Of a stretch of 43,579 nt of DNA, positions 1 through 43,579 are shown piece after piece (within the stretch, counting starts at the first letter, position 1; each line of letters begins with the position of its first letter). The stretch spans positions 1 to 43,579 of the forward strand of contig DASXQR010000057.1 in assembly GCA_036507075.1 (NCBI GenBank), read 5' to 3'. This DNA is from Acidobacteriota bacterium (GTDB taxonomy: Bacteria; Acidobacteriota; UBA6911; JACQSX01). The notes below the pieces were generated by a model. The model was not told the origin of the DNA, did no database searches, and saw only the letters and a list, made by a program, of their open reading frames with translations. The position numbers and the translations under genes were made by a program.

Positions 1-88
1 ACAAATCGCATCCGTTCTTCCATCGTCGACCTCTCTGCCCAGGGCATCCTGTGATCTCCTCAAAGACCCCATTCTGCCCTGTTCAATT

Positions 89-140
89 GTGTCAACGATG
101 TTGTGAGGTTAAAGTGTCAACGATGTTGTGAGGTTGTACC
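89..140 (+). mobile_element. Probable right end of an IS481-family insertion sequence (transposase outside the window)
   Basis: The 22-bp repeat GTGTCAACGATGTTGTGAGGTT occurs at 89-110 and 114-135 (25-bp period) and ends ...GGTTGTACC. This resembles the tandem subterminal sites and ..TGTACA end of IS481-family elements, recognised from memory rather than by search. Confidence 0.45.
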
Positions 141-142
141 CT

Positions 143-178
143 GGCAACGGACAACGGACAACGGACAACTAACAACGG
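143..178. repeat. Heptamer tandem repeat (CAACGGA)n, lone arm
   Basis: CAACGGA CAACGGA CAACGGA CAACTAA CAACGG. The same unit forms arms at 11543-11594 and 38076-38097. Confidence 0.85.
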
Positions 179-207
179 GCGACGATTGGATATGATACAA
201 ACATCCA

Positions 208-1881
208 ATGAAGCTTGTTTACGATGTGGCCGTTGTCGGGTCGGGCGCCACCGGCGGATGGGTTGCCAAGGAATTGGGCGAAGCCGGATTGAAAGTGGCT
301 GTCCTCGAGGCAGGGCCAAGGATTGATCCGTCGCGCTTTACCACCCATGTGCACCCTTATGAGATGCAACTGCGCGGGCGCCGCAGCAGTGACCTGCGCC
401 GGCGCAAGCCGATCCAAAGCCTCTGCTACGCCTGCACCGACTACAACGATTACTTCTTTGTCGATGACGCCGATCATCCGTACAGCACACCGAAAGATCA
501 GCCGTTCTGGTGGATCCGGTGCCGCGTGGTGGGAGGACGCTCCAATGTGTGGGGTCGCATGGTTTACCGCTACAGCGACCTGGATTTCAAGGCGGCCGGC
601 ATCGACGGTGCCGGCGAAAACTGGCCGATCGGCTACGCAGATCTGAAGCCCTACTACGATAAGGTCGAGGATTACATCGGCGTCAGTGGATCACCCGAAA
701 ACCTGCCGCATCTTCCCGACGGCGTGTTCCTTCCTCCCATGAATCTTACCTGCGGCGAGCAACTGCTGAAGAAAACAGTCGATCGCATGGGACGCCGGCT
801 TACTATCGGTCGCGTGGCGATGCTGACGCGCCCCCATCGCGGCCGTGCAGCTTGCCACTACTGCGGCACGTGCGAACGCGGGTGCGATTCGAATTCATTT
901 TACGCCAGCCCGCTGACCACTTTGGCGGATGCGCTAAACACCGGCAATGTAAAACTGATGACCGACTGTGTGGTCAGCCACATCACGCACGATGGCGCGG
1001 CAAGGGCGAGGAGCGTCTACTACGTAGACCGCCTGACGCGACAGCACCGCGAAGTGCCCGCCAGGGCGATTGTACTGTGCGCGTCGGCGATGGAATCGGC
1101 GCGCATTCTTTTGAACTCCAGGTCATCCAGTTTCCCCAATGGTCTCGGAAACTCCAGCGGCGTGCTGGGCCATTATCTGATGGACCATATCAAGCACGGC
1201 GGGGCCAGCGGTTATTTCCCGCAACTGTCAGGGCGGAAGCGCGAGCACAACGGAATCCGCAGAAGCGGGATTTTTATCCCGCGCTTTCGCAATTTGAAGA
1301 AAGTCGATTCACCTTTCATTCGCGGCTATGGCATGGAAGGGGAAAGCATGCAGGCGGAATTTGAACATGCTTATTCTGCGCCGGGATTCGGCGCCGGTTT
1401 CAAGAAACGCGTGCGGGATGACGTTCCCTGGACGGTCAGCCTTTACGGCTACGGCGAGTGTCTTCCTAGATACGAGAATCGAATGGAGCTGCGCGAGGAC
1501 CTGGTGGATGCCTGGGGCATTCCCAGCGTGCATATTGCAACGGCCTGGTCCGATAACGACATAAAGCTGGTGAACGATATGGGTGATTCCGCGGCGGAAA
1601 TGATCGAAGCCGCCGGCGGCGTGGTCAATCAGGTCATGAAGACGCCCGCCGTTTTCGGTTTTTCCAATCATCAGGTCGGGACGGCGCGCATGGGCAGGAA
1701 TCCAAAAACTTCATTTCTAAACTCCTTCTGCCAGTCACACGACGTAAAAAACCTTTTCATCATGGACGGCAGTTGCTTTACCAGCTCCGCCTGGGCCAAT
1801 CCCACTCTCACAATGATGGCCCTGGCCGTGCGCGCGTGCAAGTATTTGAAGGATCAATACCGGCAAGGGAATTTAGGATAG
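208..1881 (+). CDS. GMC-family FAD-dependent oxidoreductase (sugar/gluconate dehydrogenase flavoprotein-like)
   Basis: 557 aa. N-terminal GSGATGG FAD motif, VGGRSNVWG, Cys cluster CHYCGTCERGC, C-terminal HQVGTARMG and NPTLT. Confidence 0.92.
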   Translation: MKLVYDVAVVGSGATGGWVAKELGEAGLKVAVLEAGPRIDPSRFTTHVHPYEMQLRGRRSSDLRRRKPIQSLCYACTDYNDYFFVDDADHPYSTPKDQPFWWIRCRVVGGRSNVWGRMVYRYSDLDFKAAGIDGAGENWPIGYADLKPYYDKVEDYIGVSGSPENLPHLPDGVFLPPMNLTCGEQLLKKTVDRMGRRLTIGRVAMLTRPHRGRAACHYCGTCERGCDSNSFYASPLTTLADALNTGNVKLMTDCVVSHITHDGAARARSVYYVDRLTRQHREVPARAIVLCASAMESARILLNSRSSSFPNGLGNSSGVLGHYLMDHIKHGGASGYFPQLSGRKREHNGIRRSGIFIPRFRNLKKVDSPFIRGYGMEGESMQAEFEHAYSAPGFGAGFKKRVRDDVPWTVSLYGYGECLPRYENRMELREDLVDAWGIPSVHIATAWSDNDIKLVNDMGDSAAEMIEAAGGVVNQVMKTPAVFGFSNHQVGTARMGRNPKTSFLNSFCQSHDVKNLFIMDGSCFTSSAWANPTLTMMALAVRACKYLKDQYRQGNLG

Positions 1882-1885
1882 TGGT

Positions 1886-1953
1886 GTTAAGCTGGCTTGG
1901 TGTCTTGGTGGTGAAAAACGTTTTCAACCACAAAGGCACAAAGCCAGCTCAAC
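1886..1953. repeat. Palindromic element, CTTGGTGTCTTGGTGGT family, between convergent genes (possible bidirectional terminator)
   Basis: AGCTGGCTTGGTGTCTTGGTGGT...ACCACAAAGGCACAAAGCCAGCT. Related copies at 10291, 33680 and 43542. Confidence 0.8.
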
Positions 1954-1979
1954 TCTGTTGAGAGTGACGACTCCAGTCC

Positions 1980-4900
1980 CTAGAAAGCCAGCCTCAGCGC
2001 AAACTGCATCTGGCGCGGGACACTGCTGGTGTTGCGGATTTTGCCGAAGTCCGGGCTTTCAATGTTTATCACTGGGTTTTCTAGGGTCGGCGTATTGGTG
2101 ACGTTGAAAACCTCCCATCGGAACTGCAGGCTCACCTGTTCGCGGATGGGAAACGATTTCATTAGTCCGAGATCCAGGTTGAACGCCCCATCGCTGCTGA
2201 GAATTCCACGTCCCGCGTTCCCCAGGCGAAAGGAGCCGTCTGGATTCCTTGGAATCGCGAAAGCTGACGTGTCAAACCAGCGGTCCGCCGTCGGATGGGA
2301 AAGTTTTCCCTCCCGCAATCGATCCGGAAACCATTGGCCGACAGCGGTCGCTCCCAGGCGCTGCCGCGCGTTGGGCACGATCAAAGTGAAAAAATGACCT
2401 GACTGTGCCGAAAACAGTCCGGAAATCTCCCACCCGCCCAGCAACTGGTTGAGGATTCCACCCTGGTTCATCAACGCCCGGCCCCTTCCAAAGGGTAACT
2501 CGTAAGTGGCGGCGCTTACAAAGCGGTGCCGGTAGTCAAATTCGGAATTTCCGCGGCTCGCATCGATATTGTGGAAGTCCTGCAGTCCTCCTCCACCGGA
2601 GCCGAACTGCTCGGATACGTTGTCAAGAGAGTGGCCCCACGTGTACGCGCTCGAGAAAACCAGACCTTGAGAGTACCGGCGTTCCAGTTGCAAATCCAGG
2701 CCGTGATAGCTCGCATGGCCGAAGGGGCTGCGCAGTGTGATGTTGTTCCATTGCGGGATGGGCCGGCGCTGGCGTTCGGTGGCGGGCGGTCCCAATGGAG
2801 AACCGTTCCAATTATAGGCATCCATAATGAAGCTGGAAGACGATCCTACATAAGCCACCGTCAGCGAAAGATCGCGCATCAGCTCGCGCTGCACCGCCAG
2901 GTTCCACTGGTGAATGGTGGGTTCGGGAAAATCCGTTTGCCACACGCTCCAGTTCAGATTGTCGGGTGGCGTCGTCGTGCTCCCGAGAACGCCGGCCGGG
3001 AGCCCATCGGCCAGGCGCACGGCGGGACGCGTGGGCGTCGACTGCAGCGTCACACTTCGATTGAAAGGAAAGTTGTTGATCATCCGCGCGTCGGCTCCCA
3101 GCGAGCCCTGCCCGCCATAGAAGACTCCGTATCCGCTGCGTAAAACCGTGCGAGGGGCAATCTGATAAGCGAAACCGATTCGGGGAGCAAAGTTGTTTTT
3201 GTCGGTGTTGACAAGCGCCCGGCACGACCACGACCCGCCGCAGTGTGCCGCGGGCCGAATCGTGTTGAACTGGGATCCCGGCTCAATCACCAGCATATTC
3301 ATGCGATCGGTCTGCTCGTACCACGGGCTGGTCAGCTCGTAGCGCAGGCCCAGATTAAGTGTGAGTTTGGGCGTTAGTTTCCAGTCATCCATCGCGTAAA
3401 TCATGTAGTTCTGGAAGCGCATGTTGCCTCTCAGAATGCTGCTCAGAGCGGCCGACGCCGGCATTCCCAGCAGAAAATCAGCGAAGCTGACGCCGGTGAA
3501 TTGACCGTCGAACGTGAAATTTCCATGGGAGCTGTTGCCCCCGAAAATATCCGAGCGGTTCCATCGAAGATCCGTACCGACCTTGAAGTTATGCGAGCCG
3601 TGATTCCAGGAAACGTTGTCCAGGAATTGGCGAACCTCGTGGATCTTGAAGTTGGGCATTGATCCCGGCTCTCCAAGGCCCTGGTAACTGATAGCCCCGG
3701 CCAGGGCAAACTGGGGCAACCCGAACAGCTTTTCCCCGCCCGGAATCCCCTTGATTCCGTATTTGGCCGTTAATTCTGCCAGCGGCTCTTTGGACAACTC
3801 CCGTTTGTCGACCTTCTGGCGAACAAAGCCGAAGCGAAATTCGTTGACCAGACGGGGGGAGAAAATACGCGTGTAGGAAAGCACGGCGCTGGCGGCGTTG
3901 TTGTCGTCAAATGCACGGTCGTTGTTCTGGCCGCCGCGCGCGGGAGGTTCGAACACTGAATCGCGCAGATTGTCAAAACGGGAAAAGCTGACGCGGGCAA
4001 AGAGCTTGTTGCTGTCGGAAAGGTTGTGATCCACTCGCGTGTCAAGCTGGTCGCGGTCGGTAGTCCAGGGGGGATTGCGGATGAAGTTCGCGCGCGTTCC
4101 CGAGCCGGTGAAGTTCGGTAGAGGCCACAATTCCAGCATCCGTGCCGCCGTTGGATCGAAACGCTCCTTTGGAATCTTGTTGCCCTGGAACGGCTGTCCC
4201 GTTACCGGATCCCGGATGGTCCTGCTGAATTCGCCGTTGCGTTCCGCCGCGGTCGGGACCACCACCAGGTCCGATTGCTCGCGACGCTCGCGTCTGCCTT
4301 CCCAACTGACAAAGAAAAATGTCTTGTCCCGGACGATCGGACCTCCAAAAGTGGCCCCAAACTGGTTCTGGCGCAGCACCTCGGGGTCCGCCTTTCCGTC
4401 TCCATCGCGATCAACGTAATTAAAAGTATCGCGCGCGTCGAAGATATCGTTGCGTATGTACTCGTAAGCGGTCCCTGAGAATCGGTTGCCGCCCGACTTG
4501 ATGCTCACAATCATGACCGCGCCCGAATTGCGGCCGAATTCGGCAGAATAGTTGCTGGTTTGAAGAGTGAATTCGGAGACCGCGTCCAGCGAGGGAATCA
4601 CCACTTGCATCTTGCGATCCTGCATTCCCATGACGTTGTTGTTGTTGTCGATGCCGTCGATGATAAAGCTGTTCTGCGTCATCGGCTGGCCGTGCGCATT
4701 GAAACCGCTTTCCCGGTCGCGGCTGCGCGTGGCCGGCATTATTCCCGCGGCCTGCCAGGCCAGTTGCTGAAAGTTTCTGCCGTTCAACGGCAAGTCACGG
4801 ATTTGTTCCTGACCCACAACATGGGAAAGCGACGACGTCTCGGCCTGCAGCAGCGGCGCTTCTGCCGTCACTGTTGCAGTTTCCGCAAACTCACCGATGG

Positions 4901-5216
4901 CCAGCGTGAAATCGGCCCGCACGCGGTCTTGCGCATGGAGGGGGATGTTTTGCCACACGGCCTTCTTAAAGCCGACCATCTCAACCATGAGATCGTAGCC
5001 GCCCACTCGCAGCGGTCCTACCGTATAGCTTCCATTCTCCGAACTCACAGTGGTGCGGTTCTCATTGGTCTCGCGGTTTGTGACCGCGATCTTTGCTCCC
5101 GGAATGGCGGCGCCCGTGGCGTCCGTGATTACACCGGTTATTACTCCCATGTCCTGCTGGGCGAGGACCAGATTTGTGGTTAGAAAGAAGCTGCATGCCA
5201 AAAGCAGGTTCTTCAT
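1980..5216 (-). CDS. TonB-dependent receptor, Oar-like, with N-terminal carboxypeptidase-regulatory-like domain
   Basis: 1078 aa. Signal peptide, ITGVITDATGAAIPGA, LPLNGRNF, YSAEFGR, LNLGLRYE, FAPRIGFAY, C-terminal PRQMQFALRLAF. AGAGGAG RBS upstream. Confidence 0.95.
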   Translation of the reverse strand: MKNLLLACSFFLTTNLVLAQQDMGVITGVITDATGAAIPGAKIAVTNRETNENRTTVSSENGSYTVGPLRVGGYDLMVEMVGFKKAVWQNIPLHAQDRVRADFTLAIGEFAETATVTAEAPLLQAETSSLSHVVGQEQIRDLPLNGRNFQQLAWQAAGIMPATRSRDRESGFNAHGQPMTQNSFIIDGIDNNNNVMGMQDRKMQVVIPSLDAVSEFTLQTSNYSAEFGRNSGAVMIVSIKSGGNRFSGTAYEYIRNDIFDARDTFNYVDRDGDGKADPEVLRQNQFGATFGGPIVRDKTFFFVSWEGRRERREQSDLVVVPTAAERNGEFSRTIRDPVTGQPFQGNKIPKERFDPTAARMLELWPLPNFTGSGTRANFIRNPPWTTDRDQLDTRVDHNLSDSNKLFARVSFSRFDNLRDSVFEPPARGGQNNDRAFDDNNAASAVLSYTRIFSPRLVNEFRFGFVRQKVDKRELSKEPLAELTAKYGIKGIPGGEKLFGLPQFALAGAISYQGLGEPGSMPNFKIHEVRQFLDNVSWNHGSHNFKVGTDLRWNRSDIFGGNSSHGNFTFDGQFTGVSFADFLLGMPASAALSSILRGNMRFQNYMIYAMDDWKLTPKLTLNLGLRYELTSPWYEQTDRMNMLVIEPGSQFNTIRPAAHCGGSWSCRALVNTDKNNFAPRIGFAYQIAPRTVLRSGYGVFYGGQGSLGADARMINNFPFNRSVTLQSTPTRPAVRLADGLPAGVLGSTTTPPDNLNWSVWQTDFPEPTIHQWNLAVQRELMRDLSLTVAYVGSSSSFIMDAYNWNGSPLGPPATERQRRPIPQWNNITLRSPFGHASYHGLDLQLERRYSQGLVFSSAYTWGHSLDNVSEQFGSGGGGLQDFHNIDASRGNSEFDYRHRFVSAATYELPFGRGRALMNQGGILNQLLGGWEISGLFSAQSGHFFTLIVPNARQRLGATAVGQWFPDRLREGKLSHPTADRWFDTSAFAIPRNPDGSFRLGNAGRGILSSDGAFNLDLGLMKSFPIREQVSLQFRWEVFNVTNTPTLENPVINIESPDFGKIRNTSSVPRQMQFALRLAF

Positions 5217-5230
5217 GGCGTCTCCTCTAA

Positions 5231-5337
5231 GGGTTGCGGATTCCGGGTTGTGGGTTGCGGGTTACTTGTTCCGAGTTTGCGGGTTAGTGATCCCGAGTTG
5301 CGGGCTCCGGGTTCCGAGTTGCGGGTTACGGGTCGCG
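5231..5337. repeat. Degenerate heptamer array (GGGTTGC/CGGGTTG)n in the TonB-receptor leader
   Basis: Roughly 15 imperfect units abutting the RBS. The same unit occurs at 31419-31515 and 43503-43541. Confidence 0.85.
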
Positions 5338-5512
5338 ACGGCGAGGGATTTTTTCTCTCAGTCATAACCTCTCTTGCTGATACGCTTAGAAACAAGCACT
5401 TTTGAGATGACGGAACTGGATCAGATTCTAATTCAATTGGAAGGCAGGGGCCAGACCTGATTGACTCGCTTTGGCTTGGCGAAGTGCTGCGACGGGACCG
5501 GAAACATTCCTA

Positions 5513-5604
5513 AAATCGCAGGGGCGGCCTAACATGGGCGCCCGGTTCGCCGATTTGACCGGCGGCACCGACGCGGGCGGCCAGGTTAGGCCGCCCTACG
5601 ATTT
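5513..5604. repeat. GTAG-type REP doublet (REPIN-like)
   Basis: AAATCGCAGGGGCGGCCTAACATGGGCGCCCG (5513-5544) is inverted against CGGGCGGCCAGGTTAGGCCGCCCTACGATTT (5574-5604). The right arm read on the minus strand is GTAG plus the hairpin GGGCGGCC-TAACCT-GGCCGCCC. Confidence 0.75.
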
Positions 5605-5614
5605 GGAGGCCTGG

Positions 5615-7174
5615 ATGACTTGGCTTACGTTTGTTCTTGCAGCCATTCTTGTCATTCATGGTGTGCTGCCGCCTCAGGCAAACAAACCAGCGCCCGTGTC
5701 CGGATCCTCAGACGCTGCGCTTCGCAATGCTGTAGAACAGTTTATCTCGCGGGAAGAGCCCGGTTACATCTCGGAATTCATCCAACTCCTTTCCATTCCC
5801 AATGTGTCCTCCGATCGGGCCAACATCCGCCGCAATGCGGATTTTTTGCAGCAAATGCTTCAGAGGCGCGGTATGAAGTCGGAGATTCTCCAGACGGCAG
5901 GCAATCCGCTTGTCTACGGTGAGCTCGAATCCCCCGCCGCCACGCGCACGATTCTCTTCTATATTCACTATGACGGCCAGCCTGTCGATCCATCGCTGTG
6001 GAAACAGTCCAGCCCGTTCCAACCGGTCCTTCGTACGGGAAGGATGGAGGACGGGGCGGCGGCGATCACAAATCTGTCACAAGTACGGAAGTTTGAACCG
6101 GACTGGCGCCTCTATGCCCGTTCCGCTTCTGACGACAAAGCTCCCATCGAGGCGCTGTGCGTGGCGCTCGATGCCTTGAAAGCAAACGGCCGAAACCCCG
6201 CCGGCAACATCAGGATCATACTGGATGGTGAAGAAGAAGCAGGCTCGCCCAGCCTGACTGCCGCAGTGGCGCGATACAGAGACAAATTGAAGTCGGATTT
6301 GCTGCTGGTGCTGGATGGACCGACGCATCCCAGCGGGGGACCGACTGTAGTTTTCGGCGGCCGCGGCATTCTGGATGTGGATCTGACCGTGTATGGACCC
6401 AGGTTCGCGCTTCACAGCGGGCATTACGGAAACTGGATTCCTAATCCGGCGATGCGCCTGGCGCAGCTCCTTGCGTCGATTAAGGACGAACGAGGACATG
6501 TGATGATCGAAGGCTTCTACGACGGAATTCCGGCGCTGACGGACCAGGATCGGAGAGCGATGAATGCAGTGCCCGACGACTTGCCCGGGCTTCGGAGATT
6601 TTTTGGCGTGGCTGAAACAGAAGAGCCGGGCCGGACGCTTCAGCAGGCGTTGCAGTATCCCAGCTTCAACGTGCGCGGTTTGAGCAGCGGCTACACCGGA
6701 CCGCAGGCGCGGACCATTATTCCGTCTGAAGCCACCGCAGCAGTTGACATCCGGCTGGTGAAAGAGACGCCGGCGCGGCAGACGCTTCAGAAACTGCTGG
6801 CGCACATCCGCCGGCAGGGTTATCACATCGTCGAGCAACCTCCCGATGACGCAACCAGGCTTCGTTACCCCATGATTGTAAGAGTCCAGCCTCGCGGCGA
6901 GGGGACGGAAGCATACCGTACCTCAATGGATCTTCCCGTGTCCAAAGCGGTGACTTCTGCGGTGGCGGGGATGTGGGGCCGGGAAGTGGTTCAGATTCGA
7001 ACGATGGGTGGAACGGTTCCGATCAGCCAGTTCATTCAACTCCTGGGTGTTCCTGCGATTGCAATTCCGATCGTCAACTTCGACAACAACCAGCACAGCG
7101 AAAACGAAAATCTCAGGTTGGGAAACCTGCGCGAAGGAATCGTCACGTTTGCGGCGTTGCTGAGTATGAAGTGA
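5615..7174 (+). CDS. Secreted M20/M25/M40-family metallopeptidase
   Basis: HYDGQP, ARSASDDK, DGEEE, LHSGHYG and NQHSENEN motifs. Start moved to ATG 5615, which has GGAGG at 5605 and is followed by a hydrophobic signal-like N-terminus. Confidence 0.9.
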   Translation: MTWLTFVLAAILVIHGVLPPQANKPAPVSGSSDAALRNAVEQFISREEPGYISEFIQLLSIPNVSSDRANIRRNADFLQQMLQRRGMKSEILQTAGNPLVYGELESPAATRTILFYIHYDGQPVDPSLWKQSSPFQPVLRTGRMEDGAAAITNLSQVRKFEPDWRLYARSASDDKAPIEALCVALDALKANGRNPAGNIRIILDGEEEAGSPSLTAAVARYRDKLKSDLLLVLDGPTHPSGGPTVVFGGRGILDVDLTVYGPRFALHSGHYGNWIPNPAMRLAQLLASIKDERGHVMIEGFYDGIPALTDQDRRAMNAVPDDLPGLRRFFGVAETEEPGRTLQQALQYPSFNVRGLSSGYTGPQARTIIPSEATAAVDIRLVKETPARQTLQKLLAHIRRQGYHIVEQPPDDATRLRYPMIVRVQPRGEGTEAYRTSMDLPVSKAVTSAVAGMWGREVVQIRTMGGTVPISQFIQLLGVPAIAIPIVNFDNNQHSENENLRLGNLREGIVTFAALLSMK

Positions 7175-7203
7175 AAGTGGGCGAGAATCGGAGTAATCAG
7201 AAA

Positions 7204-8892
7204 TCAGGAAACCACCACGAACCCGCCCCGATCAAACAGAACCTTGGGGTCCGAGAGTAATTTGGCGACCAGCACGGAATCGACCGGATGCGAGAAGAAA
7301 AACCCCTGCATGCGGTGGCAATTCAATGACCGCAATTGCTCGATTTGACCGGCGTCTTCGACGCCTTCGGCCACCACTTTTATTCCCAGACCATGAGCCA
7401 GATTGATTATGGCCCGGATGATTTGCAGGTTTCGCGGGTTGCCCTGCATCTCGCGAATGAACGTGCGATCAATCTTTAAGGTGTCGATGGGGAAGGTGGG
7501 CAGGTAACTCAATGAGGAGTAGCCGGTCCCGAAATCGTCAATGCACAGTTGAACGCCCATTTCCTTCAATTGCCCGAGCGCTCCCACGATGGGGGGATGC
7601 TGTATCACCATGCTTTCCGTAATTTCAAGCGTGAGGTTCTGCGCTCGCAGTCCGGTTTTCTGGAGAATCGTTTGAACGCGCTCCAGCATATCTAACTGCA
7701 TCAACTGCCGGGGAGACAGATTGACGTTGAGCTGAAGAGTCTGGAAAGCGGGGAATTCCTCCATCCAGCGACACATCTGCGCGCAGGCCTTTTCCAGCAC
7801 TCCGTACCCGAGCGGAACAATGATGCCCGTTTCCTCCGCTACAGCGATGAACTCGGGAGGGTGAGTGAGACCTTCGATCGGATGCTGCCACCTGGCCAGC
7901 GCTTCGAAGCCGACCAGTTTTCCGTCATCGAGCGTTACAATCGGTTGGTACTGTATCAGGAACTCCGATCTCTCGACGGCCCACCGCAGATCTGTTTCCA
8001 GGCGCAGTCGCTTGACCGCGCGCTGATGCATGGCGCGGTCAAACACCTGGTGCCGCGCTCCTGAGGTTTTGGCGCGATGCATCGCGATTTCGGCGTCGCG
8101 CAGCAGGTTGTCCGGGTGATCGCAATCGCCCGTCCCGACTGTGATACCGATGGTGGCATTGGCGAAAATCTGCTCCTCGCCTATGTTGAATGGTTCCTGT
8201 AGGGCGTTTTGGATTCGTTGCGCCACCCTGAGCGTGTCACTTACATCGGAAATGTCGTGGAGAACGATGGCAAACTCATCGCCGCCTACCCGGGCCACTG
8301 TGTCTTCCGGCCGGATCAAGCGATGCAGTCTTCGTGCAAATGCAGCCAGCAGGCGATCTCCAGTGATGTGGCCGAGGCTTTCATTGACCTGTCGGAACCG
8401 ATCCAGGTTCAGACAGACAACAGCGAACAGGAATTCCTTTCGCCATTTTGCGCGCGCCACCAGTCTTCCCAGAATATTGGAAACCGCCAGGCGGTTGGGA
8501 AGTCCTGTGAGCGGGTCATGCCAGTTTACGACGTTAAGGTAGTCGGAGTACTTGCGTTGGTTGGCTTCAGTAGCAGTAGCGACGGCCCAGTTTTTTCCGT
8601 CGGGAGTTTCCACAAAGGCCACGGTCAGCTCGGTCCATTTCTGGTCGCCGCTTTTCGTGAGAGTTTTGATGTCCAGGCGAAAGGAAACCGCCGCGCGCTG
8701 GATTTGCTCTTCCAGGCTTGTTCTGGCTTCCGGAATTACCAGATCCGCCAGCTTTTTCCCGATCAACTCGCTCTTAGAATAGCCAGTCAGCTCTTCAGCG
8801 GCCGAGTTCGCAGCCATAATCTTGCCGCTGTCCAGGCCGAAACATGCAATCTCTTGTTTGGCGGCCTCTAAGGATTTGGACATATATTGCAA
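7204..8892 (-). CDS. PAS + GGDEF + EAL diguanylate cyclase/phosphodiesterase
   Basis: PAS-like N-terminus (NSAAEELTGYS), HDPLTGLPNR, RPED I-site, intact GGDEF, EALARW and DDFGTGYSSL. Start may be ATG 8883. Confidence 0.95.
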   Translation of the reverse strand: MQYMSKSLEAAKQEIACFGLDSGKIMAANSAAEELTGYSKSELIGKKLADLVIPEARTSLEEQIQRAAVSFRLDIKTLTKSGDQKWTELTVAFVETPDGKNWAVATATEANQRKYSDYLNVVNWHDPLTGLPNRLAVSNILGRLVARAKWRKEFLFAVVCLNLDRFRQVNESLGHITGDRLLAAFARRLHRLIRPEDTVARVGGDEFAIVLHDISDVSDTLRVAQRIQNALQEPFNIGEEQIFANATIGITVGTGDCDHPDNLLRDAEIAMHRAKTSGARHQVFDRAMHQRAVKRLRLETDLRWAVERSEFLIQYQPIVTLDDGKLVGFEALARWQHPIEGLTHPPEFIAVAEETGIIVPLGYGVLEKACAQMCRWMEEFPAFQTLQLNVNLSPRQLMQLDMLERVQTILQKTGLRAQNLTLEITESMVIQHPPIVGALGQLKEMGVQLCIDDFGTGYSSLSYLPTFPIDTLKIDRTFIREMQGNPRNLQIIRAIINLAHGLGIKVVAEGVEDAGQIEQLRSLNCHRMQGFFFSHPVDSVLVAKLLSDPKVLFDRGGFVVVS

Positions 8893-8987
8893 CTGGTTAC
8901 CGACGAGCCTGGCCTATCATAAGCGCCCTTCCCCGGGTCGCTTGTGAGAGTGGTTACGTGGGGCGTTTTTCCTCGTGCGAAGAAATT

Positions 8988-9058
8988 GAACCGCGAAGAG
9001 CGCAAAGAGCGCGAAGAGACTTCTTATTCTTGGCGATTCTTGGCGTTCTTGGCGGTTC
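8988..9058. repeat. Palindromic element, AACCGCGAAG 9-nt-period family
   Basis: GAACCGCGAAGAGCGCAAAGAGCGCGAAG...CTTGGCGATTCTTGGCGTTCTTGGCGGTTC, just downstream of the stop of the 9070-10185 gene. Confidence 0.8.
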
Positions 9059-9069
9059 AGTCTTTTGGC

Positions 9070-10185
9070 TTACCGCTTTCGCCCCAGCCCAAACTGATCG
9101 CCGGTACGAACCGGCTTGCTGTATAAGGATACGATTTCGATCATCTTCTCGCTTTGCACGGCCCTGCCGGTTTCGTCTGCCAGCGCCGCAACAATCTGCT
9201 TGCTGTGTGTATCGATCACTTCTCCTGTGGAAGGATAGGCATATTTCCCATCCAGGCTGAATGTCACCCAGCCTGGCTGGTCTCGAAGCTTGATGCTCTT
9301 GATCTGTCTGGGCGGCGTGACTGTAGCATCAAAGATGTGCATGCTGCTGTTTGCCGCATCCGAGACCCAGAGTTCCTTTTCATTCGGCGTCAGTCCAACA
9401 CCGTGACTGGGACATCCGTGACGCTTTACGGGGCCCTTCTGATAGCCGGTGACTTCAACCCGGTGCAGCATTTTTCCGGTGTTCAAGTCCCCGATTTCAA
9501 ATCCGAGCAGGTCATTCACGTTCACATATACCAGGCTCTCTTTGAAATTCACGGTGAACGGTCGAATATAGTTACTGAAAGGCCCCACCGTCTTTATGGC
9601 TTTGTGGGTGCTGGTGTCTGCCACAGTCAACAGCGGAGATTTCAAACCCGCCAGGTAGGCAAATTTCCCCCCCGGTCCGCATACTGTGTTATGGGAACCG
9701 GACTTTGTCTCAATTCGCGCGATCACATCTCCTGTGCCTGCGTCGACTACATGCCAGTGAGGTCCCTCGAATGACGGCACGTAGATGGCACTGCCATCCG
9801 GTGTGATCGCCATGCGATCGCAACCGCCGTCATACTGTTTGTTCCAAAGGATCTTTTCTGTGGTCAGATCGATACAGACCAGGCGTTGGGGTGTGCTGAA
9901 GTAAAGCCTTCCGGTTTTTGCGCTGGCGCACACTCCCTTTACATTTTCCGCCTCTGCGCCCGGTTTTACTTCCAACGTGGGAATTCGCTTCACCCACCGG
10001 TGACCGTTATCCATGTCATAGACCAAAATACCGACGCCTCCCCATTCCACGTAGTTTCGAATACCGGGAACCACGACGTACAACAGGTGCTTTTCTTTCT
10101 TAGCGGCATCCGTCGTCAGCGGCAGCGGTATGGCAATCAGCGCCAGGAGACAGAAAACATGCAGACCAAACCTGGTAAACTTCAC
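9070..10185 (-). CDS. Secreted YncE/YVTN-like beta-propeller protein
   Basis: 371 aa. Signal peptide and repeated blades (MAITPDGSAIYV, GLTPNEKELWVS, TFSLDGKYAY). GTG start with AGGAGG RBS. Confidence 0.8.
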   Translation of the reverse strand: MKFTRFGLHVFCLLALIAIPLPLTTDAAKKEKHLLYVVVPGIRNYVEWGGVGILVYDMDNGHRWVKRIPTLEVKPGAEAENVKGVCASAKTGRLYFSTPQRLVCIDLTTEKILWNKQYDGGCDRMAITPDGSAIYVPSFEGPHWHVVDAGTGDVIARIETKSGSHNTVCGPGGKFAYLAGLKSPLLTVADTSTHKAIKTVGPFSNYIRPFTVNFKESLVYVNVNDLLGFEIGDLNTGKMLHRVEVTGYQKGPVKRHGCPSHGVGLTPNEKELWVSDAANSSMHIFDATVTPPRQIKSIKLRDQPGWVTFSLDGKYAYPSTGEVIDTHSKQIVAALADETGRAVQSEKMIEIVSLYSKPVRTGDQFGLGRKR

Positions 10186-10290
10186 GCGCCCCCTCCTTTT
10201 GTCGTCTTCGGTGCGCCTAATTCACGAAATTCTGCTTTCTTGCCAAAATTCCGTTCCACGCTGCCGTGATTGGCACACAGGTTAAAACCC

Positions 10291-10340
10291 TGGCTTTGTG
10301 TCTTGGTGGTTCAATATTTCTCACCACGAAGGCACCAAGC
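10291..10340. repeat. Palindromic element, CTTGGTGTCTTGGTGGT family
   Basis: GCTTTGTGTCTTGGTGGT...ACCACGAAGGCACCAAGC in the divergent intergenic region. Confidence 0.75.
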
Positions 10341-10418
10341 TTCCGAACTTGCACTGAACTTTTTCACACTTTCCGGGACAAGAGACCTGTATTATTTCAG
10401 AAATTTCATTTCACAGCG

Positions 10419-11378
10419 ATGAAAGCGATTCGTATTCATCAATTCGGCGGCCCCGAGGTTCTTGAACTGGAAGACCTGCCTGACCCCAAGCCGGCTGCCG
10501 GACAGATCCTGGTGCGAGTGCGAGCGGCGGGGGTCAATCCCGTTGACACGTATATTCGCTCCGGCAGCTACGCGGTTAGGCCTCCGCTGCCTTACACGCC
10601 TGGAATTGACGCCGCCGGAGAGGTGGCCGCTGTGGGCGACGGGGTCAGTGGTGTGCGCGCCGCGGATCGCGTATATCTTTCAGGCGCGCTCACCGGAACC
10701 TATGCGGAGCTGGCCTTGTGTGATAAGTCGCAAGTCCATCCCCTGCCTCAGACAATCTCGTATTCGCAGGGGGCCGCTGTGAATGTTCCCTATGTCACTG
10801 CTTACCGCGCTTTGTTTCAGCGTGCGCGCGCCACTGCCGGGGAGGTAGTGCTGGTTCACGGAGGCAGCGGCGGTGTCGGAATAGCCGCCGTTCAGTTGGC
10901 GCGTGCCGCAGGAATGCTTGTCGTTGCCACAGCGGGAACCGACAAAGGAAGAGAACTGGTTCTCAAGCAGGGAGCCCATCACGCTCTTGACCATCGTTCG
11001 CCCGATTACCTGCAGAAAATTTCAGTTCTGGCCGGTCGTCAGCCCGACGTCATTCTGGAAATGCTGGCCAACGTCAATCTGGGAAAAGATCTCCCGATTC
11101 TCGCATTTCGCGGGCGTGTAGTGGTAATCGGAAGCCGCGGCACCGTGGAAATCAATCCCCGGGATGCCATGAGCCGGGACGCCGCGGTGCTGGGAATGAC
11201 TCTGCTGAATGCTACCGCTCAGGAGCTTGCCTCGATTCACGCAGCGCTGGTAGCCGGGCTGGAGAACGGCACATTGCGTCCCGTGGTCGGCCGTGAGTTG
11301 ACGCTGGCAGAAGCCGCGCGGGCTCATCAACTCGTGATGGAGCCGGGGGCATACGGGAAAATTGTGCTGGTACCGTGA
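10419..11378 (+). CDS. NADPH:quinone reductase (zeta-crystallin/MDR family)
   Basis: MKAIRIHQFGGPEVL, AAGVNPVD, VLVHGGSGGVG, GKIVL. The upstream ORF extension runs through a repeat element, so the start is set at ATG 10419. Confidence 0.93.
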   Translation: MKAIRIHQFGGPEVLELEDLPDPKPAAGQILVRVRAAGVNPVDTYIRSGSYAVRPPLPYTPGIDAAGEVAAVGDGVSGVRAADRVYLSGALTGTYAELALCDKSQVHPLPQTISYSQGAAVNVPYVTAYRALFQRARATAGEVVLVHGGSGGVGIAAVQLARAAGMLVVATAGTDKGRELVLKQGAHHALDHRSPDYLQKISVLAGRQPDVILEMLANVNLGKDLPILAFRGRVVVIGSRGTVEINPRDAMSRDAAVLGMTLLNATAQELASIHAALVAGLENGTLRPVVGRELTLAEAARAHQLVMEPGAYGKIVLVP

Positions 11379-11381
11379 AGC

Positions 11382-11605
11382 CGGAATGCGGAATGCGGAA
11401 TGCGGAATTTCCGTTGTTCGTTGTCAGTTGTCAGTTGTCCGTTGTCCGTGGTCCTTGTCCGTGGTTGGTCCGTTGTCCGTGGTCAGTGGTTCAGTTCTCA
11501 TCAATGTTCGAACTGGAACACCAGACATTAAGATGGAACAAGGGACAACCGACGACGGACGACTGACAACGGACAACGGACCACTGACAACGGGCATTCC
11601 GCATT
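11382..11605. repeat. Two-layer nested heptamer palindrome: (GGAATGC)n[(TCCGTTG)n..(CAACGGA)n](GCATTCC)n
   Basis: Outer arms at 11382-11409 and 11595-11605, inner arms at about 11410-11495 and 11543-11594, with a unique core between them. Confidence 0.9.
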
Positions 11606-11623
11606 AGATTTAGATAAGGACCT

Positions 11624-13786
11624 ATGTTGAAAATCTTCAAGCTGGCGATTCCGCCGATTCTGTTGGTCGCCTGCTGGTGCGCTCTTCGCGCTGTTCCATT
11701 CGGGCAAAGCGCACCGGCTGGAGATCAGGCCTCAGCGGCCGCAGACCCTGACTACCTGGCATCCAAGGTCCTGATCCGGAGGGACAACTATGGCGTCCCG
11801 CACATCCTGGGCGAGACCGAAGAGGCGGCGGCCTTCGGCCTCGGATACGCCGTGGCAGAAGACCATATTCTTGAGCTGGCCCGGTTGTTTCTGAAGGCGC
11901 GCAGTGAAGAGGCGGCTTTCTTCGGTGAAAAATTCGTCGACTCGGATCTGGCGACCAAAGAGCTGCAAATTCACGAGTATGCGCAGATTGGCTATCAAAG
12001 GATGCCCCCCTGGGTGCGCTTCATCGTCGATGGATATGCCGCCGGTTACAACCGCTACGTAGCCAAACACCGCTCCGAGCTTCCGGAATGGGTGAAGCCT
12101 GTTTCGGGCGTGGATGTGGTTGCTCACGCGCGCCGCGTCATCATTATGGAATTCAGTATGGACCTGCGCCAGCTTCAGGCGATTGGTCGCAGCGCCTCGG
12201 CAAGCGCCCCGAATGTCTGGTGGGAGCCTGTTCACGGCTCCAACATGTGGGCTATCGGAAAGGAACGCTCGGTGTCCGGAAAAGGCATCCTGCTTGGCAA
12301 TCCGCATCTGTCCTGGAGTGGATCACAAATCTTTCATGAAGCCCATCTCACCGTTCCGGGAAAAGTGAATATCAGCGGAAGCACTCTGATCGGCGCCCCC
12401 GGGCTCGCCATCGGCTTCAATGAAAACCTGGGATGGTCGCACACCGTCAACGCCCACGATTCGGACGACGTGTACGAACTGACGCTCGATTCCAAAGATG
12501 AGCATCGCTATCTATATGACGGGCACTCGCTTCCCATGCAGAAACAGGAAATCGAAGTCCGCGTGAAAACCGATTCCGGGATGGTTGCAAGGAAGAAGGA
12601 TGTCTACTGGACGCACTATGGGCCGGTGCTGAAGTGGCATGCGGGAAAGGCTTATGCGTTCAAATCGGCGAACCTGGACGAGTGCCGGTTCATTGAACAG
12701 TGGAATCGTATGGGCAAGGCCGGAAACCTGGCAGAATTTCGGCGCGCTCTCGATATGCAGGCAATCCCCATGTTCAACATCTGCTACGCGGATCGGGAAG
12801 GAAATGTGTTCTACATATTCAACGGACGCTTTCCCGATCGCCCCTCCGGTTATCGCTGGTCCGGCGTCATTCCCGGGAACACAGCGGCCTCCGAATGGAG
12901 CAGCATTCTTCCGGAATCAAGACTGCCTCAACTGATTAATCCTTCCGGTGGATATGTTCAGAACAGCAATTCCTCACCCTGGTATACCAACTTGCGGCAG
13001 ATCATCGACCGTAGAAACTTCCCCGAAGATTTGACCCCAAACTTCAATGGCCTGCGAACGCAATTGAGTCTGGAAATGCTTGAAGCCGATAGAAGCATCA
13101 CTCTGGACGAGGTGCTTTCCTACAAGTACAACACGCGCCTCCTTCTTGCCGACCGCGTGAAGACAGATCTGCTGCAGATAGCCGCCGGTCAGACGGTAGA
13201 TGGGATCAATCTGGACGAACCTTCTGCCGTGCTTCAAGCATGGGACAACCGAGCGGCGCGTGAAAGCAGGAGCGCGATGCTCTTTGTCACCTTCTGGACG
13301 AAATATCGTGAAAAAGCGCGTCCTCTGTTCGCGAAGTCATGGGAAGAACGACAGCCCGTCACAACGCCCGCAGGCATCGGAGATAAAGCAGCAGCCTTGA
13401 AGGCGCTGGCCGCGGCCGCAAAGGAGATGAAGGAAAAGTATCACGTCCTTGATCCACCCTGGGGCGACATTCACCGCCTGCGCCGGGGAAGTCTGGACGT
13501 GCCGATTGGCGGGTTGACTGACGACTTCGGGGCATTTCGCATCATCGGTTACGAGCCGCTCAAAGACGGCATATTCGCAGCGCGTGGCGGCGACAGCTAT
13601 GTATTTGCCGTGGAATTCACGTCGCCGCCGAAAGCCTACAGTATCGTCGCGTATTCACAGTCGGACGACCAGAATTCCCGTCATTACACGGACCAGTCCG
13701 CGCTTTTTGCGCAGGAAAAATGGAAGCAGGCTTGGTTTACCGAAGACGAGATCGCAAAGAATCTGGAACGGTCCTATCGACCGTGA
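11624..13786 (+). CDS. Penicillin acylase-family Ntn-hydrolase (AHL/aculeacin acylase-like), secreted
   Basis: 720 aa. IRRDNYGVPHI, GSNMWAIG (nucleophile Ser), LLGNPH, GWSHTVN, FNICYADREGN. Confidence 0.92.
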   Translation: MLKIFKLAIPPILLVACWCALRAVPFGQSAPAGDQASAAADPDYLASKVLIRRDNYGVPHILGETEEAAAFGLGYAVAEDHILELARLFLKARSEEAAFFGEKFVDSDLATKELQIHEYAQIGYQRMPPWVRFIVDGYAAGYNRYVAKHRSELPEWVKPVSGVDVVAHARRVIIMEFSMDLRQLQAIGRSASASAPNVWWEPVHGSNMWAIGKERSVSGKGILLGNPHLSWSGSQIFHEAHLTVPGKVNISGSTLIGAPGLAIGFNENLGWSHTVNAHDSDDVYELTLDSKDEHRYLYDGHSLPMQKQEIEVRVKTDSGMVARKKDVYWTHYGPVLKWHAGKAYAFKSANLDECRFIEQWNRMGKAGNLAEFRRALDMQAIPMFNICYADREGNVFYIFNGRFPDRPSGYRWSGVIPGNTAASEWSSILPESRLPQLINPSGGYVQNSNSSPWYTNLRQIIDRRNFPEDLTPNFNGLRTQLSLEMLEADRSITLDEVLSYKYNTRLLLADRVKTDLLQIAAGQTVDGINLDEPSAVLQAWDNRAARESRSAMLFVTFWTKYREKARPLFAKSWEERQPVTTPAGIGDKAAALKALAAAAKEMKEKYHVLDPPWGDIHRLRRGSLDVPIGGLTDDFGAFRIIGYEPLKDGIFAARGGDSYVFAVEFTSPPKAYSIVAYSQSDDQNSRHYTDQSALFAQEKWKQAWFTEDEIAKNLERSYRP

Positions 13787-13842
13787 GATTTCTTTAGTGA
13801 TACGATCAGGTCAATTTCACACCAACCTTAAGGGGGTCAGCT

Positions 13843-14319
13843 ATGAAGATATTCGATAAGGAACTGTCCGAGTACGTGAGTTTCCAGAAGGTGATTCTCA
13901 CGTTGATCGTAATCGTAGGCCTGGTGAGACTGGGTCTGTCGCTGGCCGGGGTCTCAAACTCAGTGGCGCGATGGTTCAGCATCACCGCCCTGGTGCTGAT
14001 CGGATTGGTTTATTATTCCATTCGGATCGCAACCACCGGATTTGGGAGTTATCGCCACCTGCTGCCGCTGCTTTTCATTCAAAACGCGGTTGCCACATTG
14101 ATTATCGTGGCCGCGATCGCTCTGGCCATTTTTACCGGACACGACAACATCTTCAGCGCGCCCGAGTACAGCGGTGGGGGTGATGGCAAAACCTGGGGAC
14201 ACATCGGCGCGCATGTGCTGTTGGGAGCGATAATCGCGCCGCTGATCGGGTGGCTGATCGGATCGTTGATTTTGTTTATCACCCGCAAGGTGGTCGGCCC
14301 GCGGCCCGCCGCCGTCTGA
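13843..14319 (+). CDS. Hypothetical integral membrane protein (about 4 TM segments)
   Basis: 158 aa with four hydrophobic stretches. AGGGGG RBS. Ends 1 nt before the next gene. Confidence 0.8.
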   Translation: MKIFDKELSEYVSFQKVILTLIVIVGLVRLGLSLAGVSNSVARWFSITALVLIGLVYYSIRIATTGFGSYRHLLPLLFIQNAVATLIIVAAIALAIFTGHDNIFSAPEYSGGGDGKTWGHIGAHVLLGAIIAPLIGWLIGSLILFITRKVVGPRPAAV

Positions 14320-14320
14320 C

Positions 14321-15295
14321 ATGAGTGCAGTTGGAAAGACGGTCCGTGCGGGGGCGGTTCAGTTCGAGCATAGGGCGGCAGACAAACAGGCAAATCTGGA
14401 AAAGATTCGGAGTTTCGCCCGACTGGCTGCCGCCCGGGGAGTGCGCATTCTGGCATTTCCGGAATGTTGCATCTGCGGGTACTGGTTCCTGCGAAATCTT
14501 TCGCGCTCGCAGCTCTTTGAGCTGGCCGAACCGGTGCCCGAGGGGCCCTCATTGCAGGCTCTGAAGGCATTGGCGCGACAGCACCAGATGACCATCGGCG
14601 CCGGACTGATCGAAGTTGAAGGAGATCGGCTCTACAACACCTACCTGGTTGCCACCGCCGCCGGGGAATGTTACCGCCATCGGAAAATCCACTCTTTCGA
14701 GAGCGATCACATCAGTTCGGGGTCCGAATATACCGTATTTGACGATCCAAGTGGTTGGCGTGTGGGTGTGTTGACGTGCTATGACGTGAACATCTGCGAA
14801 AACGTCCGCATCACGACGCTTCGCGGGGCCGAACTTCTTCTGGCTCCGCACCAGACGGGCGGTTGTCGCTCCAACGACCCGAACATCATGGGACTGATTG
14901 AACGCTCTGTCTGGGAAAAGCGCCACGAAAATCCTGCGGCAATCGAGGCTGAGCTGCGCGGCGACAAGGGAAGAGGCTGGCTGATGCGGTGGTTGCCGGC
15001 TCGCGCGCACGACAACGGGCTGTTTCTGGTTTTCAGCAATGGCATCGGCGTGGATGATGACGAAATTCGGACCGGTAACGCCATGATCATCGATCCTTAC
15101 GGCCGCATTCTGGCAGAGACCTGGAGGGCCGGCGACGACATGGTGATCGCCGACCTGGACGGCAATTTGCTGGCTGAAGCGACCGGCCGCCGATGGATCC
15201 GCACCCGCCGCCCTCAGCTTTACGGACCGATCGCCGTTGCCACGGGTTTAGAACAAGACACCAGGGCCGTGCGGTTTGACGACAAAGGCGCCTGA
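14321..15295 (+). CDS. Carbon-nitrogen hydrolase (nitrilase/amidase) family protein
   Basis: E-K-C triad motifs FPECC, HRKIH and LTCYD, plus ARAHDNG and IIDPYG. Confidence 0.92.
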   Translation: MSAVGKTVRAGAVQFEHRAADKQANLEKIRSFARLAAARGVRILAFPECCICGYWFLRNLSRSQLFELAEPVPEGPSLQALKALARQHQMTIGAGLIEVEGDRLYNTYLVATAAGECYRHRKIHSFESDHISSGSEYTVFDDPSGWRVGVLTCYDVNICENVRITTLRGAELLLAPHQTGGCRSNDPNIMGLIERSVWEKRHENPAAIEAELRGDKGRGWLMRWLPARAHDNGLFLVFSNGIGVDDDEIRTGNAMIIDPYGRILAETWRAGDDMVIADLDGNLLAEATGRRWIRTRRPQLYGPIAVATGLEQDTRAVRFDDKGA

Positions 15296-15316
15296 GCGAA
15301 GCCGCGAAAAAACCTG

Positions 15317-15417
15317 AACCGCCAAGAACGCCAAGCACCTTTTCAACAAATAGGGGTCTGTCCCCCAATTAAAAAAAGGGGTCTGTCCCCATTTTGGCTC
15401 CTGTCCCCATTTTGGCT
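15317..15417. repeat. Half AACCGCCAAG element followed by tandem GGGGTCTGTCCCC mini-hairpins (REP-like)
   Basis: GAACCGCCAAGAACGCCAAG, then GGGGTCTGTCCCC at 15353-15365 and 15378-15390, and CTGTCCCCATTTTGGCT at 15383 and 15401. Confidence 0.7.
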
Positions 15418-15503
15418 GGTATTGTAGGCTAACGCACACGCCAGGGTCGAAAATTTGAAGCATAATAGGCCCCGACGGAAACGTCTTGCAACCGGAGAAC
15501 CCC

Positions 15504-16307
15504 ATGATCGAGCGTCGAAGAGGTGGTTTCAGACTGCCTTTACTGTTTGCCCTGTTGCTCATCTGTTCGGCCGCGGCCCAGGAGGTGTTGACCAACGACG
15601 CCATCGTCAAAATGGTCGGAGCCGGGCTTTCTGAAGACATCATCCTGGTAAAGATTCAAACTTCGGCGGGCAACTACCGGCTGGACACGGATTCGCTGCT
15701 GCAGTTAAAGGCCAAGAATGTCAGCGATCGCCTCATCCAGGCGATGATGTCAAAATCAAGCGGTGCCGCTAAGGCGGCTCCCGATACGGCGACGCCGAAA
15801 ACAGATCAAATTCAGGAATACGAGCTGCTGGCTACAAACCGCACTTCCAGCATGGAGAAGGAAATGAACGCTGCGGCGCTGCGCGGTTATGGCTTCGCCG
15901 GCTTGACTTTCGGCGACACTCTCTTTGGAGGGAAAGAAGTGATTGTCGCCATGCGCCGGACCGAAAATGGCAAACTGGAATACAAGCTGCTGGCAACCAG
16001 TAAGACCTCAACCATGGATAAGGAATTGAATGAGGCTGCCGCCCAGGGGTATCGGTTCAAAGAAGCAAGCTATGGTGAGACTGCGGCCGGCGGCAAAGAA
16101 GTGATCACCGTGCTGGAACGTCCCGCCGGGCAGACCGAGAGGCGTTTCGGCTATAAGTTGATTGCCACAAACAAAACTTCAACACTGAAAAAAGAGATGA
16201 ATAAGCTCTCGCTGGAAGGCTTTTCGCTGGTGGATGTAACTTATGGAGAGACGGCGTTCGGAGGACAGGAAGTTATCGCCGTGCTGGAGATGGAAGTAAA
16301 GCGGTAA
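15504..16307 (+). CDS. Secreted hypothetical protein with three tandem ~54-aa repeats (DUF4177-like)
   Basis: Signal peptide, helical LTNDAIVKMV..LSEDII domain, then three copies of Y(E/K)L(L/I)AT..TS(S/T)..KE.N.....G(Y/F)......(F/Y)G.T..GG.EV. ATG 15504 has a GGAG RBS. Confidence 0.8.
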   Translation: MIERRRGGFRLPLLFALLLICSAAAQEVLTNDAIVKMVGAGLSEDIILVKIQTSAGNYRLDTDSLLQLKAKNVSDRLIQAMMSKSSGAAKAAPDTATPKTDQIQEYELLATNRTSSMEKEMNAAALRGYGFAGLTFGDTLFGGKEVIVAMRRTENGKLEYKLLATSKTSTMDKELNEAAAQGYRFKEASYGETAAGGKEVITVLERPAGQTERRFGYKLIATNKTSTLKKEMNKLSLEGFSLVDVTYGETAFGGQEVIAVLEMEVKR

Positions 16308-16321
16308 CAGCAGGCGCCCCT

Positions 16322-16605
16322 GGGCAAGAATTCTTGCACCACAAAGGCTCAGCGCGGCCGTAGGCCGCAACCAAAAAGCCGTCCACGTTCACGAGCACGT
16401 GCACGTCAACGGCCACGTCTCAGGTCCGCGAACACGACAACATACAGACAGCCCCACAGTTCTGTGCAGTCTGTGACGAACCGAGCGTAGTCGTAAACGT
16501 AATCGTGGACGTTGACGTGCACGTGCTCGTAGACGGCTTTGAAAACTTTGCCAAAAAACCAAGAAGTTGCCAACTTGGGCCTTTGTGGTGCAAAAACTCT
16601 TGCTC
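16322..16605. repeat. Three-layer nested palindromic element between convergent genes
   Basis: Outer 30-bp IR at 16322-16351 and 16576-16605. Module GCGCGGCCGTAGGCCGCAACCAAA at 16352-16375. Inner hexamer-period (CACGNN) IR at about 16376-16418 and 16504-16539. Confidence 0.88.
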
Positions 16606-18044
16606 TAAAACTCGTACGCTCCTACGTCCAGCGCGCCGTGGACCGCGCGCGCGGTGCTCGACTGGTGTTTGACATACTCCCTTATCACGTTGTTGGCAGG
16701 CAGAACGTCCGGATGCAGCGTGGTCCCGGCGTCGATGCAGGCTGAACCGGCCGCAAGGTGAAAGTCCTGTCCCGCTTCGTTGACGAACCCGGGCGCGGAA
16801 CCGGTAATCGTGCCGCTGTCGGTGACGGTTCCCTTGGGATGGCTGACGTTGAAGCGTGACCATCCGGTCTCAATCCAATTGTTTGTCAGCGTCAGAATGC
16901 CGTAATTGTCCAGCATCTTGATCGTGCTTCCTGCCGCCTGCGCCGCGTAGATGATGTTATTGCGCGCATCGCAGCTCTGGTTGTTTGTATCAAGACGGAA
17001 GATGCGCGTCTTATCCGTTCTGTTTGTTACGATGGTGTTGTTGTAAAAATAAAGCGGTCCGTTCTTGTATCCCTTGTTGCCCGCCGTGTCGCCGCCAAAG
17101 TGGACAACGTCATTGTTCCCGCCGCTCAACGGATCAACAATGACCACATTTCCGTAGACATACGCCTTGTGGTAATTCGGATCGTTGCGCAGGATGGAAC
17201 TGTCCTGTGCGTCCACAAGATCAAACTGGCGATTGGCGGCGCCTTCAAACCAGTTATACCGGATCACCAGGCCGGAGGAGCGGTCTTTCAGTCCATTTCC
17301 GGCGCATCCGGAGCAGACCGGGCCAAAGCGGTTGTACTGGAACGTGATTCCCTTCGACTCGGTGTAATTGTTGTGATGCGTGTTGCTCCCGGAATTGCCA
17401 TTGTTATACAGGTAGCACCCTTCCACCAGCACGCTGCTGGAAGTGGTTGTGTCGCTGGAGAACGAGAAAAAGCCGTTGCCGCAATCGTGGATCACGCAAT
17501 TGCGCACGGTAACGTTATCGCCGAATTCCAGATAAATGGCCGAAGCGGGAAGCGTATAGGTCTTCAGGCTGCCGTCGGCTGCGGTAAAGGTGTTCGGATT
17601 CTTCGCGCCCCTGATTTCCAGGTTTTCGATCACCAGATATTGGGGATTGACGGTAGTGCCGTCGGCAAAGGGAACAGTGGAGCCGCCGATTTTTATCACT
17701 CCCCGCTCCTGGCTGTAGTAGTTCAGCGCCGTGCGCGTGGTGGCGTTATTCCCTTCCAGGATGGGCCGTTCTCCATTAGGTCCCAGTACCCCGTGAACCG
17801 TAATCGGGGCCGACGCGGTTCCCACACGCGCCAGGATGAACTTCTCGGCATAAGGCGTGGCCCGATAGAAGATATTGACGGTATCGCCGGCGTTCAACGA
17901 TTCCCAGGGAACGGAACTGACCGTCGAATACTGCTGGCCTGGACCGACGTTGAAGATGGTGGCTTTGGCTTCGGTCGAGAAGGCAACCATCAGCAGGGCA
18001 GCGATCGGCAATAGAAAAGCCAAGCTGTGCTTGTTGGAGATCAT
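16605..18044 (-). CDS. Secreted right-handed parallel beta-helix (pectin-lyase-like) protein
   Basis: 479 aa. Signal peptide, Asn/Gly-rich beta-helix repeats (VTVRNCVIHDCGNG, VLVEGCYLYNNG, VIRYNWFEG), C-terminal DFHLAAGSACIDAG...DVGAYEF. AAGGAGG RBS. Confidence 0.88.
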   Translation of the reverse strand: MISNKHSLAFLLPIAALLMVAFSTEAKATIFNVGPGQQYSTVSSVPWESLNAGDTVNIFYRATPYAEKFILARVGTASAPITVHGVLGPNGERPILEGNNATTRTALNYYSQERGVIKIGGSTVPFADGTTVNPQYLVIENLEIRGAKNPNTFTAADGSLKTYTLPASAIYLEFGDNVTVRNCVIHDCGNGFFSFSSDTTTSSSVLVEGCYLYNNGNSGSNTHHNNYTESKGITFQYNRFGPVCSGCAGNGLKDRSSGLVIRYNWFEGAANRQFDLVDAQDSSILRNDPNYHKAYVYGNVVIVDPLSGGNNDVVHFGGDTAGNKGYKNGPLYFYNNTIVTNRTDKTRIFRLDTNNQSCDARNNIIYAAQAAGSTIKMLDNYGILTLTNNWIETGWSRFNVSHPKGTVTDSGTITGSAPGFVNEAGQDFHLAAGSACIDAGTTLHPDVLPANNVIREYVKHQSSTARAVHGALDVGAYEF

Positions 18045-18146
18045 GGTGTTCCTCCTTATTTTTCGGCGAAACGCCTGCTACAGGTTTGGTTCAAGAAATC
18101 TTTTGGTTGGATTGTAGCGCCGACGTCAAGTCGAGGGAGGTCTGCT

Positions 18147-18369
18147 GTACCCGTAGCCGAACCGCGCGCGTAAGCAAGCGGACCCTCCGGGATTTGCCAC
18201 GAAGACACGGAGAATCGCTATTCATTTTGAAGTGACATTTCTCATAACTCGATCCAGCTTGTCGCAGAAGTTGCACTTCTAACTCAATCGTTATCCTTCG
18301 TGTCTTCGTGTCTTCGTGGCAAATCCCGGAAGGTCCGCTTGCTTACGCGCGCGGTTCGGCTACGGGTAC
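18147..18369. repeat. Composite 66-bp inverted repeat (REP-like outer layer, CACGAAGA inner layer), MITE-like
   Basis: 18147-18212 matches the reverse complement of 18304-18369 with 2 mismatches: GTACCCGTAGCCGAACCGCGCGCGTAAGCAAGCGGACC-TCCGGGATTTGCCACGAAGACACG. Confidence 0.9.
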
Positions 18370-18375
18370 CGCGGA

Positions 18376-18753
18376 CTAATTCCTCCGTCTGTAGCGAAGC
18401 GCCGCGTGCCATCCGGTTCGTGAAGATTGTCCCAGGTAAGGGGTAATCAGACCGTAGTCCAGGCCGTTGAATTCCATTTCCATCTGAAGGTCTTCCATGA
18501 AGCCGACCGTAAGCACCCCTCTTACGTCGTCGTCGCCATTTTCATAAAGCTGTTCAACTGCGGTGAAAACGGATGGCAGGTCCTCTGCATGTCCCTGCTT
18601 CAGTAACTCGACAAGATGATGCGCCAGTTCTCCCACATCCACATAGACCAATGCCGGATCGTAGTCTTCATCTGAAATCCATTCAGCCCATCTTTCCGCA
18701 AACGACGGACAGGCGCTTACCAGAAAACGCATCATTTCGGATTCATTGATCAT
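18376..18753 (-). CDS. Small acidic hypothetical protein (DUF7674-like)
   Basis: ACPSFAERW...YVDVGELAHHLV...FTAVEQLYENGDDDVRGVLTVGFMEDLQ pattern. Start uncertain (18753, 18768 or 18792). Confidence 0.7.
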   Translation of the reverse strand: MINESEMMRFLVSACPSFAERWAEWISDEDYDPALVYVDVGELAHHLVELLKQGHAEDLPSVFTAVEQLYENGDDDVRGVLTVGFMEDLQMEMEFNGLDYGLITPYLGQSSRTGWHAALRYRRRN

Positions 18754-18805
18754 TGAGGGCTTAATCATACTTAACTGGCCAAGAGGCAACATTGCGATTT
18801 TTTTT

Positions 18806-18900
18806 CGTCAGCGTGGGCGTGGTCGTCGACGTCTCTCGTCGACGTGCACGTGCAGGTGGCCGTCCTCGGCTTTTGGTTGCGGCCTGCGGTGGGGCTGTGC
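18806..18900. repeat. Hexamer-period arm plus TTTGGTTGCGGCCTGCGG module
   Basis: Closely matches 37970-38060 and is the reverse complement of the module at 16352-16418. Confidence 0.8.
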
Positions 18901-19104
18901 CTGGGCGGTCAATACAATGTGGTGGTCTTTGCAGACGGGTATTCGGGACAACGCGCTTACCTATTGGGTTTATCCCGGCTTGCGGTCGCGGTTTTTGGGA
19001 GTGGGTGCTAGAGTCTTGGTTTGGTGGCAAGGAGGGTGATTTACTTGCTGGAAAACCGGCTTCCCGAAGGCATGGCCCGGGACAGGAGATGCAACTAAAG
19101 CTTA

Positions 19105-19202
19105 AATGTGGATTTCGGAATGAGCAATGGAAGACTGGTTTGACTCAGGCTTGAAAAACTGACCGGCGAATATTCCGCATTCCGCATTCCCCATTCCGCA
19201 TT
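19105..19202. repeat. Heptamer palindrome (GGAATGC-like)..(CATTCCG)n downstream of the TPR gene
   Basis: AATGTGGATTTCGGAATGAGCAATGG...ATTCCGCATTCCGCATTCCCCATTCCGCATT. Confidence 0.75.
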
Positions 19203-19208
19203 CAGGTG

Positions 19209-20453
19209 TTACTTCTCTTTTGGAGCTTCCAGCTTCTTAATCAATCCCTGCTGCTCCCATTCCGTCAGTACCTTGGTCAGTTTGTCCTTCAAAGCGGGGT
19301 CGGATTTCATTTCTATGTAGCGACGAAATTCTGAACCCGCCGAATCGTATTGTCCGCGACTGGCGAAAATGCCTCCAAGCATATAGTGAATAAGCGGGTA
19401 GCGGTTGGCCTCGCTGCTTTTCTGGACTTCGCCCAGGGATTTCTCCGCTTGATCAAACTCCCCAAGCTGATAATGGGCGATGGCCCCGAGGTAGTGGGCA
19501 TGTGGAATGGAAGGATTCAATTGCTGGATCTGATTGGTGAGCTTGGCCGCGTCCGCCCAACGCCCTTCATCCACTCGCAACATGGCCAGATAAAGATACG
19601 GCTCAATATACTTGGGATCGGTCGCAATCGATTTTTCAAACGCCTCCACGGCGCCCGTATTGTTCTTCTGCACAATCCGTTCCTTGCCAAGCAGCGTCCA
19701 GGCGCTGGCAAAGGCCGGATACTCTTTTACCGCAACCTCCAGCTCTTGAGTGACCTTGGTACGGTTCGGTTCCTTCTTCTCCAGCTCTTTGCGCGCCTTT
19801 TCAAAGGCTTTTTTGGCTTTCTCAGGCGCCGCCAGAGTGTTGTAGCTGATGACGGTGCCTTGTACGTTGCCGAGCCGATGCAGGAATATGGTGCCTATGT
19901 CAGGATTGTCAAGCGCCCTGCGGAATCCGAGTGAAATTGTGTTCGACTGAAAGCCCGCCAATCTGGCCCTCACTTCACAGCTGCTCAGGTCCACTCTTCC
20001 GGGATCTGAAAAAAAACTTCCGGTTGTCCGATCTGAAGTCGAAATCCCAATGCCTTGGTTTGGCGAGGTTCCAATGCCCGGCCCGCCGATATCGGCTTCA
20101 AATGCACTGGCGGTGCGGTTGCCGCCAAGAGTAATGCTGAAGTCCCCTTTGCTGGTGGAATAAACCCGAGTCCGGATGGACCCGTTGCAAATGAGCTCCA
20201 CCGATACAGAGTCGGGCAGGGGCGAGCCGTCATCTAATACCACTCTGCCGGAAAGAAAGATGGTCTGATCCATCCGGCGAGGATCTGTCTGTCGCTGGTT
20301 TGTCTGCGGCACGCGGTTCTTCCCGGGATCTGTATTCGTCGGGGGATTCTGGGGAGTGGGCGCATCCTGAGGCGGCTGCTGCGCCCATAAACCGCCCGTC
20401 ATTAAAAGCGAAAAACCGGTAACAACGAGGATTCTCTTGCTCATGTCGCTCAC
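19209..20453 (-). CDS. Secreted tetratricopeptide-repeat protein with N-terminal beta-rich (carboxypeptidase-regulatory-like) domain
   Basis: LSGRVVLDDGSP N-domain, PEKAKKAFEKA linker, several TPR helices (YPAFASAWTLLG, DPKYIEPYLYLA, AHYLGAIAHYQLG). Start at 20453 or 20444. Confidence 0.88.
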   Translation of the reverse strand: MSDMSKRILVVTGFSLLMTGGLWAQQPPQDAPTPQNPPTNTDPGKNRVPQTNQRQTDPRRMDQTIFLSGRVVLDDGSPLPDSVSVELICNGSIRTRVYSTSKGDFSITLGGNRTASAFEADIGGPGIGTSPNQGIGISTSDRTTGSFFSDPGRVDLSSCEVRARLAGFQSNTISLGFRRALDNPDIGTIFLHRLGNVQGTVISYNTLAAPEKAKKAFEKARKELEKKEPNRTKVTQELEVAVKEYPAFASAWTLLGKERIVQKNNTGAVEAFEKSIATDPKYIEPYLYLAMLRVDEGRWADAAKLTNQIQQLNPSIPHAHYLGAIAHYQLGEFDQAEKSLGEVQKSSEANRYPLIHYMLGGIFASRGQYDSAGSEFRRYIEMKSDPALKDKLTKVLTEWEQQGLIKKLEAPKEK

Positions 20454-20570
20454 CTCGAAGGCAGGAGTTTGTGTTTCGGATTTATTGTAACGCTATTTCT
20501 CAGAATTGCTATTTTTTATCCGTTGGCAACACTTTTTCTTTGGCCCGGGGGAATTACGCCGATGTCAGAA

Positions 20571-20799
20571 CCGCGCGCGTAAGCCCGGATTATTCATAAA
20601 AAACTTGACCGCGAAGACCACCAAGAACGCCAAGAGAGCGGCAAGGACGGGGGCTGAAACTTGAAGCATGAAGGCCATCAACTCTTTCTTTAATCTGCGT
20701 CGTGTCTTCATGCTTCAAGTTTCAGCCCCCGTCCTTGCCGCGTTTCTTAGCGCTCTTGGCGGTTAAGTTTTTGTGAATAATCCTGGCTTACGCGCGCGG
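20571..20799. repeat. Three-layer nested inverted repeat in a divergent promoter region
   Basis: Outer CCGCGCGCGTAAGCC..GGCTTACGCGCGCGG, middle ACCGCGAAG/CGCCAAG 9-mer arms, inner perfect 36-bp IR at 20638-20673 and 20706-20741. Confidence 0.9.
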
Positions 20800-20852
20800 C
20801 TTGGCTGTCTGTCCCATTCACCTATTCCACCGCTCCCCCAATCCCCGCCCTT

Positions 20853-22010
20853 TTGCAAAGCAAGGTGCTGTCCTTATATATTGAGGGCGTGGAAAGACAG
20901 TTCCCACAGCCTGCCGGCGTCACGTCGAAAACAGCACAAACAGATAATTCGCCTGAAGAGGCGAATGCACGTGCGGGACAAGCCGCTTCTCTGGAGCAGG
21001 ATTATTCCCGGCTCATCACCGGCGCGGCATTGGCCGATTTTCCCAATCTCAGCATTCTGCAAGCTTATGGGCCCGATACCAGCAGCTTCCTGCAGGGGAT
21101 GGTTACCAACGACGTGGCAAAGCTGCAGCCTGGCGAGGGATGCCTGGCTGCGCTGCTGAACCCAATCGGTAAAGTTATCTCCGACCTTATCGCACTGAAG
21201 CTGCACGAGGAACGTTTCTGGATCATCATCAGGCAGGACCGGAGGGAGAAAGTCGATCAGTCGCTCAAAAGATTTATCGTTTCCGATGATGTGGAAACTG
21301 GCGCGCTTGAGGACTGGTCGGCGCTGGGCGTGCTGGGACCTCAGTCGCGGGAGCGTCTGGGCGCCGTTTTTCCCCGATTGCCCGAAAAATCGCTGGCCAG
21401 TCTTGAATTTCAGATCGATGGAGATGCGGTGCGCGTGCTGCGCCATTTGCGCCTCGGTATCGACGGTTATCACCTGTGGGTGCCTGCCGCCAGACATGAC
21501 CACTGGTCAGGCCTGATCAAAGCGAAGTGCGGCCTGGAATCCGTGCCGGATCGGGTTCTGGAAGTGATCCGCATCGAAGCGGGCGTCCCGGAATACGGAA
21601 TTGATTTTGACGAAAGCAATATCCCGCTGGAGAGTAATCTGGATGACTTGCTTGACTTTCAGAAAGGGTGTTACACCGGCCAGGAAATCGTGTCTCGTGT
21701 GACCTATTTGGGAAACGTGAGCAGGAAACTTGTCGGCTTGCTGGCTAATGATGTGCGGATTCCGGAAAAAGGCGAGGAGATTCGACTGGGAGATCAGGCC
21801 ATAGGACGCATTACCAGCGCTGCGTGGTCGCCGGCACTAAAGCAGCCGATCGCGCTTGGTTACGTTCAGAGAAAGTTTCTGGAGTATGGAAAAGAAGTGG
21901 AGCTCGCCTCGGGAATCAAGGCATCGATCAGTCAACTTCCGCTGGTGACAGTCGAAAGTCGAAGATCTAAAGTCGAAAGTCGAGGGAGGAATCAGAGCCG
22001 CGATCTTTGA
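20853..22010 (+). CDS. ygfZ: YgfZ/GcvT-family folate-binding protein
   Basis: FLQGMVTND, RIEAGVP, signature KGCYTGQE, GRITSA, IALGYV. The start is uncertain (GTG 20889 possible) and the C-terminal tail is repeat-derived. Confidence 0.88.
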   Translation: MQSKVLSLYIEGVERQFPQPAGVTSKTAQTDNSPEEANARAGQAASLEQDYSRLITGAALADFPNLSILQAYGPDTSSFLQGMVTNDVAKLQPGEGCLAALLNPIGKVISDLIALKLHEERFWIIIRQDRREKVDQSLKRFIVSDDVETGALEDWSALGVLGPQSRERLGAVFPRLPEKSLASLEFQIDGDAVRVLRHLRLGIDGYHLWVPAARHDHWSGLIKAKCGLESVPDRVLEVIRIEAGVPEYGIDFDESNIPLESNLDDLLDFQKGCYTGQEIVSRVTYLGNVSRKLVGLLANDVRIPEKGEEIRLGDQAIGRITSAAWSPALKQPIALGYVQRKFLEYGKEVELASGIKASISQLPLVTVESRRSKVESRGRNQSRDL

Positions 22011-22040
22011 CTTTTGACCTTTGACTTTTGACCTTTGACT
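21951..22040. repeat. Heptamer palindrome (GTCGAAA)n..(YTTTGAC)n overlapping the ygfZ 3' end
   Basis: Left arm 21951-21985, right arm 22005-22040. The ygfZ stop TGA (22008-22010) lies inside the right arm. Confidence 0.85.
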
Positions 22041-22089
22041 CTGCGGCGCAAGGCTTTTGTCTGAGCGGCGTTTTTCCTTTTACAGTCTG

Positions 22090-23349
22090 ATGGTAATTCA
22101 TCCATTTCGGGCGGTCCGCTTCAATCAAGACCGCGTCAAGCTTGCTGATGTCGTAACGCAGCCATACGACAAAATCGACACCGCCATGCAGGCTGTATAT
22201 TACAAGAAAAGTCCGTATAACATTGTGCGGGTGATCAAATCACGCGAAGTCGACGTGCGCGGCGATGAGGGCTATATCGCCGCCGGGCGTCTCTGGAGTC
22301 AGTGGATGAAGAGCGACCTCTTTGTGCACGAACATGACCCAGCGCTTTTCATCTACCGCCAGAGGTTCGCAATTGGCGAAAGGTCCTACCTTCGCCATGC
22401 GGTTGTGGGGTTGCTTGATTTAGGTCACGCCGATCGAGTTTTGGCCCACGAACGTACGCTCTCGGCTCCGCGCACCGACCGGCTGCGGTTGATTCGCCAA
22501 ACGGAAAGCAATGACGGCTTGATCTTCCTTCTTTACCGTGACCCCGCCCGTGTGATTCAAGGCATCGCCGATTCACTGGCCGGTTGTGAACCGTTGGAAG
22601 CAGTGACTGATGAGCACTTCACCGAACATGAGATCTTCCGCTGCCCGGCGGATCGCCAACAGGAACTCGCGTCGGTTTTCAATCAGGGTGAGATGGTGAT
22701 TGCCGACGGGCATCATCGATTTGCTGTGGCCTTGCAGTTCATGGAAGAGTGTCGGGCGAATGGCTGGAAACCTGCGGGGGTCGAGAGTTTCGACAAACGC
22801 ATGGTGGCCCTGGTGGAAATGACTGATCCCGGTCTGGTAATTCTCCCGGCGCACCGTGTTGTATTTGGTATTCCCGGTTTTCGCCGCGATTCCTGGGAGC
22901 AGAGAATGTCCGCCGGCTTTGAAAAAACAAGCGCCGAAGATCTGTCGGATCTGCTGAACAGGATGGCGCAATCCGGCCCCGGAAATTTTGGCGTGTTTGA
23001 CGGCAGGAGTTTCGCTCTCTGGAAGCGACGCCAGACGCCCGGTCCGGACGAGCTGGACGTCGCAATTCTGCATGAGGAGATTTTGGACAGCAAGCTGGGC
23101 ATCGGTGAAACTCAGGTTACTTCGGAGTCGAGGGTGCGCTATTTCAGAGACGCTGCTGCGGCCGTGCAGGAAGTGAGATCGGCAAACGGCCAACTTGCGT
23201 TCCTGCTGAACCCCACAAAGATTGAACAGGTTGAATCGTGCGCCCGCCGCCTGCAGGTTATGCCTCAGAAATCAACGGACTTTTTCCCCAAGATGCTCAC
23301 CGGGATGCTTTTCATGAAAATGGAAATCGATAAAGGGGAAAACCCGTGA
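22090..23349 (+). CDS. DUF1015 family protein
   Basis: IHPFRAVRF, VVTQPYDKI, AHERT, IADGHHR, ILPAHR, MPQKSTDFFPKMLTG. Start set at ATG 22090. Confidence 0.9.
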   Translation: MVIHPFRAVRFNQDRVKLADVVTQPYDKIDTAMQAVYYKKSPYNIVRVIKSREVDVRGDEGYIAAGRLWSQWMKSDLFVHEHDPALFIYRQRFAIGERSYLRHAVVGLLDLGHADRVLAHERTLSAPRTDRLRLIRQTESNDGLIFLLYRDPARVIQGIADSLAGCEPLEAVTDEHFTEHEIFRCPADRQQELASVFNQGEMVIADGHHRFAVALQFMEECRANGWKPAGVESFDKRMVALVEMTDPGLVILPAHRVVFGIPGFRRDSWEQRMSAGFEKTSAEDLSDLLNRMAQSGPGNFGVFDGRSFALWKRRQTPGPDELDVAILHEEILDSKLGIGETQVTSESRVRYFRDAAAAVQEVRSANGQLAFLLNPTKIEQVESCARRLQVMPQKSTDFFPKMLTGMLFMKMEIDKGENP

Positions 23350-23502
23350 ACCGCGAAAGCGCGAAAAGGAACCGCGAACGGGAAGATCGCCAAGAACCTC
23401 AATTGAACGCCGGCGTGAAAGATTTGGAGGGGAAAGGTCCGCGGTTCTGTTTAATTAATCGCTTCGCGTTCTTGGCGGTTCCTTTTCGCGCCTTCGCGGT
23501 TC
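23348..23502. repeat. Self-nested AACCGCGAA-family palindrome overlapping the DUF1015 stop
   Basis: GAACCGCGAAAGCGCGAAAAGGAACCGCGAA...TTGGCGGTTCCTTTTCGCGCCTTCGCGGTTC. Confidence 0.85.
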
Positions 23503-23610
23503 GCCTCCGGGGGCTTGTTTCGCCCGGGGTCGCGTTCTAGAATCATCTTGCGGTATCAGGCGTGTCGCGGTTTGTCAGGCGGCCCGGCTGTGTTGAAGTC
23601 AAGAGGCGTT

Positions 23611-24732
23611 ATGAAGGCAGCGGTGGCGTTCGAAGAAAGAATTGTTCGCGTGCTGGGTGACGACGGCCGGATCGACAAAAGCAGGGATCCCGCTCTGTCC
23701 GAGCGCGAGCTCTTGAAGATGTACCGAGCCATGCTTTTCACCCGCATCATGGATGAGCGCATGGTGAAGCTGCAGCGCCAGGGTCGCATCGGCTTTTACA
23801 TCGGCTCGACTGGTGAAGAAGCCGCCATCATAGGCGCGGCCGCGGCCATGGGCGAGAAAGATTGGCTGATCCCGTGTTATCGCGAACTTGGCGCAGCGCT
23901 GCTGCGCGGCCTGACGCTGCGCGAATTCGCCTGTCAACTGTTCGGAAACAGCGAAGATCCCATCAGAGGCCGGCAAATGCCGGTGCATTACGCGTCGCTT
24001 GAAAAACGCATCCTCTCGGTTTCCAGTCCGGTAGGAACCCAGGTTCCTCACGCCGTGGGCATTGCAATGGCCGCCAGGATTCGCAAGACCGGCGAAGCCG
24101 CCCTGGTCTTCTTTGGCGAGGGCGCTACTTCGCAGGGCGATGTCCACGCGGCTTTGAATTTTGCCGGCGTTTTCAAAGCGCCCTGTGTTTTTTTGTGCCG
24201 CAATAATCAGTGGGCAATCTCGGTTCCGCGCGAAAGGCAGACCGCTTCTGAATCCATCGCGATCAAAGCAATAGCCTATGGATTTGAGGGCCTGAAAGTG
24301 GATGGCAATGACGTGCTTGCCATGTACTCGGCTACACGTGATGCGCTCGGCAGGGCGCGCAAGGGAGGCGGTCCGACTCTGATTGAAGCCGTCACTTACC
24401 GCCTTGGGCCCCATAGCACCAGCGACGATCCCCGCGCGTACCGGCGGGATGATGAAGTGGAACAGTGGAAACGCAGCGATCCGATCGTTCGCTTCCGTCG
24501 ATACCTCGTGAAGCAGAATTTATGGGACGTTGAGCGTGATGAAAGACTGGTGAAGGAAGTGAACGATGAAATCCAGTCAGTGATTCGCGAGGTTGAAAAC
24601 ATCGGACCTCCAGCCGTGGAAACGATGTTCGACGATGTTTTTTCCCGGACGCCCTGGCACCTGGAGGAACAAAGAGAAGAGCTGATTTCGTGGATCAAAA
24701 ATCGAGATTCAAAGGCAGGATCAAAAGAGTAA
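23611..24732 (+). CDS. 2-oxoacid dehydrogenase E1 alpha subunit, copy 1 (branched-chain/pyruvate type)
   Basis: LQRQGRIGFY, GRQMPVH, ThDP motif FGEGATSQGD...CRNNQWAIS, YRLGPHSTSDD. ATG 23611 follows AGAGG. Confidence 0.93.
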   Translation: MKAAVAFEERIVRVLGDDGRIDKSRDPALSERELLKMYRAMLFTRIMDERMVKLQRQGRIGFYIGSTGEEAAIIGAAAAMGEKDWLIPCYRELGAALLRGLTLREFACQLFGNSEDPIRGRQMPVHYASLEKRILSVSSPVGTQVPHAVGIAMAARIRKTGEAALVFFGEGATSQGDVHAALNFAGVFKAPCVFLCRNNQWAISVPRERQTASESIAIKAIAYGFEGLKVDGNDVLAMYSATRDALGRARKGGGPTLIEAVTYRLGPHSTSDDPRAYRRDDEVEQWKRSDPIVRFRRYLVKQNLWDVERDERLVKEVNDEIQSVIREVENIGPPAVETMFDDVFSRTPWHLEEQREELISWIKNRDSKAGSKE

Positions 24733-24741
24733 AGATTTGTC

Positions 24742-24805
24742 GGTGGTCAGTGGTCCGTTGTCAGTTGTCTGAGAAGGCGATCCGGATAATGAACCGACGG
24801 ACCAC
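24742..24805. repeat. Short heptamer palindrome (GTGGTCA/TCCGTTG family) inside the dehydrogenase operon
   Basis: GGTGGTCAGTGGTCCGTTGTCAGTTGTC...ACGGACCAC. Confidence 0.7.
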
Positions 24806-24826
24806 AAGTTTTGGCCGGGAGACAGC

Positions 24827-25801
24827 ATGGCGGTGATGAATATCATCCAGGCGGTCAATAACGCGCTGCGGATTGAGATGGAGCGCGACGATCGCGTGGT
24901 GGTTCTGGGGGAGGACGTGGGAAAGTTTGGCGGCGTGTTTCGCGCCACCCAGGGATTATATGAGAAATTTGGAGAAGATCGCGTTTTTGACACTCCCCTG
25001 GCCGAAGCGGGAATCATCGGCACGGCCATTGGAATGGCGCTCTACGGCCTGAGACCGGTGCCGGAAATTCAATTCGCCGACTTCATCTACCCTGCTTTCG
25101 ATCAGATCGTAAGCGAACTGGCCAAATATCGTTACCGCTCCGGGGGACAGTATTTCTGCCCCATGGTGATCCGAACGCCATACGGCGGCGGCATCAAAGG
25201 CGGCCATTATCATTCGCAGAGCCCGGAAGCTTATTTCATCCACACGGCCGGACTAAAGGTCGTTGTCCCGTCCAATCCCCACGATGCGAAGGGTCTTCTT
25301 ATCTCCGCGATTCGCAATGATGATCCTGTCATCTTCATGGAGCCTAAACGGATCTATCGCGCCGCGAAAGGAGAAGTTCCGGAAGGCGACTACACCGTGC
25401 CGCTGGAAAAAGCGGCGCTGGTGCGTGAAGGCTCGGACTGCACGGTAATCGCCTATGGTTCAATGCTGCATACCGCGCAGCAGGCCGTGGATCTTTCCGA
25501 AAAGAAGGGAATTCACTGCGACCTGCTTGACCTGCGCACGCTCCTTCCTTTTGATGTGGAAGCCATTCTGCAGTCGGTGAAGAAGACCGGACACGCCGTG
25601 GTGGTTCATGAAGCCCCCAGAACGTGCGGTTTTGGCGCCGAATTGTCAGCCACCATCCACGAAAAGGCGCTGCTTTATCTGGAGGCGCCGGTTTTGCGGA
25701 TTACGGGTTTTGACACGCCGTTTCCCTATGCCCTTGAAAATGAATATCTGCCTGACCCGCAGCGAATTCTGGCCGGCATTCAGAAGACTTTAGATTTTTA
25801 G
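24827..25801 (+). CDS. 2-oxoacid dehydrogenase E1 beta subunit
   Basis: GEDVGKFGGVFRAT, DTPLAEAGI, EIQFADF, HSQSPE, HEAP. Confidence 0.95.
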   Translation: MAVMNIIQAVNNALRIEMERDDRVVVLGEDVGKFGGVFRATQGLYEKFGEDRVFDTPLAEAGIIGTAIGMALYGLRPVPEIQFADFIYPAFDQIVSELAKYRYRSGGQYFCPMVIRTPYGGGIKGGHYHSQSPEAYFIHTAGLKVVVPSNPHDAKGLLISAIRNDDPVIFMEPKRIYRAAKGEVPEGDYTVPLEKAALVREGSDCTVIAYGSMLHTAQQAVDLSEKKGIHCDLLDLRTLLPFDVEAILQSVKKTGHAVVVHEAPRTCGFGAELSATIHEKALLYLEAPVLRITGFDTPFPYALENEYLPDPQRILAGIQKTLDF

Positions 25802-25815
25802 CCGCTCTCAAATTT

Positions 25816-27054
25816 ATGGCATTTGAATTCAAGCTTCCCGACATCGGCGAAGGTGTTGTTGAGGGCGAGATCGTCTCCTGGCTGGTAAAGGAAGGAGATG
25901 CAGTTCACGAAGATCAGCCGCTCGTCGAGGTGATGACGGACAAGGCGACCGTGGAGATTCCATCGCCCCGCGAGGGTGTGATTGTGCGCCGCGTGGGCTC
26001 GGAGGGGGAAATTGTTCGCGTGGGTGCCACGCTGGTGGTGATAGATGAAAAAGGGGATCGGTCGACAAAGGCTGCATCCGGGGCTGTCTCCGATGCCGCA
26101 ATTGCGGGCAAGGCGGGATCGCCGGGCGGCGCGCAGAAGTCCGCTCGCGCCCAGCAGAAAGATACTGCGCGTTCCAGGTCTCACGCTGATGGTTCCACAC
26201 GCCAGCCGGCGACGCCCGCCATGCGTCGTCTGGCGCGTGAAATGGGAGTGAACCTGGACTCTGTTGCCGCCACCGGTCCGGGCGGGCGGGTGACACGCGA
26301 AGATATCGAGGCGGCCGTGCGCGCCGCGCCTGGCCGTTCGGCTGGCGCTGTTACCGCGCAGACAGAGGAGCGCATACCGCTGCGTGGTCTGCGCAAGAGA
26401 ATCGCCGAGAGAATGGTTCGCTCAAAACGATCCGCGCCGCACTACACGTACGTGGAAGAAGTAGACGTCACTTCGCTGGTCGAGCTGAAGGAAAAGGCGC
26501 AAGAACAGCCGGATTCGAAGGAGAAGATCACCTATCTGCCGTTCATCATCAAAGCCGTGGTCCGTGGTCTGGAAAGCCACCCTCTGTTGAATGCCACGCT
26601 TGACGAAACAACGCAGGAGGTCGTGCTGAAGAAGTACTACAACATCGGCGTAGCGGTGGCGACAGAAGAGGGTCTGATGGTCCCGGTGGTGAAAGCGGCC
26701 GACCGGCTTTCGCTGCGCGACCTGGCTGCAAACATCCAGCGTCTTGCAGACGACGCGCGAGCGGGAAAGTCGCGGCTGGAGGATCTTCAGGGCTCCACTT
26801 TCACCATCACCAGTCTGGGAGCGCTCGGGGGCATTCTGGCAACGCCCATCATCAACTATCCCGAGGTTGCAATCCTGGGAGTGCACAAGATCCGCCTGAG
26901 ACCCGAATATGTGAGCGGTTCAATTGAGCCGCGGCACATCATGTACCTCAGCCTTTCACTTGATCACAGGGTGGTGGACGGTGTCATCGGCGCGCAGTTT
27001 ACCGCCGACGTAAAGCGACTGCTGGAAGCACCGGAACAACTGCTCGATCAATGA
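25816..27054 (+). CDS. Dihydrolipoamide acyltransferase (E2)
   Basis: One lipoyl domain (LPDIGEG, TDKATVEIPSP), an E3-binding domain (ATPAMRRLARE..TGPGGRV) and catalytic DHRVVDG. Confidence 0.95.
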   Translation: MAFEFKLPDIGEGVVEGEIVSWLVKEGDAVHEDQPLVEVMTDKATVEIPSPREGVIVRRVGSEGEIVRVGATLVVIDEKGDRSTKAASGAVSDAAIAGKAGSPGGAQKSARAQQKDTARSRSHADGSTRQPATPAMRRLAREMGVNLDSVAATGPGGRVTREDIEAAVRAAPGRSAGAVTAQTEERIPLRGLRKRIAERMVRSKRSAPHYTYVEEVDVTSLVELKEKAQEQPDSKEKITYLPFIIKAVVRGLESHPLLNATLDETTQEVVLKKYYNIGVAVATEEGLMVPVVKAADRLSLRDLAANIQRLADDARAGKSRLEDLQGSTFTITSLGALGGILATPIINYPEVAILGVHKIRLRPEYVSGSIEPRHIMYLSLSLDHRVVDGVIGAQFTADVKRLLEAPEQLLDQ

Positions 27055-28115
27055 TCGAAGCTCACTTCCCTCTGCGACAGGTCCTGAACGAAAACGGGGA
27101 GATCGTTTCCCGGCCGCCCGTTCTTTCCCGCGAAGAGCAGGTCCGGCTGTATCGCAGCATGCTGCGCATCCGCCTGATCGACGAGCGCATGATGATGCTG
27201 CAGCGTCAGGGCCGTGTTGGTTTCTACGGCGCCTGCACCGGACAGGAAGCGGCAGTGGTCGGCAGCGCGGCGGCGTTCCGTCCGGAGGATTGGATTTTCC
27301 CCGGCCTGCGCGAAGGCGGCGCCGCCCTGATGCGAGGTTTTCCGCTGCTCGATTATGTTTCCCAGGTGCTGGGGAACAGGATTGATCCGACCAAAGGACG
27401 ACAGATGCCTTGCCACTACAGCGCGCCGGCCGCCAATTACGTGAGCTGGTCCAGTTGTATCGCCACCCAGCTTCCGCACGCCGTAGGCGCGGCGCTGGCA
27501 ATGAAAAAACGCAAAACCGCCGCCATTGCCATCGCCTATTTCGGCGATGGAGCCACGTCGGAAGGGGATTTTAACGTCGCGATGAATTTTGCCGGCGTCT
27601 ATAAGGCGCCGGTGTTGTTTTTTTGTCAAAATAATCAATGGGCCATCTCCGTTCCGATGGATCACCAGACCGCCGCCGAGACTTTTGCCGTAAAAGCGGT
27701 CGCCTACGGACTGAAATCCCTGCGAGTGGACGGCAATGATGTGCTGGCAGTGTTTCGCGAAACCCAGGCCGCCGTCGACGAGGTTCGCGGCGGCGGAGGC
27801 CCGATTCTGATCGAAGCTGTGACTTATCGGATGGGAGCGCATTCGTCCTCGGACGATCCGAGTCGTTACAGAGACGAATCCGTGACCGAACAGTGGAAGG
27901 CGCGGGATCCTCTGATCCGGTATCGGCGGTATTTGCGTGGCCTGGGATTGTGGAACGACGAGTTGGAGCGCCTTGCGACGCATGAGATGCAGGAAGAGCT
28001 GGCGGCAACGATTCAATCCGCCGAAGCAGCGGGCGAGCCATCCGTGCAAACGCTCTTTGAAGATGTCTATTCACGCAAACCGTGGCACCTAGTGGTTCAG
28101 GAACGCGAAGGGTGA
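27051..28115 (+). CDS. 2-oxoacid dehydrogenase E1 alpha subunit, copy 2
   Basis: LQRQGRVGFY, GRQMPCH, FGDGATSEGD...CQNNQWAIS, YRMGAHSSSDD. ATGA overlap with the E2 gene. Confidence 0.93.
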   Translation: MIEAHFPLRQVLNENGEIVSRPPVLSREEQVRLYRSMLRIRLIDERMMMLQRQGRVGFYGACTGQEAAVVGSAAAFRPEDWIFPGLREGGAALMRGFPLLDYVSQVLGNRIDPTKGRQMPCHYSAPAANYVSWSSCIATQLPHAVGAALAMKKRKTAAIAIAYFGDGATSEGDFNVAMNFAGVYKAPVLFFCQNNQWAISVPMDHQTAAETFAVKAVAYGLKSLRVDGNDVLAVFRETQAAVDEVRGGGGPILIEAVTYRMGAHSSSDDPSRYRDESVTEQWKARDPLIRYRRYLRGLGLWNDELERLATHEMQEELAATIQSAEAAGEPSVQTLFEDVYSRKPWHLVVQEREG

Positions 28116-28122
28116 CCGAGGA

Positions 28123-28402
28123 ATGGGGGAGTGGGAGTGTGAGAGTGGGAGACAAGGAGCACGCGAAGCACAGAGCCGCGTCCCGCAAGGGCGTGGGGGG
28201 ACCAACTGAGCCGTCTCTCAACAGTACCGCGGTGCGTCAGCCCGCGGCGCGCGCATCGACCCAGGGTCAAGCGCCGCCCCAATCGATCAGATCACGGCGA
28301 TAGGCGCGCCGCGGGCTCACGCACCGCGGTACTGACCGGGAGCAGGCAGGTCGACTTGCGGGACGTGGCTCTATGCGTTGCGTGCTCCTTGTCCCCCACT
28401 CC
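28123..28402. repeat. Nested inverted-repeat element between E1-alpha-2 and lpdA
   Basis: Octamer-like GTGGGAGT run, outer ~47-bp IR at 28143-28189 and 28355-28401, inner 31-bp IR CAGTACCGCGGTGCGTCAGCCCGCGGCGCGC at 28222-28252 and 28304-28334 (1 mismatch). Confidence 0.88.
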
Positions 28403-28453
28403 GCATGGCAAAAGCCATAACTGGTACTAATGTGAATCCTTGGAGACTACCCG

Positions 28454-29851
28454 ATGAGCACGAGAGAATTTGAGGCGTTGGTAATCGGTGGGGGACCGGG
28501 TGGATATGCCGGCGCCATTCGCCTGGGGCAGTTGGGAGTAAAAACGGCGCTGGTTGAAAAGGCTCGCCTGGGAGGCATTTGTCTCACCGTGGGCTGCATA
28601 CCATCGAAGGCTCTGATTTCGGCGGCAAAACTGGTGGAAAAAATTCAGAAGGCAGAAGTGATGGGCATTACCGCTGGTCCCGTAAAAGTCGACATGCGCA
28701 AAATGCAGCAGTGGAAAGACGGCATTGTAGACAAGCTCACCGGCGGCGTTGGACAACTATGCAAGGGAAATCATGTGGAGGTCATTTACGGAACCGCCAG
28801 ATTTAAGAGCAGAGATGAGGTAGAGATTGCCGGCGATAACCCAACGACTGTAAGGGCGAAGAATTTCATGATCGCCACGGGCTCGCGCCCCGTGGAGCTT
28901 AAGGGTTTCGAATTCGGAGGACGCATTCTGAGTTCCACCGACGCTCTGGCTTTAAATGAGGTCCCAAAAAGGCTGGCGGTACTGGGCGGGGGATATATCG
29001 GTCTGGAACTGGGCACCATGTACGGCAAGCTCGGCTCTCAAGTCACGGTCGTGGAAATGATGGACCAGTTGCTTCCCGGATTTGATCCTGAAGTAGTGCG
29101 GTTGCTTGCGCAACGCCTTAAAAAACAGGGTGTCACGGCGCATGTGAACACTCGGGCAACTGCAGTTGAAAAGATCAGGGACTGCATCCGCCTGAGTGTA
29201 CAGGCAGGTGAAAAATCGGATGTGATAGAAGCGGATTATCTGCTGGTGACGGTGGGACGCCAGCCCAATAGCGAGAACCTGGGCCTGGATGTCGCCGGCG
29301 TCAAAACCGACTCTAAAGGATTTATTCCAGTCGACAGCCGGCTCCGGACGAACGTGCCCAATATTTTCGCAATCGGCGATGTTGTGGGCAACCCAATGCT
29401 GGCGCATAAGGCGAGCAAGGAAGCGGAGGTCGCGGCCGAAGTGATTGCGGGAAAACCAGTCGAGCTGGATTACCGCGTCATCCCCGCCGTTGTGTTCACC
29501 GATCCTGAGGTCGCGACCGTAGGACTGAGCGAGACGGAAGCGCGCGAGAAAGGCTACCAGATTCGTGTGGGAAAATTTCCGTTTGCTGCCAGTGGGCGCG
29601 CTCTTTCGGTCAACGAGGGGGAAGGATTCGTCAAGACTGTGGTGGATGATAAGAGCAAACAGATTCTTGGGATCCATATCGTCGGCCCGGATGCGTCCGA
29701 CTTGATCGCCGAGGCGACGCTGGCCATTGAAATGGGAGGTTATGCCGAAGACGTGGCGCTCACAATCCACGCGCACCCCACGCTGGCAGAATCGGTCATG
29801 GAATCGGCCAAAGCAGCGCTCGGCGAGGCGATTCACATACTGAACAAGTAG
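28454..29851 (+). CDS. lpdA: Dihydrolipoyl dehydrogenase (E3)
   Basis: GGGPGGY, redox disulfide GGICLTVGCIPSKAL, GGGYIGLE, HAHPTLAE. Confidence 0.97.
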   Translation: MSTREFEALVIGGGPGGYAGAIRLGQLGVKTALVEKARLGGICLTVGCIPSKALISAAKLVEKIQKAEVMGITAGPVKVDMRKMQQWKDGIVDKLTGGVGQLCKGNHVEVIYGTARFKSRDEVEIAGDNPTTVRAKNFMIATGSRPVELKGFEFGGRILSSTDALALNEVPKRLAVLGGGYIGLELGTMYGKLGSQVTVVEMMDQLLPGFDPEVVRLLAQRLKKQGVTAHVNTRATAVEKIRDCIRLSVQAGEKSDVIEADYLLVTVGRQPNSENLGLDVAGVKTDSKGFIPVDSRLRTNVPNIFAIGDVVGNPMLAHKASKEAEVAAEVIAGKPVELDYRVIPAVVFTDPEVATVGLSETEAREKGYQIRVGKFPFAASGRALSVNEGEGFVKTVVDDKSKQILGIHIVGPDASDLIAEATLAIEMGGYAEDVALTIHAHPTLAESVMESAKAALGEAIHILNK

Positions 29852-29868
29852 ATTGAAATCGGTTATTG

Positions 29869-29936
29869 GTCTTTGAGTCTTTCAGTCTCTCAGTCTCTAA
29901 GGACTGAAAGGCTGAAAGACTGAGAGACTGAAAGAC
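29869..29936. repeat. Octamer palindrome (GTCTTTCA)n..(TGAAAGAC)n after lpdA
   Basis: GTCTTTGAGTCTTTCAGTCTCTCAGTCTC..GACTGAAAGGCTGAAAGACTGAGAGACTGAAAGAC. Confidence 0.85.
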
Positions 29937-29987
29937 TGTAAACCTTTCCGCCGCTTATGTATCTAAGACCCCAGCAAGGTAACGGAT

Positions 29988-31418
29988 TTGAAAATGAAGC
30001 GCCTATTTATCCTCTTCCTACCGGTATTTCTGGCGGTTGTCGCATCCGCTGCTAATCCTTCAAAAGACAAGACCAAAAGGCCGCAGGCTCAGTCTCTCGC
30101 TCCCTATAAATCGAGCGCGGCGGCGCCCTGGAACTACGACCGCGCCGCCCATCTGCTCCGCAGAGCCGGCTTTGGCGGCGATTACCGCCGGATTGAAGAA
30201 CTGGCCCGAATCGGTCCGGCGAAAGCTGTCGACCAGCTGATGGGCGCCGACACAAACATGCTGGGCAGGTTTGAGGAAGAGTTGGCGCGGCAGCATTTCG
30301 ATTCGGGAGAGCCGATCGACATCAAGGCCTGGTGGATTTACCGCATGATGCATTCTCCCGCTCCCCTGCAGGAGAAGATGTCGCTTTTCTGGCACAACCA
30401 TTTTGCCACTTCGCTGCGCAAAGTACGCGCGCCGGAACTGATGCTGCGTCAAAATGAAATGTTCCGCCGCTACGCGCTGGGCGATTTTCAAAAACTGGTC
30501 CTGGAAGTTTCCAAGGACCCGGCCATGATTCAGTGGCTTGACAACAATAACAATCTGAAGGGCAAGCCCAACGAGAATTATGCCCGCGAAGTGATGGAGC
30601 TGTTCACGCTGGGGATCGGTCATTACACCGAAAGCGACATCAAAGAAGCCGCGCGCGCCTTTACCGGATGGCAAATGGATTATTCGGGCTTTTACTTCAA
30701 TCCGGAACAGCACGATTTCGGGTCCAAAACTTTCATAGGTCAGACCGGAGAGTTCAACGGTGGGGACATCATACGCATTATTTTTCAGCAGCCTGCATGC
30801 GCGGAATATATTTCAAAGAAGCTTTTTGAGTTCTTTGCTTATGAGAGTCCGGATGAAGCACTGGTGCGCGAGCTGGCTTCGCTGGTGACCAGAAGCCATT
30901 TCCAGATTCGACCGGTAGTCGATCGGATTCTGCGTTCGCAGGCTTTCTTCTCGGCCAGAGCGATGGAGGCCCAGATCAAAAGCCCGGTAGATTACGTCGT
31001 GGGCACAGCGCAGGCGATGGAGATTGATGTGGATGCCAGGGGCGCCCGTATGGCTGCTCGCGCTGTGGCGCAGATGGGGCAGAATCTGTTTGAACCGCCC
31101 AGTGTGAAAGGCTGGGATGGCGGTCGTGCCTGGATCAACACGGCGACATTGCTGAACCGGCAGAACTTTATCAAGCAATTGACCGAGAACCGCTCACAGA
31201 ATCTGGCCTCCCTGCGCAAAGACCTGAAACTGGAGGAAAGCGAGCCGGCAAAAGCACTGGACAGCTACGCGCGCGCTCTTCTTCAGCGTCCGCTCGCGGA
31301 GAAGGACCGCGCCGAGTTGATGCCGTATCTGGCGCAGGCGAAAGAGGCCGGGAGTCCGGAGATGTGGCAGGATCTGACATACCGGCTTTTGACGCTGCCG
31401 CAGTATCAGCTCAACTGA
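29988..31418 (+). CDS. DUF1800 family protein, secreted
   Basis: AAHLLRRAGFG, LQEKMSLFWHNHF, PNENYAREVMELFTLG, EAARAFTGW, KSP, PPSVKGW. N-terminal signal peptide. Start at 29988 or 29994. Confidence 0.93.
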   Translation: MKMKRLFILFLPVFLAVVASAANPSKDKTKRPQAQSLAPYKSSAAAPWNYDRAAHLLRRAGFGGDYRRIEELARIGPAKAVDQLMGADTNMLGRFEEELARQHFDSGEPIDIKAWWIYRMMHSPAPLQEKMSLFWHNHFATSLRKVRAPELMLRQNEMFRRYALGDFQKLVLEVSKDPAMIQWLDNNNNLKGKPNENYAREVMELFTLGIGHYTESDIKEAARAFTGWQMDYSGFYFNPEQHDFGSKTFIGQTGEFNGGDIIRIIFQQPACAEYISKKLFEFFAYESPDEALVRELASLVTRSHFQIRPVVDRILRSQAFFSARAMEAQIKSPVDYVVGTAQAMEIDVDARGARMAARAVAQMGQNLFEPPSVKGWDGGRAWINTATLLNRQNFIKQLTENRSQNLASLRKDLKLEESEPAKALDSYARALLQRPLAEKDRAELMPYLAQAKEAGSPEMWQDLTYRLLTLPQYQLN

Positions 31419-31597
31419 GAGTTACGGGTTTCCGGGTTGCGGGTCGCGGGTCGCGGGTTTGCGGGTTGCGGGTTTTCGGGTTGTGGGTTGCGGGTTTTCG
31501 GGTTGCGGGTTACGAGTTTCTAATTTGGATCGCAAATTGAAAATTCCAAACCAACCGTAACCCGAAAACCCGAAAACCCGTAACGCGGCAACCGGTA
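31419..31597. repeat. Heptamer palindrome (GGGTTGC)n..(AACCCGA)n between the DUF1800 and DUF1501 genes
   Basis: The long left arm starts immediately after the TGA, followed by an AT-rich central hairpin and a shorter right arm at about 31553-31597. Confidence 0.88.
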
Positions 31598-31618
31598 CTA
31601 ATTTGAATTGGAAAACTT

Positions 31619-32818
31619 ATGAATAGCCGACGCGATTTTTTAAAGACGGGAATCATGGTGGCTACGGCGGGATCGCTGCTGCCTAACTTTCTGGCGCGCA
31701 CAGCGCTGGCAGAACAGAACAGGCCTTCCTCCGAGCGGAGCTTTCCCATTCTGGTGGTGTTGCAAATGACGGGAGGCAATGACGGATTGAACACCGTCAT
31801 TCCCTATCGCAACGATCGTTACTACGAGTTGCGTCCCACGCTGGGGATTCCACGCGCTTCGGCCCTGTCGCTGACCGATGAACTGGGTCTGCATCCCAGG
31901 ATGGCGGGAATGAAAGCGCTGTATGAATCGGCAAATCTGGCGGTGATTCAAAATGTCGGCTATCCCAATCCCAACCGCTCGCATTTCCGATCCATGGAAA
32001 TCTGGCATACCGCCGAGACCGAGAAGATCGAGCGCACGGGATGGATCGGACGCTACCACGACCAGATTCTCAAGGGCCTGAAAAATCCGCTTTCCGCAGT
32101 CAACATCGGCCAGGAGCTCCCCCTGTCGCTGGTGGGAAACGGGGAGGCGATTCCTACAATTCAGAATCCGGGCCAATATCGTCTGAATGGCGAACCCGCG
32201 ATGGCTGCTTCCGAGATGGGGACGCGCAAAAGCAGCGGCTCGACGCTGGATTTCATTCAGGAAACCGCGGTCAATGCCTACCAAAGTTCCGAGAGCCTGC
32301 AGAAGGCGCTCAAGAGCTACCGCTCGACAGTGAATTATCCTCAGGGTCCCCTGGCCGCGGGCTTCAAGCTGGTGTCTCAAATGATCACGTCGGACCTCGG
32401 GACGCGAATTTATTATCTGTCCTTTGGAAGTTTTGACACACACCGCAACCAGGACAATCAGCACGCCAATCTGCTGGCTTCGATGAGCGAGGCTCTGGCG
32501 GCCTTCTCGCAGGACCTGAAGCAACAGGGAAAGTGGAATGACGTGCTGGTGATGACTTTCTCTGAATTTGGCCGCCGCGTCGCGGAAAACGGCAGCCGCG
32601 GCACTGATCATGGAACGGCAGCGCCCATGTTCGTCATGGGTGGGCGTGTGAAACCCGGCATTCATGGCGGCGCCCCCGACTTGGCCAACCTGAACAGCGG
32701 CGATTTGAGTTACCGCATTGATTTTCGCTCCGTCTATTCCACGGTGCTCAGCAAATGGCTGAAGAGTGATCCACGGGCAATCTTAGGACGTGAATTTGAG
32801 GCCTTGAATTTCATATGA
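31619..32818 (+). CDS. DUF1501 family protein, Tat-exported
   Basis: Tat motif SRRDFLK, GGNDGLN, NRSHFRS, GWIGR, FDTH, SEFGRR, GTDHG. Confidence 0.94.
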   Translation: MNSRRDFLKTGIMVATAGSLLPNFLARTALAEQNRPSSERSFPILVVLQMTGGNDGLNTVIPYRNDRYYELRPTLGIPRASALSLTDELGLHPRMAGMKALYESANLAVIQNVGYPNPNRSHFRSMEIWHTAETEKIERTGWIGRYHDQILKGLKNPLSAVNIGQELPLSLVGNGEAIPTIQNPGQYRLNGEPAMAASEMGTRKSSGSTLDFIQETAVNAYQSSESLQKALKSYRSTVNYPQGPLAAGFKLVSQMITSDLGTRIYYLSFGSFDTHRNQDNQHANLLASMSEALAAFSQDLKQQGKWNDVLVMTFSEFGRRVAENGSRGTDHGTAAPMFVMGGRVKPGIHGGAPDLANLNSGDLSYRIDFRSVYSTVLSKWLKSDPRAILGREFEALNFI

Positions 32819-33570
32819 ACCGACAAACGTTGTTTCCGGCCGCCCTTACGAGCGCGGTTCTGATTCTTTTGTGCCTTTTGACCGGCCGGGCCGCAGGCGG
32901 TGTTGGCGGCGAGGGCCGTTTCAGTTTGGAAGTATCGCCAGGCAGCGCGTCAGCACAGGAGGAGCGTTCCAGTCAGTCGCGCGCCGGATCACCCTCGACG
33001 GCGAACTCCGAACAAAAGAAGACCGAGACCGGACGGCCGATCTCTCCGGAAAGAGAGGAGATGCGACGTCGCTTCGCACTTCAGGTGTTCCGCGTGCTGG
33101 ACGCGAATCGGGATTCCGCCATTGATCTGCAGGAGTTTCATCAGATCGGCCCGAAACGGTTGTTCATGAGAATGGATGCCGATCAAAACGGCAAATTGAG
33201 CCACGCCGAATGGAGCGAGCCTGCCGGAGGCGCAGGCATGGCACTGCAGCAGTTGCGCCGATACCGCGCATTTTTTCTGGCAGACCGTGACGCCGATGGT
33301 CGTGTGGCGCGAAACGAATTTTTCCGTGGAGCGTTCGACGATTTTGACGAGGATCATGACGGTTATCTCTCGCTGAATGAATGGAAGTCCATGGAATCGG
33401 CCGAGCGCAATCGCCAGATTTCAGAGTTCATCCGAAAGAATGATCGCAATGGCGATGGAAAAGTGACCCGCAGTGAGTTCGAAGGCCGTGCTGAAGATTT
33501 TGACCGGATGGACACAGACATGGACGCCGAAGTGAGCTCCGCCGACATTGTGAAGGGGAGTGAAGGGTAA
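32815..33570 (+). CDS. Secreted multi-EF-hand protein
   Basis: Six EF-hand-like loops (DANRDSAIDLQE, DADQNGKLSHAE, DRDADGRVARNE, DEDHDGYLSLNE, DRNGDGKVTRSE, DTDMDAEVSSAD). Hydrophobic N-terminus. ATGA overlap with DUF1501. Confidence 0.88.
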   Translation: MNRQTLFPAALTSAVLILLCLLTGRAAGGVGGEGRFSLEVSPGSASAQEERSSQSRAGSPSTANSEQKKTETGRPISPEREEMRRRFALQVFRVLDANRDSAIDLQEFHQIGPKRLFMRMDADQNGKLSHAEWSEPAGGAGMALQQLRRYRAFFLADRDADGRVARNEFFRGAFDDFDEDHDGYLSLNEWKSMESAERNRQISEFIRKNDRNGDGKVTRSEFEGRAEDFDRMDTDMDAEVSSADIVKGSEG

Positions 33571-33866
33571 TGAAGGGTTATGAAGGGTGATGAAGGGTAA
33601 TGAAGGGTAATGAAGGGGAAGGAAGGGGGCGGGAGAAAAAAAGCGTTAGGCATTTTTGGGCAAGGCAACTCCCGATCCGTTAGCTTGGTGTCTTGGTGGT
33701 TCAATTCTTTTTTTTGACCACCAAGACACCAAGCTAATGACCTTGCTCTTCTTTTCTTTCCCACGCCCCTTCGTAACCCTTTCGCCCCCTTTATTCCCCT
33801 TCATTCCCCTTCATTCCCCTTCATAACCCTTCATAACCCTTCATAACCCTTCATTCCCTTTCGCAA
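33548..33866. repeat. Decamer palindrome (TGAAGGGTAA)n..(CCCTTCATAA/CCCTTCATTC)n enclosing a CTTGGTGTCTTGGTGGT element
   Basis: Seven units at 33551-33620, the reverse arm at about 33766-33866, and an inner IR at 33680-33737. Confidence 0.9.
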
Positions 33867-34148
33867 AGCCTCCATTCACTCCCCTAATTCCGCCATTCGC
33901 CGAAGCCTGCTTGTTTCACGCTCTCAAAAAAAGGCACCATAGACCTCGTTAAGCTGAACTTTTTTCCGTAACTTATCGTATCTGAATTGCTTAACACCAC
34001 CGCGGTTCCCGGTGGCAGGGAAGGGTTGTTCCGCGTTAGCATAAGTTGGCGCTCCGCAAGAGCTTGCCGAAAGTTGGCGCCGATCTCTCTGACGGAGCCC
34101 TTTAGGGCCGGGGATTTGTGACTTGCGCGCCGCAAACACGGAGGCTGC

Positions 34149-35288
34149 ATGAAGTACGCAAAATTGGTGATTCGAAATATTCTGCGCAATAGGCGCCGCA
34201 CGGTGTTGACGATTTTAAGCCTGGCGGGTTCATTGTTTCTCATCGTCACGCTGGCTACGGTGCTCACAGAATTTACGCGCGGCAGCGATGAAGCAAATCC
34301 ACTAAGGCTGATTGCCCGGCACGGCGTGTCGCTGGCATTCCAGCTTCCCATCGCTTACAGGGAGCGAATTGCTTCCGTACCCGGCGTGCAGCATGTTCTT
34401 CCCTTTCACTGGTTCGGCGGAATCTATAAGGAGCCGAAGAACTTTTTCGCCAATTTTACAGTGGATGCCAGGCTGCTTCGCGCTCACAGCCCGGAAATGA
34501 AAATGTCCGACCCGCAATGGCAGGCGTTTATTGACGACCGGCAGGGAGCCATCGTGGGAGGAAAGCTGGTGGAAAGATTTGGCTTTCAGATCGGCCAGCG
34601 GATCACTCTGAAAAGTCCCATTTACCGCATCAGTCCGGAAGTGATTATCCGTGGAATTTACACCGGCGGCGACGAGAAGACGCTCTTTTTCCACCACGAA
34701 TACTTCAATGAAATGACGCCCGCCTGGAGCAAAGACAAAGTCAGTACATTCGGGATCATGGCCAAAAAAGCTGAAGACGTTCCGCGGATCGCCAGGGAAG
34801 TGGATGCTATGTTCCTCAATTCAGATGCTCCCAGCAAGACCGAGAATGAGCGCGAATTTGCCATGAGCTTCGAAGCGATGATGGGAAGCGTCAAGACCTT
34901 TCTCTACGGGATCATCACCGCCATTGTTTTTTCCATTCTGCTTGTCACTGCCAACACCATGGCCATGAACGTACGCGAGAGGACAAATGAAGTCGGCACT
35001 CTAAAGGCGCTCGGCTTCCAACGGGGAGCAATTGCCGGGATGTTCCTGGGCGAATCTCTGGTGCTGGCCGTAGTCGGAGCGCTGATGGGAATCGGGGGAG
35101 CCGCATTGCTCTATCGCTCGATAGATCTGAGCTTATACATTCCCAATTTCAACTCCTTCACGCCCCAGAATTGGACACTGCTGGGCGCGTTTTTACTGGC
35201 TCTGATCGTCGGGCTCGTGAGTGTATCGTTCTCGGCGCTGCGCGTCACCAGGCTGACAACGGCAGAGGCACTCAGGAGGGTCGAATAA
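34149..35288 (+). CDS. ABC transporter permease, MacB/FtsX family
   Basis: RNRRRTVLT N-terminus, periplasmic domain, VRERTNEVGTLKALGF, C-terminal TM segments. GGAGG RBS. Confidence 0.93.
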   Translation: MKYAKLVIRNILRNRRRTVLTILSLAGSLFLIVTLATVLTEFTRGSDEANPLRLIARHGVSLAFQLPIAYRERIASVPGVQHVLPFHWFGGIYKEPKNFFANFTVDARLLRAHSPEMKMSDPQWQAFIDDRQGAIVGGKLVERFGFQIGQRITLKSPIYRISPEVIIRGIYTGGDEKTLFFHHEYFNEMTPAWSKDKVSTFGIMAKKAEDVPRIAREVDAMFLNSDAPSKTENEREFAMSFEAMMGSVKTFLYGIITAIVFSILLVTANTMAMNVRERTNEVGTLKALGFQRGAIAGMFLGESLVLAVVGALMGIGGAALLYRSIDLSLYIPNFNSFTPQNWTLLGAFLLALIVGLVSVSFSALRVTRLTTAEALRRVE

Positions 35289-36451
35289 TGGCACTTCCTT
35301 TGAAATACAACATCAGAAACCTGGTCGTCAGAAAGGGTTCCACTCTGGCGACGGCTGCCAGCATCGGCTTGACCATCGGCGTCTTTCTGATGGTGATGGC
35401 GTTGGCGCGCGGGATCGACTTGACGCTAACGGGCAGCGGCGAGCCGCTCAATTTGATTGTGCTGCGCAACGGATCTACTGCGGAGATGATGAGCGACGTA
35501 AGTCGAGACAACCTCAATGTGATTCAGTTTCTGGATGGAATTGCGCGCGAGGGAGATAAACCGCTGATTTCGCCGGAGATGATCACATTGATTTACAAAC
35601 CGCGCAAAGGCCAGACGCAGGGGGGCAACATCACTATCCGGGGAGTCGGGCCGATGGCGATGAAGCTTCGTTCAGGCTTTCGCATTGTAGAGGGAAGGAC
35701 GTTTCAAACAGGCTTGGCGGAAGCAGTAGTTTCCCGCCGAATCGCCGAGCGATTTCAAGGCCTCGGAGTGGGAGACCAGTTCCGCGTGCAAGCCACCGAT
35801 TTCCGGGTGGTCGGATTGTTTGAGGCTTCCGGAAAAGCATTCGAATCGGAAATCTGGGCCGACGTCAATACCCTGCGTAACGCCAGCAAGCGCGTCAACT
35901 TTTCCTCGCTGCTGCTGCGCGCCCAAAATTCGTCGCAACTGGCGGTGCTGGAGAAGAGGATTTCCGATGACGAGCGGCTAAAACTAAAGGCCTTGTCAGA
36001 AAGAAGATTCTATGAGGAACAGCAGGGAGGCAACTCCATGATGCTGAAAGGCTTTGGCTTCTTCATCGCGCTGATCATGGGTGTGGGTTCATGCTTTGCC
36101 GGAATGAACACTATGTATGCCGCGGTGGCCAACCGGACTCGCGAAATCGGAACATTGAGAGTACTGGGATTCAAGCGCGGCAGTATCATGGTGGCTTTCG
36201 TGCTCGAGTCGATCGCCATCGCGCTGGTCGGTGTGGTGATTGCAGTGGTACTGGCGCTGCCTCTGAATTTTGTTTCCACGGGAACGTCGAACTTTACGAC
36301 CTTCAGCGAGATCGCTTTTAATTTCCGCGTCACGCCGGAGCTGATCGTAACAGCGTTGATATTCGGCCTGGGCATTGGGTTCTTCGGGGCGCTACTGCCC
36401 TCGCTGCGCGCGTCGCGCACCAAAGTTGTGGATGCCCTGAGAGCTACTTAG
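35288..36451 (+). CDS. ABC transporter permease, MacB/FtsX family (second copy)
   Basis: MALPLKYNIRNL, NTMYAAVANRTREIGTLRVLGF. TAATG overlap with the previous gene. Confidence 0.93.
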   Translation: MALPLKYNIRNLVVRKGSTLATAASIGLTIGVFLMVMALARGIDLTLTGSGEPLNLIVLRNGSTAEMMSDVSRDNLNVIQFLDGIAREGDKPLISPEMITLIYKPRKGQTQGGNITIRGVGPMAMKLRSGFRIVEGRTFQTGLAEAVVSRRIAERFQGLGVGDQFRVQATDFRVVGLFEASGKAFESEIWADVNTLRNASKRVNFSSLLLRAQNSSQLAVLEKRISDDERLKLKALSERRFYEEQQGGNSMMLKGFGFFIALIMGVGSCFAGMNTMYAAVANRTREIGTLRVLGFKRGSIMVAFVLESIAIALVGVVIAVVLALPLNFVSTGTSNFTTFSEIAFNFRVTPELIVTALIFGLGIGFFGALLPSLRASRTKVVDALRAT

Positions 36452-36515
36452 TCAGATTAAGCCTGTTACTTTGTAAGAGCCCCGATTGTGGCTTTAGCGG
36501 TGAAGCTAATTCTGC

Positions 36516-37868
36516 ATGCAAAGCGAGAATCTGGACGAACGACTGAAAAGCCTGAAAATCGACCGCGGCACCTCGGCGCCGGCTCCACGGAAGGGAACCC
36601 CTAAGAAACTCCTCTTGGCGCTGTCGGTAATCGTGGTTCTGGCGGCATTTAGTTATCTTTATTTCTTTTCGGAGCCGAAAGTAGTTTCCGCCTCCGAAGT
36701 GAAAGTGGAAACCGGAACGTCACGGAACGGCAACACCGTGCTTACCGTTTCCGGATATGTGGTGGCCCACCATAAGATCGCCGTGGGTGCAAAAGTGATG
36801 GGCCGGGTCGCCTGGATCGGTGTTGAGAAAGGCGACAAAGTGCAAAAGGGCCAGACCCTGGTCAAACTCGAGGACGATGAATACACAGCTCAAGTGAATC
36901 AGGCGCGCGCCAACGTGGCGGCGGCGGAGGCGAGGGCCGATCAGTTGCACGCGGGTTATCGTCCGCAGGAAAAGCTGCAGGCGCGCGCTTCCGTGCTTCA
37001 GGCGGAAGCCAATCTGAAGAATGCCGAGGAAGACTATCGCCGCATCGAAAGGCTCTTTCACGAGGGCGTAGTTCCAAAAGCGGACCTGGATCGCGCAACG
37101 GCGCAACGCGACGTGGCGCGAGCCCAGTTGGAGTCGGCCCGCCAGGCGAGCGCTATCACCGAGATTGGACCGCGCGCCGAGGAAATCCGAGCTGCCGATG
37201 CCCAGCTCAGACAAATGAAGGCGGCCCTTGACTATGCCCTGACTCAACTGGCCAGCACGGAAATCAAGGCCCCGGTTTCAGGAACGGTACTGCAGCGAAT
37301 CGTCGAACGGGGGGAAATGGTTACTCCCTCGGCATTTGGCGAATCGGGCGCTCGGACATCGGTTGTCTCGCTGGCCGATCTGAACGATCTTCAGATTGAA
37401 CTGGACATCAGCCAGGCGGATTTCGCGCGCTTGAAAATGGGACAGCGGTGCGAAATTACTCCGGAAGCATTCTCCAACCTCAAGTACAGCGGTTACATCG
37501 CCGAGATCGCGCCCGAGGCAGATCGAGCCAAAGCCACCGTGCAGGTGAAAGTAAAGGTAGAGAAACCGGACGAGCGCCTGCGGCCGGAAATGAACGCGCG
37601 CGTGAACTTTCTGGACGATGAAAAACCCTCCGGACCCGCAACGCGCGTTTCAAGACCGCTGGTTCCCAAGGCGGCGGTGATCAAGAAGGACAACAGCGAC
37701 TTTGTTTTCGTGATCAAAGGCAATCGTGTGGAGCAGCGCCTGGTCAGGCTGGCCGAGCAGCGTGGAGATTTCTATTACGTGATCGAAGGATTGAGCGGCG
37801 GCGAATCGGTGGTTACCTCGGGCGCCGAAAAGCTGAAGGACGGAGACCGCGTGAAGGTTGGCACGTGA
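36516..37868 (+). CDS. Efflux periplasmic adaptor (MacA/HlyD-type membrane fusion protein)
   Basis: TM anchor, VEKGDKVQKGQ lipoyl-like half, long coiled coil, IKAPVSGTV, LRPEMNA. Confidence 0.93.
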   Translation: MQSENLDERLKSLKIDRGTSAPAPRKGTPKKLLLALSVIVVLAAFSYLYFFSEPKVVSASEVKVETGTSRNGNTVLTVSGYVVAHHKIAVGAKVMGRVAWIGVEKGDKVQKGQTLVKLEDDEYTAQVNQARANVAAAEARADQLHAGYRPQEKLQARASVLQAEANLKNAEEDYRRIERLFHEGVVPKADLDRATAQRDVARAQLESARQASAITEIGPRAEEIRAADAQLRQMKAALDYALTQLASTEIKAPVSGTVLQRIVERGEMVTPSAFGESGARTSVVSLADLNDLQIELDISQADFARLKMGQRCEITPEAFSNLKYSGYIAEIAPEADRAKATVQVKVKVEKPDERLRPEMNARVNFLDDEKPSGPATRVSRPLVPKAAVIKKDNSDFVFVIKGNRVEQRLVRLAEQRGDFYYVIEGLSGGESVVTSGAEKLKDGDRVKVGT

Positions 37869-37877
37869 GGCGGACGG

Positions 37878-38143
37878 CGGAAGCGGAAAGCAGAAAGCGG
37901 AATGCGGAATGGGGAAGGGCTGAATGAAAAACTGCCTGTGGTCCGTTGTCAGTGGTCAGTTGATCGCGGTCGTGAGCGTGGGCGTGATCGTCGACGTCTC
38001 TGGTTGACGCGCACGTGACCGTCTTCGGCTTTTTGTTTGGTTGCGGCCTGCGGCCGGGCGGTGGAATATAAGGAACAACGGACCACGGATAACGGACTAG
38101 GGACAGTTTTTTTATTCCGCATTCCGCATTCCACAATCCGCAA
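37878..38143. repeat. Three-layer nested element inside the ABC exporter operon
   Basis: (GCGGAAT)n at 37878-37926 pairs with (ATTCCGC)n at 38114-38143. (TCCGTTG)n at 37938-37962 pairs with (CAACGGA)n at 38076-38097. The core is a hexamer arm plus the TTTGGTTGCGGCCTGCGGCC module. Confidence 0.9.
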
Positions 38144-38216
38144 TTGTGAATTGATTGCGTCAGGTTTTGTTGTTGCAAGCCGTGATTGTAGACTGAAAAA
38201 TCTTCTGGAGAAGACT

Positions 38217-38933
38217 ATGTCAGATGTGATTGTAAAAGTGCGGAATGTTTCCAAGCGATTCAAGCGCGACGAATTTGAAATCGTGGCTCTTGAGGATGTA
38301 AGTCTCGATATCAAGAGGGGGGACTTTCTCGCTTTGATGGGCCCTTCAGGCTCAGGCAAGTCGACTCTGTTGAATCTGATAGCCGGGATTGACCGGCCGA
38401 GCCAGGGCGAGGTTACCGTATTGGACACAAATGTCGGCGGGTTAACCGAAAGCCAACTCGCCTCCTGGCGCAATGCGCATATCGGTTACATTTTCCAGAC
38501 TTTCAACCTCATTCCGGTTTTGGATGCTTTTGAAAATGTCGAACTGCCTCTGCTTTTGACCCGTCTATCCAGGGAGCAGCGCCGCAAGAATGTTCAGACT
38601 GCTCTTGAATTGGTTGGCCTGGAAGATCGCATGCGCCACTTGCCGCGCCAGCTCTCGGGGGGGCAGGAGCAGAGAGTCGCCATTGCCAGGGCGATTGTTA
38701 TCGATCCGGACCTGGTTCTGGCTGACGAGCCGACAGGAAACCTGGATGCCAGGTCCGGTGAGGAAATTCTCAACATCCTGAGGTCTCTGAATGAGAAGCT
38801 GGGAAAGACAATCGTCATGGTAACTCACGATCCACACGCGGCCCAGTACGCCCGCAGCGAGATGCACCTGGAAAAGGGATTGCTGCTCAACGGCGAGACC
38901 CCGCTGCAGTCCGCGGGTAGCAAAAAAGCCTAA
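38217..38933 (+). CDS. ABC transporter ATP-binding protein (LolD/MacB type)
   Basis: Walker [35 protein letters not shown] 38217 has a GGAG RBS. The upstream ORF extension is repeat-derived. Confidence 0.96.
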
Positions 38934-39061
38934 CCGCGACGGCGCGAAAGCGCGAAGAGACTAAATTCATGCTGTAATAGACTTCAGGCGAAAGCACTGG
39001 CAGAACAGAATGCCAGCATCAGTGAAATGAATATCCTTCGCGCTTTCGCGCCTTCGCGGTT
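38932..39061. repeat. AACCGCGA-family palindrome overlapping the ATPase stop, between convergent genes
   Basis: AACCGCGACGGCGCGAAAGCGCGAAG...CTTCGCGCTTTCGCGCCTTCGCGGTT. Confidence 0.85.
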
Positions 39062-39072
39062 CAGTTCTAGTC

Positions 39073-39261
39073 TTAAAATGGCTGCTGTCCGCTTTGCAGG
39101 ATCTCTGCGCGTTGTTCAGGAGTGAGGGTGCCGGAGATCTCACGGCGGCGTAAATCAAAAATCGCGCGGCACCGAATACAGAACAATATCTTGTTCTTGC
39201 TCCAGCTTAATGTGGTGTTAGGTAGATATTCGCGAAGCAATTGTTTGCACTTGGGACACAT
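39073..39261 (-). CDS. Small putative zinc-binding protein (CxxC-x22-CxxC)
   Basis: 62 aa with CPKC...CIRC. Its start overlaps the upstream stop (TAATG). Confidence 0.6.
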   Translation of the reverse strand: MCPKCKQLLREYLPNTTLSWSKNKILFCIRCRAIFDLRRREISGTLTPEQRAEILQSGQQPF

Positions 39262-39620
39262 TACCGCTTCGCTTTTCGGCGCGCTGCCCAGTATTGTCGC
39301 ATCCGGGCGGCGCGGCGCCGGCGTTCGGCGGCGCTAAATTTGGGCTTCCTACGGCCCGCCGTCTTCGGTGTCGCCGCCCCTGCCTTTGCGGCTCGCCGGT
39401 CGGCCCAATACTGGCGCATTCGCTCTGCTCTGCGGCGCCTCTCAGCAGCGCTGAACTTCGATTTTCTTCTTCCACCGGTAGCAGAAGGAGGCTGCGCCGT
39501 CCGCCTGCTGCCGCCGCGCAGCTCGCTTTGAATCGCCACGATTTCAGTATTAATGCGGTCGCGCTCCGACTCCAACCCGCGCAATGCCAGCTCGAGCAAT
39601 CTCTGTCTGTCTGTAGCCAT
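39261..39620 (-). CDS. Small Arg-rich protein: N-terminal coiled coil plus two basic repeats (putative nucleic-acid binding)
   Basis: 119 aa. LLELALRGLESERDRINTEIVAIQSEL, then two copies of GRRK.KFSAAERRRRA.RMRQYWA.RR. GAGGGA RBS before ATG 39620. Confidence 0.8.
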   Translation of the reverse strand: MATDRQRLLELALRGLESERDRINTEIVAIQSELRGGSRRTAQPPSATGGRRKSKFSAAERRRRAERMRQYWADRRAAKAGAATPKTAGRRKPKFSAAERRRRAARMRQYWAARRKAKR

Positions 39621-39770
39621 TCTGTTGTCCCTCGATTGATTAGAAACGCGGCCAAGTATAACATTTACTAATAGAAAAGTTTCGCCGAAGCGTGCTGTCA
39701 AACTGGAAGCTGCGATACATTACTGGAATAATCGATTAGTCCCAGCAATTTTTTGTTAATTCAATATGTT

Positions 39771-40886
39771 ATGAATTCAAAAAGGCCAAGCGCAACAGTA
39801 GAAGGTACGAAAAAGTATTGGAGTCGTTTCACCACTTCGGTGGCGAGCAGCCACATTCGTCAAAGTCTTGGTGTATTGATCGGTTCGATTGGTCTGGGTA
39901 CATACCTGGGAAATCCGGATGATGAAACCGACAGCATGTACGAGGAAGCCCTGCAGACAGCCTTGTCGATGGGGACGAATGTCATCGATACGGCTGCAAA
40001 TTACCGGTTTCAACGCAGTGAGAAGACTGTCGGGCGGACGCTGAAGCAGTTATTTAACGCCGGCGTCTTTACCCGCGACGAGATATTTGTCTCCAGCAAG
40101 GCCGGCTTTATTCCTTACGAAGGCTCCGCCCCAATCGATCCGGAAGAGTATTTGCGGCGTGTGTTCCTGCAAACGAAGATCATCCAGAGCAGCGATCTTG
40201 TAGCTGGTTGCCATTGCCTGGCTCCACAGTATTTGATGCACCAGTTAGAACAGAGCCTGAACAATCTTCAGTTGGAGTGTATCGACCTTTATTACCTCCA
40301 CAATCCTGAAACACAACTGCTGGAAATTGTCCCCGACGAATTCAACCATCGCATGCTTGATGCCTTCGCAACGCTTGAAGAGTCGGTCAGTACGGGGAGA
40401 ATCCGTTATTACGGAACAGCCACCTGGAACGGATACCGGCTTCGCCCGGGCGCGCGTGATCTGCTGTCACTTCCCGAATTGTTGTCCCTGGCGGAACAGG
40501 CCGGAGGTAAGGACCATCGCTTTCGAGCCATTCAGCTTCCGGTCAATCTGGCCATGCCGGAGGCATTTACGCGGCAGAATCAGAATGACAATGAAACGTG
40601 GCGGCCCGTGTTGAACGTGGCTGAAGACAACGGAATGATGGTGATGGCCAGTGGTTCGATTTCACAAGGAAGCCTGACGCGTGACCTTCCAAGGGATCTC
40701 AGGGAAGTTCTCGGACAGAATACGGACGCTCAGAATGCGATTCAGTTTGTCCGATCCACTCCCGGTGTAACCACGGCTCTGGTGGGTATGAAAGACTCCG
40801 CTCACGTGCGGGAAAATCTGGCGCTGGCTGCGGTCGACCCTCTCCCGGAACATCAGTACATGCGTTTGTTCGCGCGAGTGGAATAA
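39771..40886 (+). CDS. Aldo/keto reductase
   Basis: IGLGTY, IDTAANY, SSKAG, IDLYYLHNPE, IQLPVN, TALVGM. Confidence 0.92.
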   Translation: MNSKRPSATVEGTKKYWSRFTTSVASSHIRQSLGVLIGSIGLGTYLGNPDDETDSMYEEALQTALSMGTNVIDTAANYRFQRSEKTVGRTLKQLFNAGVFTRDEIFVSSKAGFIPYEGSAPIDPEEYLRRVFLQTKIIQSSDLVAGCHCLAPQYLMHQLEQSLNNLQLECIDLYYLHNPETQLLEIVPDEFNHRMLDAFATLEESVSTGRIRYYGTATWNGYRLRPGARDLLSLPELLSLAEQAGGKDHRFRAIQLPVNLAMPEAFTRQNQNDNETWRPVLNVAEDNGMMVMASGSISQGSLTRDLPRDLREVLGQNTDAQNAIQFVRSTPGVTTALVGMKDSAHVRENLALAAVDPLPEHQYMRLFARVE

Positions 40887-41125
40887 TGGACGAGATCATT
40901 CGAGGTTCAGAAAAGTGCCACCAGTGTCAGGTGATCCTGCCGTTCGGGTTTCGCTGGAAGAACGGAGTTCAGCCGGTAGTCGACGATCAGGGGGACGATG
41001 TGATTCGAATGGAGGAAGGAGAAATCTTTCTGGACTGTCCGTCCTGCGGCGCGCAGAATTTCATGAAGCTCGAAAAGCAAGATGACAAAGTGGTGGGCCT
41101 GAGATTTGATCGTTTCGTCTGGTGA
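40886..41125 (+). CDS. Small putative zinc-ribbon protein
   Basis: 79 aa with CHQC...CPSCG. TAATG coupling to the aldo/keto reductase gene. Confidence 0.7.
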   Translation: MDEIIRGSEKCHQCQVILPFGFRWKNGVQPVVDDQGDDVIRMEEGEIFLDCPSCGAQNFMKLEKQDDKVVGLRFDRFVW

Positions 41126-41128
41126 GTG

Positions 41129-41255
41129 GAGCACGAATTTCCACGAATGACACGAATTTCACGAAGTTATTTGATTCCCGGCTATGGTTCGATAGAGATG
41201 GGAGAACTATTGTTAGCGGAAGATTCGTGAATTGTGTCCGGGAGAATTCGTGCTC
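41129..41255. repeat. CACGAAT 9-nt-period palindrome between convergent genes
   Basis: GAGCACGAATTTCCACGAATGACACGAATTTCACGAA...ATTCGTGAATT...GAATTCGTGCTC. Confidence 0.8.
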
Positions 41256-41262
41256 AACCAGC

Positions 41263-41544
41263 TTAGCGGAAAAGTTTGAGGTTCCGTTTTTCGTTGACGG
41301 CTTCTTCCATCTTTGTCCGGAGCCATCCATCAAGCGCTGATTTGAGAAATTTGTACCGGCCACCGATTTTTACAGCGGGAATATCTTTTTCTTTCAGGTA
41401 CCGATAGAAGGTCGGCAGCGCAATCTTCAGATAGCGGGCGGCATCTTTCGCACTCATGATTTCATCGCTGATTTCAACCGTCTCGCGGGTCCGCACTTTT
41501 GCCTGATCTCCTTTGGGTGGCCCTTCAACTGTATATTTTGACAC
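41263..41544 (-). CDS. Excisionase-family (HTH_17) DNA-binding protein
   Basis: IMSAKDAARYLKIALPTFYRYLKEKDIPAVKIGGRYKFLKSALDGWL. Confidence 0.88.
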   Translation of the reverse strand: MSKYTVEGPPKGDQAKVRTRETVEISDEIMSAKDAARYLKIALPTFYRYLKEKDIPAVKIGGRYKFLKSALDGWLRTKMEEAVNEKRNLKLFR

Positions 41545-41611
41545 GGTGTCAATTCAGCGTTCAATAAAAAGCGTAAAAAACTGTAAACGATAGAAGATCA
41601 ATAAGATGGCA

Positions 41612-41634
41612 GGCCCCGACCGTGATCGGGGCTC
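41612..41634 (-). terminator. Hairpin downstream of the Lys-rich microprotein (possible intrinsic terminator)
   Basis: On the minus strand, GAGCCCCGA-TCACGG-TCGGGGCC is followed by a T-rich tract that is not directly adjacent. Confidence 0.4.
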
Positions 41635-41650
41635 ATGTAAAACCGTGTTG

Positions 41651-41722
41651 TTACTTCTTTTTCTTGCTGGCTTTCTTTCCGCCGGCCTTTTTCTTGCCGC
41701 CGCCCTTTTTTTTGGTCGCCAT
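41651..41722 (-). CDS. 23-aa Lys/Gly-rich microprotein MATKKKGGGKKKAGGKKASKKKK
   Basis: Read manually and below the ORF-track cutoff. AAAGGAGG SD about 10 nt upstream of the ATG, TAA stop, downstream hairpin, mixed AAA/AAG Lys codons. Confidence 0.72.
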   Translation of the reverse strand: MATKKKGGGKKKAGGKKASKKKK

Positions 41723-42121
41723 GAACGCCGATCCTCCTTTCCCAGAAATTTTTCCCAACTGCCTTCATGTGGGAATGGGGTGATTTTGTACTCAGATTTA
41801 TAAAAATGCAAGCTTTTTTTGCTCTAATACCCCTTTATTACTGTGCGTTTTATCACAATTTTATCAATCTCAATGGAAGTCATTGAGCCTGAAGAGCTTG
41901 AGATTTCTACTGAAAGTCAAGTGATTTCTGGGTAAAAAAAGACGAGGAAACCCGCATCCAGCCTGATTTCCAGCGTTTCCTTAAGTGCCCGCGGCGATGA
42001 TGTTTCCTGGCTGGCCTTCCGTGCAGCACCTGATAAATATCGAGCCCGCTTGCACCCGTTCAAAGGGCCTACTAAACTTCATAAAAATTCACATTTGAAT
42101 CAACTTCGGCGCCGGGGGACT

Positions 42122-43489
42122 ATGGACTCAAAGATTGTCAAATTCATCGAACAGAACAAGAATCGTTACATTGAGGAGCTCAAGAGTTTTTTGAGGATTC
42201 CAAGCATAAGCACCGATCCCAATCATCGCAAGGATGTGCGCCAGTGCGCTGAGTTTGTAGTCGAGGAATTGAAAGATATCGGGTTTAAGGATGCCCACGT
42301 GTATGACACACCCGGACATCCGATTGTTTTCGCCCAGTGGCTGGAAGCTCCCGGCCAGCCCACGGTGTTGTTCTATGGACATTACGACGTTCAACCGGTT
42401 GATCCGCTTGATCTCTGGAAATCGCCGCCATTCGAGCCGGATATCAGGAACGGCGAAATCTATGCGCGCGGCTCAGCGGATGACAAAGGTCAGGTTTTCA
42501 TGCATTTCAAGAGTCTGGAGGCGCACCTGAAAAACACCGGGCGCCTGCCGGTAAACGTAAAACTGCTGATTGAGGGTGAAGAAGAGTGCGGCAGCGTCAA
42601 CCTGGACAATTTCATCGAAAAGCATCGCGAGATGCTCAAGGCGGATCTGGTGCTGATCTCGGATACGCCGATGTTCGCACGCGGCGTGCCGTCGATCTGT
42701 TACGGGTTGCGCGGGCTGGTTTACTTCCAGCTTGACCTGGTGGGGACTTCCACCGACCTTCACTCAGGAAGTTTCGGCGGCGCAGTGGCCAATCCCGCCT
42801 ACGTACTGTCAAAGCTGCTGGCTGAAATGAAGGATGAATCCGGCCACATTACTATTCCCGGTTTTTACGATGATGTCCGGCCGCTCACGGAACGAGAGCG
42901 GCGCGAGTACGCTTCGCTTCCGTTCGATCCAGACAAATTCCGCGCTGAGATCGGTGCCCCTCAGCTTTGGGGTGAAAAGGGCTTTTCTCCATTGGAACAG
43001 ATCTGGGCACGGCCCACTTTTGAAATCAACGGGCTGCTGGCCGGATTCACCGGTGAGGGAGCAAAGACAGTGATCCCGGCTCGCGCCATGGCTAAAGTCA
43101 GCATGCGGCTTGTGCCCGATCAGGACCCGGAAAAGATCGCCAAGCTGTTTGAGAACCATGTTACGAAGGTTTGTCCCAAGACCGTCGAGTTAAAGATTAC
43201 GCGCATGCACGGCGGGAAGGCATGGTTGGCGCCGATCGATCACCCGGCGATGCAGGCGGCAAGCCGGGCGTATGAAAAGGGTTTCGGAAAAAAGCCGGTC
43301 TTTGTGCGTGAAGGCGGCTCCATTCCAGTAGTGGCGACATTTGCGGAATTGCTCAAGGTTCCCAGCGTGCTGATTGGAATCGGACTGCCTGACGAAAATG
43401 CCCATGCGCCCAATGAGAAGCTGGATCTCGGAAATTTTCAGGGCGGAATTCTAAGCACCGCACATCTTTACCAGGAACTCGCCAAATAG
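42122..43489 (+). CDS. M20-family dipeptidase (cytosolic non-specific/DUG1-like)
   Basis: YGHYDVQP, ARGSADDKGQ, EGEEE, DLHSG, REGGSIP, HAPNE. Start at ATG 42122 after GGGGA. Confidence 0.94.
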   Translation: MDSKIVKFIEQNKNRYIEELKSFLRIPSISTDPNHRKDVRQCAEFVVEELKDIGFKDAHVYDTPGHPIVFAQWLEAPGQPTVLFYGHYDVQPVDPLDLWKSPPFEPDIRNGEIYARGSADDKGQVFMHFKSLEAHLKNTGRLPVNVKLLIEGEEECGSVNLDNFIEKHREMLKADLVLISDTPMFARGVPSICYGLRGLVYFQLDLVGTSTDLHSGSFGGAVANPAYVLSKLLAEMKDESGHITIPGFYDDVRPLTERERREYASLPFDPDKFRAEIGAPQLWGEKGFSPLEQIWARPTFEINGLLAGFTGEGAKTVIPARAMAKVSMRLVPDQDPEKIAKLFENHVTKVCPKTVELKITRMHGGKAWLAPIDHPAMQAASRAYEKGFGKKPVFVREGGSIPVVATFAELLKVPSVLIGIGLPDENAHAPNEKLDLGNFQGGILSTAHLYQELAK

Positions 43490-43502
43490 GGCGCCAGCCT
43501 GG

Positions 43503-43579
43503 GTGGTTGCGGGTTTTTGGGTTCCGGGTTGCGGGTTCCGAGTTGAGCTGGCTTGGTGTTTTGGTGGTCCAAAAAGAAT
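43503..43579. repeat. Left half of a nested element: (GGGTTGC)n followed by GTTGAGCTGGCTTGGTGTTTTGGTGGT (cut by the window edge)
   Basis: Same units as 5231/31419 and 1886-1953. Confidence 0.8.

Follow-up and report, generated by a model that had tools for sequence, protein, structure and literature searches.

The window analysed here, a contig of 43,579 nucleotides from an Acidobacteriota bacterium, carries inverted repeats in many of its intergenic gaps, raising the question of what these palindromes are and how they spread. When gaps of at least 40 nt were delimited by eye from the list of open reading frames, 14 of 25 contained an ungapped stem scoring at least 12, as compared with a mean of 0.3 gaps after dinucleotide shuffling (20 shuffles per gap) and none of 72 coding pieces matched for length, so the enrichment of inverted arms was clear. 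About ten weak or one-armed sites add to the strong ones, and the figure of about 20 sites given by a sequence-only reading of the window was therefore fair. The DNA fold of one element (11379-11612) had a z of -8.1, and none of 200 shuffles was as stable. No Rfam family scored above threshold in the window, and the contig had no match to PF05635, PF13366 or PF01797.

All seven sites previously described as nested (11382, 16322, 18147, 20571, 28123, 33548 and 37878) were located with the words assigned to them. Arms of GGAATGC enclosed CCGTTGT arms at 11382..11605, and at 37877..38142 the same two words were nested around half a CACGTG element. REP-like CCGCGCGCGTAAGC arms (74 nt, 95%) surrounded a CACGAAGAC pair at 18140..18376 and formed the outer layer of a triple nest at 20571..20799, followed inwards by CGCGAAG and a perfect 36-nt stem. 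REP-like nested stems of 47 nt and 37 nt lay within a GGGAGT run (28123..28404), and the TGAAGGGTAA 10-mer arms at 33548..33866, one of which contains the upstream stop codon, flanked a perfect CACCAAG hairpin. The remaining site (16324..16603) looks like one composite family with CACAAAGG and CACGTG arms instead of two separate insertion events; the position of the promoter of other copies (see below) is occupied here by diverged sequence.

Simpler elements were a CACCAAG/CACAAAG hairpin (1886..1953), whose word was also found beside GxxExxY genes, a CGCGAAG/CGCCAAG hairpin with a GxxExxY-type word (8987..9059), a REP-like hairpin (5513..5604), a CGCGAAG hairpin beginning at the stop codon of an ABC ATPase gene (38932..39061) and a GGAATGC element whose left arm has decayed (19097..19204). 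Pairs of CACCAAG (10284..10340, under the stem cut-off) and CACGAAT (41131..41235) were weak. Incomplete forms included a lone right arm of the CCGTTGT family near the contig start (145..178), a lone left-type GGGTTGC array on the plus strand (5231..5337), half a CGCCAAG arm with GGGGTCTGTCCCC palindromes comparable to those beside the RAYT gene of contig C163 (15313..15420), and left arms of GGGTTGC and CACCAAG on the plus strand, cut by the contig end (43505..43579). The arm arrays may resemble the heptamer STRRs of cyanobacteria.

In the whole genome we found 1440 such hairpin loci. Arm polarity was fixed (643:57), and 26 pairs of elements were nested and none crossed. Inner elements tended towards a central position in the loop that encloses them (relative asymmetry 0.28 vs 0.5, n = 29), which agreed with the proposal that elements insert into the loops of existing hairpins, but no order of insertion was found: of 31 pairs, 14 had the more intact stem inside and 16 had it outside (p = 0.59), by a measure of stem intactness limited by alignment scoring. 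GGAATGC was the most abundant word, with 136 pairs, and no gene-bearing copy of the GGAATGC, 10-mer or GTCTTTCA families was present among the loci inspected.

Most arm families also flanked a four-helix-bundle (TIGR02436), GxxExxY or RAYT gene elsewhere in the genome, so that inverted arms around one of three unrelated small proteins form a small cassette; this corroborates the connection drawn in the sequence-only reading. The partners of the tandem-array families were TIGR02436 and TIGR04256 genes, not RAYT, and an HUH Y1 gene with its own flanking hairpin family was present at Y1 loci elsewhere in the genome. Arm words tracked clades in two trees. For one four-helix-bundle protein, 80 close homologues from a wide range of lineages were compared, and 56 of them had kept CCGTTGT-like words on both flanks. 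We know of no catalytic activity for the four-helix-bundle protein.

A motif, TTCGCA-N17-GTTATGT, was found ahead of 21 of 25 four-helix-bundle, GxxExxY and RAYT genes. A matrix seeded on 18 cassette sites alone gave 62 matches of at least 22 bits and none in the reversed genome, and it picked out, unprompted, comEA, comEC, comF, comM, dprA, radC, recA, ssb, recG, recQ and uvrD as well as a pilin and an ERCC4 nuclease. Of the 59 motif sites, 33 belonged to repeat cassettes or cassette remnants, and 13 were ahead of unrelated or unknown genes. Thirteen of the 59 had an ATG at +12 relative to the GTT, the pattern of leaderless starts, and 8 of 17 cassettes were oriented against the upstream gene. 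In each of the two trees the motif occurred on six or more separate branches. We infer that the motif is an alternative-sigma promoter. In an independent test on four relatives within the same family (G001-G004), the motif was present at 12 of 14 cassettes and at all six comM/dprA genes, and in none of 129 control upstream regions; its position ahead of uptake and recombination genes was conserved in relatives. A second matrix, built class-wide from comM/dprA, gave noisy results: with the target genes removed it still matched 13 of the 129 controls at 8 bits, and the G000 matrix, which matched none, was therefore relied on.

Outside the family, only 3 of 37 cassettes reached at least 8 bits, 4 of 36 aligned on the comM/dprA promoter of their own host, and visual inspection of the regions before comM and dprA in 29 distant genomes showed no such motif. 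Because the motif was missing from all 80 close homologues that came from other lineages, the promoter link is limited to one lineage. Directly behind a same-strand gene, and with the same arms, sat 47 of 71 other-lineage homologues, which may be read through from upstream. Two further candidates were not supported: the only small GIY-YIG gene was linked to a tRNA and had no motif, so that no Ssn-type partner was found, and of two reverse-transcriptase hits one had a motif next to it that pointed away, leaving a reverse-transcriptase route without support.

The promoter link is absent from the sequence-only reading; the window has one copy, a predicted competence-type promoter (TCGCA ... GTTAAGT, 27.9 bits) on the minus strand at 18765..18806. 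It is borne by a left arm of the CACGTG family without a right arm (18807..18910, minus strand), and it precedes a DUF7674 ORF (18376..18768, minus strand) whose start aligns to the terminal codons of a four-helix-bundle gene that has been deleted. This arrangement is the end of a deletion series that leads from a full cassette (C37) to the promoter with about 17 last codons (C167) and then to the promoter with about 4 codons (C185, C192 and window 18806). Gene-less copies derived from a gene-bearing element by internal deletion, as in MITEs, were found in the CACGTG family only, in partial agreement with the idea that the elements are scars of cassette gain and loss. Coding remnants were detected in the gene-less loops of 15 of the 1440 loci, mostly known cassettes, against 4 in reversed controls; promoter remnants of at least 8 bits were detected at 23, so that most gene-less copies are without one. 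DUF7674 was not found as a recurring cassette gene in five relatives (G001-G005).

Orthologous gaps in relatives were either empty or contained another repeat family. The CGCGAAG element that begins at the DUF1015 stop codon (23348..23502) was missing from L362 and G004 and replaced by a CCAGTTG family in G001 and G003, and the CCGTTGT element that separates the genes for E1 alpha and E1 beta (24737..24810) had an empty counterpart in L362, G004 and G005. Other families occupied the place of the GGGTTGC element between DUF1800 and DUF1501 (31419..31593) in G001 and G003, the site being empty in four more distant genomes, and a GTCGAAA element that overlaps the GCV_T gene at its 3' end (21950..22040) was absent in G001-G004. 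At the gap holding the GTCTTTCA element (29869..29938), G001 and G003 had a GxxExxY gene with its promoter. No target-site duplication was seen at two sites compared with a relative, whose 76-82% identity was too diverged to exclude one.

Since intact cassettes share a predicted promoter with DNA-uptake genes, the repeats likely act or spread during the uptake of single-stranded DNA. We propose, with about even confidence, that the palindromes are gene-less relatives of cassettes whose proteins are likely made in competence and would bind or cut their own hairpins in incoming single-stranded DNA, which likely spreads the elements. The cassette proteins would be produced from the shared promoter while the cell is competent, each would recognise its own arm word in incoming single-stranded DNA, and cutting followed by repair could seed new copies at stop codons and in the loops of older elements; the four-helix-bundle protein might serve as binding partner of a host or cassette enzyme. 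In an SsnA-like case, cutting may lower integration instead of spreading the repeat. A broader version, which we put forward tentatively as the less probable one, is that hairpin factors for single-stranded DNA, each specific for one word, include two classes not recognised so far, the GxxExxY and the four-helix-bundle proteins. Together with RAYT they would form transformation-stage elements that need no classical transposase to copy themselves from incoming DNA, that have converged on the competence promoter of the host and that scatter it before passengers such as the DUF7674 gene of the window. In the literature searched, no paper tied GxxExxY or four-helix-bundle cassettes to competence.

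The same promoter could serve a domesticated transformation filter, in which repeats of the host in incoming DNA are cut or shielded by the proteins, tuning recombination with self or kin, spread being a by-product. The repeated gain of one host promoter on many branches fits such a role, as do the low number of gene copies beside 1440 hairpin loci, the lowered integration of NTS-bearing DNA described for SsnA (PMC11893778) and the 'bait' idea outlined for RAYT (PMC5581495). Several cassette genes, however, were broken or cut down to remnants, and the same sites held different families in different genera, suggesting that selfish elements fit better than a conserved host function, and we regard the filter as unlikely.

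Still less probable is action on RNA, like that of the 23S rRNA intervening sequences, with stems that are cut by RNase III or that stabilise or terminate transcripts, and proteins that bind RNA as Avd does. The four-helix-bundle protein matched TIGR02436 and PDB 2gsc and gave a weak Avd match below the cut-off, intervening sequences are excised by RNase III according to PMC4990558, and 52% of tandem-gap elements began within 20 nt of a stop codon, as against 28% that ended within 20 nt of a start. Divergent gaps, however, were filled as often as tandem ones (0.26 each), the promoter would be left unexplained, and the lack of any excess of G-U over A-C on the mRNA strand (842 vs 856) favours action on DNA rather than RNA. 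A DNA-damage or replication-stress promoter, with elements moving on single-stranded DNA at stalled forks like IS200/IS605, is the least probable alternative, because the motif, in spite of its presence at recA, ssb, recG, recQ and uvrD and of HUH enzymes working on single-stranded DNA (PMC6006769), marks a known competence-regulon set (comEA, comEC, comF, comM, dprA, radC and the pilin; PMC1635313), was not ahead of lexA, uvrA/B, recN, ruvA or dinB among the ORFs scanned, and was lacking at seven Y1 matches in relatives, canonical IS200 TnpA by eye.

For spread during competence, the closest precedents are REP/RAYT and the Neisseria NTS/SsnA system. As in the published descriptions of REP/REPIN (BIME) and RAYT/TnpA-REP, a gene sits between hairpins of its own family, gene-less copies are numerous, several families share a genome (PMC5581495, PMC6006769, bioRxiv 10.1101/2021.07.10.451892), and the Y1 part of the present system is of the same kind; unlike there, most arms are tandem 6-10-mer arrays, the partners are four-helix-bundle or GxxExxY instead of HUH proteins, and one motif is common to all three gene types. 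E. coli yafM is reported to be up in competence-induced cells (PMC5581495, citing Sinha 2009). In Neisseria a small gene is likewise bracketed by hairpin repeats, which occur at other intergenic positions as well, and SsnA cleaves NTS hairpins in transforming DNA, acting on the single strand (PMC11893778); the shared motif suggests that the present proteins, too, may change the integration of repeat-bearing transforming DNA. SsnA is a GIY-YIG protein whereas no single-domain GIY-YIG gene lies between the present repeats, and that account treats Neisseria competence as constitutive. The four-helix-bundle ORF (PF05635/TIGR02436) belongs to the same protein family as the S23p ORF of 23S rRNA intervening sequences and is, like it, enclosed by inverted arms (PMC4990558), but its flanks read as protein genes, not 23S rRNA, it occurs in either orientation and has a promoter-like motif to itself, and gene-less copies of the element are many. 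Intergenic tandem 7-8-mers in opposite-strand pairs resemble the paired hepta- and octanucleotide sites of Geobacter metallireducens, which the available portion of PMC2700814 reads as regulator binding sites without naming a partner gene.

If correct, spread during competence would give a time and a substrate to two widespread orphan protein families and to RAYT, the maintenance of which is an open question. The predicted recognition word of each protein makes binding and cleavage testable with short oligonucleotides, and sequence-specific cutting of single-stranded DNA, if true, would add a second fold beside Ssn. The elements possibly exploit competence, in contrast to mobile elements that block it, as described in a review (PMC12378983). 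The motif likely defines a competence regulon for this Acidobacteriota group. Like the CRP-S/Sxy (PMC1635313) and ComX/SigH regulons, it comprises com genes, dprA, radC, ssb, comM and a pilin; unlike theirs, the motif is non-palindromic and two-part, and more than half of its sites lie in cassettes or remnants. Finally, the C17 ECF gene has a copy of the motif at its 3' end that was not kept in G001 or G002, whereas a divergent copy upstream of the adjoining XRE gene was kept in the same comparison, and the XRE-ECF-antisigma locus is only a candidate regulator of the motif.

The inverted arrays and stems named in the sequence-only reading were present in repeat scans of the window, and stems scoring at least 12 occurred in 14 of its 25 gaps of at least 40 nt, compared with 0.3 in shuffles and none among 72 coding pieces. 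The window makes up the whole of one contig, C57. Across the source assembly (6.1 Mb, 95.7% complete), 1440 hairpin loci scored at least 16, 53 of them inside long ORFs. When 16 word families were delimited by our own patterns, the arms faced one direction in 643 pairs and the opposite direction in 57, 47 of which came from a single pattern, likely a mixture of sub-families; nesting was seen in 26 pairs and crossing in none. Under a crude gene model, elements were present in 26% of gaps between tandem genes, the same share of those between divergent genes, and 37% of those between convergent genes. The repeat system of the window is real, comprises several families and has a link to natural transformation that can be tested. 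At 21950-22010 and 33548-33570, two genes have absorbed arms at their 3' ends and take their stop codons from them. A 25-nt sequence present in two tandem copies at 88-137 is likely an insertion-sequence end, because it has 26 matches in the genome and forms the inverted ends of a 1.6-kb stretch on contig C80.

Four-helix-bundle genes were represented in the same genome (G000) by 7 loci and GxxExxY genes by 6, and there were 12 Y1 hits; the contig of the window had none of these. Each of these protein families had its own flanking repeats, bearing out the proposed tie with arm types: 6-, 7- and 8-mer arrays around four-helix-bundle genes, CACxAAG/CGCxAAG/CACGAAT words around GxxExxY genes and REP-like stems around most Y1 hits. 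CCGTTGT-like words lay on both sides in 56 of 80 close homologues of the four-helix-bundle protein of contig C88, drawn from Acidobacteria, planctomycetes, Verrucomicrobia, Bacteroidota and others, and clades were matched by words in two trees of 47 and 26 rows picked from fetched loci, with many weakly supported forks. The idea that gene-less copies are scars of gene loss held for the CACGTG family, where a deletion series led from the complete gene down to nothing but its final codons, the window copy at 18806 being one step. Among the inspected loci, no gene-bearing copy was found for GGAATGC, the 10-mer and GTCTTTCA.

The anticipated presence/absence variation was seen at orthologous gaps, which in relatives were empty or filled with other words. 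The DUF1800-DUF1501 gap contained GGGTTGC in the window, GCAGGTC in G001 and CAGCTAT inside CCGTTGT in G003 (both of the same family, ~70% DNA identity), and was empty in four more distant genomes; in both G001 and G003, a complete GxxExxY cassette occupied the lpdA-DUF1800 gap. A closer metagenome contig (76-82% identity to the window) had no element at window sites 23350 and 24733, and at 25802 it carried a half element in a position that is unoccupied in the window; the sites compared at this identity showed no target duplication.

In a search of 250 nt upstream of the domain, TTCG[CT]-N18-GTT was present in 18 of 19 inspected cassette genes, and the 19th scored 46.7 in the subsequent matrix scan. 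The first matrix gave 62 sites of at least 22 bits in the genome versus 0 in the reversed genome, and the refined one 59 of at least 25 bits, all with a single fixed spacing. By our reading of scan and annotation results, the motif (TTCGCA-N17-GTTATGT) preceded 13 uptake and recombination genes (comEA, comEC, comF, comM, dprA, radC, recA, ssb, recG, recQ, uvrD, a pilin operon and an ERCC4 nuclease), 22 cassette genes and 13 other or unknown genes, with 11 sites in remnants. Passages of PMC1635313 treat the competence gene set. It was found at 21 of the 25 four-helix-bundle, GxxExxY and Y1 loci, the other four being truncated, broken or at a contig edge; cassette matches arise partly by construction, and host genes and relatives are the independent tests. 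The motif shape suggests a predicted ECF-type sigma promoter, and 13 of the 59 sites have an ATG at +12, which would fit leaderless starts.

A candidate regulator is an XRE - ECF sigma - zinc-finger/TPR anti-sigma locus near coaD (L029, G000 contig C17, 69372-75300; L358; L359). In G000, G001 and G002, the opposite strand carries the motif upstream of its XRE gene. The motif also occurred at an ERCC4-HhH nuclease and at both members of a pair of paralogous small ORFs that belong to no Pfam family (L008, C28, 1-2806), and headed a Peptidase_M78-like ORF back to back with a reverse-transcriptase ORF (L031, C146, 65461-67363). A small GIY-YIG gene lacking it (L364, C5) was flanked on one side by a tRNA-like gene and on the other by an incomplete copy of that gene's 3' end.

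In relatives G001-G004, the motif was at 12/14 cassettes, 6/6 comM/dprA genes and 0/129 controls. RAYT genes bore it four times in these genomes and once in G023; it was absent from IS200-like TnpA genes in relatives. Outside the family, the G000 matrix scored at least 8 bits at 3 of the 37 cassettes and at 11 of the 47 comM/dprA regions, and a cassette aligned on its own host's variant in 4 of 36 cases (G013, G024, G025 and G026); two more low-p alignments were judged spurious. Because the motif drifts outside the family and was at 0/80 of the C88 homologues of other lineages, the cassette design is widespread, and its predicted competence wiring is a repeated, lineage-limited gain. Other-lineage homologues sat close behind a same-strand gene in 47 of 71 cases.

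The most likely reading, to which we give about half of our belief, is that cassette proteins would be made during competence and would target their own hairpins within the single-stranded DNA being taken up, thereby seeding new copies. The working model for the cassettes is REP/RAYT together with NTS/SsnA, the Neisseria hairpin repeats and their nuclease (portions of PMC5581495, PMC6006769, bioRxiv 10.1101/2021.07.10.451892 and PMC11893778). The tandem-array families fell outside RAYT, Ssn and 23S rRNA intervening sequences (IVS; PMC4990558, in part) in membership tests, but may work in the manner of these systems; paired tandem words are treated in part of PMC2700814. Passages of PMC3686654, PMC3479197, PMC5524665 and PMC3330819 added nothing about a cassette-competence link. 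That the system is instead a domesticated filter on recombination is a possible, rather unlikely explanation. An RNA role of the elements or proteins is improbable: mismatches were not biased towards G-U on the mRNA strand (842 versus 856) and strand consistency within elements was not above chance (0.671 versus 0.663), so these figures give no hint that an RNA stem is under selection. Fork-linked movement under stress seems, by a hair, more improbable still.

The sbcD product cuts DNA hairpins. The gene went undetected in 13 of the 31 genomes (G000-G007, G009, G015, G017, G021 and G023), including all five of the G000 family, and most of the 13 were cassette-rich; by our count they had 87 cassette-gene matches versus 27 in the other 18, in a comparison where related genomes are not independent and the majority of the sbcD hits fall below the cut-off. 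By eye, cassettes adjoined competence genes at loci L136 (G016), L302 (G036), L094 (G003) and L092 (G001), in three arrangements: a comEA-like gene followed by GxxExxY, dprA with a four-helix-bundle gene immediately before it, and dprA with GxxExxY fragments immediately after it.
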